A DNA stretch of 64,000 nt from an uncultured Acidimicrobiales bacterium (GTDB lineage Bacteria > Actinomycetota > Acidimicrobiia > Acidimicrobiales > DATKAS01), in assembly GCA_963739555.1 (NCBI GenBank), contig CAVUAV010000006.1, positions 222,760 to 286,759 of the forward strand, written 5' to 3'. Position 1 is the first letter of the stretch; each line of letters begins with the position of its first letter. The notes beneath the pieces are model-generated. The model was given only the letters and a program-made list of their open reading frames with translations. It searched no databases and was not told the DNA's origin. Shown here one piece after another: positions 1 to 64,000 of the stretch. Both the position numbers and the translations under genes were made by a program.

Positions 1-511
1 TCGTGGCCCGCACGTCCTTCGCCATCTCGGTCTCGGCGGGCCCGACGTTCTGGAAGTAGACGATGTAGAAGCTCTCGCCGAACACCGCTCGCATCAGGGG
101 CACAGGCGGCGCGGGGTAGTTCATGAGCGGCACGCTCACGCCGACGACCCCGCGGACGCGCTCCGGATGGAGCCTCGCGAGATCCCACACGATCAGGGCA
201 CCCCAGTCGTGACCGACGAACACCGCCTGCTCTTCACCGGCGTCGTCGACCAGGCCGAGGAGGTCGTGGTTGAGCTTCTCGATGCCGTAGTCGTCGACGT
301 TCGGAAGCTTCGTCGAGTCGCCGTAGCCGCGCAGGTCTGGGGCGATGACGTGATAGCCGGCCTCGGCGATCGGCACGATCTGGTGCCGCCACGAGTACCA
401 GCTCTCGGGGAAGCCGTGGCACAGCAGGACGAGCGGGCCCTCGCCCGCCTCCGCGACGTGCAGCTCGATGCCGTTCGTGGCCACCTGCCGGTGGCGGATC
501 TCGATCGTCAT
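1..511 (-). CDS. alpha/beta hydrolase, epoxide-hydrolase-like (3' end runs off the window)
   Basis: My own minus-strand translation from the ATG (complement of 509-511) gives MTIEIRHRQVATNGIELHVAEAGEGPLVLLCHGFPESWYSWRHQ...VFVGHDWGALIVW. It carries the HGFPE and GHDWG motifs. It is absent from the ORF track because the window edge truncates it. Confidence 0.8.
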   Translation of the reverse strand, partial: MTIEIRHRQVATNGIELHVAEAGEGPLVLLCHGFPESWYSWRHQIVPIAEAGYHVIAPDLRGYGDSTKLPNVDDYGIEKLNHDLLGLVDDAGEEQAVFVGHDWGALIVWDLARLHPERVRGVVGVSVPLMNYPAPPVPLMRAVFGESFYIVYFQNVGPAETEMAKDVRAT

Positions 512-524
512 GTCGTCGCGGCCG

Positions 525-1079
525 TCAGGCGACGGTCTCGTGGGCGATCGCGCCCTCGGACAGCGCGACGATCTCGCTCCAGGTCAGCGACGGCGAGCTC
601 CACAGCCTTTCGAAGGCGGCGTCGGCCACGTCAGTGAAGCCGTGACGGTTGCGGAAGTGGTAGAGCCACCGCTGCCGCTGCGCCGGGTAGCCGAACCGCT
701 CGAGCCGACCGTTGGAGTACACGGCCCACGCCACGCTCTGAGGCAACGTGAGGTCGCCATCGGAAGGCGCATCGGCGAAGCCGGGGGTGCGACGATCGGC
801 GACGCGCAAGAGCGCCCGGCCGATCACGTCGGCGGCTCCGGCTTCGGAGAGCTGCCGGGGACGCTTGGGGTCTTCGAGAGCGCCGCTCTCGGCCTCGATG
901 ACCACCGGATCTTGCGAGACGACTTGGGTGCGGCCCAAGGGGCTCGTCTCGTCGACGTTGATCTGCACGTCGAGATCGGGGACGCCGATGTCGTCGAGCA
1001 GCTTCTGGGTGATGGCTGCGATCTCTGCCGCGTCGAAGCCGACCATCGTGAACTTGTCGGGAGTGACGGTGACGGTCAT
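525..1079 (-). CDS. hypothetical protein (184 aa), third gene of the ferritin-like operon
   Basis: Intact ORF with high GC3. It overlaps the upstream gene by 4 nt and lies 13 nt from the downstream hydrolase. I recognise no motif. Confidence 0.6.
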   Translation of the reverse strand: MTVTVTPDKFTMVGFDAAEIAAITQKLLDDIGVPDLDVQINVDETSPLGRTQVVSQDPVVIEAESGALEDPKRPRQLSEAGAADVIGRALLRVADRRTPGFADAPSDGDLTLPQSVAWAVYSNGRLERFGYPAQRQRWLYHFRNRHGFTDVADAAFERLWSSPSLTWSEIVALSEGAIAHETVA

Positions 1080-1930
1080 GGCGTGGCGACGGCCGCCTGA
1101 GCCCGCTCGCGAGCCTCACGCCGCTTCGAGTCGGCCTCGTGCAGCGCTTCCTCGGAGAGCCGGGCGATCTCGTCGATCTCGTCCTCGTCGAAGCCCGCGA
1201 GCTCACGGAATCGCCGGGCCAGCTTGACGGGGGACTCCTCGGACTCACTGCGGAACCCGCCGATCGCGAAGAGCTTGTCGACGATCGCCTGGAACTCGAG
1301 CGCGGCCTTGCGGCGCTCGGGGTTGTTCAACGTGAGACGGCGGAGCCAGTCGGAGCCCATCTTCACGTGGGTCACCTCGTCGGCGAGCATCCAGTCCTCG
1401 CAGAACTCGAGGATGGGGTCGCCAGCGCTGTCGCCGAAGTCCTTCATCGTCGTGAACACGTCGATGGCGAGTCCTTCGAGCGCTCGGTTCACGCCCGTGA
1501 GGCGCAGCACCGGATCGGGGTTGCACGCGGCCTCGTAGAGGAAGGTGTTCTCGGAGAACTCTCCGAGCCCGGTGCCCATGTGGTCGGAGAGCTTGATCGA
1601 GATCTCGACGTGGCGAGCTTCGTCCCAGCACTGCCGAGCCATGTCGAGCTTCAGCGCGAACGGCGCCTCGTCGTCGCCGTCGCCGGTCGTGAAGTCCCAG
1701 CAGGTGCGGCCGGCGCCCTCGAGCGCTTGGATCTCCCCGACGAAGATGCCGTGCATGAGCGCGCGTGCTGCGTCGGGCGCGTCAGGGCGTTGCGGCACGA
1801 GCCGGTTGTTGTTTCGCTTGCCTTCGCCTGCGGTCGGGCGCGGACGCGGATCGGCGAGCCGCTCCCGCATCTCGACACGCACGAACCTCGGATCGCGGGC
1901 GAGCTCTTCGACTGGGAACGACTTCCTCAT
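1076..1930 (-). CDS. DUF455-type ferritin-like di-iron protein
   Basis: Carboxylate/His motifs are spaced as in four-helix-bundle di-iron proteins: EIQALE, DEARH, EGLAID and ADEVTH. Confidence 0.75.
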   Translation of the reverse strand: MRKSFPVEELARDPRFVRVEMRERLADPRPRPTAGEGKRNNNRLVPQRPDAPDAARALMHGIFVGEIQALEGAGRTCWDFTTGDGDDEAPFALKLDMARQCWDEARHVEISIKLSDHMGTGLGEFSENTFLYEAACNPDPVLRLTGVNRALEGLAIDVFTTMKDFGDSAGDPILEFCEDWMLADEVTHVKMGSDWLRRLTLNNPERRKAALEFQAIVDKLFAIGGFRSESEESPVKLARRFRELAGFDEDEIDEIARLSEEALHEADSKRREARERAQAAVATP

Positions 1931-2589
1931 GACGCTGCTGCCTCCGCGGGTTGTGCCGGCTGCATGCCGATCGAGCCGGCGCCGGCGATGCCGCCCGAGG
2001 CCAACATGAGCTTCTCGAGGCGGGCCTGATGCTGCGCCGCCCGATCCACCTCCTCATCGGTCTCGATGAGCGATTGGATGAGCATCTCGCCGTCGCGCCA
2101 GTCCTCGAACTCGTCTTGCAGCGCGAACTTGAGCGACCGGATCGTGGGAGCGTCGGTGATCGTCGAGGTGTTGTTGAGGTGGTACGTGTACGCCGCGATC
2201 TTGTGGGGGATGAGCACCCGATAGACACCGACGAGCTTCTCGATCGTGAGGCCGGGCGCCTCGGGCTCGGTCATCGCGTCGACGAAGGCGACGAGCTCGT
2301 CGTTCGCCGGCACCGTCAGCCGGTCGGGGTTCATCTCGCGCAGCTCGGGCAGGCGCTTGTGCCACAGCTCGGCATGCCATGCGTGGTGGTAGCAGTGGGT
2401 GCCGAGACGCATCTTGACGTCGAGCTCGGGCACCGTGGCGACCCAGCCGCCCAGCGCCTCGAACAGCTTCATCTCGATCCACTTGTAATTGCCGACTCGC
2501 CGAGCGGAGTCCTCCACGTCGAACGCGCCCGGAATCTCCCGGCGGTCCCACGGAGCGAATGGTGCTCTCGGCTTGTTCGGATCGGCCAT
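1927..2589 (-). CDS. ferritin-like/helical protein of unknown function (221 aa)
   Basis: I placed the start at MADPNKP (complement of 2587-2589); the longer track ORF upstream is Arg-rich junk. It has E/H-rich helices (EMKLFEAL, HCYHHAWHAELWH, DEFEDW) and overlaps the DUF455 gene by 4 nt. Confidence 0.6.
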   Translation of the reverse strand: MADPNKPRAPFAPWDRREIPGAFDVEDSARRVGNYKWIEMKLFEALGGWVATVPELDVKMRLGTHCYHHAWHAELWHKRLPELREMNPDRLTVPANDELVAFVDAMTEPEAPGLTIEKLVGVYRVLIPHKIAAYTYHLNNTSTITDAPTIRSLKFALQDEFEDWRDGEMLIQSLIETDEEVDRAAQHQARLEKLMLASGGIAGAGSIGMQPAQPAEAAAS

Positions 2590-2594
2590 GGTCG

Positions 2595-3497
2595 TCAGTC
2601 CCCTCGCATGCGTGCGGCCAGTGGTCGGGCCGAATCTAGCCCTGACCGCGCGGTCAAGACAGGTCCGACCTCGGCCATCACGGCGGCGACCAGGATGAGG
2701 ACGGCCCCGCAAGCGGCCCCGAGGGTGAACCGCTCGTCGTCCACGAGGTAGGCGGCGACCGTCGCGAAGACCGGCTCGGTGAGCAGGATCAGCGAGGCGC
2801 GGGTCGCGGGGATGTGGCGCTGCGCCCACGTCCACGGGATGAGCGCGAAGGCCGACACGACGACGCCGGCGTAGAAGGCGACCCAGTAGGGCTCGCCCGT
2901 CGAGGGCAGCCCGCCGGTGAACGGCGTGAGCGCGATGCAAGGGATCGCGACGGCGGCCAGCTGGATCGCGTTGAACCGGAAGATGTCGAAGCGAGGGCCG
3001 TACTCGCCCATCTGCACGAGATGGACGGCGAACGCGACGGCGCCGAGCAGGGTGAGCACCGCGCCCCGGCCGAAGCCATCGCCTGCTCCGGTCAGCAGCG
3101 CGAGGCCGACGATCGCGACGCCGATCGCGATGACGGTGACGCGGGATGGTCTCCCGCGGCCGACCGCGAACGACACGAAGGGCACGAAGACGATCAGCAT
3201 GTAGGTGAGGAACGCCGACGTCGCGGCAGTCGTGTACTGCAGCCCGATCGTCTGGCCGAGCATCCCGGCGAGGTAGGTGAGCCCTGTGATCAGTCCGGCG
3301 CGGAGCTCACCGGGTTGCGACGGCCTCAGCAGCGCGAACGGCGCGAGGGCGAGGGTCGCGAACAGGTAGCGCAGCGCGAGGAACGGGATCGGGTCGATGT
3401 GGTCGAGCGCGCCCTTGACGACGACGAAGCTCGTGCCGAAGAGGAACGCGACGAGGACCAGGGCGGCTGCCGACAGCAGCTCGGTCCGTCGTCGCAC
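2595..3497 (-). CDS. EamA/DMT-family transporter
   Basis: 300 aa and about 10 hydrophobic segments. The N-terminus is EamA-like (LLSAAALVLVAFLFGTSFVVVKGAL). Confidence 0.8.
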   Translation of the reverse strand: MRRRTELLSAAALVLVAFLFGTSFVVVKGALDHIDPIPFLALRYLFATLALAPFALLRPSQPGELRAGLITGLTYLAGMLGQTIGLQYTTAATSAFLTYMLIVFVPFVSFAVGRGRPSRVTVIAIGVAIVGLALLTGAGDGFGRGAVLTLLGAVAFAVHLVQMGEYGPRFDIFRFNAIQLAAVAIPCIALTPFTGGLPSTGEPYWVAFYAGVVVSAFALIPWTWAQRHIPATRASLILLTEPVFATVAAYLVDDERFTLGAACGAVLILVAAVMAEVGPVLTARSGLDSARPLAARMRGD

Positions 3498-3500
3498 TTG

Positions 3501-5211
3501 TCAGCCGCGATATGCGTTCGTGATCGGCAGGCGACGGTCCTTGCCGAACGCCTTCGGCGTGACCCGCACGCCGGGAGGCGACTGCCGGCGCTTGTACTCG
3601 GCGAGATCGACGAGCCGAGTGACGCGCCGCACGATCGCTTCGTCGAAGCCCTCGGCGATGAGCTCAGCGGCAGTGAGGTCGCGTTCGATGTAGGCGGCGA
3701 GCACGGGGTCGAGGACCTCGTACGGCGGGAGGCTCTGGTCGTCGCGCTGGTCGGGGCGAAGCTCCGCCGACGGCGGCTTGGTCAGCACCTCGCTCGGGAT
3801 CACCGGCGCGGGGCCGATCGTGTTGCGGTGTTCGCACAGCCGGTAGAGGGTCGTCTTGAGCACGTCCTTGACGACGGCGAACCCACCGGCCGTGTCGCCG
3901 TAGAGCGTGGAGTACCCGACGGCCATCTCGCTCTTGTTGCCGGTCGTGAGCACGAGCCAGCCGAACTTGTTCGAGAGGGCCATGAGAACGACGCCGCGGA
4001 TCCGGCTCTGCAGGTTCTCCTCGGTGAGATCGGGAGGCAGGTCACCGAACGAAGGTGCGAGCATCTCGAGGAACGAGCCGTGCGCGGGCTCGATCGGGAT
4101 CGTCCGGAGGTCGATGCCGAGGTTCTCGGCCAGCGCCTGGGCATCGGTGCGTGAGCCGTCGCTCGAGTAGCGCGACGGCATCGAAACCCCGTGGACGTGC
4201 TCGGGCCCAAGCGCGTCGGCGGCGATGCACGCGACGATTGAGGAGTCGATGCCTCCGGACAGGGCGATGACGACGTCCGAGAACCCGTTCTTGTTCACGT
4301 AGTCGCGCGTGCCGAGGACGAGCGCCTCGTACACCTCCTCTTCGCGGTTCGGGAGCGGCGCGATGGTCGGCGACCGGAACTCAGCACCGTCGGTCTCGTT
4401 GCTCAACACGACCCGTGGCAGGGGATCGCCGTTGATCCACCCGCGGGGGTCGAGCTGGCGCTTGCGAAACACAGGCTCGACTTCGAGGTCGACGACGCTG
4501 ACCTCCTCGACGAACTGCGGTGCGCGAGCGATGAGCGCGCCGTCGGCGTCGAACACGAGCGACGCACCGTCGAACACGAGCTCGTCCTGGCCGCCGACCT
4601 GGTTCACGTACACGAGGGCGCACGACGCGTCGGCGGCGCGGGTCGCGAGCATCCGCTCACGCTCCGCGACGCGGCCCGCGTAGAACGGTGAGGCGTTCAG
4701 GTTCACCACGAGCTCGGCTCCCCCCGCGGCGTGCGCCGCGATGGGACCGGTCGGGCTCCACGCGTCTTCACAGATCGACACCCCGACGGACACTCCCGCG
4801 ATGACGTAGAGCTGCAACGGCTCTTCGCCGGGCACGAACGTGCGGCGCTCGTCGAACACCGCGTAGTTCGGAAGGAGTCGCTTGCGGTAGATGCCTTGGA
4901 CCTCGCCGTGCGCGCAGATCGCGGCGGCGTTGTGCAGGTCGCGGTCCTCGTCGACGAAGCCGACGACGACGACGCATCGGCCGGTGCGAGCAGCGATCTT
5001 GTCGAGGGCGGCCCGGTTGTCGGCCACGAAGCCGGGCTTGAGCACGAGATCCTCGGGCGGATAGCCGGTCACGGCCAGCTCGGGACAGACGAGCACGTCG
5101 GCCCCCGCCTGCTCGGCTTCTTCGAGCGCGATCGAGCACGCGGCTCACGTTGCCGTCGAGGTCGCCGACGACGGTGTTCAGCTGGGCCATTGCCACCCGA
5201 ATTCGGGCCAT
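3501..5211 (-). CDS. nadE: glutamine-dependent NAD+ synthetase, apparent frameshift near 5128-5140
   Basis: The main ORF has a CN-hydrolase half (VCPELAVTGYPPEDL, ICEDAW) and a synthetase half (LSGGIDSS). The first ~28 codons (MARIRVAMAQLNTVVGDLDGNVSRVL) are in another frame. Confidence 0.9.
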
Positions 5212-5245
5212 GGCCTCAGCGTACCGAGGTGCGACACTGGCGCCG

Positions 5246-7939
5246 ATGGTCGATCGCCGACGCTCCCGACCCGCGCTCGACGACGTCGTCGAGCGATCGG
5301 CCGATCCGGTGGCTGTGCGGCTCGCGCTCGACCGCATCGACTCCGCCCATCCCTCGTTCGAGGATCGTGTCGAAGAGGACCCGAGCCTGCGCGACGCGGT
5401 GATCGCGGCGTGCGGCGCGAGCCGCTCGCTCACGATGCTCCTCGAAGTCGACGCCGGAGCGCTCGACATCCTCGCTGACCTCGATGCGAGGCCGACGTTC
5501 GACTCGTCGAGCCCCGACGCGCTCAAGCGATGGAAGACCCGCGAGTACCTGCGCATCGCCGCGCGCGATCTGCTGGGTCGAGACGAGCTCGAGGTCACGG
5601 TCGCCGCCATCGCAGCGCTCGGTCGCGACGTCCTGCGAGGAGCGGCGTCGCTCGTCGACACGCCCGAGCCGCTCGTCGTCGTCGGGATGGGGAAGCTCGG
5701 TGGCGACGAGCTGAACTACGCGAGCGACATCGACGTGATGTTCGTCGGCGACGGTGATGGGCACGCGGCTGCACAGCGCGCTCGCGCGCTGCTCGAGATC
5801 GCGCGGCGCTGCTTCCGCGTGGACGTGAACCTCCGCCCTCAAGGTCGGGACGGTCCGCTCGTCCGCACGCTCGCGTCGTACGAGGCCTACTGGGATCAGT
5901 GGGCCGACGCGTGGGAGTTCCAAGCGCTCATCAAGGCGCGAGCGGTCGCTGGTGATCCCGAGCTGCAGGGCCGGTTCGACGAGGCGTCGGGGTCGCACCT
6001 CTGGCGGCACGTCTTCTCCGCCGACGACCTTCGTGCGATGCGCACCATGAAGGCCCGCGTCGAGCAGGAGATGGCGCGCAAGGGCCTCGAGGATCGCGAG
6101 GTGAAGCGCGGCCGCGGCGGCATCCGTGACATCGAGTTCGCAATCCAGCTGCTGCAGCTCGTGCACGGCGGGCTCGACGCGGCGCTGCGCAGCCCCAACA
6201 CACTGGTCGCGCTCCGCGAGATGGCAGCCGGCGGATACGTCGACCAGGACGACGCGTCGGCGCTCGCCGACGCGTACTGCTACCTCCGCAAGGTCGAGCA
6301 CCGTCTTCAGCTGGTGGACGAGCTGCAGGTGCACGCGATCCCCGACGCGCCCGATGCGCAGGTGCGCCTCGCGCGCACGATGGGATACCGCGACACCGGA
6401 GCGGCCGACGCCGTCGACCACTTCCTCTCCGACCTCGGGCGGCACCAGACGACGGTGCGGTCGATCCACGAACGGCTCTACTTCAGACCGCTGCTCGAGG
6501 CGTTCGCCGCGCTGCCGCTCCTCACGAGGCCCGGCGCGACCGAGGCCCGCTTGGCGGCGTTCGGCTTCACGTCTCCTGACCGTGCGCGGGTCGCGGTCCG
6601 TGAGCTGACGAGTGGGCTCACTCGCTCGTCGCGGCTCATGCAGCAGATGCTCCCGCTGCTGCTCGATTGGCTCGCGGACTCACCCGATCCGGATCAAGGA
6701 CTGCTCTCGTTGCGGAAGCTCGCATCGGGTTCGCAGCGGTCGACCGAGCTCGCGTCGCTGTTCCGCGACTCGCCGGAAGCGGCGCGACGCGTGTGCGCGC
6801 TGATCGGAGCGAGCGGGATGGTCGCGGACGCCGTGCTGCACAACCCTGACCTCATCGCGCGCCTCCCCGACTTCGAGCAGCTGCGCACGCGCCCGAAGCC
6901 GGCACTGGTCGAGAGCGCGCGGAAGGCGTTGGCGTGGCGTGACGACGTCGAGGAACGACAGTCCGGCTTGCGGCGATGGAAGGAGCGCCATCTGGTCGGC
7001 ATCACCGCCCGCGACGTGCTCGGTGAAGCCGATGTCGCGGCCGTCGGGCGCGATGTCAGCGCGCTCGCTGAGGCGTCGCTCGAGGTCGCGCTCGAGGCTC
7101 TCGATGCATCGTTGCCGTTCGCCGTGATCGCTCTCGGTCGCTTCGGGGGCGCCGAGCTGTCGTACGCGAGCGACCTCGATGTCCTGTTCGTCTACGAGGG
7201 ACCTACGCCCGCGGACTTCGCGGAAGCCGAGAAGCTCGCGACCGCGGTCCGCCGATTCGTGGGCGGTGCGACTCCCTCGGCTCGGCTCTGGGAGGTCGAC
7301 GCGGACCTGCGTCCCGAAGGAAAGCAAGGTCCGTTGGCCCGCAGCGTCGAGGGCTTCGCGACGTACTTCTCCCGATGGGCCCTGGTGTGGGAGCGACAGG
7401 CGATGATCCGCGCCCGGCCGGTCGCGGGTGACATGGCGCTCGCGGAGCGGTTCATGGCGCTGCTCGACGACTTCGTGTGGGGCCGCGGCCTCACCGACGA
7501 CGAGATCCGCGAGATCCGCCGCATCAAGGCGCGGGTCGAGCGCGAGCGCATCCCTCCCACCGACGATCCCAAGTTCCACCTCAAGCTCGGGCGAGGCTCT
7601 CTGTCGGACGTCGAGTTCACTGCACAGCTGTTGCAGCTGGAGCACGACGTGCGGTCGCCAGCGACGATCGCCGCGCTCGACCTCTTGCGAGAGCGTGGGA
7701 TCCTCGAGTCCGCCGATCACGCGACGCTCATCGAGGCGTACCGGTTCTGCGAACGCACTCGGAACCGGCTGTTCCTCACCAGCGGCGGCCCGAGCGACGC
7801 GCTCCCGCAGCAGCCCGAGCGGATGCGCGTGCTCGCGCGGGCGCTCGACACCACGCCGACGGAGCTACGCGAGGACTACCGGCGCGTGACTCGCCGCAGC
7901 CGGGCCGTGATGGAGCGCCTCTTCTACGGGCGCGAGTGA
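5246..7939 (+). CDS. glnE: glutamine synthetase adenylyltransferase/adenylyl-removing enzyme
   Basis: Two nucleotidyltransferase repeats are present (GKLGGDELNYASDIDVMFV and GRFGGAELSYASDLDVLFV). The start is uncertain; the ATG at 5246 is preferred over the track start inside nadE. Confidence 0.9.
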   Translation: MVDRRRSRPALDDVVERSADPVAVRLALDRIDSAHPSFEDRVEEDPSLRDAVIAACGASRSLTMLLEVDAGALDILADLDARPTFDSSSPDALKRWKTREYLRIAARDLLGRDELEVTVAAIAALGRDVLRGAASLVDTPEPLVVVGMGKLGGDELNYASDIDVMFVGDGDGHAAAQRARALLEIARRCFRVDVNLRPQGRDGPLVRTLASYEAYWDQWADAWEFQALIKARAVAGDPELQGRFDEASGSHLWRHVFSADDLRAMRTMKARVEQEMARKGLEDREVKRGRGGIRDIEFAIQLLQLVHGGLDAALRSPNTLVALREMAAGGYVDQDDASALADAYCYLRKVEHRLQLVDELQVHAIPDAPDAQVRLARTMGYRDTGAADAVDHFLSDLGRHQTTVRSIHERLYFRPLLEAFAALPLLTRPGATEARLAAFGFTSPDRARVAVRELTSGLTRSSRLMQQMLPLLLDWLADSPDPDQGLLSLRKLASGSQRSTELASLFRDSPEAARRVCALIGASGMVADAVLHNPDLIARLPDFEQLRTRPKPALVESARKALAWRDDVEERQSGLRRWKERHLVGITARDVLGEADVAAVGRDVSALAEASLEVALEALDASLPFAVIALGRFGGAELSYASDLDVLFVYEGPTPADFAEAEKLATAVRRFVGGATPSARLWEVDADLRPEGKQGPLARSVEGFATYFSRWALVWERQAMIRARPVAGDMALAERFMALLDDFVWGRGLTDDEIREIRRIKARVERERIPPTDDPKFHLKLGRGSLSDVEFTAQLLQLEHDVRSPATIAALDLLRERGILESADHATLIEAYRFCERTRNRLFLTSGGPSDALPQQPERMRVLARALDTTPTELREDYRRVTRRSRAVMERLFYGRE

Positions 7940-7954
7940 CGAGCACCACGCAGC

Positions 7955-7997
7955 GTTCGCGCGATAGGCCGCGGCATGGTGCGGCGAACGCGCGAAC
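7955..7997. terminator. compound hairpin between convergent glnE and lipoprotein genes
   Basis: GTTCGCGCG (7955-7963) pairs with CGCGCGAAC (7989-7997). An inner stem GCCGC/GCGGC is also present. Confidence 0.4.
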
Positions 7998-8003
7998 GGT
8001 CGA

Positions 8004-8834
8004 TCAGCAGCCGGTCTCGTCCGGGAGAAGAGGGCGCACGAGCACCTGGTAGGTCTTGCCCGCGTCGGTGAAGAACGTGAGCTGGTTCGCCTTGGTCATC
8101 GTGTCGGTGACCTGAGTGACCGTTGCCGGATCGGTGACCGCAGTGCATTCGCCGACCGACGCAAGCGGCACCGACGTGACCGGCCACGGCACGACTGTCG
8201 GCGCGGGCTCACCTGTCGGCAGCTCATCGGTGACGGTTGCGCGGAGACGCCAGCCTGCGATCGTGTACGGCTGTTCGGGACCGATGTGATCTGCGCCCAC
8301 GAGCGTCTCGAGGTCGGTCATCGAGTTGACGAACGTGGAGAGCTTGGCTCGGGCGTCGATCTGCTCCTGGGTGAGACCGCTGTTCGCCTCGTCCATGCCG
8401 AGCGCGTTCGCGCTCTGCGTATACGAGGTGTTGTTCGCGTTGACCGTCACGACGGTGTCGGGCACGTCGGCGACGGGTGGCTGCCCGTAGTCGATCGGCT
8501 CGGTGAGGATCCCGGCGTCTTGCGCGGCGGTGAGCACGGCTTGCATCCCGGCAACGTCGAGCTTGCGCACGAGCAGGTTCGGGACGACGGGACCGGGATA
8601 GATCATCACTTGCGGTCCGGTCGTGATCACGCTGCCGTCGCCGTAGATGCTCACCGCGGGCAGGTTGGTGAAGATCGTCTCCACCGGCACGAAGCCGCCG
8701 GTCGTCTCGACGCGGACGACGAGTGACGACGGGTCCGTCGAGTAGGTGGCCGAGGAGCCACCTCCCGTCGAGACCGTCTCCTTTCCGCACGCCGCCAACG
8801 CCAGCACCGCGACCACGACCCAGAGGCGCTTCAT
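8004..8834 (-). CDS. lipoprotein, unknown function
   Basis: MKRLWVVVAVLALAACGKE is a signal peptide with a lipobox Cys. The start is moved to this Met. Confidence 0.65.
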   Translation of the reverse strand: MKRLWVVVAVLALAACGKETVSTGGGSSATYSTDPSSLVVRVETTGGFVPVETIFTNLPAVSIYGDGSVITTGPQVMIYPGPVVPNLLVRKLDVAGMQAVLTAAQDAGILTEPIDYGQPPVADVPDTVVTVNANNTSYTQSANALGMDEANSGLTQEQIDARAKLSTFVNSMTDLETLVGADHIGPEQPYTIAGWRLRATVTDELPTGEPAPTVVPWPVTSVPLASVGECTAVTDPATVTQVTDTMTKANQLTFFTDAGKTYQVLVRPLLPDETGC

Positions 8835-8910
8835 GCTCAATTGGACGCCTCCTTCGAGGTGACGGTTCCCGTACCAGGGTTGATGCTTGCTCATGTGATG
8901 TGATGTCGAG

Positions 8911-9608
8911 ATGATCAGGCGGATCGTCGCCTACGAGGATCACGACGCGCCGATGAGCCGCGTCGAGGTGCCCACGCTCGGCGTCGCGCTGATCCTCAGC
9001 TTCGGGCCGACGATGCGCGTCGACGGCCAGACGGTGTCGTCATTCCTCGTGGGGATGTGGGACAAACCTGCGCTCACCGAGCACGACGGCGACGCCCACG
9101 GAATCCAGATCGATCTCGCGCCGGCGGTCGCCTACGCGCTCGTCGGCGGGCGGATGGACGAGCTCACCAACCGCGTCATCGACGTCGGCGACCTCGAGGT
9201 GGTCAACGTCGATCGTCTGCTCGAGACGGGCGGCGCTGCCGCGGCTGACGAGCTGACGAACGGCGATGCAGACGTGGCCCGTCTGTCTCCCGCGAGGTCA
9301 ACTGGGCGTACACGCAGCTGCACCGACATCCCTCGACCCGCATCGCATGGCTGGCGGACGAGATCGGGTGGAGCCGCAGCCACCTCGTCGACCGCTTTCG
9401 ACGAGAAGTGGGACTCTCGCCCAAGCGCTTCGCACGGGTGGCCCGGTTCAGATCGGCGTTCGATCGACTCGCGACGGCGACCTCGCTCGCCACCGTCGCG
9501 GCCGAGTGCGGGTATGCCGACCAGTCGCACCTGACCCACGAGTTCCGGGAGATGGCCGGCGAGACGCCGAGCTCGTACCAGGCGACATTCGTACAAGACA
9601 GCGCGTGA
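8911..9608 (+). CDS. AraC-family transcriptional regulator, apparent frameshift at the CCC run near 9290
   Basis: The C-terminal HTH (IAWLADEIGWSRSHLVDRFRREVGLSPKRFARVARF...GYADQSHLTHEFREMAG) lies in a different frame from the N-terminal half. Confidence 0.7.
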
Positions 9609-9630
9609 CCGCCAGTCGTACCGTCGTCGC

Positions 9631-10005
9631 ATGAGCGACATCATCCCGGTGGTTCCGTACGAAGACATCAAGTCCGCCCACGACTTCCTTTGCGACGCGC
9701 TGCAGTTCACGTCGGCCGGTCTCTACGAGGTCGACGGCACCGTGGTGCACGGTGAGGTCCAGCTCGAGGGCCGGCGCATCTGGCTGCACGCGGCAGCGAG
9801 CGGGCTGAGCACACCGAACCAGGCCAAGGCGCAGACCGGTGGCATCGTCGTGCTCGTCGCGGACGTCGAGGCGCACTTCGCGCATGCGAAGTCCCGCGGC
9901 GCCACGATCCTCCGCGAGCCGACCGACCAGCCCTACGGCCAGCGCGAGTACGCCGTGTTGGATCCCGAAGGTCACAGCTGGTGGATCGCCACGCCCCTGA
10001 GCTGA
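9631..10005 (+). CDS. VOC/glyoxalase-bleomycin-resistance family protein
   Basis: 124 aa with the typical pattern ...HGEVQLEGRRIWLH...QREYAVLDPEGHSWWI. Confidence 0.8.
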   Translation: MSDIIPVVPYEDIKSAHDFLCDALQFTSAGLYEVDGTVVHGEVQLEGRRIWLHAAASGLSTPNQAKAQTGGIVVLVADVEAHFAHAKSRGATILREPTDQPYGQREYAVLDPEGHSWWIATPLS

Positions 10006-10019
10006 TCCAGACGCGGCAA

Positions 10020-10061
10020 CTTGCGCCTGCGGACGCCCTTTCGGGCACCCACAGGCGCAAG
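10020..10061. terminator. 10-bp-stem hairpin between convergent VOC gene and glnA
   Basis: CTTGCGCCTG (10020-10029) pairs with CAGGCGCAAG (10052-10061). Confidence 0.45.
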
Positions 10062-10081
10062 TCGAAGCGGGCTGTCAGTGC

Positions 10082-11530
10082 CTAGATGTCGTAGTAGAGC
10101 GCGAACTCGTAGGGATGCGGCCGCAGGCGCAGCGCGTCGATCTCGTTCGCGCGCTTGTACTCGATGTGCGTCTCGATCAGGTCGGACGTGAACACGCCAC
10201 CGGCGGTCAAGAACGCCTGGTCCTCCTCGAGCGCACTCAGCGACGCGTCGAGCGAGCCCGGCACCTGCGGCACCTTGGCGAGCTCCTCGGGCGGCAGGTC
10301 GTAGAGGTCCTTGTCGACCGGGGGCGGAGGCTCGATGCGGTTCTGCACGCCGTCGAGGCCGGCCATGAGCATCGCCGAGAACGCGAGGTACGCGTTCGAC
10401 GATGCGTCGGGGCAGCGGAACTCGACGCGCTTGGCCTTCGGGCTCTTCTGCGCGAGCGGGATGCGGCACGCGGCGGAACGGTTTCGCTGCGAGTACACGA
10501 GGTTCACCGGCGCCTCGTAGCCCGGCACCAGCCGCTTGTACGAGTTCGTCGTCGGTGCGGCGAACGCGAGGATCGCCGCAGCGTGATGCAGGAGCCCGCC
10601 GATGTACCAGCGCGCGATGTCGGACAGACCCGCGTAGCCGGTCTCCGAGAAGAACAGCGGGTTGCCGTCCTTCCAGAGCGACTGGTGGGTGTGCATGCCG
10701 GAGCCGTTGTCCTGGAAGATGGGCTTCGGCATGAACGTGAGCGTCTTGCCGGCCGCGTGCGCAGTGCGCTTGAGGATGTACTTGAACGTCATGAGCTGAT
10801 CGCCCATGGCGAGCAGGGTGTTGAACTTCGTGCCGATCTCGCCCTGACCAGCGGTCGCCACCTCATGGTGGTGCAGCTCGACGTCGATGCCGACCTTCTT
10901 GAGGTTCGTCGCCATCTCGGACCGAAGATCCTGGTAGTGGTCCATCGGTGGCACGGGGAAGTAGCCCTGCTTCGTCCGCGGCTTGTAGCCGAGGTTCGGC
11001 TTCTCGTCGCGGCCCGTGTTCCAGATGCCTTCGACCGAGTCGACCATGTGCATCGCGAAGTTCGGCTGATAGTCGAAGCGCACATCGTCGAAGATGAAGA
11101 ACTCGGGCTCGGGGCCGAAGTACGCCGTGTCGGCGATGCCTGTCGACGCCATGTAGGCCTCTGCCTTCGACGCGATGTACCGGGGGTCACGGCTGTAGCT
11201 CTCGCCAGTCACCGGGTCGGCCACGAAGCAGTGGATCACCAGCGTCTTGTGCTGCATGAAGGGATCGATGTACGCGGTCTCGGGATCCGGGATGAGGATC
11301 ATGTCCGACTCTTGGATCTCCTGGAACCCACGGATCGACGAGCCGTCGAAGCCGTGGCCGTCGACGAACGTGCCCTCGTTCAGCACCTCCGCGGGGATCG
11401 TCACGTGCTGCATGATCCCGGGCAGGTCGCAGAACCGGAGGTCGACGAAGTCGCACCCCTCGCTCTGGACCAGGGCGAGCACCTCGCCTGACGTGCGCTT
11501 CTCCACAGTTCCCTCCTGAGGCTGACTCAT
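10082..11530 (-). CDS. glnA: glutamine synthetase type I (beta subtype, adenylylatable)
   Basis: Intact 482 aa with GS signatures ([25 protein letters not shown]). The adenylylation motif [10 protein letters not shown] is present. Confidence 0.95.
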
Positions 11531-11655
11531 TGGTCAACTGATGCGGCCGAAACGATTGCGGGTGCCCATTTCTCAGCCGTTGCATGATTGTGAACGGCCT
11601 ATGAACTCGGCTCCCGGGTTCGATTCCGGGTCATCGAGCAAGGGAAACTAGTGCC

Positions 11656-12989
11656 ATGGAGCGCCAGCAGGACTATGTGCTGCGGACAGTCGAGGAGCGC
11701 GGTGTCCGGTTCATCTGGCTCTGGTTCACCGACGTCCTGGGTCAGCTCAAGTCGTTCGCCATCACGCCCGCCGAGCTCGAGAACGCCTTCGCCGAGGGAA
11801 TGACCTTCGACGGCTCGTCGATCGACGGGTTCTCCCGGGTGCAGGAGAGCGACGTGCTCGCCCGCCCGACCCCAACAGCTTCGAGCTGCTGCCCTGGGTC
11901 GACCCGACGGCGCCCGCCGCCCGGATGTTCTGCGACATCGCCAACCTCGACGGCTCGCCTTTCGAAGGCGACCCCCGTCAGGTGCTCAAGCGCAACCTCG
12001 ACCGGGCCCGTGAGCGGGGCTTCTCGTTCTACGTGTCGCCTGAGATGGAGTTCTTCTACTTCGAGGAGGGCGATCCCTCGAAGCCGCTGAAGATCCTCGA
12101 CAACGGCTCCTACTTCGACCTCACGACCGCCGACGTCGCCGGCGACCTGCGCAAGCGCACCGTCCAGACGCTCGAGACGATGGGCATCCCCGTCGAGTAC
12201 TCGTTCCACGAGGACAGCCCCAGCCAGCACGAGATCGACCTGCGCCACACCGACGCCCTGTCGATGGCCGACAACGTGATGACGTTCCGGCTCGTCGTGC
12301 GCGAGGCGGCCGCGTCACAGGGCGTCTACGCCACGTTCATGCCCAAGCCGCTCGAAGGCGTGCAGGGCTCGGGCATGCACACGCACATGTCGCTCTTCGA
12401 GGGCGACGAGAACGCGTTCTACGAAGGCGGCGACCCGCTCAAGCTCTCGAAGATCGCTCGTGCCTTCATCGCAGGGCTCCTCGTGCACGGACGCGAGATC
12501 ACGGCGATCACGAACCCGACGGTGAACTCCTACAAGCGGTTGATCCCCGGGTTCGAGGCGCCGGTGTACATCGCCTGGGCGCGGAACAACCGCACCGCGC
12601 TGGTGCGCATCCCGATCACGAAGTCCGGCAAAGCGGCGTCGACCCGCATCGAGTACCGCGCTCCCGACCCTGCCGCGAACCCATACCTCGCGTTCTCGGT
12701 GATGCTCGCCGCAGGCTTGAAGGGCATCGAACAGGGATACGAGCTTCCGAGTGAGGCCTCGTCGAACGTCTTCGAGCTCACCGACGAGGAACGTGCCGCC
12801 GAAGGCATCATCCAGCTGCCGCAGTCGCTCTCCGACGCGCTCGACGCGATGGCGAAGTCAGAGCTCGTCGCAGAAGCGTTGGGCGAGCACATCTTCGAGT
12901 GGTTCCTGCGCAACAAGCGCCAGGAGTGGATCGGCTACAAGACCCAGGTCACACAGTTCGAGCTCGACCGCTATCTCCGCAACCTGTAA
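11656..12989 (+). CDS. glnA2: glutamine synthetase GlnA2-type, apparent 1-nt deletion in the C-run at about 11866-11868
   Basis: The N-terminal ORF (FDGSSIDGFSRVQESDVLARP) and the C-terminal ORF (MFCDI...GSGMHTHMS...NSYKRL) join as LARPDPNSFELLPW if one C is restored. Confidence 0.9.
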
Positions 12990-13006
12990 GCGGAGGGGAA
13001 ACACAG

Positions 13007-13687
13007 ATGGAACCGCTGCTCCTGTTCCCGGATCCGCCGAACGAGGTGCTCACGCAGACCCTCGACCAGGCCGGCTACCCGTGGAAGGCCGCAGCGACCC
13101 TCGACATGGCGGCGCGCATCGAGCCTGAGGAGGGGTGGGCCGGCGCGGTGATCGATGCGACGCCCGACCCCGAGGCGGCGTTCGGCCTGTGCCGGGTGCT
13201 TCGCAAGCGTGACATCCCGCTCGAGCCGCTCCTCCTTCTGGTTCCCGCGCACCACATCGGCGATCTCGAGCTGCGCGAAGACCTCTTCGACGACTTCTGC
13301 GTCACGCCGTCGACCTCGGTCGAGCTCGAAGCGCGGCTGGAGCACCTCTTCTGGAGGAGTGGCGGAGGCACGCGTCCCGAGCTCATCGAGTACGGCGTGC
13401 TCGTGCTCAACCTCGAGACCTACCAGGCCGCGATCTCGGGCCGTCCACTCGACCTCACCTACATGGAGTACGAGCTCCTCAAGTACCTCGCATCGCATCC
13501 GGGCAAGGTGTTCACCCGCGAGACGCTGCTCTCGCGTGTGTGGGGTTACGAGTACTACGGCGGTGCCCGCACGGTCGACGTGCACATCCGGCGCCTCCGA
13601 GCCAAGCTCGGCGAGGAGCACGCAAACCTCATCCAGACCGTGCGCTCCGTGGGGTACCGGTTCGGCCAATCCCGCTGGGGGGTCTGA
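13007..13687 (+). CDS. glnR: GlnR-type orphan OmpR-family nitrogen regulator
   Basis: The ATG at 13007 follows GGAGGGG. The winged-helix region (GRPLDLTYMEYELLKYLASHPGKVFTRETLLSRVWGYEYYGGARTVDVHIRRLRAKLG) closely resembles mycobacterial GlnR as I recall it. The receiver domain is atypical. Confidence 0.85.
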   Translation: MEPLLLFPDPPNEVLTQTLDQAGYPWKAAATLDMAARIEPEEGWAGAVIDATPDPEAAFGLCRVLRKRDIPLEPLLLLVPAHHIGDLELREDLFDDFCVTPSTSVELEARLEHLFWRSGGGTRPELIEYGVLVLNLETYQAAISGRPLDLTYMEYELLKYLASHPGKVFTRETLLSRVWGYEYYGGARTVDVHIRRLRAKLGEEHANLIQTVRSVGYRFGQSRWGV

Positions 13688-13690
13688 CCC

Positions 13691-13720
13691 TCGGTCGGAA
13701 AGGAGACCTTTCCGACCGAA
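13691..13720. terminator. perfect 13-bp hairpin downstream of glnR
   Basis: TCGGTCGGAAAGG-agac-CCTTTCCGACCGA. Confidence 0.6.
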
Positions 13721-13724
13721 CTTG

Positions 13725-13744
13725 CGTCGGCTGGCGCCGACGCT
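13725..13744. terminator. second hairpin (8-bp stem)
   Basis: GCGTCGGC-tggc-GCCGACGC. Confidence 0.45.
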
Positions 13745-13814
13745 GAAACCCACACAGCGATCGACCGGCAGAGCCGGATCGATCGCGGTGATCGCAAGGG
13801 ATCGATAGCAGCGA

Positions 13815-15875
13815 CTACGGCGGCGGAGCCGGCAGTGGTCTTGGGCGCCAGCACCTTCCGGCGAGCAAGTCCTCGATCGTCGCCGAGGCGAAGGTGGCGT
13901 CGTCGGCCAGCACCTCGGTACTCGTCGGTGCCGTGAGCGACGTCCGTGTTGCCCTCAGGGTGGACCACGACGTAGCGACCCCACGTCCAACGTCCACTCT
14001 CGTGCTGGAGCATCGAGAGCAGCAGGAGGTGCTCGAGCCACATGACGACGGCCGGGACTTCCGTGCCCACGCCGCCGATGCACCCGAGCACCAACGCGAC
14101 GACCACACCCGGTGCACCAGGCACCCGACCGAGCAGGCCCCACGTGAGGACGGCGAACGACGCGGCCAGAAGGATGCCGAGGATGCCGGCACCGATGATG
14201 CTGCCGATGGCGCGCTTCTTGCGACGGGTCAGCGTCCGGTTCGTCGCCTCGAGCGTGAAGATCGCGTAGAGCGCGAGCAGGATCGCGCCGATCACTGGCG
14301 CAGTCAGCAGCGGTTGCTTCGTGCGGATGCGTGCCTGGGCGATCGGCTCGGCGTTCGACGGAGCGTCGGCCAACCGAAGCTCGAGGTCGGTCGGACCCGC
14401 TGCGACGAAGCGTGCGCCGCCGAAGTCGAAGCTCATCTGAGCGCCACCGGTGGGGCTGGCCTCGACCGCCGCGTCGGCGTTGAAGACCGAGCGACCGAGC
14501 AGCTTGAGCGTCGCCTTCATCTGGTTTCCGGCTGCGGGCGCCTCGGCCGCCGGGAGCTCGATCACGAGCGGCTTCTGCAGGTCGAGCTTCGGAGGCTCGG
14601 CCCCGTTCGCGAGCGGCACGCCGTCGATCGTCATCCCCTGGGGCGGCTGACCTGAGGGAAGCTCCTTCTCAGGCCACGCCACGAGCGCGAGGGCCGAGAG
14701 CACCGATCGCGACGAGCCCGATCAGGTACGGGACGAGGGGCTTCTTGCCCGCGACGACCCGGCCCGCATTGACGAACGCATCGGGCCGTGCGTCGGAGTC
14801 CAGCTCCGCGCCGTGCCGTCCTTCGCCGCTCGCGCTGCCGACGACGACGGTGGGCGTCGGGTTCGCTGCCGGCCCTGTCGCGTCCGGCGCGGGAAGTGCG
14901 CCCGGTACCGAGCGTCGCGCCGGCGGCCGTGCCCGGCGTCGCCATCGTCCCTCGTTGAGCCGCTGCGCCGAGAGGGTCGGTGCCGAACGTGAGCCGACCC
15001 GTCGTCGGGTTCAGCCATCCCGGCTTCCACGACGACGTCGCCGCCTCTGCGAGCGCCACGCCGAACTCTTCGGCGGTCTGGTAGCGGTCCTCAGGTCGCC
15101 GAGCGAGCGCCTTCATCACGACCGCCGCGAGGGGCGCCGGCAACGTCGGCGAGACCTGGTTGATCGGGATCGGGTCGTCGTACGCGTGGCGTTGCAGCGT
15201 CTCGACCGGGCCACCCTCGGCCGAATACGGGAGCTGGCCGGTGAGCAGCTCGTAGAGCAGCACGCCAGCGGCGAACACGTCGGTCGCGGGGCTGAGCGCT
15301 TGGCCGAGGGCTTGCTCGGGAGCCATGTACGCCGGGGTGCCGATCACCTCGCCCTGCTCGTTCGCGAGGGTCTGGTCGCCACCGACGACCGCGGCGATGC
15401 CGAAGTCAGTGACCTTCAGGGCACCCGCCGACGAGAACATCAGGTTCTCGGGCTTGATGTCGCGGTGCAGGATGCCGCGCGAGTGCGCAGCCTGCAGCGC
15501 GCTCGCGGTCGCCATGACGATGCCGCAGGCCTCTGCGTTCGTCAGGCCCGTCGTCGTGAACTTCGACCACACCGTGCCGCCGGTCAGCATCTCCATCACG
15601 AGCAGGCACAAGCCGTCCTGATCGACGAAGTCGAACACCGGGACGATGTGCGGGTGGTCGAGCGACGCAAGCAGCCGTGCCTCTTGCACGAACCGCACCT
15701 TGACCGTCGGGTCCTGGCCGAAGCCGAGCGGCAGCTGCTTGATCGCGACTGGTCGCCCGAGCTGGCGGTGCTCGCCGGCGATGACGACGCCCATCGCGCC
15801 GCGGCCGAGCTCGGAACCGATGTCGTAGGCAGGAAGGGCGTGCGCGACCCGTTGCAGGTCAGTGTCGGTCGTCAC
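13815..15875 (-). CDS. Ser/Thr protein kinase with a C-terminal extracytoplasmic domain and multi-TM region; at least 3 apparent frame changes (about 14900, 14700, 13920); 3' end uncertain
   Basis: Hanks motifs are present: GRGAMGVV, VAIK, HRDIKPEN, DFG, GTPAYMAPE. The linker, the TM segment (PLVPYLIGLVAIGAL...ALVAW) and the sensor region continue in shifted frames. The stop at 13815 keeps the hairpins at 13691-13744 intergenic. Confidence 0.75.
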
Positions 15876-16762
15876 TGCTCCTGGTTCCCGGGGATCGTGC
15901 TCGCGGGATCAGGGTTCGTGATGACCGTCTCGGCGGGAGCGCCCACGCTCGCGCCCATGCGGGCGGTTGCGCGGTCGTACTCCTCGTCGTCTTCATCGTC
16001 GTCGTCTTCGTCCTCGATGCCGTGGCTCGGGTCAGGAGACAGCGAGCCCAGCACGAACCCGGCGATGCCGAGCACGAGAAGCAACGGATACGCGATGACG
16101 GCTCGCGGTGCGACGAGCCGCAGCACCGACATCCACACGAGGGCCGTGGCGCCGATCGAGAGGCCGACGAACGCGAACCTCACGCCTCGCCACCAGCGGT
16201 TCTTCGACAGCCGCCCTGTCGCGAGGTCGCGGAACGAGAACGCCGTGAGGATGATCGTGACGACGAGCAGCATGATCGCGAACAGGCCGAACAGCGAGGT
16301 CATCGAGCCCCTGACGTCCCAGACCGCGTCCTCGGAGGCGATGACGCTGCGATCGGGATCGAGCAGCTGCACCTCTCCCTCGAACAGGCCGTTGGCCTGA
16401 TCGGTGATGCCGCGCAGGTCGAGCTGGATCGTGCGGGTCTGCGTCTCGCCCGGGTCGAGCTGGGCGCCGATCGCGATCTCGCTCGAGAAGACCGTTGCAC
16501 CGACCGAACGACCGATCAGGCGAACCGCGTTCACGGTGACCGGTTTGCTCGTGCCGTTGTCGATCGTGACCTCGAGCGGCACTTCGCCGTCGATGGCCAC
16601 CGGGTTCGAGCCGTTCGACTTCGAGACGTCCTCACCGTCGATCTTCACGACGAACGTGACGTTGTCGGCCGCAGATGCGACTGGCACCAAGGTCACCCCG
16701 GCGACCAGCACGACGAGCAGCGCGGCGACGGTGGCCACGATCGGCCGAGAGATCGAACGCAT
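15872..16762 (-). CDS. membrane protein: signal/TM, beta-rich ectodomain, 3 TM segments, acidic tail
   Basis: Intact 296 aa. A GTGA overlap couples it to the kinase start. The tail is IEDEDDDDEDDEEYD. Confidence 0.7.
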   Translation of the reverse strand: MRSISRPIVATVAALLVVLVAGVTLVPVASAADNVTFVVKIDGEDVSKSNGSNPVAIDGEVPLEVTIDNGTSKPVTVNAVRLIGRSVGATVFSSEIAIGAQLDPGETQTRTIQLDLRGITDQANGLFEGEVQLLDPDRSVIASEDAVWDVRGSMTSLFGLFAIMLLVVTIILTAFSFRDLATGRLSKNRWWRGVRFAFVGLSIGATALVWMSVLRLVAPRAVIAYPLLLVLGIAGFVLGSLSPDPSHGIEDEDDDDEDDEEYDRATARMGASVGAPAETVITNPDPASTIPGNQEQ

Positions 16763-16765
16763 CGG

Positions 16766-18720
16766 TCAGCCCTTCTTCGAGGCGGCAAGCGGGTGGGCGA
16801 ACGCGATCACCGCGAGGATGGCCAGGAACAGGACGCCCATGCCCAACGAGCCGGCGGGCATGGAGCTCGTCGTGAGCACCACGTCGAAGTTCGTGTCGGT
16901 GGAGCCACCACAGTCAGCGTGCAACACCGACCGCCCGATGTCGAGCACGGGAAGGTTGACGTTCGCTTCGAACGTGCCGTCGGCCCTCGCCGTCGTCTCG
17001 CCGACCACCGTGCCGTCGATGCTGAACTCGACCTTGGAGTTCGGCGTGCAGCCTTCACCGGTCACGCCGAGCACGCCGCCCGGAGTCGCGGACGGGTTGA
17101 TGGTCTTGAGCACGACCTCAGGAGGCGGCGGCGTCGCCCGCGGCGTGGGCTTGGGCACGATCGACGCCGGCGGCGGGGGCGGCTCGGACGGCGGCGGGAG
17201 CTCAGGTGGGATGAACGTGCGCACGACGACCGTCGCCAGGACCGTGGGCGAGGGCGGAGGAGGGGGCGGCAGAGTCGGAGCCGGCGGCGGCTCCTCGCGA
17301 GCCGGCGGCAGCGTGCGTCGTGGTCGTCGTCGATGTCGTCGTGGTGGACGTGTCGTCCGTCGGCTGCGCCTGGATGAAAGGCGTCGGCTGCTGCGGCGGC
17401 GGCGGGCACTTGACCCCCACCGACGCGCTGGCGATGTTGTTGTCGGGGTTGGGGTCCTGCGTGTCGGCAGTCACCGCGGCGTCTTCGTTCGTGATCGTGC
17501 CGCACGTTGTCGTGGCGCTCGACGTCACCGTGACCGAGAACGTGCCGTCGGAGTCGAGGCTGCCGATGTCGCATCGGAGCGTCTGCGCGCTGCTGCCCTC
17601 GCCGGTCTCGAGCGAGCAGGGCGACGCGGCGTCGCTGACATCCTCGGGAGCGTTGGCGATCGTCCACGTCACGCCGGTGGGGAGCGCGTCGGTGAGCGCG
17701 ACGCTGCTCGCCGAGTCGGGACCGAGGTTCGTCACGGTCAGATCGAACGACACCGGGCTGCCCTGAGCGACCGAGTTCGGGTTCGCGGCCTTCGTCAGCT
17801 CGAGGTCGGCGCGCTCGGTGCGCATTCGTGACCTCGATCGTGGTCGGGTCGACCTTGTTCTCGACGATGCTCGGAGTCGTGAAGGCGAGCGTCGGACCGC
17901 TTTCGCTGCCCTCGCTGGCGGATGCGCTCTCGCCGTTGACGGCGAAGGTGACGTCGTCGGCGCCTCCCGTGTTCGTCTCGATGAGGTGGCAGTCAGTGCC
18001 GTAGGGCAGCCAGAGGTTCGTGCTGCCGTCCGCGCCCAGGTCGAAGGTCTTGTCGTAGGTCGTTGACTCGCCGTCACCACAGGTGACCTCGAACGAGAAC
18101 TGGCTCTCGCCGTCGAACGTGCCCTGCACGGTCTTCGTGATCGTGACCGGGGCGCCCACGTTGTAGGCCACGCACACCAGCGGATCATCCGGCGTGATGC
18201 CGAGGAACTCGAGGTTGTCGTCGTTTCTGTTGTCGGTGCCGCACCGAAGGGTGCCGAAGGCGAAGCCGTCCTGCGCGACCTCGCTGACTTTCAGGCCGCC
18301 CCTCGGCGAGCAGTGCGACCTGCTCGGGGGTCAGCGCCACCGTGCCGGTGACCGAGGGAAGCGATTGATCGACCATGTTCCCCGTGCCGTGCGGGTCGCG
18401 ACCGACATCGGCGTCGGAGCCGAGCACGAATGGCCAGTCCGCGATCCGCTCACAGCCGGCAGCGGTCTCGTTCGGGTCGACCCGCTCCACTTCGATCGGC
18501 GGTCCGAGCGTCGTGCCTTCGGGCCGCGCGCTGAGGCCGTTGGGCTCGTCTGTGTTCGCGGGGATCGCGCCGAAGTCCGCGCACATGATCTTGACGAACG
18601 TGATCTGTGGCGATTCGCCGCCGCTTCGCTCTGTGCTCCCGCCTGAGTCCACGTGATCGGCGCGCACACCGCCAACGCGAGGATTCCTGCGAGCACGATG
18701 ATTCGTCGTGCCGCCCGCAT
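16766..18720 (-). CDS. secreted DUF11-repeat surface protein with a Pro/Thr-rich stalk and C-terminal TM anchor; at least 4 apparent frame changes (about 18615, 18300, 17820, 17230-17330)
   Basis: It starts with the signal peptide MRAARRIIVLAGILALAVCAP. The DUF11-like core is ADLELTKAANPNSVAQGSPVSFDLTVTNLGPDSASSVALTDALPTGVTW. The C-terminus is GMGVLFLAILAVIAFAHPLAASKKG. The pieces lie in four track ORFs. Confidence 0.65.
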
Positions 18721-18813
18721 CGCCTTTGCCTCTCTCTACCCCGACTCCGCCACCCAGGGTAGCCGTCTGCGCACCCGTAGGTTCCAGCGGTCTCCGCGTG
18801 ACAGGCTGGTCGG

Positions 18814-19869
18814 GTGGCTGAAGTCGTGGTGCAGGTCGTCCAACCTGGACGCAAACCGATTCGGGTCGTCATCACCGCCGACCTCGAGGTCGGCCGCGAC
18901 TGCGACGGCCTGTTGCTCGGCGACCCTCGGACATCGCGCCGCCACGCCACGTTGATGGCCAATGCCGGTGGGCTCACCGTGCTCGACATGGGAAGCTCGA
19001 ACGGCACGTTCGTGAACGGCACCCGGATCGTCGGCCCCACGCCGGTCTCCCCGAACGACATCGTGGCCGTGGGGGACACGACGATCACCCTGGTCGCACC
19101 GCCCGCCGTCGGCCCTTCGCACGACACCGCGGGCGCGCGAGGCACCGTGATCGGCCCCCCGACCCTCTCCTCGGACGGTCGGGTCCGCGCCCGAGACAGT
19201 GGCGAGCGCTTCACCTCGATCGACCGCGTGGCCTCGGGCATGAGCACCGAGGACCCCAACCTCTCGCGGCTGAGCCAGCTCGACTGCACGGTGACAGTGA
19301 TGTTCACCGACATCGAGAACTCCACGATGCTCGCCGAGAAGTACGGCGACACCCAGTGGATGCAGGTGCTCCGCGCACACAACGACGTCGTCCGCAAGGC
19401 GCTGCGCAAGTACGGCGGCAACGAGATCAAGTCGCAGGGCGACGGGTTCATGCTCGCCTTCCCGAGTGCACGGCGGGCGCTCATGTGCGCGGTCGCGATC
19501 CAGCAAGAGATCGACCGCCATGGCCGAGCACACCCCGAGGAGGGCGTGCGCGTGCGCATCGGCCTCCACACTGGCGAGGCGATCGCAGAGGGTGGTGACC
19601 TCTTCGGACGGCACGTCATCCTCGCGGCGCGCATTGCCGGTCACGCCGAGGGTGGACAGATCCTCGTGTCGAACCTGGTCTGCGAGCTCGTCGCGGGCGC
19701 CGATGACCTCGCGTTCGACGACGGCGAAGAGGTGGAGCTCAAGGGTCTGTCGGGCACGTTCTTCGTGCACGAGGCGCTCTGGGGGCCGATGGCAGCGTCG
19801 ACGTTGCGGCCCGAGGCGCCGGGTCCGCCGGCGCGGCGCCCGATCGCGGTGCCTCCTCCGCCAACCTGA
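18814..19869 (+). CDS. FHA domain-class III adenylyl/guanylyl cyclase fusion
   Basis: The FHA part is GRDCDGLLLGDPRTSRRHATL...GSSNGTFVNG. The cyclase part is VTVMFTDIENST...KSQGDGFMLAF...RIGLHTGEA. Confidence 0.85.
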   Translation: MAEVVVQVVQPGRKPIRVVITADLEVGRDCDGLLLGDPRTSRRHATLMANAGGLTVLDMGSSNGTFVNGTRIVGPTPVSPNDIVAVGDTTITLVAPPAVGPSHDTAGARGTVIGPPTLSSDGRVRARDSGERFTSIDRVASGMSTEDPNLSRLSQLDCTVTVMFTDIENSTMLAEKYGDTQWMQVLRAHNDVVRKALRKYGGNEIKSQGDGFMLAFPSARRALMCAVAIQQEIDRHGRAHPEEGVRVRIGLHTGEAIAEGGDLFGRHVILAARIAGHAEGGQILVSNLVCELVAGADDLAFDDGEEVELKGLSGTFFVHEALWGPMAASTLRPEAPGPPARRPIAVPPPPT

Positions 19870-19873
19870 GCGG

Positions 19874-21219
19874 CTAGAGCGAGTCGAGCACGAGCGCCAC
19901 GTCGTCGAACGTGGTGCGCGGGTTCACGAAGCAGAAGCGCAAGCAGGTCTCGCCGCGCCACGTCGTCGGCACCGTGAACGTGAGTCCGCTCTCCAAGACG
20001 TGATCAGACCAAGCCGCGTAGTCCGCGGCCGTCCACCCCACGCGCCGGAAGAGCACGATCGACAGCTCGGGCTCCTCGATCAGCTCCACCGCGGGATGCG
20101 CGTCGATCATCCGTGCCACGTCGCGCGTGAACGTGAGCGTGGCTTCGATCGCGGCGGCGTACGCATCGGTGCCGTGCGTCGCGAGCGAGAACCAGAACGG
20201 CAGGCCTCGCGCCCGGCGCGTGAGGTGGAACGCGTAGTCCGACGGGTTCCAGTCGGGGGTCGTGTGCAACACGTCGAGGTACGCGGCGTGCTGTGTGTGC
20301 GCGGCCCGAGCCGGCTCAGGGTCTCGGTACACGAGCGCCGCGCAGTCGAACGGTGCGAAGAGCCACTTGTGCGGATCGACGGAGAACGAGTCCGCGCGCT
20401 CCACTCCTGCGAACAAGTGCCGTGCGCTCTCCGCCACGAGCGCCGCCAAGCCGTAGGCGCCGTCGACATGGAGCCACAAGCCGCGCTGCGCGGCGACGTC
20501 GGCGATCCCTCCGAGGTCGTCGACGAACCCGCCGTTCGTCGTGCCGCGGTGGCGACCACGGCAAAGACGTCGTCGGCGTCGTCGGCTTCGTGGAGCGCGC
20601 GTTCGAGCGCTGCACCAGTGAGACGTCCCTTCTCGTCGGTCGGGACGACGACCATCAGCGCGTCCATCACGCGGGCGGATGCTGCGACCGACGAATGCGC
20701 GGCATCGCTCACCGCCACCGCGGATCGTCCGTGCTCGCCGCGCCTGCTTCGCCAGACATCTCTCGCGACCACGAGCGCGCTCAGGTTGGCCGCGGTGCCG
20801 CCGGCGACGAACACTCCGCCCGCACCGGGTGGGAAGCCGGCGAGGTCGGCGAGCCAACGCAGGGCCTCGTTCTCGGCGAACACCGCGCCCGCACCTTCGA
20901 GCCATGACCCGCCGTAGATCGACGACGCGCCCACGACGAGGTCGAACAGGATCGCGGCGTCGGTCGGCGCCGCGGGAACGAACACGAAGAACCGCGGATG
21001 GTCGACCGAGATCGTTGCGGGAGCGAGCGCGTCGGCGAACACTCGGAGCGCTTCCTTGCCGCCGATCCCGGCGGGCGTGATCGTGCGACCGGCGGCCGCG
21101 GCGAGCTCGCTCGGCGTGCGGCTGCGATCGAGCGGGGGAGGATCCATCCGCACACGCTCGAGCGCGTAGTCGAGGATCGCGCGGGCGAGCGTCTCGGCCG
21201 ACTCGTCGAACCGGTGCAT
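19874..21219 (-). CDS. group II PLP-dependent decarboxylase, apparent 1-nt deletion in a G-run near 20545
   Basis: The two ORFs join as FAVVATAGTTNGGFVDD. The PLP-lysine motif is SVDPHKWL. Confidence 0.85.
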
Positions 21220-21232
21220 GTGGCGGCTCGGG

Positions 21233-21388
21233 CTAGTCGTTCAGCGCGATGAGCTCACTGCCCTCGTGGGTCGCTTCGGCCCGCTCCTTGAGCACGAACC
21301 CGAGAATGGCTGCGATCACCGCCGCGCCGATCGCGACGAACACCGGGGTCAGCACGAGGATGATGGCGATGAGGATGCCTCCGGCCAC
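21233..21388 (-). CDS. 51-aa single-TM micro-protein (below the track cutoff)
   Basis: My own translation from a GTG start gives MAGGILIAIILVLTPVFVAIGAAVIAAILGFVLKERAEATHEGSELIALND. It has high GC3. It lies 9 nt after the ridA stop and 13 nt before the decarboxylase start. Confidence 0.45.
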   Translation of the reverse strand: MAGGILIAIILVLTPVFVAIGAAVIAAILGFVLKERAEATHEGSELIALND

Positions 21389-21397
21389 GACGTCACC

Positions 21398-21745
21398 CTA
21401 CGCCGTGTAGGCCCAGGCCTCGATCTCGATGAGCGCGCCGAGCGGCAGCTCCTTCACCGCGATCGCGCTCCGAGCGGGCCGGTGATCGCCGAACGCGTGC
21501 ATGTAGATCTCGTTCATCGGCGCGAAGTCGCTCATGTGCGTCAGGAACACGGTGCACTTCACGACCTGATCGAGTGACGAGCCTTCGCCCTCGAGCAGCC
21601 CGCGCAGGTTCGTCAGCACTTGCGTGAGCTGCTCGCGCATCCCTCCCTCGACGAGCTTGCCCTCGACCGCGCCGATCTGGCCCGACACGACGAGCCAGTC
21701 GCCGGCTCGGACGATTGGTGTGTATGGCCCTACCGGCTTGCTCAT
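21398..21745 (-). CDS. ridA: RidA/YjgF enamine-imine deaminase family
   Basis: MSKPVGPYTPIVRAGDWLVVSGQIG...ARSAIAVKELPLGALIEIEAWA. Confidence 0.9.
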   Translation of the reverse strand: MSKPVGPYTPIVRAGDWLVVSGQIGAVEGKLVEGGMREQLTQVLTNLRGLLEGEGSSLDQVVKCTVFLTHMSDFAPMNEIYMHAFGDHRPARSAIAVKELPLGALIEIEAWAYTA

Positions 21746-21756
21746 CGGTCGCTCCC

Positions 21757-23271
21757 TCAGCGTCGCGTCGGCCAGTCCTGGGGGCAGCCTTGCGCGATCC
21801 ACGCGGCGGCCGCCACTGCGGTGAACACGGCGTCGGAGCCGTTCACCGGGGTGCCGCCGCTCTGTTCGATGACGACGTCGACACGCGGCATCTCGGTCGC
21901 CCTCAGGATCCCGAACGAGCGGATCGTCAGGTCCTGCGGCTCGCCGCTCTCGTCGACCCGGATCCCTTCGCTCGTCACCCATCCCAGCGCCATGTGCGCG
22001 GCACCGATGCAGTAGCTGCGCAGCACCACCTCGTCGAGCACGTCGCCGCACGACACCCAGACGCGCACGGCGTGTTCGTCCACTTCTGCCCTTGCTCGTG
22101 CTCCCGTCGGTGACTCGATCTCGGCCCGACGCGACAGCGCAGCGAGCACGACGGCAGCCTCCGCCCAGCCCGCGCCGCGCAGCGCGACCGACGTCGGCGG
22201 TCCGGCGACATCGACCTCCTCGACGGTCCACTGCGGCGCGACCGAGTGGATGGCGGCCTCGATGCCGGGAGTGCGCCTGACCCGAGCGATGCCGGTGCCG
22301 TCCGCACGCACGCCGATCGCCATCGGCGGGCGCTTCGGTCCCCATCGCACGGCGTCTTCACGCGACCAGAGGGCGCGCACCGGGCGCTGTTGCTCGCTCG
22401 CCAGCGTTGCCGCCGCCGTGACGACCGGGGTCGCGACCTTCCCGCCGAACGCACCACCGTTTCCGAGCGGATCTGCCCCCTCCTCGCCGGGACGCGCCCA
22501 CGACGCGTCGGTCTCGAGGTACGCGGGCTCGACCCACGTGGTGCGCAGCGTCAGCGCCCAGTCGCCCTCGGGCAGCTCGATCGGCCAACCGAGGCTCGCT
22601 GTCGTGCGTCGCCCCTGGCGCTTGCCCGACGCGGCACGCGCCTCGCGCACGGTCGTGCCCGTCGCCCATCCGTCTCCCGCCGGCAGCGGCGCCGCGCACA
22701 GCGCGTCCCTCGGCGCCGAATCGTCGGCGAATCGTCCCGCCCCAGCGGCGACGTCGGTGCCCACGCGTTGGTGGGTGCCGCCTTCGATCGACGCGCGTTG
22801 TGCCGCGCGCTCCCAATCACGATCCCGATCGGGGATCGTGTCCGCCGCGGCCTCGAAGATCGTGCGCCAGCCGGTGCATCGACAGAGGTGGGCGAGCAGC
22901 GCGCGTCCGACGGTCGCCTCGTCGTGTCGATCGAGCGCGCTCAGCCGCATGATGATCCCGGGGGTGCAGAAGCCGCACTGGCTCGCGCCGGTTGCTGTGA
23001 ACGCGTCGACCCACCTTGCGCGCGTGGCGTCGTCGAGACCTTCCAGCGTCGTGACGTCGCGTCCCGCGAGTCGCGCGACTGGCGTGACGCATGCGACGCG
23101 GGGCGCACCATCGATCCAGACCGTGCAGCACCCGCATTGCCCCTGAGGGCTGCACCCGTCCTTTGCAGTTGTGATGCCGAGCTGGTCGCGCAGGAGGTCG
23201 AGCAACGATCCGGCTTCGTCGCGCACGGTCACGGGCTCACCGTTGACGCGCAGCGCGATCCCAACGGTCAC
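21757..23271 (-). CDS. fusion of a CoxS-type double [2Fe-2S] domain with a shortened xanthine-dehydrogenase-family Moco-like domain
   Basis: The Fe-S motifs are CSPQGQCGCCTVWIDG and QCGFCTPGIIM...CRCTGW. The C-terminus resembles the end of XDH large subunits (SYCIGAAHMALGW...RSFGILRATEMP...). Confidence 0.7.
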   Translation of the reverse strand: MTVGIALRVNGEPVTVRDEAGSLLDLLRDQLGITTAKDGCSPQGQCGCCTVWIDGAPRVACVTPVARLAGRDVTTLEGLDDATRARWVDAFTATGASQCGFCTPGIIMRLSALDRHDEATVGRALLAHLCRCTGWRTIFEAAADTIPDRDRDWERAAQRASIEGGTHQRVGTDVAAGAGRFADDSAPRDALCAAPLPAGDGWATGTTVREARAASGKRQGRRTTASLGWPIELPEGDWALTLRTTWVEPAYLETDASWARPGEEGADPLGNGGAFGGKVATPVVTAAATLASEQQRPVRALWSREDAVRWGPKRPPMAIGVRADGTGIARVRRTPGIEAAIHSVAPQWTVEEVDVAGPPTSVALRGAGWAEAAVVLAALSRRAEIESPTGARARAEVDEHAVRVWVSCGDVLDEVVLRSYCIGAAHMALGWVTSEGIRVDESGEPQDLTIRSFGILRATEMPRVDVVIEQSGGTPVNGSDAVFTAVAAAAWIAQGCPQDWPTRR

Positions 23272-23294
23272 GGCCTCGAGGATAGGTTCGGACC

Positions 23295-24212
23295 GTGGCC
23301 TCCCTCTCCCGGCGGACCTTCCTCGTCACCGCGGGCGCTGTCGGCGCGGGCGTCGTCCTCGCGGCGTGCGGCGGCGACGACAGCGCATCGACCATCCCGA
23401 CCGCCGACGCGGCTGCGTCGGGGAGCACACCGTCGGGCACGGGGGATGCGAACCGCCCGAGTCGCGTGCTCGTGCGCTTCGCAGCGGACGGCATCCTTGC
23501 GGCCGGGAAGACCCAGCGCCTTCCGGTCGGTCTCGCCGATGCGGACGGAACGCTTCTGGTCGACACCCCCGCGACGTTCACCGCGCAGATCGTGTCCGAG
23601 GATGGCAAGCCCGTGGGAGCGCCGCTCACCGTCGATCGACACGCGCAGGACCTGCCCCGGCCGTACTACCCGTTCATCATGAACATCGCCGAGCCCGGCA
23701 CCTACGCGCTCGTCGGCACGGTCGACGGGGTGCAGGTGAACACCGCGTTCTCGATCGTCGATGCTTCGAAGGTCTCGATCCCGCAGCCCGGCGACCAGAT
23801 GGTGCCGGTAGCGACGCCGACCACCGCGGACCCGGCGGGCGTCACGCCGATCTGCACGCGCCAGCCCGCATGCGACCTTCACCAAGAGTCGCTCACCGAC
23901 GCGCTGAAGACGGCAAAGCCGGTCGCGTTCCTCATCGCGACGCCTGCGTACTGTCAGACCGCCGCGTGCGGCCCGGTCCTCGACGTGCTGCTCGGCCAGC
24001 AGTCAGAGTTCGGCGACAAGGTGCAGATGGTGCACGCAGAGGTGTACACCGACTCGTCGCTCAAGAGCACCACGCAAGCGGTGCAGGACTACCACCTCAC
24101 CTTCGAGCCCGTGCTCTACCTCGCGACACCCGACGGCGTGATCCAGACGCGGCTCGACAGCATCTTCGACACGAACGAGCTGCGCGACGCGCTGAACGCG
24201 CTCGTCAGCTGA
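23295..24212 (+). CDS. Tat-signal lipoprotein, unknown function
   Basis: MASLSRRTFLVTAGAVGAGVVLAACGG combines a twin-arginine motif with a lipobox. Confidence 0.7.
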   Translation: MASLSRRTFLVTAGAVGAGVVLAACGGDDSASTIPTADAAASGSTPSGTGDANRPSRVLVRFAADGILAAGKTQRLPVGLADADGTLLVDTPATFTAQIVSEDGKPVGAPLTVDRHAQDLPRPYYPFIMNIAEPGTYALVGTVDGVQVNTAFSIVDASKVSIPQPGDQMVPVATPTTADPAGVTPICTRQPACDLHQESLTDALKTAKPVAFLIATPAYCQTAACGPVLDVLLGQQSEFGDKVQMVHAEVYTDSSLKSTTQAVQDYHLTFEPVLYLATPDGVIQTRLDSIFDTNELRDALNALVS

Positions 24213-24218
24213 GCCGGA

Positions 24219-24539
24219 CTAGCTGAACGACTGGCCGCACCCGCACGTGCGGGTGGCATTGGGGTTGTCGATCGAGAACCCCGCCTGCTGCAGGCCGTCC
24301 TTGTAGTCGAGCGTCGCGCCGGTGAGCAGCTGCGCACTCGACGGATCAACGATCACCCTCACACCCGAGAAGTCGACCAGCTGATCGTCCTGCGCGACGT
24401 CGGTGTCGAAGAACATCTCGTAGGAGAACCCCGAGCAGCCCCCCGGCCGCACGGCGACGCGCAGAGCGAGCGACGGATCGCCTTCGGCGTCGATGAGCTC
24501 GCGGACTTTGCTGGCGGCGGAATCGGTGAGCGTGATCAC
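24219..24539 (-). CDS. erpA: A-type Fe-S cluster carrier (IscA/ErpA/HesB family)
   Basis: A GTG start gives MITLTDSAASKVRELI...GGCSGFSYEMFFD...CGCGQSFS. The track fuses it to the upstream regulator. Confidence 0.85.
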   Translation of the reverse strand: MITLTDSAASKVRELIDAEGDPSLALRVAVRPGGCSGFSYEMFFDTDVAQDDQLVDFSGVRVIVDPSSAQLLTGATLDYKDGLQQAGFSIDNPNATRTCGCGQSFS

Positions 24540-24549
24540 AGTGAAAATC

Positions 24550-25214
24550 CTATCGACTGGAGATGGTGACTTGACAGGGTTCGCGGTGGCCGAGGGTGTG
24601 AAAGTCGTCGACGGCCGCCTCGCCGGTCTGCTCGACGAATCCTTCGACCATGCCCCGATGGAGGGCACAGACCAGCTCTGGGTGGGCCTCGGCCAGCTCC
24701 CGGAAGGGGCAGTGGGCGAAGCCGATGACCGCGATCTCGCCGTCGTCTGACCCATCGACCGCCGGATCGAAGCCCAGCACATCGAGCTCTCGGACGAGGG
24801 CCTCGAGGCACGAGGGCGCATCGGCATAGCGGGCACTGTTGGCTCGGCCCTGCGCCCGGCCGATCTCGGCGGCGTCGTCGGGAGCGATTCCCGCCGCCGC
24901 GGCCGTCTCGAGCAGCATCCGGGCCAGGAGGGGATAGGTCGGCGGACTCGAGCCCGAGCGACGGGGCGTCCGGCGGCAAGGGAGTAGAGGTGCTGGGGCC
25001 GGCCGACCCCGCCCGTGCCGTCGGTGCGGACGTCGAGCAGACCGACGTCGCGCATCCGCTCGAGGTGGGGCCGGACGGTGTTCGGGTGCAGCGCCAGGGA
25101 CTCAGCGATGTCGGACGTGGACAGCGGCCGCGGCGAGCGGGCGAGCTCGAGGTAGATCGCGTAGCGGGTGTTGTCGCCGAGCGCCTTGAGGATCGGCAAC
25201 CGGCTGTCGGTCAC
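24550..25214 (-). CDS. ArsR/SufR-like HTH regulator with a Cys-containing C-terminal domain; two apparent 1-nt insertions (about 24970 and 24946)
   Basis: The N-terminus is LPILKALGDNTRYAIYLELAR...STSDIAESLALHPNTVRPHLERM. It reads on as HLYSLAADAPSLGLEPPTYPLLARMLLETAAAAG only across two frame changes. The C-terminus contains CPFRELAEAHPELVC. Confidence 0.7.
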
Positions 25215-25256
25215 AACCTCAAGATTACACGGCGAAGACCGGTAAAATCGTTCGTG

Positions 25257-26466
25257 ATGCCCGCCGCGCCGACCGCCGCTCCCTCCGTCGAGGAGATCTT
25301 CGGGCTGCTCCGCGGCGTCATGGATCCCGAGCTCGGCGGCAACGTCGTCGACCTCGGGATGATCCCCTCGGTGTCAGTCGAGCCCGGCCCCGACGGGGCG
25401 CTCGTGACCATCGAGGTGAAGCTCACGATCGGCGGCTGTCCGCTGCGTGCGCAGATCAAGGCCGACATCGAGACCCGCATCGCGACCCACCCGGGTGTGC
25501 GCGACGTGCGCATCGAGTGGGGCGAGATGACGAGCGAGGAGCGGTCGGAGGTGATGCTCAAGGCGCGCTGGAACGCGCGCGAGAACGCTCCCGACACCCA
25601 GATCCCCGCCACGACCCGCGTGCTCGCGATCGCGTCTGGCAAGGGCGGTGTCGGCAAGAGCTCGGTCACGGTGAACCTCGCGACAGCGATCGCGGCGATG
25701 GGCTTCACGGTCGGCGTGCTCGACGCCGACATCTGGGGCTTCTCGGTGCCGCGCATGCTCGGCATGTCGGGTCGCCTCGAAGGCGTCCGTGGAGACGACG
25801 GCGCCGGCAAGATCCTGCCGAACGAGCGCCGCATCGGCGACGGCATGGTCAAGGTCGTGTCGACCGGCAACCTCGTCGACGACGAAGGCACCGCGCTCGA
25901 TGTGGCGCGGCCTCATGCTCACGAAGGCGGTCGAGCAGTTCCTGCGCGATGTGCAGTGGGGCCACCTCGACTACCTGCTCATCGACATGCCTCCCGGCAC
26001 GGGTGACGTGCAGATGGGTCTGGCGCGGATGATGCCGCGCACCGACCTCATCATCGTCACGACCCCCGCCGTGAGCGCGCAGAAGGTCGCGATCCGCGCC
26101 GCCGACATGGCGAGGCGGTCGTTCCTCCGCGTCGCGGGTGTGATCGAGAACATGAGCTCGTTCACCTGCGATCACGGCGAGACCTATGCCCTCTTCGGCT
26201 CCGGCGGCGGCCAGACCCTCGCCGACGAGATCGGTGCCGAGCTGATCGGCCAGATCCCCCTCGAGCCGAGCGTCGCCGCGGGTGGCGACTCCGGCGATCC
26301 GGTCGCCCTCCGCGGCGAGGGTCCAGCCGCCGACGCCTTCCGTGCGATCGCGCACCGCATCGTCGACCACACAGTGCCGCCCGTGCAGATGGCCGGTTGC
26401 AGCGTCCGGCTGCTCGAGCAGGTCGAGAAGGCCCTCGGCCCGAAGGAACCGGCGTCGTCTACGTAG
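25257..26466 (+). CDS. mrp: Mrp/ApbC Fe-S cluster carrier ATPase with an N-terminal DUF59 domain; apparent 1-nt insertion near 25899
   Basis: The Walker A motif is ASGKGGVGKSS. The two ORFs join as DDEGTALMWRGLMLTKAVEQFL, followed by LLIDMPPGTGD. Confidence 0.9.
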
Positions 26467-26953
26467 CGCTGGAACGCAGCGCATAGGGCTCTCCCGGTGC
26501 GAGCACGTCGTGCAACGACCAGAACTGCCGCTCGCCGAGGATCACCGCATCGACGACGGTGGCCTCCGCTCCGAGTGCTTCGCGCAGCCTCAGGAACGCC
26601 TGCACATCCGCCTCGGTCGGTCGTGGATTGCGGTCGGAGCCTTCGCGGTTCTCGAAGACCAGCCAGCGGGGGTGCGCGACCTCGGCCAGCGCGAGCCGCG
26701 TCGCGGCGAGCAACTTCGAGGGGTCGACCGCGAGATCGCGAAGTCGCACCACCGATCGGCTGGTCCAGCAGCCCACGTAGGCGCCGTCGCTGTCGAGGAG
26801 CCACACCTCGTTGTAGGCCTTGCACGACATCAGCAAGTCGCGCCGCACCCATTCCCGGACATCGTCGGGTGCGCGGAACCGATGGTCGTTGATGTCGGGC
26901 TCGACCTCGTCATCGTCGAAGTCGTCGTCGAGCGCGTCGTCGTACGTTCTCAT
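26459..26953 (-). CDS. RadC-like JAB/MPN-fold protein with a degenerate metal site
   Basis: FENREGSDRNPRPTEADVQAFLRLREALGAEATVVDAVILGERQFWSL aligns by eye to the RadC pattern HNHPSG..PS..D...T.RL..A...LGI.V.DH.I.G....S. The His ligands are replaced. An ATGA overlap couples it to the HNH gene. Confidence 0.5.
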   Translation of the reverse strand: MRTYDDALDDDFDDDEVEPDINDHRFRAPDDVREWVRRDLLMSCKAYNEVWLLDSDGAYVGCWTSRSVVRLRDLAVDPSKLLAATRLALAEVAHPRWLVFENREGSDRNPRPTEADVQAFLRLREALGAEATVVDAVILGERQFWSLHDVLAPGEPYALRSSAT

Positions 26954-28188
26954 GGCTGTCTCCCTTTGGCTCGCGTGGGAGGGGAAGAGCATTGGTTCGG
27001 GTGTCTGGGATGCTCTGGCGGCACCATCGGTCTGACGCCAGTACCTGGCACCAGCCCCCACCCGTCGTAGGTCTTCTTGTCGTGGTGCTGGTCGCACAAG
27101 CGGTCGAGCTCGTCGAGGCGCGTGTGTTTCGTCGTCGCGTATTCGGCACCGGTGGTGTGGTCGGCCTCGAGTCGTGCTCGCCGGCCGCACCGTTCGACCG
27201 AGCACGTCGGCTGCTCCCAGAGCAGCGCGATCTTCTGTGCAGCCGTCGGCCCGCGGCCGAGGCTGGTCACGTTGCGCACGTCGACCCCGTTCGTGAGCAC
27301 CAGCTTCAGCACCGCCTCGCCGAGCAGCTTGCTCACGACCGCGACCGGCACAGGGCCGATCCCCGCGATCTCGCACACCTCTCCCTCGCCGACGCGTCCC
27401 CGCACGAGAGCTGTGAGGTCGGCGCGGATGACGGCGGTGTACGTCGGCGAGGGCTTGCCGCCGTGTGCCCCACGCGCTCGGCGCGCCATCTCGACGACTG
27501 CATCGGCGAGGTAGGCGTCTCGGCTCTCGCGTGCGCCGCGGGCTCGGGCAGCTTTGAACAGCTCGTCGACGATCGCGTTCAGCGTGACGTCGACATCGGC
27601 GAGGTCTTCGGGGGTCGACTGCAGGTGGAGGTGATGGAAGCCGTCGGGCGTCGAGTACCGACGGCCCCGACGCTGCCTTCGCAGCCGAGCATGCCGCTCC
27701 TCGGGATCAGGATCGGCATCGGCGATCACCTTGGCGCACTTGTCACGGAGCTGGCCCAGCGACAGCCGGGCGGCGTCGTCGATGAGCTCGTGCTCGGCGG
27801 TCGGATCGGCGGTCGCCGCACCGGCGATCGCCTGCACCTGCGCGGTCGAGAGCGAACCCGCCCGAGCCGCGCTTGCGGTTGCCGTCAACCCGCCGAGCTG
27901 TTTTGCCGTCTCGATGAGGCTGCGGACCGAAGCGGGGCTGCCGCCGACCAGCCCGGCGATGTGAGCCTCAGGCGACACGGACGACGTGGCCTTGTAGGCA
28001 TCGGTCTGTGCGAGGCGTGCCGCCAACAACATCTTCATCGTGGCGCCCATCGATTCGATCGCCGCCGCGTCGTGCACCGCGCGTTCGCACTCGTTCGCCA
28101 TCAGCAGATCTGGATCGAGCCGAGCGGCAACGAGCCGCACTGCCGCAGCTACGCCAGATACCTCACCCACACCCACGAACTCCGACAC
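26950..28188 (-). CDS. DUF222 / HNH endonuclease (REP13E12-like family)
   Basis: 412 aa. The typical N-terminal helical DUF222 region is followed by a C-terminal C..C...H..H nuclease motif (CSVERCGRRARLEADHTTG...DRLCDQHHDKK). Confidence 0.85.
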   Translation of the reverse strand: MSEFVGVGEVSGVAAAVRLVAARLDPDLLMANECERAVHDAAAIESMGATMKMLLAARLAQTDAYKATSSVSPEAHIAGLVGGSPASVRSLIETAKQLGGLTATASAARAGSLSTAQVQAIAGAATADPTAEHELIDDAARLSLGQLRDKCAKVIADADPDPEERHARLRRQRRGRRYSTPDGFHHLHLQSTPEDLADVDVTLNAIVDELFKAARARGARESRDAYLADAVVEMARRARGAHGGKPSPTYTAVIRADLTALVRGRVGEGEVCEIAGIGPVPVAVVSKLLGEAVLKLVLTNGVDVRNVTSLGRGPTAAQKIALLWEQPTCSVERCGRRARLEADHTTGAEYATTKHTRLDELDRLCDQHHDKKTYDGWGLVPGTGVRPMVPPEHPRHPNQCSSPPTRAKGRQP

Positions 28189-28490
28189 CTGCCAACTCCG
28201 CGGTCGACCGGTCGGGAGAAGCCACTCGAGGCGGGCTACGAAGCCTGTGCCATCACTCTAAACAGAGGGTGTGACATTAAGTTCGGCCGCCGCCGAGGGC
28301 GGCGACGCGCAAACGCGGCGTTGATCGAGAGCAGCATCACCGTAACTACATGCCGCTTCGAGGCGAGCACCCGCGGGTTGGCAAGTGGCGAGGACACGAT
28401 CAACCTTGCGAGGCGTCCAGCCCGATCGCTCGGCCTCAGCCTGCGATGTCGAGTCTGGACGTTGACCAGCCCCGACGATGGCCGGGCGAT

Positions 28491-28829
28491 TCAGCCGAGG
28501 GCGGCGCGCACCAACGTGAGCAGCTCGTCGTCTGACAGCGCCGCGGCCGAGTCCTCGGAGAGCTGGATCGTTCCTTTGCCCGTCTTCAGCTCTGGATGGC
28601 GCTCGACGAACCCGCCGCCTCCGCCCGGACCCCAGCCGTAGAGCGACACACCGTGCTTCCACGCGCCGACGTACAGCCGCTTCTTCCCCACCTCGTAGGT
28701 CGGGATGCCGTAGGAGATCCGCACGCTCGCGTCGGGCGCGACGGAACGGATCAGCCGCTCGACGCGATCGAACAGCGGCCGGTGCTCGGACGGGATCGCG
28801 GCGACGTAGTCGGCGACCGGATCGGACAT
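28491..28829 (-). CDS. DUF1801 (YdhG-like) protein
   Basis: DYVAAIPSEHRPLFDRVERLIRSVAPDASVRISYGIPTY. Confidence 0.7.
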   Translation of the reverse strand: MSDPVADYVAAIPSEHRPLFDRVERLIRSVAPDASVRISYGIPTYEVGKKRLYVGAWKHGVSLYGWGPGGGGGFVERHPELKTGKGTIQLSEDSAAALSDDELLTLVRAALG

Positions 28830-29609
28830 CAGTACCCCGGGTCACCTGGGAGCAGGATCCGCATCTGCTCGCCTTCGCCCACGATGCGCGGCACCACGGT
28901 CGGCACCGTGACCGCTGTTGCAGCAACGGCGACGAGCTCGTCCGCCTCTTCGAAGCGTGCGATGGCGCTCAGGTTCTTGATCGTCGGGAAGATGATCTCG
29001 AACTCGCCGCGCTCGTGTGCGTCGAGCGCGTCCTGAGGACGGATCCACGTGTTCGCAACCGTCTCGCGGTCGTCGTGCAGCGCGACCTGCTTGTCGGGCG
29101 CGCGAGCGACGAAGAACCGGGTGTCGTAGCGACGGGGGGGACCCTCCGGCGTGATCCAGTGGCTGAAGTAGTGGATGCGGTCGACGGCGAGCTTGAGCCC
29201 CTCGTCGTCGCACACCTCGATGAGCCGCCGCTCCTTCTTGTCGATCGCTGCCCGATGTGAGACGAACCGCGCCTCGACCGCCGGGTCGTCGAGTCGCACC
29301 ATCTCACCGTCGAGCGTTGTAGGCGAGCAGGATGCCGGCCTCTTCGAAGCACTCCCGCACCGCCGCGACCCAGAACGCGAGGCCGCCGCTCTCGATGCCG
29401 AGCCGTTCGCTCGCTTCCTCGTCGTTCCGTCCGAGGCAGTAGGGCGAGAGGTCCTCGTGACGGTCGTGCGGGTCGACCGCGCCGCCGGGGAACACATACG
29501 CGCCTCCGACGAAGTCGGAGTTGAGGTTGCGCATCAGCATGAGGACTTCCATGCCGGCGTCGCCGTCGCGCACGAGCATCACGGTTGCCGCATCGCGGAC
29601 CTCGACCAT
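28829..29609 (-). CDS. NUDIX hydrolase, apparent frameshift near 29315
   Basis: The Nudix box is GGAVDPHD...AAVRECFEEAGILL. The C-terminal ORF continues as LDGEMVRLDD...YFSHWITPEG. Confidence 0.8.
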
Positions 29610-30095
29610 CAGCGGTTCTCGATCTCGGGAGGAGGGCCCGACGGGGGCGTCGACGAAGGAGGCTGCGCAGCGTCGGGTCGGACCTCACACGATGTCACGT
29701 CGCGAACAGTGCCATACGCCCATCGCCCGGTCGTCATCGTCGTCTGCACGCGCTTGCTCGCTGCGCCCCTGATCAGCGAGCGCACCGGAGGCAGGAAGAG
29801 CAGCAAACCGATGGCTGCGGTGACGAAGCCGGGGATCACGAGGAGCACGCCGCCGACCGCCTTCAAGAAGCGGTCCATGAGCTCCTTCGTGGGCACCTCG
29901 CGCTGCTGCCGCGGACCGCTGCAGCGTCGCCATGATGCCGAGGCCCTGCCGCTTCACGACCCAGATCCCGATGATCGACAAGAGGACGAGCAAGCCGATC
30001 GTGTTCCACCAACCGATCGCGCTGGCGACCCAGATCGCGACGCCGATCTCGATGATCGGAACGGCGATCAGGAGGGCCAAGAACACCCTGACCAC
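29609..30095 (-). CDS. fxsA: FxsA family membrane protein, apparent frameshift near 29905-29915
   Basis: The N-terminus is MVRVFLALLIAVPIIEIGVAIWVASAIGWWNT. The C-terminal piece has VIPGFVTAAIGLLLFLPPVR. Confidence 0.75.
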
Positions 30096-30118
30096 CCTAT
30101 CGGCGGGGCATCGTTCCT

Positions 30119-31388
30119 ATGCTCGGCGGCGTGCCCGACAAACCTCCGTCGATCGACGCGTTGGCCCGTTCGATCGCGGACGTCGCGCTGCCGCAGCCGC
30201 TGCTCGTCGACGCCGCTCGCGCCGCGGTCGCGGCGAACGATCCCGACTCGGCGAGAGCGCGTGCCGAGGCGACTGCGCATGCGTTGCTGCAGCCGGTGAT
30301 CAACGCGACAGGTGTGCTGCTCCACACGAACCTCGGGCGCGCTCCCGTCGCGTGGCAGCAGGACGCCGGGTACTCGAACCTCGAGCTCGACCTCGATTCC
30401 GGCCGTCGCGGCTCACGCCACGCGCACGCAGCAGCCCTCATCGCTCGCGCGTGCGGCGCAGAGGCCGCGATGGTCGTGAACAACGGCGCTTCGGCCGTGC
30501 TCCTCGTCCTCGCGGCTGTGGCGCGTGGGCGTGACGTTCTCGTCTCGCGCGGCGAAGCGGTCGAGATCGGCGGAGGGTTCCGGGTACCAGAGGTCATGGC
30601 GGAGTCGGGTGCTCGCCTCGTCGACGTCGGGACGACGAACCGAACTCGCCTCGGCGACTACTCGAGCGCGGTCGAGTCGCGGCGACACCGATGTGGCGCT
30701 CGTGCTGAAGGTGCACCCGTCGAACTACCGCATCGAAGGGTTCACCGAGGGAGTCGAGGTGGCCGAGCTCGCGACGCTCGGTGTGCCGGTCGTCGTCGAC
30801 ATCGGTTCCGGGCTGCTCGACGCTGCGTGTCCGTGGCTGAAGGGTGGCCCTCCCGAATGGGTGCGAGGCGAGCGCGCGGCACGGCAGACGCTCGAGGCGG
30901 GCGCGGCAGCGGTCACGTTCTCGGGCGACAAGCTCCTCGGCGGACCGCAGGCCGGCATCATCGCCGGTCGCCGCGACGTCGTCGACGCGTGCGCACGCCA
31001 CCCTCTCGCTCGCGCGCTCAGAGCCGGTGGGCTCACCCTCGCGGCGCTGCAAGCGACCGCGCTCGCGTACCTCAGCCGTGATGGCAACGCGATCCCGTTC
31101 TGGCGGATGGCGACGATCCCCGTCGGCGACCTCAGAGCCCGCGCCGAGGCGATCGACGTTGGCAAGGTCGTCGAGACGCAAGCCGTCGCGGGAGCGGGCT
31201 CGCTTCCCGGCACCGAGATCCCGTCGGTCGGCCTCGCGGTTCCGGGCGATCACACGACGGCGCTGCGCGGCACGACGCCGCTCCCGATCATCGCCCGCGT
31301 GCACGACGACCTCACGATCTGCGACTTGCGCACCGTCGATCCGACGCACGATCCCGCGCTCGCGTCTGCACTCCGAGCGCTGGCTTGA
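30119..31388 (+). CDS. selA: L-seryl-tRNA(Sec) selenium transferase, apparent frameshift near 30678-30681
   Basis: The motifs include VINATGVLLHTNLGRA and the PLP-lysine motif FSGDKLLGGPQAGII. Confidence 0.9.
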
Positions 31389-33146
31389 CCGACGCCACAC
31401 CGCCAAGCCGCGTCATCGCGACCGCCGGCCACGTCGACCACGGCAAGTCCACGCTCGTCCTCGCGCTGACGGGCACCGACCCCGACCGCTTCGAGGAGGA
31501 GAAGCGCCGTGGGCTCACGATCGACCTCGGCTTCGCGTGGACGGCGCTGCCCTCAGGCGCGTACATCGCATTCGTGGACGTGCCCGGCCACGTCCGCTTC
31601 ATCAAGAACATGCTCGCGGGAGTCGGTTCGGTCGATGCCTGCCTCTTCGTCGTCGCGGCAACGGAGGGGTGGAAGCCGCAGAGCGAGGAGCACCTGCGCA
31701 TCCTCGAGCTGCTCGGCATCGCGCACGGGGTGATCGCGCTGACCCAGACCGACCTCGTTGACCCCGATCACCTCGAGCTCGTGAAGCTCGACCTCGCCGA
31801 GCGTGTGGCGGGAACCTTCCTCGAATCCGCTGAGGTCGTGGACACGGCCGCCCCGCTCGATGTCGGCGTCGACGAGCTGCGCGCCGCCCTCGACCGTCTC
31901 GTGCTGAGCACGCCCGCATCAGAGGACCGCGGGCGTCCCCGATTGTGGATCGACCGGGTCTTCGCGGCGAAGGGGGCGGGCACGGTCGTGACTGGCACGC
32001 TCACGGGTGGCGCGCTCGAAGTCGGCGACGAGGTCGTCGTCGAGCCGGGCCATCGCCAAGCGCGCGTTCGTGCGCTCCAGACGTTCAATCGAGCGGTCGA
32101 CCAGATCGAGCCCGGCAACCGGGTCGCAGTCAACCTCGCCGGCATCGATCACGACGCGGTCTCACGCGGTGACGCGATCGTGCAGCCATCGCGTTGGCGA
32201 CCCGCGAGGGTGTTCGACGCCGAGCTCCGCGCGCTCGGCTCGCTCGCACACGACGTCTCGCGTCGCGGTGCGTACACGCTGTCGATCGGTTCGGGCGAGC
32301 ATCCCGCGCAGCTACGTGTGATCGGCGCTGATGCGATCGCGGCCGGCACGTCGGGATGGGTGCGGCTGAGGATCCCGGCCGCGGTGCCGCTGCTCCCGGG
32401 CGACCGGTTCGTGCTCCGCGAGTCCGGCCGGGCCGAGACCGTCGGCGGCGGCGAGATCGTCGAGCTCGCGCCGGTGCGCACCGTGAGCAAGGCCCATCCC
32501 GATCGCTCCGTCGATCGTCTGATCGCCGAGCGGGGACCGATGCTCCCAACTGACCTCGAGGCGCTCACGGGCGAGCATCGTGATCCGAACTTCGGGCGAT
32601 GGGTCGCAGCTCCCGAGCGCATCGACGAGATTCGCGAGACGGTGGCGCACGCGATCGCGTCGGCGGGCCCGCTCGGTCTCGACATCGCGACACTCGACGA
32701 CTACCAGCGCGAGGCGCTCGCTCACCTCGACGACGTCGCGGTTGAAGGGGGCAGAGCTCGACCTGTCGCCGAAGCCGACCCGCTTTGCAGATCACCCGTT
32801 CCTCGACGATCTCCGCCGCGCTCCGTTCGCGCCGCCGGCGCCGACTTCTGTCGACCGGGGAGAGCTTCGCGAGCTCGTACGCCGCGGCCTCGTCGTCGAA
32901 CGTGACGGGATCTGGTTCGCGGCCGACGCGATCGACGCGGCGGCCGGCATCGCGGCAGCACTGCTGGGCGAGCATCCCGACGGCATCACCGTGTCGCAGA
33001 TCCGCGAGGCCCTCGACACCTCGCGCAAGTACGCGATGCCACTGATCGCGGAGCTCGACGCCCGGGGAGTGACGCGGCGTCGAGACGACCTTCGCATCGC
33101 CGGGCCACGGATGCCCGACGTGCCCGATTCGCCCGATTCGCGTTAG
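31385..33146 (+). CDS. selB: selenocysteine-specific elongation factor, apparent extra G in the GGGGG run at 32747-32751
   Basis: The GTPase motifs are GHVDHGKSTL and DVPGH. The C-terminal winged helix is ITVSQIREALDTSRKYAMPLIAELDARGVTRR. Confidence 0.9.
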
Positions 33147-34162
33147 CGCTCGTCCGAAGGCTTGGCGTTGACCACGGTGCGCAGCGTGCGCACGCGCTTG
33201 CGGTCCTTGCCGAGGAAGCCGGCCCGGCGCGGAGGCGCAGCCGTCTCGAGCTCTCGCGCGACTCTCGCGACCTCAACCGCGTTCGTGATGACCTCGCCGA
33301 ACCCGTCGGGATCCGCGAGCAGCCAGGAGTGCGATCCGTCGACGACCTGACCGTCTGCGCCGACCGCAGCACACAGAGCGTCGAACGACTCTCTCGGGAT
33401 GATGCCGTCGCGCGTGCCCCACAGCACGACGACCGGAAGCTCGCGCCGCTTCAGCGCCTCGAGCTCATAGGTGAGGTCGACGCGCCGAGCGAGGAACCCC
33501 ACCTTGAGCAGCGCCCGAGGGTTGCGCAGCAGGTTCGGCAGCGCATCTTCGAGCATGATCGGGATGACCTTCGTGGCCTGCGGGATCGGCCACATGTCGC
33601 TCGGGAAGTGCAGGCCCCAGTCCCACAGCGGACGGTCCGCGAGTGACTTGAGCTTCGAGCCCGCCTTCCACGCGGACCCGCCGATCGAGTTGACGAGGAC
33701 GAGAGAGCGCACGCGCTCGGGGAAGTCGTACGCGAACCGGATCGCGACCCCGCCACCGAACGAGTGGCCGATCAGGAAGACGGGCTCGTCGATGTGCACG
33801 GCCTCGAGGAACCGCTCGACCCACCGCGCATAGCCGGCGAGCGAGAACTCGCGCTTGGGGAGCTCGGCGGTGCCGCCGAACCCAGGCTGAGCCGGTGCGT
33901 ACACGCGGCACCCCTGCGCGACGAGCCGCTGGATCGCTCCCTTGTACGCGTGGTGGGCCAGGCCCCATCCGTGGAGGATGACCACGGGGAGTCCTTCTCC
34001 CGCCACTCCATACATCGCGGGACGCTCGTCGACCCAGGTGCGCTTCCAGACCACAGGCGCGCGTTCGCTCGTCGCGGGATCGAGAGGTGCGGCGATGCCC
34101 AGCTCGGGGCCCCGCCCGCCCTCGGCCGAGGCGTCACGGACGCTGGCCACCAGTGACACCAT
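33143..34162 (-). CDS. alpha/beta hydrolase
   Basis: Intact 339 aa with HGWG and the nucleophile elbow GHSFGG. Confidence 0.8.
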   Translation of the reverse strand: MVSLVASVRDASAEGGRGPELGIAAPLDPATSERAPVVWKRTWVDERPAMYGVAGEGLPVVILHGWGLAHHAYKGAIQRLVAQGCRVYAPAQPGFGGTAELPKREFSLAGYARWVERFLEAVHIDEPVFLIGHSFGGGVAIRFAYDFPERVRSLVLVNSIGGSAWKAGSKLKSLADRPLWDWGLHFPSDMWPIPQATKVIPIMLEDALPNLLRNPRALLKVGFLARRVDLTYELEALKRRELPVVVLWGTRDGIIPRESFDALCAAVGADGQVVDGSHSWLLADPDGFGEVITNAVEVARVARELETAAPPRRAGFLGKDRKRVRTLRTVVNAKPSDER

Positions 34163-34227
34163 ACCCAGCGAACGTCACTCGCATGCGAGCGAGTGTTGCG
34201 AAGCTGTGTCGGAAGCGTCGGGCGGTG

Positions 34228-34488
34228 TCAGCCGCGGTGAGCGAGCAGCTGCTTTCGCTCGAGCTCGTTCAGCCCGCCCCAGATGCCGTGCTGCTCACGG
34301 ATCCGGAGCGCGTAGGACAGGCAGGGCTCGCGCACGTTGCACTGCGCGCAGATCGCCTTGGCCCGTTCCTCACGTTCGGCCTTCTCTTCCTTGCGCTCGA
34401 ACTGGGACGGCGGGAAGAAGACGACGGCCTGGGGCCCGCGACACGCCGCCTTGACCTGCCAGGCCTCCTCGTTGCGCTGAGCGGTCAC
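34228..34488 (-). CDS. whiB: WhiB-family [4Fe-4S] transcription factor
   Basis: The Cys pattern is C-x(n)-C-x2-C-x5-C (AACRG...AICAQCNVREPC), followed by the GIWGG turn. Confidence 0.9.
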   Translation of the reverse strand: MTAQRNEEAWQVKAACRGPQAVVFFPPSQFERKEEKAEREERAKAICAQCNVREPCLSYALRIREQHGIWGGLNELERKQLLAHRG

Positions 34489-34594
34489 GCCCGTGTACCC
34501 CCTTGTCAGGAGGCCGACCGTACAACCGCTGCTCGCGGCCTTTCAACGGTGAACTTTCGCGAATTCTGTGAATACTCGCGCGAACTCGTGCAGG

Positions 34595-35954
34595 TCAGGA
34601 CCGGTCGTAGGGCGCTTCATTACGGGCCTCCTCAGTGGATTCGGCCCCTTTTCGGCGCTCGCGCTGCTCGCGGTAGTCGCGCGCGCCGCCCGCCTCGGGC
34701 TCGACCTCGAGCAACGGGCCATCGACTTCCACCACACGGATCGGGTCGCCGGCCTTGATCGGGGTCGCACGGTTCGTGCGGGCGCGCCACTGCGGCGTCA
34801 CGGACGCGCACCACTCCGTCAGGATCCACGTCGACCACCGCGGTGCCCATCTCGCCGATCATCCACTCGCGGCCGATCGTGGGCGTCGCGAACCTCGTGC
34901 GGATCATGGTCGGCATCCCGGCGAGCATCGCGAGCAGCACTCCGGCAATCGCGAACAGCAAGGTGATCCAGGAGAGCGACAGGCCGTCGTAGAGGAGGAG
35001 GCTGCCGCCCGTGAACGCTGCGGTGCCCACGCCTGTCCAGAAGCGCGGCACCCCGGTCTGCACGTCGATGGCGAACGCGAGCATCGAGAGGAGGATGAGC
35101 GCGACGGCCGCGGGTCGAGTCGGGAGCACGTCGAGCCCGTACGCGCTGAGCACCAGGAAGAGCGCGCCCACACCGCCTGCGATGCCGACGCCCGCGACGT
35201 AGAACTCGAACACCAGCAGCACGAGCCCGATCGTCAGCATCAGGTAGGCGACTGGTGGGCTCGCGACGGTGTGCAGCAGGCGAGGCAGCAGGTCGAGCTT
35301 CGAGAACCTCACCTGCGCGATCGGCTGGCTGCGAGGGCCATTCGTGCCTTGGACGATCTGCGCGGTGTGCAGAGTCGTGCCGTTCACGTCGAGACCGTCG
35401 AGCCCCACGATGAACTGGCCGAGCACGGGGGAGTTGAGGTCGATGACGCCCGCGGCGACCGCTTCGGTCGCTCCGAGCGACGAGCAGCACCACTTCTCGA
35501 TCGTCGCCTTGTCACTCACGGTGAGCGCGGTGGCGTCGAGCGGATCGCCGAAGTTGCCGACGCGACTGCCCGGCGAGATGCCCGTGACACCCGCAACGAG
35601 CAGGAGCTGCCCGCTGCCTTGGTACGCCCGGGCACCGCTCGGCCCGACCCAGATCGCGATCGGAACCTTGGACGCCGCGACGTCGTCGAGTAGGGCAGCC
35701 ATCTGGTCGTCGTCGATGACGGCCTTCTTGCTGTTGAGCTGGATGACGAGCGCCTGGACCTTCTGGCTCTCCGCGCGGTCGATCGCGTGCTCGATGAAGT
35801 CGGCCTGGACGGGGTCGAGCAAGCCGGTGACTTCGATCACGTTGATCGGCGGGACCTTTGGGGCATCCTGCGCGCTTGCCGGATGCGCGACGAAGAGGGT
35901 GCTCGCGGCCACGAGGGCGCCGAGGGCGGCGCACACCCTGGATAGTCTGCGCAA
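34595..35954 (-). CDS. long-form NfeD (ClpP-class membrane protease with C-terminal OB domain), apparent 1-nt insertion near 34793
   Basis: The proposed TTG start gives the signal peptide MRRLSRVCAALGALVAASTLFVAHPASA. This is followed by a ClpP-like ectodomain, 4-5 TM segments and then QWRARTNRATPIKAGDPIRVVEVDGPLLEVEP in a shifted frame. Confidence 0.75.
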
Positions 35955-35976
35955 CCGAGCCTCCGAAGGGGGATGG

Positions 35977-36939
35977 TTGGATCCGCTGGCGTTCTTCGCC
36001 ACGTCCCGGTTGGTCATCGTGGCCGGGAAGGGCGGCGTGGGCAAAACCACGGTGACCGCAGCGCTCGCGGTCGCGGCAGCCAAGTCTGGCCTGCGTGTGC
36101 TCGTGGTGGAAGTCGAGGGCAAGAGCGGCCTGGCCCGGCTGTTCGGCCTCGGCGCGCTGCACTACGACGAGGCCACGGTGCTCGAGGGTGCCGGGTCCGG
36201 AACCGTGCAGGCCCGAGCGATCACGCCAACCGACGCGTTGCTCGAGTACCTCGTCGACCACGGCATGCGCCGGCTCTCGAACCGTCTCGTCCGCGGAGGT
36301 GCCCTCGACGTCGTGGCGACCGCGGCTCCCGGGATCGAGGACATCCTCGTGCTCGGGAAGGTGAAGCAGCTCGAGCGAGGTGGCGCCGTCGACGTGATCT
36401 TGCTCGACGCGCCTGCGGCGGGCCACGCGATCACGTTCCTCGAATCGGCGCGGGGTCTGCTCGACGCTGTCACGGTCGGGCCCATCAACACCCAAGCGCG
36501 CGATGTCATGGAGATGCTGAACGACCCGGAGCGCTGTTCGGTGGTGCTCGTCACGCTGCCGGAAGAGACACCGGTCAACGAGCTCGTCGACACGGCGTAC
36601 TCACTAGAAGATCGTGTCGGCATCAGTCTCGGTCCCGTGATCGTCAACGGCCTCTACCCGGAGCGCGCCGGGATGGACGTCGACCCGGCCGCGGCCGCCG
36701 AAGCGAGTGGAGTCGCGCTCATGCCCGGCGAGGCGGACGCGTTGCGCACCGCGGCCAGGTTCCGCACCGCACGTGTCACGTTGCAGAACGAGCAGATCGC
36801 GCGGCTGTCCGAGCGTCTGCCGCTTCTGCAGATCCACCTCCCGTTCCTGTTCAAGACCGACCTCGCCCGCGACGACGTCCACGTGCTTGCCGACGCGGTG
36901 CTCGAGGGCATCGCCGGTCTCGACGCGCTGCCGACATGA
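35977..36939 (+). CDS. ArsA/Get3-like ATPase, subunit 1
   Basis: A TTG start follows GAAGGGGG. The Walker A motif is VAGKGGVGKTT. The ORF is intact. Confidence 0.8.
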   Translation: MDPLAFFATSRLVIVAGKGGVGKTTVTAALAVAAAKSGLRVLVVEVEGKSGLARLFGLGALHYDEATVLEGAGSGTVQARAITPTDALLEYLVDHGMRRLSNRLVRGGALDVVATAAPGIEDILVLGKVKQLERGGAVDVILLDAPAAGHAITFLESARGLLDAVTVGPINTQARDVMEMLNDPERCSVVLVTLPEETPVNELVDTAYSLEDRVGISLGPVIVNGLYPERAGMDVDPAAAAEASGVALMPGEADALRTAARFRTARVTLQNEQIARLSERLPLLQIHLPFLFKTDLARDDVHVLADAVLEGIAGLDALPT

Positions 36940-38011
36940 CGCTCGACGAGATCGTCGCGGGCAGCTCGATCGTGCTGTGCTGCGGCACTGGAGGCGTCGG
37001 GAAGACCACGATCGCGGCGTCGATCGCGCTGCACGGCGCGCGCAGAGGGGTCGACGTTGTGTCGTCGTGACCATCGACCCTGCGAAGCGCCTCGCCGACG
37101 CGTTGGGTCTCGAAGGGCTCACGAACACTCCGTCCGAGATCGACGGTGACTGGCCGGGACAGCTGTGGGCGATGATGCTCGACACGAAGACGACCTTCGA
37201 CGAGCTGGTGGCGCGCAACGCATCAGATCCCGCGCAGGCTCAGCGGATCTACGGCAACCGCTTCTACCGCAACATCTCCGGGCGGCTCTCGGGCACGCAG
37301 GAGTACATGGCGATGGAGAAGCTCTACGAGCTGCACGAGGAATCGAAGTTCGACCTCGTCGTGGTCGACACGCCTCCCACGCGCAACGCCCTCGACTTCC
37401 TCGACGCGCCGCGGCGGCTCACTCGCTTCCTCGACCATCGCCTCTACCGCATCCTCATGACGCCCGGTCGCGCCTACGTCAAGGCGGTGAACGTCGCCGC
37501 GCAGGCATTCCTCCGCACGGTCTCGAAGGTCGTCGGAGGCGACGTGATCGATGACGCGATCGCGTTCTTCCAGGCATTCGACGGGATGGAGGCCGGCTTC
37601 CGCGATCGAGCGGAGCGGGTGCTCGAGCTGCTCACCGCGCGTGAGACGTCATTCGTGCTCGTGGCGTCACCGCGCGGTGACACCGTGGAGGAGGCGTCGT
37701 ACTTCGCGGACCGGCTGGCGGAAGGCGGCATCTCGGTCGCAGCCCTCGTCGTGAACCGGATGCATCCGCGGTTCGGCACCGGACTCGCAGAGGCGACGCG
37801 TGAACGCGCTCGCACGCTGGCGGGCACCGATCTCGGCGAGCTGTTCGCGAACCTCGCCGACTTCGAGCTCGTCGCCGCGCGCGAGGAGGATCACCTCGCC
37901 GGTCTGGCCGCGCGTGTCGAGCCCGCGCCGGTGGTGCGCGTGCCGTTCCTCGAGAGCGACGTGCACGACCTCGGCGGTCTGGATGCGATCGGCGCGCACC
38001 TCTTTCGGTAG
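36936..38011 (+). CDS. ArsA/Get3-like ATPase, subunit 2, apparent 1-nt deletion near 37047-37051
   Basis: MTLDEIVAGSSIVLCCGTGGVGKTT...ARRG joins to RRCVVVTIDPAKRLADALGL. An ATGA overlap couples it to subunit 1. Confidence 0.8.
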
Positions 38012-38020
38012 CCTCGCTCC

Positions 38021-38434
38021 GTGCCCGTGATCCTCGTTGCGACCGATGCCGACTGGATCCTCGGCGAGGTGAGGGCGGCGCTCGGCGGGAGGGACACGAC
38101 GATCCGCTGGGTGCGTGCCGGAAAGGACGTGGTGCCCGCGCTGAAGGTCGAGCCCGCCGACCTCGTCGTCCTCGATCTGCAGATCGGGAACATGGGTGGC
38201 ATGGCCGTGTGCATGGACATCCGGCTCGAGGCGGGAGCCGATCGGCTGCCCGACGTCGGTGTGCTGATGCTCCTCGATCGTGCCGCCGATGTGTTCTTGG
38301 CGCAGCGCTCCCACGCTGATGGCTGGCTCATCAAGCCACTCGACGCCTTCCGACTGCGCCGCGCCGCCGACGCGATCTTGCGCGACGAGACCTACGAAGA
38401 GGGCGTGCCCGCGCCTGCCCCCGAGGTCGCCTAG
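38021..38434 (+). CDS. stand-alone response-regulator receiver domain
   Basis: It has the acidic pocket TDAD, a putative phospho-Asp in VVLDLQIGNMGG, and LIKPLD. Confidence 0.75.
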   Translation: MPVILVATDADWILGEVRAALGGRDTTIRWVRAGKDVVPALKVEPADLVVLDLQIGNMGGMAVCMDIRLEAGADRLPDVGVLMLLDRAADVFLAQRSHADGWLIKPLDAFRLRRAADAILRDETYEEGVPAPAPEVA

Positions 38435-38742
38435 CCAGCGAGCGCGGCAGCGGAGCGCGTCGAGCCGCTCGGGCACGGCGCGCCAATAGACCCACCGCCC
38501 CCGCTTCTCACCCACGATGAGCCCGGCGTCGCTGAGCGCCTTGGTGTGATGGCTGATCGTCGGTTGGGCCTTGCCCAACGGCTCGACCAAGTTGCACGAG
38601 CAGACCGCGTCAGCGGTGGCGATCATGCTGAGGAGTCGAAGGCGAACCGGGTCGGCGAGCGCCGCGAAGCCCCGGGCCAGGTCCTCCGCCTCGACTGCGG
38701 CGAGGGGCGCGACCAGGATCGACGGGCAGCACGTATTGACAT
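38431..38742 (-). CDS. arsR: ArsR-family metalloregulator; both ends need frame corrections
   Basis: The core is FAALADPVRLRLLSMIATADAVCSCNLVEPLGKAQPTISHHTKALSDAGLIVGEKRGRWVYW. An N-terminal CC pair (NTCCP) is present. A natural stop (AAALAG*) is reached only after a +1 shift near 38450. Confidence 0.7.
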
Positions 38743-38752
38743 CGGTCGATGT
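38739..38752. promoter_or_regulatory. 6-2-6 inverted repeat in the arsR/arsI divergent region (candidate ArsR operator)
   Basis: The repeat is ACATCG-gt-CGATGT. The GATGTAT motif recurs at 38766-38772 and small palindromes (CAACAGTTG, ATCGAT) are nearby. Confidence 0.35.
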
Positions 38753-38803
38753 ATTTGCAACAGTTGATGTATCGATGGTTGTGAATCTATCAGGAGCCAG
38801 GTG

Positions 38804-39232
38804 ATGTCAAGGGTCCAGCTCGCACTCAACGTGTCCGACCTCGACGAGGCCGTCGCCTTCTATTCGAAGCTGTTCGGCACGCCCCCTCGCAAGGTTCGTC
38901 CGGGATACGCCAACTTCGCGATCGTCGAGCCGCCGCTCAAGCTCGTGCTGATGGCGGGCGACGGCGTGCCCGGAACGCTCAACCACCTCGGCGTCGAGGT
39001 CGACGACACCGAGGCCGTCGCTGCAGCGCATGTTCGCCTGGAGGGTGAGGGCCTCGCGTGCGCGACCGAGGACGAGGTCGCGTGCTGCTATGCGGTGCAA
39101 GACAAGGTCTGGGTCGACGCGCCCGACGGCGAGCCGTGGGAGATCTACACCGTGCTCGAGGACATCGAGACGGCACGCGCGATGAGCTCTGTTGCTCGTC
39201 AGCGCCGGAGTCGGCCGCCGCGCTGCTGCTGA
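38804..39232 (+). CDS. ArsI/CadI-family glyoxalase-fold metalloenzyme
   Basis: MSRVQLALNVSDLDEAVAFYSKLFGT...PGYANFAI..PPLKLVL...LNHLGVEV...ACCYAVQDKVWV, with the vicinal Cys pair. The last ~20 codons may contain compensating indels. Confidence 0.8.
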   Translation: MSRVQLALNVSDLDEAVAFYSKLFGTPPRKVRPGYANFAIVEPPLKLVLMAGDGVPGTLNHLGVEVDDTEAVAAAHVRLEGEGLACATEDEVACCYAVQDKVWVDAPDGEPWEIYTVLEDIETARAMSSVARQRRSRPPRCC

Positions 39233-39234
39233 CG

Positions 39235-39913
39235 TTGCCCGCCGACCTCGGCAAGACGCGCCACTGCAGAGGCAGTCGGCACCGGCTTCCTCGTCGCCGT
39301 CGTCGTCGGCTCGGGCATCTTCGCCCAACGGCTGTCGCCGAACGACATCGGGTTGCAGCTGCTCGAGAACTCCATCGCGACGGGCGCTGGGCTGATCGCG
39401 CTCATCCTCGCCTTCATGTCGATCTCAGGCGCTCACTTCAACCCCGTCGTGACGCTCGCGAGTCGGCTCGCTGGTCACCTCGACAACCGCGAGAGCGTCG
39501 TGTACGTCATCGCGCAGGTTGCGGGTGGCTGCGTGGGCGTGGTCGTCGCGAACCTCATGTTCGACCTGCCTGCGGTCGACGCTCTCCACCCACGACCGTT
39601 CGTCCGCCGGCGTGTGGCTGGGGGAGGTCGTCGCGACGTTCGGGCTTCTGCTCGTGATCCTCGCTCTCGCACGTACGGATCGCTCGTCGTTCGTGCCGTT
39701 CGCGGTCGGCGGCTACATCGCCGCCGCCTACTGGTTCACGAGCTCGACGAGCTTCGCGAACCCGCCGTGACGATCGCCCGCTCGTTGACCAACACGTTCG
39801 CGGGCATCAGCCCTTCGTCCGTGCCGGCGTTCGTGATCGCACAGCTCGCCGGTGGCCTCGCCGCGATCGCGTTCTGCGCGTACCTCTATCGCACGGCAGT
39901 GGAGGTCTCATGA
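39235..39913 (+). CDS. MIP/aquaglyceroporin-type channel (arsenite channel candidate); at least 3 apparent frame changes (about 39262, 39580, 39767); start uncertain
   Basis: AEAVGTGFLVAVVVGSGI...SGAHFNPVVT...STHDRSSAGVWLGEVVATFG...FANP|AVTIARS. The second NPA box is restored by adding one C. Confidence 0.75.
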
Positions 39914-40317
39914 CGGTCCCGAGCGTGCTCTTCCTCTGCGTGCACAACGCCGGTCGGTCTCAGATGGCGGCGGCGTGGTTCGAACATCTGGCTGCCGGCA
40001 GGGCGGTCGCGTTGTCCGGTGGCTCGGAGCCCGGTTCAGAGGTGAACCCCCGCGCCGTCGAAGTGATGGCCGAGGTCGGGATCGACATCACGAACGCGAT
40101 CCCGAAGCGCTGGTCCGACGCCGACCTCGATGAGGCGGATGTCGTGGTGACGATGGGATGTGGCGATTCGTGCCCGTTCATCCCGGGCAAGCGCTACGAG
40201 GACTGGACCGTCGACGACCCTGCTGATCAGCCCCTTGAGCGGGTCAAAGAGATCCGTGACGACATCGAGCGACGGGTCGAGGCGTTGCTCGCAAGCCTCG
40301 GCGTCGCGCCGGGCTGA
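39910..40317 (+). CDS. arsC: arsenate reductase, LMW-PTP type
   Basis: LFLCVHNAGRSQMAAAW, the CX5R(S) loop. The ORF is intact. Confidence 0.9.
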   Translation: MTVPSVLFLCVHNAGRSQMAAAWFEHLAAGRAVALSGGSEPGSEVNPRAVEVMAEVGIDITNAIPKRWSDADLDEADVVVTMGCGDSCPFIPGKRYEDWTVDDPADQPLERVKEIRDDIERRVEALLASLGVAPG

Positions 40318-40335
40318 CCCATTACGGTCGGGCGG

Positions 40336-41074
40336 ATGTCACGCCCCCGATTGACATCCGTTCTCCTCGCCACGGCGATCGCCGTTGCCGCACTCGGTGG
40401 TGCTGCCGGGGTTGCCTGGGCGCAAGACACGACGGCGACCACGACGGCGACGACCGCTCCGACGACCGCGGCAACCACCGCCCCGACGACTGCGGCCGCG
40501 ACGACAAAAGCGCCGACGACGACGCAGGCGGCGACGACGGCGGCGCCTGCGACGACCGCAGCAGCCACCACCGCCGCGCCCGCCACGACCGCCGCCGCGG
40601 CGACGAGCCCGAACGACAGCGACAACTGGCTGCTGATCCTGATCGGGATCGTGATCGTCCTCGGCATCGTCGCGTTCTTCGTCGGGCGCTCGCGCTCGCT
40701 GAAGGCGAAGCAGGTGTGGAAGCAGCAAGCCACGGCGCTCCTCGACGAGCTGTCCGACGTCGGCATCAACCTCGCCGCGGCGCAGCCCTCGGCGATCCCG
40801 GTGATCGCGGCACGCACCGAGGGGCGGCTCGTGCAGCTGAACGCGCAGCTGTCGACGATCCACCAGCGCGGGCCATCAGCAGTCGAGCGCAACGCGCTCG
40901 GTGCCCGTGATCAACGCGTCGAGCACGCTCCACGCGACGCTCACCCAGATCACGCTGGCGCCTCCTGGCACGCAGGCGCCCGCCGCGGCGAACATCTCGA
41001 ACGACGCAGCGATGCTCGACAGCACCGCCCGCTCCGCGAAGCTCAGCTTGTTGGGGGTCGGCACCACCACATGA
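40336..41074 (+). CDS. secreted Thr/Ala-rich single-TM protein, apparent frameshift near 40868
   Basis: It has a signal peptide, a T/A low-complexity stalk and the TM segment WLLILIGIVIVLGIVAFFV. The high-GC3 continuation (...SSATRSVPVINASSTLHATLTQITLAPPG...) is in another frame and ends in an ATGA overlap. Confidence 0.55.
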
Positions 41075-41649
41075 CGAAGGTGTGGCGGGCGTGGGGCCCC
41101 GCAATGGTGTGTGCAGCGCTGGCGGTGTCGGTCGTCTCCGCGTGCGGTGGCGACTCGCCGGCTGCGGCGTCTGCGGATCCGCAAGACCTGCAGAAGAAGA
41201 TGCAGATCGTGCAGCAGCAATTCCAGGCCGAGCAGCAGGTGCTCGACAAGAACCAGGACTCGATCCTGAACATCGTGAGCGGTGGTGGGACCCAAGCGCC
41301 GGCGGACTTCTTCGACTTCCTCCGCGATCCGGGGATCCTGTTGACAGAGATCGGCGACGCTACCGAGGCGACTTCTCCCGACGACCTGCTCGTGGCCTGG
41401 CAGGCGCATGCCGATGCGTGGTGCGCGCTCGGATCCAGCGACTTCGACGACGCCTTCTTCAAGGTCTACGGCGGCGCGCATGTCTTGCCCGCGCTGGTGG
41501 TGTTCCTCGACTCGTCCTGCGGAAGCGAGGCTGCCGCGGCTCTCGTCGCCGCAGCGGACGCAGACGGACTCGGCGAGGGCATGGCATCGTCCGGCAACCC
41601 GGCTGCGGGCATCGATCTGGACGAGCTGCTCACGCGCCTCAGCGGCTAG
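41071..41649 (+). CDS. lipoprotein, unknown function
   Basis: MTKVWRAWGPAMVCAALAVSVVSACGGD. Confidence 0.6.
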   Translation: MTKVWRAWGPAMVCAALAVSVVSACGGDSPAAASADPQDLQKKMQIVQQQFQAEQQVLDKNQDSILNIVSGGGTQAPADFFDFLRDPGILLTEIGDATEATSPDDLLVAWQAHADAWCALGSSDFDDAFFKVYGGAHVLPALVVFLDSSCGSEAAAALVAAADADGLGEGMASSGNPAAGIDLDELLTRLSG

Positions 41650-41658
41650 GAAGAGGCG

Positions 41659-42162
41659 ATGGACGAGCTCAAGGTCGTGGCCCCCGCCTTCGTCGAGATG
41701 GCACATCGCATCGTGTGGTGCTCGGCCGCGACGATCGACCAGTCGGGACGCCCACGCAGCCGGGTGCTCCACCCGGTGTGGGAATGGGATGGCACCGCCT
41801 TGCGCGGAGTCATCGCGACGAGCCCGCTCTCTCCGAAGCGCGCTGATCTCGACGCCCATCCGTTCATCTCGCTCAACTACTGGGCGAACAGCCACGACAC
41901 GTGCCTCGCCGAGTGCGCCGCGGAGTGGAAGCTCGACGACGAGAGCCGAGCCGAGGGATGGGACCGCATCAGGAACGCGCCGGCGCCCGTCGGCTACGAC
42001 CCGAGCATCATCCCCGGCTGGGACTCGCCGACCGCGCTCGCGTTCGGCATCCTCGAAGTCGTGCCGTGGCGTCTGCGCGTGATGCCGGGGTCGTACATGG
42101 TGGCGCGCGAGGGCGTGCTGCTCACGTGGTCGCGCTCGGCAAGCCCCAGAACGAACCCGTGA
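41659..42162 (+). CDS. pyridoxamine 5'-phosphate oxidase-family (split-barrel) protein
   Basis: WCSAATIDQSGRPRSRVLHPVWEWDG...SPKRADLDAHPFISLNYW. Confidence 0.7.
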   Translation: MDELKVVAPAFVEMAHRIVWCSAATIDQSGRPRSRVLHPVWEWDGTALRGVIATSPLSPKRADLDAHPFISLNYWANSHDTCLAECAAEWKLDDESRAEGWDRIRNAPAPVGYDPSIIPGWDSPTALAFGILEVVPWRLRVMPGSYMVAREGVLLTWSRSASPRTNP

Positions 42163-42778
42163 GCCCGACGTCCACGAAGTAGGCCGCGGCGCTCGCCGGG
42201 TCGCGCCGCTGGTAGCCGGGGTCGAGTCGACCTGCGTACCACCCTCGGGCAAGGCGCCACAGCGTCGTGAGGTCCATGACGTAGCCCTTGTCGTGCTGCG
42301 TGCCAGTGAGCCACGCGTCGACGCAGTGCTCGTCGCAGAAGATCCGCTGGTGTCGGCACGTGTGCTCCACGTCGTCCCACATGTGTGAGACGGGCGTGAG
42401 GAAGTGCGCGACTTGAGATGCGCTCGGTGGCGCGTCGCGGCCGACCACCCACACGTGGGGGGCGGCACAAGCAGGGCACTGCGTCGACACGAGGACCTCG
42501 GGCTCGCGGTCGACGAGATGCGGCACCGCGAACGAGTCCCACGCGCAGCCTCCCCACCAGAGCGTCTCGCGGCCCATGACTGCGAAGCCGAGCGGGATGG
42601 AGGCGAACGGGTGGGCCATCACGATGCCGCCGTGCGCGTCGAGCACGACATGGCGCGCCTCGGCGAGGCGATGGATGGCACCTCTCGTAGCGTCGTCGTC
42701 CGGCAGCTCTGGCACGCGGCCGGTGTCGGCGAACGACCGGTAGATCGTGAGCCTGAGCTCCTCGTCGTCGACGGTCAC
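42122..42778 (-). CDS. alkylmercury-lyase (MerB)-like protein
   Basis: The N-terminus is HTH-like. GGCAWDSF matches the C-x-x-D catalytic pattern of MerB. Additional Cys are present (QCPAC, TCRHQRIFCDEHC). Confidence 0.6.
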   Translation of the reverse strand: MTVDDEELRLTIYRSFADTGRVPELPDDDATRGAIHRLAEARHVVLDAHGGIVMAHPFASIPLGFAVMGRETLWWGGCAWDSFAVPHLVDREPEVLVSTQCPACAAPHVWVVGRDAPPSASQVAHFLTPVSHMWDDVEHTCRHQRIFCDEHCVDAWLTGTQHDKGYVMDLTTLWRLARGWYAGRLDPGYQRRDPASAAAYFVDVGLTGSFWGLPSATT

Positions 42779-42819
42779 CTCGACTTCATAGCCGCAGCGT
42801 TGGGTGGGTACGGAAGGGC

Positions 42820-43188
42820 ATGGCCACCGTTCCCGACCATGACCTTCTCGACCTCGAACGTCAGGGGTGGACAGCGCTGACGAAGGGCGGAGATGCCGTC
42901 GCAGACTTCTACGGCCATGTGCTCGCGGAGCGAGTGCTCATGCTTCTGCCCGGCGGGATGGTGCTGAGCGATCGCGGTGCGGCGCTCGACGCGCTTCGGC
43001 TCACGAGCTGGAGTGGCTTCGAGCTGCGACCCGGCCTCGTGCAGTGGCTCGGGCCCGATGCTGCAGTCGTCGCGTACGAAGCGCGTGCCCGTCGTGGCGA
43101 CGACGAGTACCACGCGCTCTTCAGCAGCACCTACACACGGCAGAACGGCAAGTGGAAGCTGGCCGTGCACCAGCAGACGCCGTTCTGA
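42820..43188 (+). CDS. NTF2-like (DUF4440/SnoaL-type) protein
   Basis: 122 aa, ending ...YTRQNGKWKLAVHQQTPF. Confidence 0.65.
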   Translation: MATVPDHDLLDLERQGWTALTKGGDAVADFYGHVLAERVLMLLPGGMVLSDRGAALDALRLTSWSGFELRPGLVQWLGPDAAVVAYEARARRGDDEYHALFSSTYTRQNGKWKLAVHQQTPF

Positions 43189-43189
43189 G

Positions 43190-43585
43190 TCAGCCCTTGG
43201 CCGCGGCGTTCAACTTGGCTGCGTCGCGCACGAGCGCCTTGAACGCGGTCGCGTTGACCTTGTCGCCTTCGAACCAATCGATCGCGCGCCGGATGTTGCC
43301 ATCGAGGCTCGAGTTGAAGAGCTTCTTCGGGTCGGCGAGCTTCGCGCCCTTCGCGAACGTCACCTTGACTTTGTCCTTGTAGGTCTCGCCGGTGCAGATG
43401 ATGCTGCCGCTCGAGTACCACGTCGGGACGCCTCGCCACTTCCACTCTTCGGTGACGTCTGGGACCACCTCTTTGATCAGTGCCCGGACCTTCGCGAGCG
43501 TGTCGCCGCGCCAGTCTCCGAGCTCCTTGATCCTCCCGTCGATCAGCTGCGACGGTGACTTGGCGTCAGTCTTCTTCGCCGGCAT
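43190..43585 (-). CDS. DUF1801 (YdhG-like) protein, second copy in the window
   Basis: The start is at MPAKKTD. The sequence reads IDGRIKELGDWRGDTLAKVRALIKEVVPDVTEEWKWRGVPTW. Confidence 0.7.
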   Translation of the reverse strand: MPAKKTDAKSPSQLIDGRIKELGDWRGDTLAKVRALIKEVVPDVTEEWKWRGVPTWYSSGSIICTGETYKDKVKVTFAKGAKLADPKKLFNSSLDGNIRRAIDWFEGDKVNATAFKALVRDAAKLNAAAKG

Positions 43586-43661
43586 CGACGCAGAGTACGT
43601 CAGTGACAGCGGCTGTTGAGCTGCTTGTACGGTCCCTCGACCGGCAAGAGGGAGACGCGAC

Positions 43662-44378
43662 GTGCAGCTCAGCACCAAGACCGTGGGATCCGGCACGCGC
43701 TCGGCCGCACTCGTGCACGGCGCGTCGGCGTCGGGCGAGATCTGGAAGGACTTCGCCGCGATCCTCGTCGAGTCGTACGACTTCACGGTGACGCTCGTCG
43801 ATCTCCGTGGGCACGGCGACAGCCCGCGCGGCGACCGCTATCGAGTCAGCGACTTCGTAGGTGACCTCGTCGACACGCTCCCGACGGACCTCGACCTCCT
43901 CGTCGGCCAATCGCTCGGTGGCCGCGCCGGCATGCTCGCCACTCCGCAGCTGCTCCCCAAACGGTTCATCGGCCTCGACCCTGCGCTCTTCGCGTCGACC
44001 CCCGTGCGGCTGGCCCTGCGCTACTTGTCTCCCGTCATGCCTCATATGCCCGCCCGAGTGCTGCGGGTGCTGGGTGTCCCGCCGAAAGGATCGGCGCCAG
44101 GCGCACTGGAGTGCCGCCGATCGGCGTGGGACGCCTGGGACCGATCGATGATGGGGGACCTCGCCGGGAGCGTGAAGACCGAGCCCTTCCATCTCGTCGC
44201 CCCGGCTGTGCCGTCGACGTTGCTGCTCGCGGACAAGAGCCTCTTCGTTTCGCCTGCCGTGGCTGAGGAGCTTCGGTCGCTCGGATGGGATGTCCGGGTG
44301 AAGCCAGGATCGACCCACGACCTCCACCTCGAGGATCCGGCCGGTGTGATCAAGATGCTCGACGACGTTTTGCGGTGA
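43662..44378 (+). CDS. alpha/beta hydrolase
   Basis: LVHGASASG and GQSLGG. Confidence 0.75.
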   Translation: MQLSTKTVGSGTRSAALVHGASASGEIWKDFAAILVESYDFTVTLVDLRGHGDSPRGDRYRVSDFVGDLVDTLPTDLDLLVGQSLGGRAGMLATPQLLPKRFIGLDPALFASTPVRLALRYLSPVMPHMPARVLRVLGVPPKGSAPGALECRRSAWDAWDRSMMGDLAGSVKTEPFHLVAPAVPSTLLLADKSLFVSPAVAEELRSLGWDVRVKPGSTHDLHLEDPAGVIKMLDDVLR

Positions 44379-44444
44379 ACGAGACCGTTCTCGACCTCGG
44401 GCAGATAGAACGGCCGCGTCGCTCGAGCGAAGGAAGGTGACCGG

Positions 44445-45219
44445 ATGACGGCTCGCACCTCGCAGGAACGCTTGGATGGCACCGTCGCGCTCGGTGACGG
44501 GCGCGTCGAGCGGCATCGGTGCGGCCTCCGCAACAGCCCTGGCCGCTGAAGGCGCGGCGGTCGCGCTCGCTGCGCGTCGAAGAGATCGGCTCGACGCAGT
44601 TGCGGCCGACATCCGTGACGCAGGCGGCACCGCGTTGGTGCTCGAGTGCGATGTCACCGACGAAGCGCAGGCCGCGGACGCCGTCGCGCGCACTGTGGCG
44701 GAGCTCGGCCGGCTCGACACGTTGATCAACAACGCCGGCGTCATGCTCCTCGGCCCTGTGGTCGGCGCTCCGATCTCGGAGTGGCAGCAGATGGTGGAGC
44801 TGAACATCCTGGGCCTGCTCTACAGCGCCCACGCTGCGCTTCCGCATCTGCTGCAGGCGGCAGAGCAAGGCCCTCGACGCGTGGCCGACATCGTCAACAT
44901 CAGCTCGGTGGCGGGCCGCCACGCCCGCAACGGCAACGGCGTGTACAGCTTGACCAAGCATGGCGTCGGTGCGTTCAGCGAGTCGTTGCGCCAAGAGGTG
45001 ACGAAGCGCTACGTGCGCGTCTCGCTGGTCGAGCCGGGCGCCACCGCGACGGAGCTTGCGAGCCACAACCGTCCGGAGATCCTCGCGGGCATCGGCGCCC
45101 AGATCGCCCAGACCATGGACGCCGATGACATCGCGGACACGATCACGTTCATCGTCACGAGGCCGCGACACGTCACGATCAACGAGGTCCTCATCCGCCC
45201 GACGGAGCAGGAGCGCTAG
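44445..45219 (+). CDS. short-chain dehydrogenase/reductase, apparent 1-nt insertion near 44493
   Basis: The ATG follows AGGAAGG. MTARTSQERLDGTVAL joins to VTGASSGIG. The active-site motifs are NNAG and YSLTK. Confidence 0.85.
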
Positions 45220-45267
45220 CAAGTCGCTTCCATCGATGGTCCTCGGTGTCGCCATAGGGTCTGACTC

Positions 45268-46065
45268 GTGACAGCCGTGATCACCGAAACCAACGACTCC
45301 GGAAACCCAGCACTCGGCTCGAAGGCCGCGGTGGCGCTGTTCGCGGAGACGTCGCCGCGCTCGATGACCGTCTTCGGGACGGCGATCAAGACGCTGTTCC
45401 TGCTCCTCGTGCTGGTGGCTGGCGGAGCGTGGGGCTGGGCATCGGCGACCCAGCCCGTCGCCGTCGATCTCGGCACCGGTTACGCCAACACGACCGTGAC
45501 GATCCCCGGCGGTTTCTGGCTGGCCAGCTTCGGCGCCTTCCTGGTCGCGATCTTCGTGGCGGTGAACCCTCGCCGCGCCGCGTTGCTCGGCGCCGTGTAC
45601 GCGATCCTCGAGGGCTTCTGCCTCGGTGCGATCTCCGCGATGTTCGACGCGCAGACCGACGGCATCGTCGCCGCAGCGGTTCTGAGCACGGTGGCTGTGT
45701 TCCTGGCTGCGCTGATCTTGTACGTCACCCGCATCGTCAGGCCGACGCAGAAGCTCGCGTTCGCGGTGATCGTCGGGATCGGTGGCCTCTCGCTCTTGTA
45801 CCTGTTCGTGTGGGTGCTGGCGATCTTCGACTGGGGCTTCCTCTACTCAGCGCAGTTCCGCAGCATCGGGATCGTCGTGACGGTGATCGCCGTGATCCTC
45901 GCGGCGCTCTCGTTGACGCTCGACTTCGCGTTCATCGAGGGATGCGTCGATCGTGGCGCGCCGAAGTTCATGGAGTGGTACGCCGGCTACGGCCTGATGG
46001 TCACGCTCATCTGGCTCTACATCACGCTGCTGCGGCTGCTCGCACTCCTCGCCCGCAACCGATAG
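45268..46065 (+). CDS. Bax-inhibitor-1/YccA-family membrane protein
   Basis: 265 aa with 7 TM-like segments. The ORF is intact. Confidence 0.75.
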   Translation: MTAVITETNDSGNPALGSKAAVALFAETSPRSMTVFGTAIKTLFLLLVLVAGGAWGWASATQPVAVDLGTGYANTTVTIPGGFWLASFGAFLVAIFVAVNPRRAALLGAVYAILEGFCLGAISAMFDAQTDGIVAAAVLSTVAVFLAALILYVTRIVRPTQKLAFAVIVGIGGLSLLYLFVWVLAIFDWGFLYSAQFRSIGIVVTVIAVILAALSLTLDFAFIEGCVDRGAPKFMEWYAGYGLMVTLIWLYITLLRLLALLARNR

Positions 46066-46091
46066 GCGGACGAGGGGCTCATACTTGCGAG

Positions 46092-46641
46092 ATGCGGCCC
46101 CTTCGGTACTCCATCAACGTCACGTTGGACGGGTGCTGCGACCATCGGGCAATCCCCGCGGACGAAGACTTGCATCGTCACGCGGCCGAGAGCATCAGCC
46201 AGGCCGATGCCCTTCTCTTCGGCCGGGTGACGTACGAGATGATGGAGTCAGCGTGGCGGCCAGGCGGCGACTGGAGCCAGACCTGAGTGGATGGAACCCT
46301 TCGCCCAGACGATCAACGTGGCAAAGAAGTACGTCGTGTCGAGCACCCTGGAGCAAGTCGATTGGAACGTGGAGCTCGTCCGCGGAGATCTGGGCGAGGC
46401 GGTTCGGCAGCTCAAGCAGGAGTCGGGCGACGGACTGTTCGTGGGAGGGGTGACGCTCCCACTCGCGTTGACGGAGCTGGGCTTGATCGATGACTACGAG
46501 TTCGTGGTGCATCCCAGGCTCGCGGGCCACGGCCCGACGCTGTTCGCGGGGCTGTCGAAGCATGTCGACTTGAAGCTCGTGAGCCGGCTCGAGTTCGGCT
46601 CGGGGGCAGCGGCGATGCGGTACGAGCCGAGTGCGCATTGA
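46092..46641 (+). CDS. RibD-C/dihydrofolate-reductase-like protein, apparent frameshift near 46265-46285
   Basis: MRPLRYSINVTLDGCCDH...FGRVTYEMMESAW joins to PEWMEPFAQTINVAKKYVVSSTL. Confidence 0.75.
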
Positions 46642-46642
46642 C

Positions 46643-46691
46643 GTCGTAGGAAGGCGGGATTTCGAACACGTGGCCTCAGCGTCCCGAACGC
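46643..46691 (-). repeat. degenerate copy of the 3' half of tRNA-Pro (old att remnant)
   Basis: gtcgtaggaaggcgggatttcgaacacgtggcctcagcgtcccgaacgc matches the tRNA 3' half at 51173-51219 apart from a few mismatches and one indel. It begins 2 nt after the stop of the RibD-C-like gene. Confidence 0.7.
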
Positions 46692-46913
46692 GACCGAAAC
46701 GGATACCTACGAACACACGCGGGGGATCCACGCTCGTCGGACGGGTGAACGGCTGCGGGCAGGGACCTCCGGCCCTGGTCGCTCGGCTGTGAGACGTCCA
46801 TCATCGGGCCAAGGGCGACTCTGCCTTTGTACGTCAACGCATGGCCAGGAGCGATGTGAATCTCGAGCGCTTCTCGGGCCGATGTGCTCGACGAGATCGC
46901 CGAGGCTGACGAG

Positions 46914-47586
46914 GTGTGCTTCTCGGCCGAAGCGGATGTCGTCGCCGGTCTCGTGGTGGGCGCAATCGGCATCGACGCGCTTGCGCCACGTCCGTCGACG
47001 AGCCGAGCTTCCCCTGGCAGCAATACCGGTGGTGCTTGCCGCTCATCAGCTGATCGAGGCGGTGATCTGGTGGGGCCTCGACGACCAGGTGCCGAGCGCC
47101 GTCTGGCGCACTGCGCTTTGGGTGTATCTCGCGATCGCCTTCGGAGTCCTGCCCGTCCTCGTTCCCGTGGCAGTGGGTGCCCTCGAGCCGCTCGCCAATC
47201 GGCGTCGTGTTGCTGTCTTCACGGCGATCGGCGTGACAGTGGCAGTCGTGTTGATGTACGCAGTCATTCGTGGCCCGATCACCGCGACCATCGAAGGGCA
47301 CCACATCGCATACAGCGTCGATCTTTGGCACGGTGGCTTGATCGTGTTCCTCTACGCCGTTGCGACCTGCGGCTCGATGCTCGTGTCGAAGCACCAGCAC
47401 GTGCGGTGGTTCGGCATGATCAACTTCGTCGCCGTTGGCTTCCTCGCCGCGTTGAACAAGAGCGGCTTGATCTCCCTCTGGTGTGCGTGGGCCGCGGTCA
47501 CCAGCGTCGCCATCGCAGTGCATCTTCGCCGCGGCCACCGGACACCGAGCCAGCTCCCGGCGGTCCCTGATGGCGTGTCCAGCTGA
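46914..47586 (+). CDS. multi-TM membrane protein (DUF6629-like by recollection), apparent 1-nt insertion near 46978
   Basis: A GTG start gives MCFSAEADVVAGLVVGAIGIDAL, which joins to RHVRRRAELPLAAIPVVLAAHQLIEAVIWW. Confidence 0.55.
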
Positions 47587-47598
47587 CGATTCGGCCGC

Positions 47599-47643
47599 TG
47601 GTCGGGAAGGCGGGATTTGAACCCGCGGCCTCAGCGTCCCGAA
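47599..47643 (-). repeat. exact 45-nt duplicate of the tRNA-Pro 3' half (att site)
   Basis: tggtcgggaaggcgggatttgaacccgcggcctcagcgtcccgaa is identical to 51171-51215. Confidence 0.9.
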
Positions 47644-47760
47644 TGCGAACGAGCCGGTTGCATACGAACGTAGGCGAACGATGCCAGCAGGTCAGAACGG
47701 GTCAGCGACCGACGATGAACGCGAGCGATCCCCGGCGGATGCGTCATGAATGTGCCATCG

Positions 47761-48198
47761 TCACGAAGGACCGGAGTCGGAGACCCTGCGCAGCAGCTCC
47801 TCTGGATCCAGCACGGCGACCGAGAATCGGCCACACGCCTTCGTCAGCCCCTTGTCTCCAGTCACGACCGGGATGCCCTCGCGTCGAGCGGTGAGGAGGA
47901 CAAGGGCGTCTCTCGGGCCGATGGTGGGTGCGAGAGCGTCAAAGATCGTGACCTCCTCGTTGGTCGCGAAGTTGGCCATACCGAGGCGAGACACGCCGAT
48001 GACGAATCCCGCCGTGGTTGTCCACCTCAGCGCAAGACGCAGAAATCGCTCTCGCTTCGCAGCCGGAGCGTTGAGGACCTCGTCGTATTGCGCGTGGGTC
48101 ACAACAAGCGCCAAGGCGTCGCGCTGTACGGCCGCCTCGACCTTTGAGAGCACGTCGTCGTCGAGAGCGAGAGCGTCGAAGCCATTCGAGTCAAGCAT
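47761..48198 (-). CDS. PIN-like (VapC-like) nuclease domain protein
   Basis: The start is at MLDSNGFDAL. The C-terminal RDALVLLTARREGIPVVTGDKG resembles the PIN D..T.D segment. GC3 is lower than in the core genes. Confidence 0.45.
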   Translation of the reverse strand: MLDSNGFDALALDDDVLSKVEAAVQRDALALVVTHAQYDEVLNAPAAKRERFLRLALRWTTTAGFVIGVSRLGMANFATNEEVTIFDALAPTIGPRDALVLLTARREGIPVVTGDKGLTKACGRFSVAVLDPEELLRRVSDSGPS

Positions 48199-48284
48199 GA
48201 CGCTCAGCACTCGGGCGACGGTAGGCGGACCGAACGGCCCGAGTCTCACGTTGCTGAACGCCGGAGACGTCCCTCGACGTTTCG

Positions 48285-48450
48285 GGCGGGAACGGTGGGG
48301 CTCGCCGGGCGACGGCACGTCCCGCGCCGGCGAGCGTTGGATGCGGTGGAGGGCAGACCCGCATGGGTCACAGCGACGTGAGGCGCACGCTGGCCGTATA
48401 CGCGCAAGCGACCGACGATCGCGACCGAGCTGCCGCGGACGCGCGGCGCG
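48285..48450 (+). pseudogene. tyrosine-recombinase C-terminal remnant
   Basis: MGHSDVRRTLAVYAQATDDRDRAAADA matches the LGHS....T...Y motif that holds the catalytic Tyr. Nothing like the rest of an integrase lies upstream. Confidence 0.45.
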
Positions 48451-48613
48451 TTCTACGGGCCACGGTCGATCGCTGTCAGCTGATCCTCTGTCGCGCTGAG
48501 GACCCACGAATCCCGAGATCCATTCGGAGAGACACCCGCGGCGTCAGGTCTGCTGGTGTAGGAGACCGCGAGCATTCGCCAACGGCTCCGTGAACCAGGC
48601 CGCCTTCCGTGGG

Positions 48614-49037
48614 TCATCTCGCACCGAGCGCGTTGTGGAATTTGCCGAAGCCGTCGATGACTCTCTCGGCGAGGTCTCGAAGGTCCCAAGCAGCGTTGAG
48701 GCGTACTCGCTGAATCGAGACATGCATAAGGCGCTTGTTGATGTCAGCTCGCTCATCGTCGGTGAGGATTGGCGTCGGTACCCACGACTTCAGGTAGTCG
48801 AGAGCAAACACGTCATCCATGAAACGCTCGGAGCGACCCAGGAAGTCGTCAAGGTTCCCGCGCGTGGAGTAGTGCCGACTCCAAGAGGGCGTACGCCAAC
48901 CACTCGACGGTTGCGGTCCAGGAACCGGTGACTGCAACCATCTTCAGTTCGTAGCCCACTGCCTCTACTAGCTCTCGGAGTTGCGCATCCGTGGGCCCGA
49001 CTGGTGTGGGCACGGTGGAGGTCATGTCCGTCATCAT
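48614..49037 (-). CDS. hypothetical protein, apparent frameshift near 48850
   Basis: Two overlapping ORFs join as ...ALLESALLHARNLDDFLGRSERF. Confidence 0.4.
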
Positions 49038-49173
49038 CGTGCGGGCGTCGCTGTCGGCTCTCGCATATCAGCGGTGTTCTTGTACGGAACGTCGTCCAAC
49101 TTCGGCCGGGGAGTCGGCACTCGAAAGTCGGATCGCTGTACCGGTTTGCGCACGCCCGTGCGTGTAGTGAGAT

Positions 49174-49707
49174 GTGGACCTGCGTGGGGTCGGGGCTGAC
49201 GAGCTGGAAGCATTGCCTCTGGTAGCCGTCGCGCGTTCGTTCGATGCCGAGTACGCCGAGAGGTACGCGCCGCTGGTGCGGCTGCTGTGGTCGCTGACCG
49301 GCAGTTGGGCCGTCGCTGAGGAGATCGCGCAGGAGGCGTTTGTCGCCGCGTACCGAAGCTGGGCAACGGTGTCGGTGCTTGACCGTTCGGATCTGTGGAT
49401 CAGGCGGGCCGCGATCAACCGGGCGGTCTCGGTACACCGCAAGCTCGTGAGTGAGGCCGCCGCGCTCACAAGAGTGCGGGCGCCGTACGCAGTGGAACCC
49501 AGATTCTCGGGGGAGGACGAGCAGCTCTGGAGGGCAGTGCGAAGACTTCCTCGCCGCCAGGCCGCTGCGGTCGTTCTGTCCACGGTAGAGGGACTCACGG
49601 CAGAGGAGATCGGCTCGGTCCTGGGCTGCTCGGGCGAGACGGCGCGTACACACATCAGACGCGGACTCGCGAAGCTACGCGACCGTTTCCGGGAGGGTGA
49701 CGAATGA
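49174..49707 (+). CDS. ECF-type sigma-70 factor
   Basis: Region 2 is AEEIAQEAFVAAYRSW. Region 4 is LPRRQAAAVVLSTVEGLTAEEIGSVLGCSGETARTHIRRGLAKLR. Confidence 0.8.
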   Translation: MDLRGVGADELEALPLVAVARSFDAEYAERYAPLVRLLWSLTGSWAVAEEIAQEAFVAAYRSWATVSVLDRSDLWIRRAAINRAVSVHRKLVSEAAALTRVRAPYAVEPRFSGEDEQLWRAVRRLPRRQAAAVVLSTVEGLTAEEIGSVLGCSGETARTHIRRGLAKLRDRFREGDE

Positions 49708-50561
49708 GTGTGACCGAACGCCTGGCGGGCGCCGCTGACCGCCTCACCGAGCTCGAAGTGACAGTCCCCGACGCTGGGCGCGTCCTGCGGCGGAGCCGAC
49801 GGCGACGCGGATCCGTCTACGGCGTTGTAGTCGCCGCTCTCGCGCTCGGCGGAATCGGCGTCGTCGCGACATCCCGCACCGACCACGCAACGGTCGCGAC
49901 GAGCTTCACGCTGACCGCCCTCCCCGACGCACCGATCGGCCTCACGAGAAGCGACGCTTTTTGGCCGGACGTCACACACCGTCCGGACTCTCCCGTCGCG
50001 CTCGGGCGAGCACTCGCCGCTTTCCTCGGATGGGGCGACTCAGCGAAAGTCGAGCTCGTCTGTTCTCCCTATAAGGCGCCCTACAGGGATGCCGACAACA
50101 TCAGTGACGAGGCGCGGCACGCCTGGAGCGTCCCAAAGGATTGTGAGCAACTCGGGGGCGACAACGACGGGAAAACGGTGCAACTGCGCATCTCATCCCC
50201 CGCCACCGGCGCCGAGATGAGTGCTCGCGCCTTTCCCACCGCCGAAGCGACCGAGTCGGGGTGGGCCTTCATCGAAGTCGGGATCCCTCCCCTCGGCACG
50301 GTCCGCGCTGACGGGCCGGAGTCCGCGACCCTGGCAAATTTCTCGTCCCCGCCCGGGACTCAGGAAGTCAGATGGTGGGCCGCAACCCACGACGGCGAAC
50401 TCTCTGGTGCCGGCCTGCGGGAAGCACGTTCCGTATCCAAGCGTCGGCAGAGTCGATCGCGTCCGTCCTCATCGTCTTTGTCGATGCGCGCGGAAACGCG
50501 CTCGGGGCCCAAGGCGGGCCGATCAGAAGGCCGCTGGGGGACACTGCATCGTGGTGGCTGA
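49704..50561 (+). CDS. single-TM protein coupled to the ECF sigma factor (anti-sigma candidate); 3' part frame-disrupted
   Basis: It overlaps the sigma gene by 4 nt. The TM segment is VYGVVVAALALGGIGVVA. Confidence 0.45.
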   Translation: MSVTERLAGAADRLTELEVTVPDAGRVLRRSRRRRGSVYGVVVAALALGGIGVVATSRTDHATVATSFTLTALPDAPIGLTRSDAFWPDVTHRPDSPVALGRALAAFLGWGDSAKVELVCSPYKAPYRDADNISDEARHAWSVPKDCEQLGGDNDGKTVQLRISSPATGAEMSARAFPTAEATESGWAFIEVGIPPLGTVRADGPESATLANFSSPPGTQEVRWWAATHDGELSGAGLREARSVSKRRQSRSRPSSSSLSMRAETRSGPKAGRSEGRWGTLHRGG

Positions 50562-50604
50562 GCGGCACGAGCGCGAGCCTCGACTCTGCGACGGTGACCT
50601 CACC

Positions 50605-51062
50605 ATGCAGTTCGCCTACCGCCGCGCGGTGCTCGCTCCGCTACGCACAGACGACACCTGGCAAATCGGCCCCGATGGAGTCCTCTACACGGTGGAGCGA
50701 ATGTCCGCTTCCGCTTCGGTGGAGCTGTCACGTGGGCCGATACACGGACCTGGACGACACACTGCTCACGGACCGTGTCGTTTGGGTCCTCATCGAGAAG
50801 GACGTGACTCTGGGCTCGAGCCACTCAAGTGGGCGACGTGGTGCACATCGTCGACGCGCACACCGGAGAGGAGCTCCTGACGTTCGACGGTCCAGGCGGA
50901 TGCGACATGCCCGATCGAACTCGGAGCGATGCCCGACCGCTGCGGCAACCCGTGAACCATCTTCGACTCACAAGTAAGCGCGAGCACCGCGAGACGACCA
51001 CCGGGACGAAGGCCGCGAAACGCGCCGGGAGCGCGCGCGTCAGGTGCCGGCTTCCCACGTGA
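50605..51062 (+). pseudogene. degraded small ORF (pieces in three frames)
   Basis: MQFAYRRAVLAPLRTDDTWQIGPDGVLYTVER / YTDLDDTLLTDRVVWVLIEKDV / GDVVHIVDAHTGEELLTFDG. Confidence 0.3.
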
Positions 51063-51170
51063 ACGGGACCCGCCCAGGCCGCTCTCACCCCTCAATGCGT
51101 CATATTCGTGCCATCGCACCCGCGTAGCTCAGATCTCGGCGGCACTGTGAGGCGCCTGACCTGCGGCGAC

Positions 51171-51248
51171 CTGGTCGGGAAGGCGGGATTTGAACCCGCG
51201 GCCTCAGCGTCCCGAACGCTGCGCGCTAACCAAGCTGCGCTACTTCCC
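51171..51248 (-). tRNA. tRNA-Pro (anticodon CGG), CCA encoded
   Basis: The reverse complement CGGGAAGTAGCGCAGCTTGGTTAGCGCGCAGCGTTCGGGACGCTGAGGCCGCGGGTTCAAATCCCGCCTTCCCGACCA folds by hand into a cloverleaf. It has a 7-bp acceptor stem, GCGC D stem, CAGCG/CGCTG anticodon stem, loop TTCGGGA and GCGGG/CCCGC T stem. Confidence 0.9.
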
Positions 51249-51401
51249 GGTAGGCCGGAGAGCGTAGCCGCCCCTGCGAGCGTCTCCATCGGGGTTCCCG
51301 GTCGCAATACCCGCCAGATTTGACGGCTTTCGCGACTCAGAACGGCGGAGGGTGGCGGTCAGTCGAACCGACTCGACCGCCGGCTGCGGCATCGTTGCGA
51401 C

Positions 51402-51683
51402 ATGCAACTCCGCGAGCTCCAGGACGTGATCGCCCGCACCTACCTCGAACGCGACTCCGAGCGCGGGGTCGCGGTCACGATCGCATGGCTTGCAGAAGAG
51501 GTCGGCGAGCTCGCCCGGGCGGTGCGCAAAGGCTCCCGCGAAGAGCAGGTGCTCGAGATGGGTGACGTGCTGGCGTGGCTCGCGTCGCTCGCGAACCAGC
51601 TCGACATCGACTTCGACGAGGCGATCGCTCACTTCGCGAACGGGTGCCCGAAGTGCGGGGCGATCCCCTGCGCGTGCCCGTGA
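51402..51683 (+). CDS. MazG-like nucleotide pyrophosphohydrolase with a Cys-rich tail
   Basis: WLAEEVGELARAV...EMGDVLAWLASLANQLDIDFDEAI, ending CPKCGAIPCACP. Confidence 0.75.
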   Translation: MQLRELQDVIARTYLERDSERGVAVTIAWLAEEVGELARAVRKGSREEQVLEMGDVLAWLASLANQLDIDFDEAIAHFANGCPKCGAIPCACP

Positions 51684-51770
51684 CGTGACTTCTCAAGGTG
51701 GCGCGCTTGGCGCCCCCGGCGGGGGCGGATGCCGCGCCACTTGGATCGGGCGCTCCGCTCGGACCGTGAC

Positions 51771-54050
<2,280 letters not shown>

Positions 54051-54114
54051 GGCGTTGGAAGGTACCAGTGCCGACTGTGGGGCCATCCAGGTAAACCGGT
54101 AGGTTCTCCGGCTC

Positions 54115-54999
54115 GTGGGCACCGCAAAACGTGAACGCCAGAAGGCCGGTCGTCAGGCCCGTCTCGAGGCCCAGGAGGCCGAGCAGTCTGCAGCGAAGCG
54201 CAAGCGGACTGTCATCCGCGGTGCGATCCTGCTCGTCGCGTTCATCGCGGTGGCGTTCGGCATCAGCCGGCTCGTCGGCGGCAACGACAACAACTCGAGC
54301 GTGTCATCCGGCACCACCGTCGCATCTGGCGCCGCCACGACCGGAGCCGGCAGCACCGACACCACGGTGGCGGGTGCGAGCACGACTGCGGCGTCGACGG
54401 CTTCGACCGTCACGACGATCGCAGGGAAGTCCATCACCGGCGACACGCCGTGCCCCCCGACCGACGGCTCGGCCGAGCGCACGACGTCGTTCGCGAAGGC
54501 CCCGCCGATGTGCATCGACCCGGCCAAGAAGTACACGGCCGTGGTCGACACCAACTTCGGCAGCTTCACCATCGAGCTCGACCCCAAGGCTGCGCCCAAG
54601 ACGGTGAACAACTTCGTCGTGCTCTCGCTGTACCACTACTACGACGGCATCACCTGCCACCGCGTCGTTGCGGACTTCGTGATCCAGTGCGGTGACCCGA
54701 AGGGCGACGGCACCGGCGGCCCGGGCTACGAGTTCGAGGACGAGCTCCCCGCGGAGGGTTCGTACAAGCTCGGCTCACTCGCGATGGCGAACTCCGGACC
54801 GAACACGAATGGCAGCCAGTTCTTCGTCATCAGCGGCTCGCAGGGCACGCAGCTGCCGCCGCAGTACTCACTGTTCGGTCAGGTCACCGATGGCCTCGAC
54901 ACCACGATCAACACGATCGCCGCGCTCGCGACGCCCGGCACGGACGGTCCGCCCTCCCAGCCCGTGCAGATCCAGAAGGTCACGATCACCGAATCCTGA
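54115..54999 (+). CDS. membrane-anchored cyclophilin-type peptidyl-prolyl isomerase
   Basis: The N-terminal TM is [14 protein letters not shown]. An S/T/A linker leads to FHRV-like [15 protein letters not shown]...[14 protein letters not shown]. Confidence 0.85.
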
Positions 55000-55765
55000 T
55001 CCGGCGAGTCGGCGCAGTGCGCCGCCGGGCGCCGAAGTACCGCTTGCCGGCAATCGATGCCGTCGCCGACGGAGCGGCGCGATGCGGCGCCAGGGAGAGG
55101 CAACGGTCGAGGCCGACCTCATGGCCGTCGAGCATGACCTGCACCTTGCCGAGGCCGGCGGCGCGCCAGGTGCCATCGCCACTACGGATCGCCGCGGTCT
55201 GCTCGTCCACCGCGACGATCGGAAACGAGCTGCCCGCGAGCTCGAACGTGCGGCGCGAGCGATCGTGGCTCCACTGGTCGTGGTGGGGGATCACCGCGAT
55301 CTGCTCGAGCAACCCGAGCCCGAGCGTGAACGCGCCGCCGCGGGGGTCGACCATCGGGTCGCAGAGCGCCATCGCGCCTGCGGACGAACCCGCGATCACG
55401 GCGCCGTTTCGCCAGGCCTCGAGCAGGCCCTCCCACACCGGCGTGGCCTTCAGCACCGAGCGGAGGTGCATCGGTGAGCCGCCCGTGATGTAGACGAATC
55501 GGGCGCTACGTGCCTCGGCACTGTTGGCGTCGTCGAGCGCGTCGTGCCGGTTCAACACCATGAGCCCTCTGGATTTGGCGCCGAGCGACTCGAAGTGCGA
55601 TGCGGCGAGCGCCACCGCTCGTTCGGGGTGCTCGTACGCGGCGCCCGTCGGCACGATGAGCACCTCGCTCGCCTGCGCGATCGACAGCAGCTCCGCGTCG
55701 AAGCCGCAGTCGCTGCCGAACTCGCCTCCGCCCACCAATGCCAGCGTGCCGCTCACCGCGGCCAC
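54986..55765 (-). CDS. peptidase S51 (cyanophycinase/dipeptidase E-like)
   Basis: LALVGGGEF...ITGGSP...IAGSSAGAMAL. Confidence 0.7.
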   Translation of the reverse strand: MAAVSGTLALVGGGEFGSDCGFDAELLSIAQASEVLIVPTGAAYEHPERAVALAASHFESLGAKSRGLMVLNRHDALDDANSAEARSARFVYITGGSPMHLRSVLKATPVWEGLLEAWRNGAVIAGSSAGAMALCDPMVDPRGGAFTLGLGLLEQIAVIPHHDQWSHDRSRRTFELAGSSFPIVAVDEQTAAIRSGDGTWRAAGLGKVQVMLDGHEVGLDRCLSLAPHRAAPSATASIAGKRYFGARRRTAPTRRIRIR

Positions 55766-55784
55766 GGTAGTGGGACGCCGGTGC

Positions 55785-56546
55785 TCAGCTGACGAGCGCG
55801 GCTCGCAAGTGCTCGATGTGGTCGCGTTCGACGCCCAAGGTGCCGACGTACTGCTCGACCGTGCCGTGCTCGGCCCGTATGTGGTCGAGCAGGGCGAGGA
55901 TGCTCTCGGGCTCCGCCTCCATCATCGAGCTCGGCGCCTTGCTCATGCGCTCGCGCGCCTCGGGCATGTTCTCGATCGCCCACTCGATCATGCGGGCGAC
56001 GCCCGCGCCGCTGAGCGCGTAGTCCTCCGCGATCACCTCGTCGGGCACGCCGACGAGTGAAAGCACGAGTGCAGCGAGGATGCCGGTGCGGTCCTTGCCC
56101 GCGGCGCAATGGAACACCGCTGGGTATGTGTCGTTCTCGGCGAGCAAGCGCAGAGAACCGCCGAGCGCGCCCTCGCCGGTCACGAGCATCTCGCGGTAGC
56201 GGTCGACGAGGAAGGTCGGCGAGTCGCCCAGCGCCTCCATCTGCTCGGGGCTCCACACGACGTCGAGCACGGGATGGTGGTGGTACTCGACCACGTAGGT
56301 CTCGAGGGGGAAGCGACCGTGTTCCGCGATCTCGTTCGGGGTGCGGAGGTCGATGACGGTGCGCAGCCCGAGGGGCTGGAGGGTGAGGACGTCGGCTTCG
56401 GAGATCCGGTGGATGCCGTCGGCCCGGTACAGGGTCTGCCACCTGGTGGTGCGGCCGTCCTCGGTGGGGTATCCGCCCAGGTCACGGAAGTTGAAGGCGC
56501 GCTCGAGCTCGATGTGGCGAACTGGCTGGGCCGTTGCAGTCGACAT
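55785..56546 (-). CDS. protein-tyrosine/dual-specificity phosphatase
   Basis: The start is at MSTATAQ. FNFRDLGG is followed by the CX5R loop HCAAGKDRTG. Confidence 0.8.
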   Translation of the reverse strand: MSTATAQPVRHIELERAFNFRDLGGYPTEDGRTTRWQTLYRADGIHRISEADVLTLQPLGLRTVIDLRTPNEIAEHGRFPLETYVVEYHHHPVLDVVWSPEQMEALGDSPTFLVDRYREMLVTGEGALGGSLRLLAENDTYPAVFHCAAGKDRTGILAALVLSLVGVPDEVIAEDYALSGAGVARMIEWAIENMPEARERMSKAPSSMMEAEPESILALLDHIRAEHGTVEQYVGTLGVERDHIEHLRAALVS

Positions 56547-56649
56547 GGCTTCGACGGTATCGACGCGACCTGACTTCCCGGTCGACGCGGTGTGAACGCC
56601 CGGTGACGTCGTCTGGAAGCGTGTTCCTACCCGCCGGTAACATCGCGGG

Positions 56650-57505
56650 GTGACCGTGAAGCGGGTTGGGATCGTCGGGTCGGGGATCATGGGCGTGGGC
56701 ATCGCCGAAGTCGCCGCCAAGGCCGGGTTCGAGGTGATCCTGCGGTCGCGCCACGAAGCGAGCGCGGAGGGCATGGTCGCCGCACTCGAGAAGGCGTTGG
56801 CCAAGCAGGTCGAGCGGGGCAAGCTCGAAGAGGCCGAGCGCGCTGCGGTGATCTCGCGGGTGACGGCGACGACCGTGCTCAGCGACCTCTCGGACTGCGA
56901 TCTCGTGATCGAGTCGATCGTCGAGGACCTCGTCGTGAAGAAGCAGCTCTTCCGCGAGCTCGACCATTACTGCCGGGCCGACGCGATCCTCGCGACCAAC
57001 ACGTCGACCCTTCCGGTCGTCGAGATGGCAGTCGAGACCGGTCGTCCCGAGCGCGTGTGCGGCATCCACTTCTTCAACCCTGCGCCGGCGATGAGCCTCG
57101 TCGAGGTCGTGCGCCCGTTGCTTGCGAGCGAAGAGACGATCGCGGCAGCACGCGAGTTCGCCGACGCGTGCGGGAAGGACGCGGTCGTCGTCGAGGATCG
57201 AGCCGGGTTCGTCGTCAACGCGCTGCTGTTTCCCTACCTCAACAACGCAGTGCGCATGCTCGAGGCCGGAACCGCCTCCCGCGAAGACATCGACGCCGCG
57301 ATGAAGGGCGGCTGCAACTTCCCGATGGGCCCGTTCGCTCTGCTCGACCTCGTGGGACTCGACACCTCGGTCGCGATCCTGGATGCGCTCTACGACGAGT
57401 TCCGCGACCCGAACTACGCGCGCCGTGCCGCTGCTGCGCCGCATGGTCAGCGCCGGCCGCCTCGGTCGCAAGTCCGGCTTCGGCTTCTACGACTACCGCA
57501 AGTAA
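56650..57505 (+). CDS. hbd: 3-hydroxybutyryl-CoA dehydrogenase, apparent frameshift near 57418-57430
   Basis: VGIVGSGIMGVGIA...ATNTSTL...HFFNPAP. The natural C-terminus PLLRRMVSAGRLGRKSGFGFYDYRK* is in the +1 frame. Confidence 0.85.
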
Positions 57506-57518
57506 CGCACGAGGGTCG

Positions 57519-58191
57519 GTGGCCGCACGGCCGGTCGAGCCTCCGCCGACCTCATGGCGCTTCCCGCCCGTCGACGCCGCCGATGAGGACGGCCTCGTCG
57601 GCGTGGGCGCCGACCTCGAGCCCGGCACCTTGCTCGCCGCGTACCGCACGGGCCTCTTCCCGATGCCGGCCGGACGCGACGGGCCGATGGGGTGGTGGTC
57701 GCCTGATCCACGCGGCGTCCTGCCGTTGGACGAGCTGCGCGTGTCGCGGTCGCTGCGCCGTTCGACGCATCGGTACGAGGTTCGGGTCGACACGAGGTTC
57801 GAAGCGGTGATGCGCGGCGTGCGGCGATCCCCGCCGTGCCGGAGGCTGGATCACCGAGCCGATGGTCGCGGCGTACGTCCGCATGCACGACCTCGGCTGG
57901 GTTCACAGCGTCGAGACGTGGAGCGCCGACGGGGAGCTGGTCGGTGGCCTCTACGGCATCGCGATCGGTGGTTTCTTCGCCGGCGAGTCGATGTTCAGTC
58001 GCGCGGTCGACGCGTCGAAGGTCGCGCTCGTCGACCTGGTCGAACGGCTGCGTGCTGCGGGCTACCGGCTGCTCGACGTGCAGTGGGCGACGCCGCATTT
58101 GCGCACGCTCGGTGTCATCGAGATCCCACGACCGCGCTACGTGGTCGCGCTCGAAGAGGCGCGTGAGATGGAGGTCGCCGACGCATGGTGA
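57519..58191 (+). CDS. aat: leucyl/phenylalanyl-tRNA-protein transferase, apparent 1-nt insertion near 57818-57820
   Basis: [12 protein letters not shown]...[11 protein letters not shown] joins to [19 protein letters not shown]...[18 protein letters not shown]. Confidence 0.85.
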
Positions 58192-58219
58192 GACGAGACC
58201 AGTGAGCGAGAATGGAGGC

Positions 58220-60190
58220 GTGACCGAGCGCGACCAACCGTGGCTCATGCGGACGTACTCGGGTCATTCCACCGCGACCGCGTCGAACGAGCTCTACCGC
58301 ACAAACCTCGCGAAGGGGCAGACCGGCCTGTCGATCGCATTCGACCTGCCGACCCAGACGGGCTACGACCCCGACTCGCCGATGGCGAAGGGCGAGGTCG
58401 GCAAGGTGGGTGTGCCGGTCGCGCATCTCGGCCACATGCGCACGCTCCTCGCCGGCATCCCGCCCGGGCAGATGAACACGTCGATGACGATCAACGCGAC
58501 AGCCGCGTGGCTCTTTGCGCTCTATGTCGCGAACGCGGAGGAGCAGGGCGTCGCGTCAGCCGACCTCCGAGGCACGACCCAGAACGACATCGTCAAGGAG
58601 TACCTGTCGCGGGGCACCTACATCTTCCCGCCCGAGCCGAGCCGCCGGCTGATCGTCGACATGGTCGCCTGGTCCGCGCATCACGCGCCCAAGTGGAACC
58701 CGATCAACGTCTGCAGCTACCACCTGCAAGAGGCGGGCGCGACACCGGTGCAGGAGATCGCGTACGCGCTCGCCACCGCGATCGGAGTGCTCGACGCCGT
58801 GCAGCAGTCGGGCCAGGTCGAGCCCGATCGGTTCCCCGCGGTGTTCGGCTCGATCTCGTTCTTCGTGAACGCCGGCATCCGCTTCGTCGACGAGATCTGC
58901 AAGCTCCGCGCGATGACCGACCTGTGGGAACGCATCGGCATCGAGCGCTACGGCATCACCGACCCGGCGCTCCGCCGCTTCCGCTACGGGGTGCAGGTCA
59001 ACTCGCTCGGGCTCACCGAGAACCAGCCTGAGAACAACGTGCAGCGCATCATCCTCGAGATGCTCGCGGTCACGCTGTCGAAGCGGGCGCGGGCCCGCTC
59101 GATCCAGCTGCCGGCATGGAACGAGGCGCTCGGCCTTCCTCGCCCATGGGATCAGCAGTGGTCGTTGCGAATGCAACAGGTGCTCGCGTTCGAGACCGAC
59201 CTGCTCGAGCACGACGACATCTTCGACGGCTCGGTCGTCATGGAAGCGCGCACCACTGAGCTCGCCGAGGCAGCGTGGGCCGAGCTCGAAGACGTGCTCT
59301 CGCTCGGTGGGGCGTTCGAGGCGATCGAGGAGATCAAGGGCCGCCTCGTGCGGTCGTTGTCAGAGCGCACCCGCCGCATCGAATCGGGCGAGCAGATCGT
59401 CGTGGGGGTCAACGCGTTCACCGAGCACATGGCCTCGCCGCTCGAAGGTGACGAGGCGATCCTCCGAGTCGATCCGCAAGTCGAGGCCGACATGGTCGCC
59501 GATGTCGAGGCCTGGCGTCAGCGGCGCGACGCGGGTGCGGTCGACGCCGCGCTCCGCGAGCTCGCGGCGGCAGCGACGACTGATGCGAACCTCATGCCAC
59601 CGACGATTGCCTGCGCGAAGGCAGGCGTGACGACCGGCGAGTGGGCGCAGACGCTGCGCGAGGTCTTCGGCGAGTATCGGGCGCCGACGGGCGTCAGTGC
59701 GGCCGTGGGTCATCGCGACGGCGACATGCGTGACCTGTTCACGCGGATCTCGACGATGCCGGGAGGCCCGCCGCGGTTCCTCGTCGCCAAGCCGGGGCTC
59801 GACGGTCACTCGAACGGCGCGGAGCAGATCGCGGTGGCGGCACGCGATGCGGGCATGGAGGTCGTGTACTCCGGCATCCGGCTCACACCCGAGCAGATCG
59901 CCGCGTCTGCCCGCGACGAGGACGTCGACATCGTGGGGCTCTCGATCTTGTCGGGGAGCCACCTCGAGCTCGTGCCGCAGGTCATCGCGCTGCTCCGCGG
60001 CGAGGGCGTCGACGTACCCGTTGTGGTCGGCGGGATCATCCCCGAGGAGGACCGTCCGAGGCTGCTCAGCGCGGGCGTTGCAGCCGTCTACACGCCGAAG
60101 GACTTCGAGATGTCGCGCATCATGAGCGACATCGCAGACATCGTCGAGAAGCGACGAATGGGCCGATCGACCCAGGGGGTGCGTGCTTGA
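58220..60190 (+). CDS. fused B12-dependent acyl-CoA mutase, MeaA/ethylmalonyl-CoA-mutase-like
   Basis: A GTG start follows GGAGG. The sequence reads [48 protein letters not shown]. The C-terminal B12 domain has GLDGHSNG. Confidence 0.8.
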
Positions 60191-60220
60191 TTCGAGTCAG
60201 CACGCGCCGATGGACCTCCG

Positions 60221-61087
60221 ATGACTGATCGGCGGGCGGTCCTCGGTCTAGCCCCGGGCGTACTCGGCTTGGGGCTCGGCATTGCCGCGCTTGTGCTCGA
60301 TCTGCCAGCGCTCGGCCTTCTCGCCGGGATCTGTGCGATCGTCGCAGTGTTCGTGGCCCGACAGCCCGCCGCGCCCGAAGTGCACGAGCTCCGCGAGAAC
60401 GAGCCCGAGAACGAGCCCGAACCGGTGCCCGCGCGGCGCCGCACCGACGCCGACGGTGCGACCGAAGCCGCGGTGGAGGTTGCGACCGATGACCTCGAGC
60501 CTCTCGCCGTCGTCGAGCCATCCGAGATCGTCGAGCCCGACCCCGAGGGCGCCGAAGTGGCGCACCTCCCGACTGATGCCACCAGGAAGGTCGAGAAAGT
60601 CATGACGTCCCCCATCACCGACCCGACGGGGCTCTTCAGCGAGGACTACTTCAAGATCGCTGTCGAGACGCGCGTCTCCGCGGCGCGCCGCCATCTTCGC
60701 CCTGTCGCGATCGTGCTGTTCGACGTCGTGCAAGGTGTGCGCTCCGGAGCGCCGACCCGCGTCGCTCCCGAGCCGGTGGTGCAAGCGATCCGCACGACAT
60801 TGCGCGAAGCCGACACGGCGTGCCGTCTCGCGGACGGCCGCTTCGGCTTCGTGCTCGAAGACACGCCCGAAGACGGCGCGATCTGGACCGTCGAGCGCCT
60901 CCGTCGCGCGCTCACCGACGCGAACCAGACCGAACGCGACGCTGTGCAGACGCGCTGGGCGGGCATCGCGTGCTACCCGGCGCATGCGTTCTCGGCATCG
61001 GAGACTCTGGCAAAGGCACAGGCCGCGTTCGAAGCGGCGAAGGACTGGCCGCAGGATCGCATCGAGGTCGCGACCGCGTCTGACTGA
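60221..61087 (+). CDS. membrane-anchored degenerate GGDEF-like domain protein
   Basis: Two N-terminal TM segments are followed by TDPTGLFSEDYF...RLADGRFGFVLEDT, with GRFG in place of GGDEF/GGEEF. Confidence 0.6.
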   Translation: MTDRRAVLGLAPGVLGLGLGIAALVLDLPALGLLAGICAIVAVFVARQPAAPEVHELRENEPENEPEPVPARRRTDADGATEAAVEVATDDLEPLAVVEPSEIVEPDPEGAEVAHLPTDATRKVEKVMTSPITDPTGLFSEDYFKIAVETRVSAARRHLRPVAIVLFDVVQGVRSGAPTRVAPEPVVQAIRTTLREADTACRLADGRFGFVLEDTPEDGAIWTVERLRRALTDANQTERDAVQTRWAGIACYPAHAFSASETLAKAQAAFEAAKDWPQDRIEVATASD

Positions 61088-61117
61088 ACCCTCCGTTCCC
61101 TGCGTCCGTATCCCGAC

Positions 61118-61714
61118 GTGACGCGAACGGAACGGAGGCTTGTGGTGTCCAGACGACTAATCGGCGTCGCGGTGGCGATCGTTGCCGCGCTCGCACTCGC
61201 CGCATGCGGCGACGACTCAGGCAGCTCTTCGGCCACGACGGGCAGCGCGGGCACGACCGCCGCTGCGTCTGCATCCACGACGGCGGGCGGCGCCGCGACG
61301 ACGGCAGCATCGAGCTCCGGGGGAGCGGCGACCACTGCGGCCGCATCGGGCAGTGCAACCGTTTCGGCTGCTGACAACTCGGCGATCGGCCAGACGATCC
61401 TCGTGAACTCGGCCGGGATGACCTTGTACCTCTTCGAGCCTGACGGAACGGCGACGACGAGTGCCGTGCCCGCAGGCATCAAGGCGAACTGGCCGCCGGT
61501 CGTCGCGGACGGCACGCCGGTCGCCGGTACGGGTGTCGACGCGTCGAAGCTCTCGGTCGCGACGCAGCCTGATGGCACGAAGCAGGTTGCATACAACGGC
61601 CACCTGCTCTACACGTTCATCAGCGACGTCGCTTCTGGAGACGCCAAGGGCCAGGACCTCGGCGGCGTGTGGTACGTGGTCACGCCGGCGGGCGACAAGT
61701 ACGAAGCGAGCTGA
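61118..61714 (+). CDS. lipoprotein with COG4315-type repeat
   Basis: The lipobox is LALAACG. The repeat region reads ILVNSAGMTLYLFEPD...QVAYNGHLLYTFISD. Confidence 0.7.
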   Translation: MTRTERRLVVSRRLIGVAVAIVAALALAACGDDSGSSSATTGSAGTTAAASASTTAGGAATTAASSSGGAATTAAASGSATVSAADNSAIGQTILVNSAGMTLYLFEPDGTATTSAVPAGIKANWPPVVADGTPVAGTGVDASKLSVATQPDGTKQVAYNGHLLYTFISDVASGDAKGQDLGGVWYVVTPAGDKYEAS

Positions 61715-61717
61715 TCC

Positions 61718-62845
61718 CTACCAGCCGTTCGATCTGATCTCGTCCCCGTCGGCATCGAGAGGACGCCCGGCCCATCTGATGTGGCCGGGCGTCTTCGCGA
61801 GATGCGCGATCAGGCCTTGCATCGGCACGCCGTCGACCTCGACGATCGCATCGCGTGACACGTAGTGGGGATCGGCGTCGATGTCACCCATCGTCATCAC
61901 CGGCGCGATCGCCGCCTCGGCTCGTTGGAACTCGGCGAGCACCGCAGCGGAAGGTCGTGCGGCGATCCAGTCGCGCACGACGCGGTCGACCTCGTCTCGA
62001 TGCTCGACTCTCCCCGCGAACGTTGCGAACCGAGGGTCATCGCCGAGGCCTACGAGCGCCATCACGCGTGACGCGACCGACTCGGCCGACGTCGACAGCG
62101 CGACCCACTTGCCGTCGGCGCACTGGTAGGTGCCTCGAGGCACGGAGTAGGGGATGCCGGAGCCCATGCGAGGTTGCTCGTAGCCGAGCAATCGGTGCGC
62201 GCCGATGAGCGGCCCCATGAGCTGGAAGAGCGACTCGAGCAGGTTCACGTCGACGACCTGGCCGACGCCCGAGTGCACTCCGACGAGCGTGGCGAAGGCG
62301 GCGACGAGCCCGGTGACCTCGTCGGTCAGCGCGATCGGCGGGAGCAAGGGCCCACCGTCGGGCTCGCCGTTGATCGCCGCGAAGCCGCTCATCGCCTCGG
62401 CGATCGTGGCGAACCCCGGGCGTGTCGCGTAGGGGCCGTCTTGACCGAAGCCGGTGATGCGAGTGATCACGAGCCTCGGGTTGCGTGCCAGAAGCACGTC
62501 AGGCCCGAGGCCGAGACGCTCGAGCGTGCCGGGCCGGAAGTTCTCGATGAGCACGTCGGCCTCGTCGCAGAGCCGGTGCATCAGCTCGAGGTCGTTGGGT
62601 GACTTCAGATCGAGAGCGATGGTGCGCTTGCCGCGTCCGCCGAGCTTCCACCAGAGGGTGACGCCGTCGCGTGGGTCGCGCCAACCCATGTTGCGCAGCG
62701 TGTCGCCGCCGTCAGGACGCTCGACCTTGATCACGTCGGCGCCGAAGTCGGCGAGGTAGCGGGCGCACGCGGGGCCGGCCACGACGGACGACGCATCGAT
62801 GACCTTCAGGTCCGCGAGCGGCCCCGCGGTCGGCTCGTCGCTCAC
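61718..62845 (-). CDS. family III CoA-transferase (CaiB/BaiF)
   Basis: LKVIDASSVVAGPACARYLADFGADVIKVE. The 375-aa ORF is intact. Confidence 0.85.
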   Translation of the reverse strand: MSDEPTAGPLADLKVIDASSVVAGPACARYLADFGADVIKVERPDGGDTLRNMGWRDPRDGVTLWWKLGGRGKRTIALDLKSPNDLELMHRLCDEADVLIENFRPGTLERLGLGPDVLLARNPRLVITRITGFGQDGPYATRPGFATIAEAMSGFAAINGEPDGGPLLPPIALTDEVTGLVAAFATLVGVHSGVGQVVDVNLLESLFQLMGPLIGAHRLLGYEQPRMGSGIPYSVPRGTYQCADGKWVALSTSAESVASRVMALVGLGDDPRFATFAGRVEHRDEVDRVVRDWIAARPSAAVLAEFQRAEAAIAPVMTMGDIDADPHYVSRDAIVEVDGVPMQGLIAHLAKTPGHIRWAGRPLDADGDEIRSNGW

Positions 62846-63447
62846 CCGAAGACGTTGAAGCCGTCGGGCAGCCCGGCTCGCCCGCCGAGCGACCGGATCA
62901 ACACGAGCGGGTCGGCGACCTTCGCCATGATCTCCGTCGTCACCGCGACCGCGTCACCGCGAACGGTCGGCGGAAAGTCGAGCGCGTCGGTGATGTCGAG
63001 TGTGTGGACGGTCAGCTCGACGATCCGCGTCGGCAGGTAGTCGATGAGGCGCATGCCGCCGAAGCGAGAGCTGCAGACTGCGTCGTCGGGCTCGCTCGCG
63101 ACACGATCGACAACCCGCTGCGCGAGGGGACGGATCGCGCCGACCGGATCATCCCCGAGCGCGGCACCTGCTTGACGGCCACGCTCCGCCACGTCGTCGT
63201 GCAGCGCTGGCGTCGCCATCTGCAGTCCGCGCGTGTAGTACTCGAGCGGCGACTGGATCGTGATCTCGAGCTTCGGTGCGTCGAGATACTGCTCGACCGT
63301 GACCACGGCGCGGCTTGCGTGGCCGACCAGCTCCTGCAGAGTCCACACTCCGAGGCCTGGCGCCGACCACGCGTCGTCCGGAACGGCCAGCACCGCGTCG
63401 ACGAATCCGGCCGTGGCCTCGTTGAACGCGTGTCGGATGTCGGTCAT
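62842..63447 (-). CDS. DinB/MDMPI-N family (mycothiol-dependent-isomerase-like) protein
   Basis: The start is at MTDIRHAF. WSAPGLGVWTLQELVGHASRAV follows. An ATGA overlap couples it to the upstream gene. Confidence 0.7.
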   Translation of the reverse strand: MTDIRHAFNEATAGFVDAVLAVPDDAWSAPGLGVWTLQELVGHASRAVVTVEQYLDAPKLEITIQSPLEYYTRGLQMATPALHDDVAERGRQAGAALGDDPVGAIRPLAQRVVDRVASEPDDAVCSSRFGGMRLIDYLPTRIVELTVHTLDITDALDFPPTVRGDAVAVTTEIMAKVADPLVLIRSLGGRAGLPDGFNVFG

Positions 63448-64000
63448 GCGAGCCCGTCCATCGTGAAGCATCGATCGTCGAGCGTGCCGAACGCGTACTG
63501 CTCGTAGAAGCCGGCGAACATCGCGCGTGTCTTGTTCGTCCACTCGAGGGCCTCGGGCGTCGAGATCCGCCGGTGCACTTGGATGACCCCGCCCTCGAAC
63601 ACGCGGTACTCCGCCCACGTGCCGGGAAAGTCCTTCACGCACGCGACCTCGACGTAGGGGATCGCGCCGGTCGCGCTCGAAGTGGCGTACGCGGTTGCGA
63701 TGGGTGTGGCCGGCGAAGTACCCGAGGATCGATGGTCGGCGCGCGATCACGTCGACCAGGCCCTCGGAGTCGTCGGGGTTGAGCCCGAAGTAGGTGAGGC
63801 TGCGCTTCGCAGAGTCGGGGCTCCACGGGTGGTGATGACCCATCACCATGATTGCGCGATCGCTCTCGGCGCTCATCGTGTCGACCCACGCGAGCTGGTC
63901 CTTCGTGATCCGCCCCGTCGTCTCGAACGGGATGACGGTGTCGAGCACCAGCACGCGCACGCCGGGCAGCACGACCTCACGGTCCCCCGCCTCGTAGGTC
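63444..64000 (-). CDS. metallophosphoesterase (5' end off the window), apparent frameshift near 63690
   Basis: MVMGHHHP and FAGHTHRN are present. It continues as TGAIPYVEVACVKDFPGTWAEYRV in another frame. Confidence 0.7.

Follow-up and report, generated by a model that had tools for sequence, protein, structure and literature searches.

The window, a 64,000-nucleotide stretch of a 625,126-bp contig from an uncultured Acidimicrobiales genome deposited at ENA/NCBI, carries about 72 genes, and approximately 27 of these are interrupted by indels of 1–2 nt that break the reading frame: some 36 sites in all, as found by Viterbi segmentation, Pfam alignment and comparison with sister orthologues (Table 1). 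The first-pass annotation had already called frame-broken genes at or near most of these positions, and they are real, with Viterbi, Pfam and the orthologues of 91–94%-identical sister genomes in agreement; its count of about 35 broken genes was too high. Functions that are normally essential are affected (asd, nadE, mrp and glnA2), as are selA and selB, while several long genes (glnE, MM-CoA mutase, glnA1) are unbroken despite their length. The distribution of the sites is roughly Poisson (chi-square p = 0.09 in 4-kb bins), with some local clustering: four pairs of sites lie less than 50 nt apart (P = 0.014).

The breaks can be seen in three ways. An independent six-frame codon-usage Viterbi segmentation puts frame switches on the same strand exactly at, or close to, nearly all of the coordinates given in the first-pass annotation. 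When the frames are joined, single Pfam alignments span the junctions in nadE, glnA2, the decarboxylase, mrp, NUDIX, fxsA, selA, arsA2, MIP, asd and hbd, and the Pfam domains of SDR, RibD_C, DUF6629 and aat are likewise continuous in the frame-joined translations. Finally, in tblastn, the intact proteins of close relatives (90–98% amino acid identity) match two or three abutting window segments in differing frames in at least 20 genes, so that the comparison of junctions with orthologues that had been proposed finds intact orthologues bridging the breaks.

Several of the original positions were equivalent in frame but misplaced (selB, AraC, nadE). The nadE site, read as a 2-nt change in a CGCG repeat, is a single inserted base in the relative alignment; the AraC-family regulator has two insertions in place of one deletion at 9290; and the selB edit belongs at 32784, not in the GGGGG at 32747. 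In asd the lesion is an inserted A preceding the GGG and not an edit of that homopolymer at 51991, while the ~13920 site ascribed to the kinase sits in a PDDEXK_13 remnant. The remnant was left by a deletion of ~790 bp (at 14057–14064, supported by two relatives) that abuts it and truncates both the kinase and the PDDEXK_13 genes.

Table 1. Frame-breaking sites in the window, with the affected gene, position, strand and the evidence for each.
Gene and change	Position	Strand	Evidence
nadE: 1-nt insertion (extra A)	5131..5131	-	Viterbi, Pfam, relatives
AraC-family regulator: two 1-nt insertions, 9262 (G) and 9271 (G)	9262..9271	+	3/3 relatives
glnA2: 1-nt deletion, GG>G	11862..11866	+	Pfam, relatives
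PDDEXK_13 remnant: indels at 13859 (-1), 13915 (-2), 14046 (-1)	13800..14060	-	Pfam, relatives
Ser/Thr kinase: 1-nt insertion (C)	14704..14704	-	relatives
Ser/Thr kinase: 1-nt insertion (C)	14909..14909	-	relatives
DUF11/CLIPPER surface protein: 2-nt deletion, GTC-type repeat	17316..17317	-	relatives
DUF11 protein: 1-nt insertion (G)	17818..17818	-	relatives
DUF11 protein: 1-nt insertion, ambiguous placement	18295..18303	-	Viterbi, relatives
PLP decarboxylase: 1-nt deletion, CC>C	20548..20548	-	Pfam, relatives
HTH_20 regulator: two 1-nt insertions, 24943 (C) and 24970 (C)	24943..24970	-	Pfam, relatives
mrp/ApbC: 1-nt insertion (C)	25896..25896	+	Pfam, relatives
NUDIX hydrolase: 1-nt insertion (A)	29313..29313	-	Pfam, relatives
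fxsA: 1-nt insertion (C)	29910..29910	-	Pfam, relatives
selA: 1-nt insertion (G)	30676..30676	+	Pfam, relatives
selB: 1-nt insertion, TT>TTT	32784..32786	+	relatives; missing in short-read JGI contigs L082, L083
nfeD: 1-nt insertion (G)	34794..34794	-	relatives; missing in short-read JGI contig L089
arsA-like 2: 2-nt insertion (GC in GCGCGC)	37036..37039	+	Pfam, relatives
arsR: 1-nt insertion (A), at or just past 3' end; uncertain effect on gene	38449..38449	-	relatives
Three insertions: 39173 (+2, end of glyoxalase-like gene); 39215 (+1) and 39250 (+1), both 5' part of MIP	39173..39250	+	relatives
MIP channel: 1-nt insertion (C)	39577..39577	+	Pfam, relatives
MIP channel: 1-nt deletion, GG>G	39761..39763	+	relatives
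Hypothetical gene: 1-nt insertion (G)	40900..40900	+	Viterbi, relatives
SDR: 1-nt insertion directly 5' of VTGASSGIG motif	44493..44493	+	frame-joined Pfam; no covering relative
RibD_C-like gene: +1 frame shift	46270..46280	+	frame-joined Pfam
DUF6629 gene: +1 frame shift	46970..46985	+	frame-joined Pfam
asd: 1-nt insertion (A)	51990..51990	-	Pfam, relatives
hbd: 1-nt insertion (G)	57422..57422	+	Pfam, relatives
aat (Leu/Phe-tRNA protein transferase): 1-nt insertion (G)	57812..57812	+	Pfam, relatives
Metallophosphoesterase (CpdA/Icc-like): one extra base directly after GHTHRNRV motif	63685..63700	-	relatives, homologues

At about 30 sites the window indel is missing from every covering relative, also where two or more relatives span the site and in long-read and short-read assemblies alike, the exception being the site at ~63690 discussed below; the short-read contigs of relatives (L082, L083, L089, L096) have intact frames. 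At the DUF11 position ~18615 and at the arsR site the relatives are mutually inconsistent or bear errors of their own. The comparison took in five sibling assemblies whose contigs are named in Flye style (ERZ25039488, ERZ25039520, ERZ25039542, ERZ25039556 and ERZ25039575; hereafter A488, A520, A542, A556 and A575). Private coding indels of 1–2 nt number 17 in 30.8 kb for the window, 18 in 30.8 kb for A556, 21 in 20.9 kb for A520, 99 in 27.9 kb for A542, 2 in 14.8 kb for A488 and 11 in 1.9 kb for A575, and about 78% of them are insertions. Over the five siblings the rate of private coding indels that are not multiples of three spans 0.14 to 5.9 per kb, at positions that differ per assembly. Because each sibling has its own private set at its own rate, the rate follows the assembly and not the phylogeny. 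The evolutionary indels within coding sequence in the relative alignments are all multiples of three (21, 3, 6, 24, 12 and 12 nt). More distant GTDB relatives (≤82% amino acid identity), too remote for base-level placement, were used only for nadE, glnA2 and the decarboxylase, which are single-frame there.

Purifying selection acts normally on both flanks of the breaks: measured against four relatives, dN/dS is 0.07–0.11 downstream of the breaks, 0.08–0.13 upstream and 0.08–0.13 in intact genes. A screen of the coding frames, run with no codon-score filter, gave zero window-private stop codons against the ~36 frameshifts. With private indels, equal dN/dS, no nonsense and intact short-read frames, there is strong support for the earlier attribution to assembly or polishing error over pseudogenes: very probably the indels are errors in the consensus of a long-read metagenome assembly, at ~0.6 per kb and chiefly spurious 1-nt insertions, the genes being intact and functional in the organism.

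The kind of error differs from what had been proposed, namely miscounts in C/G homopolymers and slippage in CGCG repeats. About 80% of the events in the window are single-base insertions, mostly outside homopolymers. The run lengths at 23 aligned 1-nt insertions are 1 (11 sites), 2 (11 sites) and 3 (one site), and a random-insertion model gives ~49–50% at length 1, 34% at length 2 and 16% at length 3 or more; the contexts thus match random expectation, with no homopolymer enrichment (one of 23 in a run of at least 3). The few 1-nt deletions each only shorten a 2-base run. This spectrum of non-homopolymer insertions departs from the textbook Nanopore pattern of homopolymer deletions. GCGC occurs within 8 nt on either side of 12 of 30 sites against a background of 18.5% (p = 0.005, uncorrected). 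The idea of a methylation motif close to the sites, either GCGC or GATC, was tested and set aside, as no 4-mer stands out beyond general CG-richness.

The metallophosphoesterase site at ~63690 is the odd one out. Its extra base is common to the window and a long-read relative, L091 (~94% identical), and is found neither in the short-read contig L096 nor in hundreds of homologues. Random error alone would rarely give a frameshift common to two assemblies. Downstream of the site, the substitutions between the two carriers are about nine synonymous to one non-synonymous, so the region is still translated in the downstream frame, and this speaks against a real ancestral frameshift. The shared shift looks like a recurrent error, which predicts reads favouring GAGGCGACC. 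That it is instead real, inherited and decoded by ribosomal frameshifting or, more broadly, that this lineage tolerates many +1 insertions in vivo, strikes us as highly improbable.

Could the genes truly be broken? A very recent mass pseudogenisation, for instance in a mismatch-repair-deficient or host-restricted lineage accumulating +1 insertions, would leave about 37% of the genes disrupted, and the frameshifts do physically exist in the deposited sequence. The 790-bp deletion nearby is probably a real structural lesion, and a putative tRNA-Pro-linked island (44387/51170) with degraded coding potential is also present. Against this stand dN/dS values past the breaks that are indistinguishable from those of intact genes, where decay would relax them, the absence of nonsense mutations among coding frames, the breakage of indispensable genes that decay should spare, and the intact short-read contigs of close relatives. 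Moreover, the five sister assemblies would each need an independent, similar wave, at rates 40-fold apart. We regard such decay as very unlikely. Recoding, in which programmed or pervasive ribosomal frameshifting keeps the shifted genes expressed, would explain why purifying selection persists in both frames around the sites and why the downstream frame is conserved at the metallophosphoesterase shift common to two genomes. The sites share no motif, however: among 256 4-mers tested none survives correction (best uncorrected p 0.006). In-frame stops do not follow closely, the old frame mostly staying open for 50–1200 nt; shifts run in both directions, +1 and -1; and the sites are not conserved in the 91–94%-identical genomes, the orthologues being single-frame everywhere, distant homologues included. 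We give recoding almost no credence.

A mixture, in which most sites are consensus errors and a minority are real mutations, is a tentative possibility that we consider somewhat doubtful. The candidates are the indels of the PDDEXK_13 remnant, the 1-nt intergenic differences at 34180–34227 and 12990–13751, and possibly ~63690. The remnant adjoins the deletion that two relatives support, and the intergenic cluster at 34180–34227 differs from all relatives, short-read contigs included, and is of deletion type, unlike the coding errors; the indels in the remnant and in intergenic DNA may be genuine mutations. For ~63690, the sharing with L091 speaks for a real event and the synonymous excess downstream against it.

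For the consensus errors themselves, the source would be long-read consensus calling (probably Nanopore/Flye/Medaka) at modest coverage or with strain heterogeneity, a platform that we infer from the Flye-style contig names of the relatives in ENA analyses and from PMC12313526. Related genomes in GTDB are Nanopore MAGs from Microflora Danica, a project that gave its Nanopore-only assemblies a single round of Medaka polishing and checked low-coverage MAGs for Nanopore-associated errors (PMC12313526). R10.4 assemblies are near-finished only at ~40x coverage (PMC9262707), and long-read indel-induced frameshifts have been described (PMC9262707; PMC12007338). The contig would retain single-base errors, most of them spurious 1-nt insertions; each one would shift the reading frame and lead ORF finders to call truncated, split or falsely fused genes, while the underlying genes would be unbroken and working in the living organism.

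One outcome is false fusions. ORF 24219..25214, flagged as such in the first-pass annotation, contains HTH_20 and Fe-S_biosyn domains and joins the HTH_20 regulator to an iscA-like gene as a result of the two insertions in the regulator; the insertion at 40900 likewise creates ORF 40336..41649 from two genes whose counterparts in relatives are 141 and 181 aa long. On the contig, about one gene call in three is cut short, split or falsely fused (these two and 13555..14703 among them), and the sibling MAGs are probably affected by the same faults. Left uncorrected, the frames would lead to wrong functional or pseudogene inferences for the genome, with pathway completeness for selenocysteine, lysine and NAD synthesis at risk, together with “novel fusion” proteins. 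Homopolymer-aware correction would miss non-homopolymer insertions, a possible residual error class in such assemblies. The frame breaks are a quality-control flag and not biology, and their value is practical only.

Reductive-evolution pseudogenes, as in Mycobacterium leprae and recent host-restricted pathogens, leave a large fraction of genes frame-disrupted, and genes in true decay also gain nonsense mutations and larger deletions, their dN/dS relaxes and their codon bias is lost. The window is alike in its many frame-disrupted genes but is without nonsense mutations, relaxed dN/dS or codon-bias loss. Programmed ribosomal frameshifting is known in prfB, dnaX and IS elements, and pervasive +1 shifting in Euplotes; as there, the coding signal resumes in a new frame past the site, but the window sites run in both directions and are without a conserved slippery or stop motif or conservation in close relatives. 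Classical accounts of long-read errors stress homopolymer miscounts, mostly deletions, whereas here ~80% are insertions in contexts no more homopolymeric than random. The nearest likeness is to long-read-only (Nanopore/PacBio) assemblies and MAGs as seen in the IDEEL test: they too have 1-base consensus indels that fragment genes, at an assembly-dependent rate and with clean short-read relatives.

The frame breaks in the window are real features of the sequence, because a coding model changes frame at them and Pfam domains align across them. A codon log-odds table was trained on the long high-GC3 ORFs of the window itself, and a Viterbi path was computed over seven states (the six frames and a non-coding state), allowing no stops and charging a penalty for each frame switch. 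Its same-strand frame changes lie far from any stop of the old frame, and their positions essentially reproduce the break coordinates of the first-pass annotation (table). Joined translations spanning the junctions each give a single unbroken Pfam alignment: CN_hydrolase (nadE), Gln-synt_N (glnA2), Pyridoxal_deC, ParA/NUBPL (mrp), NUDIX, FxsA, SelA, ArsA_ATPase, MIP, Semialdhyde_dhC (asd), 3HCDH (hbd) and, with three frames inspected, adh_short, RibD_C, DUF6629 and Leu_Phe_trans.

The window has a G+C content of 68%. Compared with proteins from uncultured Acidimicrobiales MAGs, several of which are Nanopore MAGs from Microflora Danica, its glnA2 product reaches no more than 82% identity. Of ten window proteins tested, eight have exact copies in the public protein collection, in each case on one 625,126-bp contig listed under NCBI and ENA. 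Through cluster members of intact window proteins we reached syntenic 20-kb loci in five sibling assemblies (ERZ25039488, ERZ25039520, ERZ25039542, ERZ25039556 and ERZ25039575; contigs all named "contig_N") at 91–94% DNA identity to the window, and further recovered an outgroup at 80% identity as well as several contigs assembled from short reads (JGI, SPAdes, MEGAHIT). Combined, the close relatives cover window positions 1–44386 and 51171–64000. The comparison of junctions with orthologues, proposed at first pass, bore out the breaks: intact proteins of the relatives (90–98% amino acid identity) align as two or three directly adjoining pieces that differ in frame, in nadE, AraC, glnA2, the kinase, DUF11, the decarboxylase, the HTH regulator, mrp, NUDIX, fxsA, selA, selB, nfeD, arsA2, a hypothetical gene, asd, hbd and aat.

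Pairwise alignment with the relatives placed the lesions to the base, predominantly as 1-nt insertions. At every site covered by two to four relatives, the window's indel is missing from each of them. In all there are about 36 sites, which affect about 27 of roughly 72 genes; the earlier figure of about 35 genes was somewhat inflated. The predicted false fusion of an HTH_20 regulator with an IscA-like protein was confirmed, and a second ORF joins two genes that are separate in relatives (141 and 181 aa).

Lesions and neighbouring features of the window
Feature	Position	Strand	Remark
Viterbi frame switches	5131, 9284, 11862, 13917, 14703, 14893, 17246, 17824, 18300, 20543, 24957, 25906, 29315, 29908, 30676, 32740, 34825, 37059, 39578, 39759, 40899, 51988, 57420, 63702		
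1-nt insertions	5131, 9262, 9271, 14704, 14909, 17818, about 18299, 24943, 24970, 25896, 29313, 29910, 30676, 32784, 34794, 38449, 39215, 39250, 39577, 40900, 51990, 57422, 57812		
2-nt insertions	37036, 39173		
1-nt deletions	11862, 20548, 39761		
2-nt deletions	13915, 17316		
Sites in ~6.8-kb segment	44493, about 46275, about 46978		inferred from frames
Metallophosphoesterase extra base	~63685–63700 (about 63690)		L091: ~13466–13481
HTH_20/IscA-like fusion ORF	24219..25214		
Two-gene ORF	40336..41649		
Chimeric ORF	13555..14703		
PDDEXK_13/REase remnant	~13800–14060		
~790-bp gap	14057–14064		
selA-selB operon	30119–33143		conserved in relatives
Intergenic deletion cluster	34180–34227		hydrolase start to whiB stop
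~6.8-kb segment	44387–51170		
Poor coding potential	48260–49838, 50332–51398		in segment
Integrase-like C-terminal fragment	48363..48593		in segment
tRNA-Pro(CGG)	51172–51249	(-)	segment stops exactly at gene

That these breaks are an assembly artefact, as first diagnosed, is strongly supported by the agreement of six independent tests: privacy, short-read contigs, dN/dS, nonsense codons, evolutionary indels and distribution. Every sibling assembly has private coding 1–2-nt indels at positions of its own (78% insertions), at 0.14 per kb in ERZ25039488, about 0.55–0.6 in the window and ERZ25039556, 1.0 in ERZ25039520, 3.5 in ERZ25039542 and 5.9 in ERZ25039575; the rate belongs to the assembly, not the lineage. 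In selB, nfeD and the metallophosphoesterase, the insertions seen in the window are absent from short-read contigs of relatives, which otherwise differ only by 3n or compensated indels. Nei-Gojobori dN/dS between the window and four relatives (dS about 0.2–0.3) is 0.07–0.11 downstream of the break, 0.08–0.13 upstream and 0.08–0.13 in unbroken genes. Window stop codons that read as sense in a relative all sit in non-coding frames or intergenic DNA, none in a coding frame, and the frame-keeping coding indels that vary among relatives are multiples of three (21, 3, 6, 24, 12 and 12 nt). Finally, the sites are scattered in roughly Poisson fashion when counted in 4-kb bins (p = 0.09), cluster to some extent at very short range, and strike asd, nadE, mrp, glnA2 and selA/selB among others; about 37% of genes are hit, versus about 38% expected for 800-nt genes at 0.6 events/kb.

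The CpdA/Icc-like metallophosphoesterase is the one exception: the long-read relative L091, about 94% identical, carries the identical extra base, directly after the GHTHRNRV motif. Hundreds of homologues have no break there, the gene is continuous in the short-read MEGAHIT contig L096 (product 97% identical), and substitutions between the two carriers downstream run at about 9 synonymous to 1 non-synonymous, so the downstream frame is still translated. From these alignments, a recurrent context-dependent consensus error is a candidate that fits better than an inherited lesion.

The proposed homopolymer sub-mechanism does not hold. The aligned 1-nt insertions make no run in 11/23 cases, a 2-base run in 11/23 and a 3-base run in 1/23, where random insertion predicts 49.5%, 34.4% and 16% for run lengths 1, 2 and ≥3. 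Each of the three 1-nt deletions removes one base from a GG or CC pair, and a 4-mer scan at the sites found a mild CG-rich bias only and no motif. The edits first suggested (CCC/CCCC at 11866, 9290 and 39767, GGGGG at 32747, GGG at 51991, CGCG at 5130) do restore frame, but orthologues put the lesions elsewhere.

The ~6.8-kb segment, missing from the close relatives L092 and L093 (where an alpha/beta hydrolase is followed by MazG and asd within ~1.5 kb), contains SDR, BaxI_1, RibD_C, DUF6629, a PIN-domain ORF and an ECF sigma factor, and looks like a tRNA-linked genomic island. A stretch of ~790 bp present in both L090 and L094 is missing from the window, and with it go the final ~35 codons of the Ser/Thr kinase and, from the downstream PDDEXK_13/REase gene, about 230 codons, so that a remnant is left. 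This gap is a real deletion or else a collapse in the assembly, and it plays a part in the chimeric ORF. In the intergenic DNA between the hydrolase start and the whiB stop, four single bases and 3 nt are missing versus every relative, short-read included, a deletion cluster in contrast to the insertion-type errors of coding DNA, which could be real intergenic divergence or locally poor consensus. ARAGORN and Rfam detected no tRNA-Sec (selC) in the whole 64 kb.

Private single-base indels occur in all sibling long-read assemblies (L085–L095), with a 40-fold range of rates and an insertion bias (for instance a split selB in L088, truncated asd and aspartokinase in L092, and a split glnE in L095), and the problem therefore spans the whole data set, not the window alone. 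The frame breaks hold no biological novelty, and the worth of the finding is an annotation warning. The platform behind the window and the ERZ assemblies was probably Nanopore. Fragmentation of gene calls by Nanopore consensus indels is well documented, about 40x coverage being needed before R10.4 assemblies become near-finished (PMC9262707), and low-coverage MAGs of Microflora Danica have been examined for Nanopore-associated errors (PMC12313526).

Follow-up and report, generated by a model that had tools for sequence, protein, structure and literature searches.

The region from position 46643 to 51249 is very probably a tandem array of non-autonomous integrative-element remnants at the 3′ end of a tRNA-Pro(CGG) gene. 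Positions are those of the window, the whole 64-kb stretch of DNA analyzed here, which comes from an uncultured Acidimicrobiales bacterium. The array consists of two stacked layers, or possibly three. The first-pass annotation had proposed successive site-specific integrations into this one tRNA, a proposal supported by empty sites in relatives and by a shift in composition between the interval and its flanks.

Partial tRNA copies and the sites of relatives

A single tRNA is found in the 64-kb window by ARAGORN, within 1 nt of where it had first been placed. It is supported by an Rfam match of 67.9 bits, and its sequence is 100% identical to that of the tRNA in the relatives L001 and L002. The tRNA gene, its partial copies, and the gene flanking the array are as follows.

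51172 to 51249, minus strand: intact tRNA-Pro(CGG) (ARAGORN; Rfam RF00005)
51172 to 51216 plus the flanking base 51171: proximal att core, the 3′ 46 nt of the tRNA
47598 to 47643: copy 2, which repeats 46 nt of the tRNA 3′ part exactly (CCA to anticodon loop)
46643 to 46691: copy 3, the outer (distal) att site, in which the repeat of the tRNA 3′ part is degraded
46089 to 46641, plus strand: RibD_C-like gene flanking the array (Pfam PF01872, C-terminal part only; two frames)

The exact second copy described earlier is present, again to within 1 nt, matching 51171-51216 at 46 of 46 positions and at 48 of 49 on extension. The identity segment from CCA to the anticodon loop spans 46 to 49 nt. This copy is the att site that separates the distal interval from the proximal one. 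Copy 3, likewise found as described with mismatches and one indel, begins 2 nt past the stop codon (46639-46641) of the RibD_C-like ORF. It is 93% identical over the 43 nt of 46649-46691 with one gap, and 73% identical when the entire segment is compared ungapped. Its counterpart in L090, an independently assembled 5-kb contig, is near-perfect, with one mismatch. The 64 kb contain no further match of comparable quality to the tRNA 3′ part, the runner-up being 16 nt long (E=0.1-0.2).

Such an arrangement would arise if a tyrosine integrase recombined the chromosomal tRNA gene, serving as attB, with an element attP that carries the tRNA 3′ part in a copy of 46-49 nt. The incoming element would supply a fresh 3′ part and so keep the tRNA intact, whereas the old 3′ part would be displaced to the far end of the insert. 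Repeated rounds into the regenerated tRNA would yield stacked inserts with a partial tRNA copy between each, and it is within this scheme that we infer an order of integration events.

In L001 (core 93.5% identical) and L002 (~82-83%), the DUF6629 flank joins the intact tRNA-Pro directly and 47644-51170 is missing. The flank sequence ending in GACGATTCGGCCGC meets the full tRNA in both relatives, whereas in the window it meets copy 2 and then 3.5 kb of extra DNA. Because the DUF6629 gene abuts an intact tRNA there, 47644-51170 represents a clean 3.5-kb insertion between direct repeats. Thus, the empty-site comparison comes out as the integration reading predicts for this insert, with the junction exactly at the repeat; no relative compared has a fully empty site, in which the outer flank would meet the tRNA itself. 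A third relative, L091 (core 93.7%), has no DUF6629 gene and carries a different insert of 2434 bp, encoding a methyltransferase and a PIN protein, between tRNA-Pro and a displaced partial copy. By sequence, the L091 insert belongs to the same family as that of the window; it occupies the same site and carries other cargo.

The outer flank did not hold up as first described. The RibD_C-like gene had been taken for the last core gene, but it is missing at this locus in L001, L002, and L091, and no relative compared has it directly abutting tRNA-Pro. A tblastn search of the loci of 80 relatives gave no match to it, and the whole of 42.1 to 46.6 kb is variable between relatives.

Cargo and composition of the intervals

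The coding content between the copies comprises the following features.

46884 to 47586, plus strand: DUF6629 membrane-protein gene (Pfam PF20334, E=2.3e-33)
47761 to 48198, minus strand: intact PIN-domain gene, 145 aa (Pfam PF01850, 24.7 bits)
48360 to 48461, plus strand: tyrosine integrase C-terminal remnant, with its Tyr codon at 48399-48401
48514 to 48556: putative fourth att core, heavily decayed and missing ~9 nt internally; ACCCGCGGCgTCAG-GTC from 48534
48614 to 49037, minus strand: split ORF in two frames, the split identical in L090
49136 to 50969, plus strand: ECF sigma cassette, an intact SigE-family sigma with a degraded partner
49174 to 49707, plus strand: intact SigE-family sigma gene (NCBIfam TIGR02983, E=3.9e-30; Pfam Sigma70_r2 and r4)
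49704 to ~50960, plus strand: degraded sigma partner gene, as judged against the intact 425-aa homolog of L087

In the distal layer (46692-47597), DUF6629 is the sole gene. It is read in two frames in the window due to one extra base at 46983 that is missing from L001, L002, and L090, and unbroken versions are found in L002 (252 aa) and L090 (228 aa). This insertion and the one at 46296 in the RibD_C-like gene are window-specific single-base insertions, and the asd gene is broken by an insertion of the same kind. For this reason, the DUF6629 and RibD_C frameshifts are probably assembly errors. The window derives from a long-read metagenome-assembled genome (MAG) with ~1 indel per 3 kb, and single frameshifts are therefore unreliable as evidence of decay. 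L001 and L002 carry the DUF6629 layer, yet neither has a recognizable copy 3, and consequently the case for an integration origin of this layer rests on copy 3, on arm homology (see below), on the boundary of identity with L090, and on the absence of the layer from L091.

The proximal layer or layers (47644-51170) hold the PIN gene, ~35 C-terminal codons of an integrase, the split ORF, the ECF sigma gene in intact form, and the broken partner gene. The gene first called PIN-like does match PF01850, with a score just above the 23.6-bit cut-off. Its homologs in L090 (99% identical) and L091 (68%) are conserved in position, and in all three sequences the gene adjoins the distal arm. No small antitoxin-like ORF with a family match lies upstream of its start (48198), where the integrase remnant is located on the opposite strand. 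The split ORF has no significant family match in Pfam, NCBIfam, or PHROGs scans.

The tyrosine-recombinase C-terminal remnant reported earlier is verified by homology. It is identical at 24 of 36 positions (67%, E=7e-10) to the C-terminus of the integrase encoded by L101, a viral contig from IMG/VR; its best three PHROGs matches are all integrase families (top E=0.0012), and its GHS..T..Y motif occurs once in the six frames of the window. The N-terminal ~300 residues are missing, and the 64-kb window contains no intact integrase. A candidate HxxR stretch lies upstream in another frame, from ~48290.

Beyond this remnant, ACCCGCGGCgTCAG-GTC starts 135 nt past the Tyr codon, a spacing equal to that in L101 (3150 to 3285), where the integrase gene meets the att core. 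The candidate fourth core was aligned with the other cores by MAFFT. These features raise the chance, which we place a little short of even, that three integrations occurred, with the proximal interval consisting of one unit of arm, PIN gene, integrase remnant, and degraded core (48514-48556), followed by a second of split ORF, sigma cassette, and proximal arm. The layout of arm, cargo, integrase, and core agrees with the order of integrase and attP in L101. The core match is nevertheless short (17/18 plus 6/9 across a 9-nt gap), and 0.7% of window segments match the att core as well. Moreover, the L091 insert holds a left arm, a PIN gene, and the right-arm motif with no core between them. A simple three-step history also fits poorly because copy 2, expected to be the older, is perfectly preserved while the fourth core, which should be no older, is badly degraded.

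The ECF sigma/anti-sigma pair of the first-pass annotation stands in part. The sigma gene is backed by Pfam and NCBIfam and encodes regions 2 and 4 without region 3 (PF04542, PF08281, PF04545). The partner gene overlaps its stop codon (ATGA at 49704-49707) and, judged by eye, encodes a hydrophobic stretch after ~40 residues, but it has no recognizable anti-sigma family match; neither this copy nor the intact 425-aa L087 homolog has a Pfam, NCBIfam, or PHROGs family. Compared with that homolog, identity drops from 97% to 64-81% with many non-triplet indels. The sigma partner and the integrase are truly degraded, whereas DUF6629 and RibD_C carry the probable assembly errors noted above. The cassette boundaries agree in comparisons with L087, L088, and L090, and this swappable cassette recurs on islands at four different tRNAs.

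The codon usage of the interval deviates from that of its surroundings, as had been claimed. The proximal interval has a GC3 of 0.70-0.77 and DUF6629 one of 0.79, compared with 0.88-0.92 in asd, ask, MazG, and other conserved flank genes. Total GC of the proximal interval is 65.7% versus 68.3%, which is only at the 8th percentile among 3.5-kb windows.

Arms, junctions, and the history of the array

Three arms border the copies.

46692 to 46760: distal interval, arm on the element side, sharing homology with the arm that follows copy 2
47644 to 47760: proximal interval, arm on the element side; motif GCGTCATGAATGTGCCATC at 47741-47759
50970 to 51171: proximal interval, arm on the tRNA side; motif GCGTCATATTCGTGCCATC at 51097-51115

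The likeness first noted between the sequences following copies 2 and 3 reflects homology. Read from 46692 and 47644 onward, they match at 19 of 26 positions in register and at 36 of 60 when extended, and random pairs of 26-mers from the window reach at least 19 matches at a frequency of 2.5e-5. In L002, homology starts at 46694, directly to the right of copy 3. The L091 insert in turn has an arm homologous to the element-side arm of the proximal interval (z=37.8).

Over 46 nt, copy 2 does not differ from the tRNA-side core, and a conserved motif is present in both arms. In the window, GCGTCATATTCGTGCCATC sits 55 nt from the tRNA 3′ end, and the same motif is found at a like distance in L091 (57 nt) and in the L087 insert at tRNA-Thr (58 nt). 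The motif family has seven matches in 1.6 Mb, where 0.33 are expected, and all lie within arms of tRNA-flanked inserts. This repeated motif may act as an arm site.

The junctions themselves are informative. All element-side junctions of the proximal type read CCCGAATGC, and all intact tRNAs read CCCGAACGC. In the MAFFT alignment of cores, the intact tRNA of L091 carries GCGACC, whereas its displaced copy retains the ancestral GCGGCC. Together, these two patterns bracket strand exchange to the anticodon stem-loop, where recombination would have taken place.

The same evidence bears on whether the partial tRNA copies arose without site-specific recombination, as pseudogene fragments of segmental duplication or as an artefact of the metagenome bin. 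Duplication can in principle yield partial tRNA copies, and the long-read MAG has visible indel errors. However, the copies stop at one tRNA position, beyond which lie homologous non-tRNA arms; comparison with L001 and L002 shows a precise insertion; the independent assemblies L090 and L091 share the architecture; and the viral contig has the same core beside a homologous integrase. The order RibD_C, copy 3, DUF6629, copy 2, and insert is the same in L090 as in the window, which argues that the array is not an assembly artefact. We consider this origin highly improbable.

The comparison with L090 also raises the question of how many events brought the array to this locus. Identity between the two sequences is 99-100% from inside copy 3 (~46670) as far as 49141 and 91-100% between 50972 and 51170, and this block stands beside a RibD_C flank of 70-79% identity with several indels. 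Such a contrast would fit a pre-formed composite that moved as a unit, with copy 3 and the tRNA-side core serving as its outermost att sites, and the transfer of whole CIME-ICE composites formed by accretion has been observed (PMC5704250). Against this one-step arrival, the layers exist apart at this site, with DUF6629 alone in L001 and L002 and a proximal-type insert alone in L091. In addition, the RibD_C gene is possibly a pseudogene that evolves rapidly, the block could also have spread between strains by ordinary homologous recombination, and L090 covers only 5 kb, from which the divergence of its host genome is not measurable. We regard arrival in one step as somewhat unlikely; it differs from stepwise accretion in history only, and the mechanism is unchanged.

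Relation to known elements and meaning

On sequence criteria, the remnants appear to fit the definition of cis-mobilizable (CIME-like) elements, in which integration and transfer genes are lost while attL and attR are kept (PMC5704250). No relaxase, coupling protein, or replication gene was found among the interval ORFs in Pfam, PHROGs, and NCBIfam scans. The accretion of CIMEs with incoming elements is a pattern on record (PMC5704250), and like the ICESt1-related CIMEs of Streptococcus thermophilus described there, the window composite may move as a unit. Unlike them, it resides in an uncultured Acidimicrobiales host with tRNA-Pro(CGG) as target, and all its layers are decayed, with no functional partner element. 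Its layers are also very small in comparison (0.9 and 3.5 kb), and the sole hint of mobilization is that the composite is 99-100% identical in L090 beside a flank of 70-79% identity.

Among actinomycete elements, a tandem pair sharing a 44-bp att site, the integration of pSAM2 into a Pro-tRNA, and a Pro-tRNA island with 43-bp repeats have been described (PMC2440964). With AICEs of the pSAM2 or pMEA type, the array shares entry by a tyrosine integrase at a tRNA 3′ end through ~43-58 bp of att identity that leaves the tRNA functional. AICE membership was rejected, as no RepSA/RepAM, Tra/FtsK-like transfer, or Kor/Pra module was found in any ORF of 46643-51170, and the nearest integrase relative is on a viral contig with a capsid-like gene, not on an AICE.

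That contig, L101, carries a temperate-phage module with the same att core, including its CCCGAATGC end, beside the homologous integrase (Pfam PF00589 and PF22022), whose stop codon abuts the core. There is no intact tRNA on the L101 contig, and its core is therefore attP-like. Its arms are not alignable with those of the window, and its repeats (CGCGCGATGGACGCGCGATGG) differ from the window motif in sequence and orientation. A prophage remnant was considered and rejected: the interval contains no phage structural or lysis genes, and PHROGs gives integrase matches only.

Inserts of 2.4-3.8 kb that lack an integrase and have 45-48-nt repeats of the tRNA 3′ part at their ends form a family, found at tRNA-Pro in the window, L090, and L091 and at tRNA-Thr in L087. 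All of them have the arm motif GCGyCAT-N6-GCCATs at a constant distance from the end of the tRNA. Conceivably, these inserts are hitchhikers that can still move, with excision, transfer, and re-integration provided in trans by integrases from full-size elements or phages (L101-like or L103-like), a reading of present-day mobility that we hold to be unlikely. Two side observations would fit it: two genomes whose flanks have diverged carry a nearly identical 4.5-kb composite, and, as described above, the sigma cassette is found on islands at several tRNAs.

The accretion of elements at tRNA sites is a well-known route by which bacterial genomes gather foreign DNA, and the present case is a well-documented but ordinary one. 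The array matches the known accretion/CIME pattern at tRNA genes, here in an uncultured soil actinobacterium of the Acidimicrobiales.

Partial tRNA-Pro copies and occupancy of the site in relatives

The window (GC content 68.3%, from an Acidimicrobiales MAG) contains a single tRNA gene, identified by ARAGORN and concordantly by Rfam. Two partial repeats of its 3′ part are present, and no further repeats of comparable quality occur elsewhere in the 64 kb.

The tRNA-Pro gene and its partial copies
51172–51249, minus strand: tRNA-Pro(CGG), complete
47598–47643, same orientation as the tRNA: copy 2, 46 nt identical, CCA through the anticodon loop
46643–46691, same orientation as the tRNA: copy 3, degraded, 93% identity over 43 nt with one gap or 73% over 49 nt ungapped

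The sequences that follow copies 2 and 3 on the element side (the arms) match in register at 19 of 26 positions over ~26 nt and at 36 of 60 on extension, and random 26-mer pairs drawn from the window reach 19/26 at a frequency of 2.5e-5. The partial copies and the resemblance of their arms are therefore as the first-pass annotation had described them.

Relatives were sought with the aspartokinase gene (ask) in species-representative genomes, which gave 80 loci. The ask-asd-MazG-tRNA-Pro synteny is kept in the two closest, L001 (93.5% nucleotide identity in the core) and L002 (about 82–83%). In both of these, the intact tRNA directly adjoins DUF6629, the gene that lies between copies 3 and 2 in the window, and TGGTCGGG of the full tRNA directly follows the flank ending in GACGATTCGGCCGC. 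This flank meets copy 2 in the window instead, and copy 2 is followed by 3.5 kb missing from L001 and L002. Because the flank joins the tRNA directly in these relatives, without the 3.5 kb, 47644–51170 is an insertion between 46-nt direct repeats. The empty-site comparison that had been proposed for this locus thus finds L001 and L002 empty at 47644–51170, with DUF6629 on the tRNA.

The DUF6629 segment (46692–47597) itself adjoins the tRNA in L001 and L002, and because both carry it there, neither provides an empty site for it. This segment is wholly absent from L091, a related contig whose core is 93.7% identical to the window. The homology of L002 begins at 46694, directly right of copy 3, and a different gene lies to the left of this position. 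Copy 3, the homology of the arms, the point at which L002 homology starts, and the absence from L091 together mark the DUF6629 segment as a separate att-bounded layer. The GC3 of DUF6629 (0.79) is intermediate between those of the core and the proximal interval.

The RibD_C-like ORF left of copy 3, previously taken as the last core gene, proved not to be conserved at the locus and has no tblastn match in the 80 loci. Indeed, the window, L001, and L002 all differ over the 42.1–46.6 kb stretch. The hydrolase, SDR, BI-1-like, and RibD_C-like genes at 42166–46641 are patchy among relatives, wherein L001 lacks 43602–46753, L002 lacks 42166–45249 and has a 531-aa glycosyltransferase-like ORF at the position of the RibD_C-like ORF, and all that L091 retains is a hydrolase fragment. 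The variable region beside tRNA-Pro is therefore ~9 kb rather than 4.6 kb.

Related inserts, arm motifs, and the integrase

Homologs of the PIN gene in the proximal interval led to two further contigs, L090 and L091. L090, a 5.1-kb contig from another assembly, carries the RibD_C-like ORF, copy 3, DUF6629, copy 2, and the insert, and its end coincides exactly with the tRNA boundary. This shared order rules out an assembly artefact as the source of the array. Between a point within copy 3 and 49141, the window and L090 are 99–100% identical; over the last 200 nt, identity is 91–100%; and at the RibD_C-like ORF their flanks are only 70–79% identical. That the block of high identity begins within copy 3 is as expected of an att boundary and fits a recent movement of the composite as one unit, a behavior known for accreted tandems (PMC5704250). 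The same block may also have arisen through strain-level homologous recombination.

L091 has a different occupant, in which tRNA-Pro is followed by a 2434-bp insert (a methyltransferase gene and a 68%-identical PIN gene) and then by a displaced partial tRNA copy. Among five related assemblies, the tRNA-Pro site exhibits at least four occupancy states. More distant PIN gene homologs (49–57%) in L092–L095 and L098–L100 lie in a conserved non-tRNA context with a convergent XRE/HTH_3 gene of 96 aa alongside, which shows that the PIN gene also occurs outside tRNA islands.

The distal arm of L091 aligns with the window arm over ~110 nt (z = 37.8), and both arms of each of the two inserts contain the motif GCGyCAT-N6-GCCATs. 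This motif, which was defined only after the data had been seen, occurs seven times in 1.6 Mb of fetched sequence against 0.33 expected, and all seven occurrences fall in arms of tRNA-flanked inserts. The tRNA-proximal copy lies 55 nt from the tRNA 3′ end in the window, 57 nt in L091, and 58 nt in an insert at tRNA-Thr on contig L087. Whole-arm alignment of the window insert with this tRNA-Thr insert does not rise above a shuffle null, and the short motif at a fixed offset alone recurs. We regard the arm motifs as putative arm-type binding sites for an integrase. Searches with the junction pattern (anticodon-loop end plus arm consensus) yielded no matches in viral contigs and six in metagenome contigs, all of which were rejected as chance occurrences: they lie within coding genes and are not preceded by a tRNA half.

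An integrase remnant in the proximal interval has no match in Pfam or in a search of 5.8 billion proteins and no significant tblastn match among phages and plasmids; its top three PHROGs matches are all integrase families, the best with an E-value of only 0.0012. When 30 nt of the att core was searched for in viral contigs, the sole match was the IMG/VR contig L101, which carries a capsid-like ORF and a tyrosine integrase (PF22022 and PF00589). The same tRNA-Pro core directly follows the integrase stop codon, and the contig has no intact tRNA, an attP-like organization. The window remnant is identical to the C terminus of this integrase at 24 of 36 positions (E = 7e-10), and its GHS..T..Y motif occurs only once across the six frames of the window. 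The tyrosine-recombinase C-terminal remnant noted earlier is therefore real, although the N-terminal ~300 residues are missing, and it derives from an integrase family tied to the tRNA-Pro att site. The L101 integrase is likely the type of enzyme involved. With this protein as the query, the only matches among viral contigs were L101 itself and an overlapping partial contig, and no complete parent element came to light. Two Pfam-confirmed integrases of another fetched locus, L096, lack similarity to the remnant; with them as queries, no integrase turned up in the window, and the only fetched locus to yield one was L096 itself. L101 also carries the repeat CGCGCGATGGACGCGCGATGG at 3218–3248 and 3402–3432, flanking the core. 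The copy before the core, ~25–45 nt away, falls in the 3′ end of the integrase gene, and the copy after it is ~95 nt away. In geometry these repeats resemble the window arm motif; in sequence and orientation they differ.

Successive integrations into one tRNA, as originally envisaged for this locus, are supported with corrections by the empty site in L001 and L002, the homologies of arms and integrase, and composition. In an alignment of all cores, every intact tRNA reads CCCGAACGC, and the proximal-type element-side junctions (copy 2 of the window, copy 2 of L090, the displaced copy of L091, and the L101 attP) all read CCCGAATGC. The intact tRNA of L091 has GCGACC, whereas its displaced copy retains the GCGGCC of other genomes, so that the 3′ portion of the working tRNA in L091 would be element-derived. 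From these differences we infer that strand exchange occurs between the two variant positions, i.e., in the anticodon stem-loop.

The array could hold a third layer, bounded by a degraded fourth core at 48514–48556, a reading that we hold only tentatively. The distance from the Tyr codon to ACCCGCGG of the core in L101 is 135 nt (3150 to 3285), and in the window the Tyr codon (48399) likewise precedes ACCCGCGGCgTCAG-GTC at 48534 by 135 nt. Just 0.7% of window segments score equally well or better against the core, and in the MAFFT alignment this stretch lines up with the other cores when a 9-nt gap is allowed. Against this reading, both arm types are found in the single insert of L091 with no core between them, and copy 2 is perfect even though it would be the older site.

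The ECF sigma cassette

The ECF sigma gene and its downstream partner form a cassette at 49136–50969 whose boundaries are the same in comparisons with L087, L088, and L090, and which behaves as a discrete module.

Contexts of sigma cassette homologs
L087: 3.76-kb insert with exact 45-nt repeats of tRNA-Thr(CGT)
L088: directly after tRNA-Pro, in the opposite orientation to the window cassette
L089: 1.6 kb downstream of tRNA-Ser
L103: within a complete tRNA-Arg element that also has genes for an integrase, an HTH_17 excisionase-like protein, and a TrwC relaxase

These contexts show that tRNA-integrating elements of these bacteria repeatedly carry the cassette as cargo, on islands at several tRNAs. 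A site-specific mobile cassette was considered and rejected; recombination between paralogous copies, with homology ending at the cassette ends, explains the sharp edges equally well. The cassette (L087 9917–11822; L088 7845–8349) is a divergent allele between the otherwise 99–100% identical window and L090, and the window sigma gene is 95–97% identical to the copy in the tRNA-Thr insert, which suggests exchange between paralogous islands.

The tRNA-Thr insert (L087 9637–13519), bounded by the tRNA-Thr(CGT) 3′ half, encodes the sigma factor, an intact 425-aa partner, and a 448-aa protein whose N-terminal region looks PD-(D/E)xK-like by eye and which also has an MGMT-type DNA-binding domain (PF01035); the insert lacks an integrase gene. 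In L088 (7755–8349), from another Acidimicrobiales MAG, the cassette starts 13–15 nt past the tRNA-Pro 3′ end and the contig ends inside the sigma gene, as would fit a repeat left unresolved by the assembler. The L103 element (8001–15753) places a 58%-identical sigma gene and its partner beside tRNA-Arg(CCT) together with a 386-aa integrase that has an arm-binding domain. This complete integrative element is a candidate model for the former state of the decayed inserts.

Decay, assembly errors, and known systems

Compared with either L001 or L002, conserved genes of the window have single-base insertions at 51990 (splitting asd), 57422, 57817, and 63678. These insertions, mostly in GCGC-rich contexts, look like long-read assembly indels. 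Their rate of ~1 per 3 kb makes frameshift-based pseudogene calls in the window unreliable. The frameshifts in DUF6629 (46983) and the RibD_C-like ORF (46296) belong to this kind; L001, L002, and L090 have neither, and assembly error is their most likely cause. In L002 and L090, DUF6629 is intact. Counting frameshifts by GC3-periodicity phase tracking was discarded as too noisy in the low-GC3 island.

The sigma partner gene has a different profile. Against the intact 425-aa homolog in L087, whose neighboring sigma gene is 96% identical, identity drops from 97% in the sigma gene to 64–81% in the partner, with many non-triplet indels within 0.7 kb. By this comparison, the damage to the partner is real decay, as is the loss of the integrase N terminus.

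The array matches the pattern described for CIMEs (cis-mobilizable elements), decayed remnants that retain att sites and accrete with related elements arriving at the 3′ end of a target gene (PMC5704250). Its pattern is likewise that of tandem actinomycete elements, whose common att site is 44 bp, and of pSAM2-type elements, which integrate into Pro-tRNA (PMC2440964). Assignment as an AICE (a pSAM2/pMEA-type actinomycete element) was rejected since no replication or transfer modules were found in the interval, and, the integrase aside, the array is not recognizable as a prophage remnant.

In this long-read MAG, single-base frameshifts even in asd are a practical warning that “pseudogene” calls require a second assembly. 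The array leaves the current understanding of integrative elements unchanged. It offers a clean multi-genome example of a tRNA gene that serves uncultured soil Acidimicrobiales as a landing pad, and the comparison reveals its att core, the approximate region of crossover, and a candidate arm motif.
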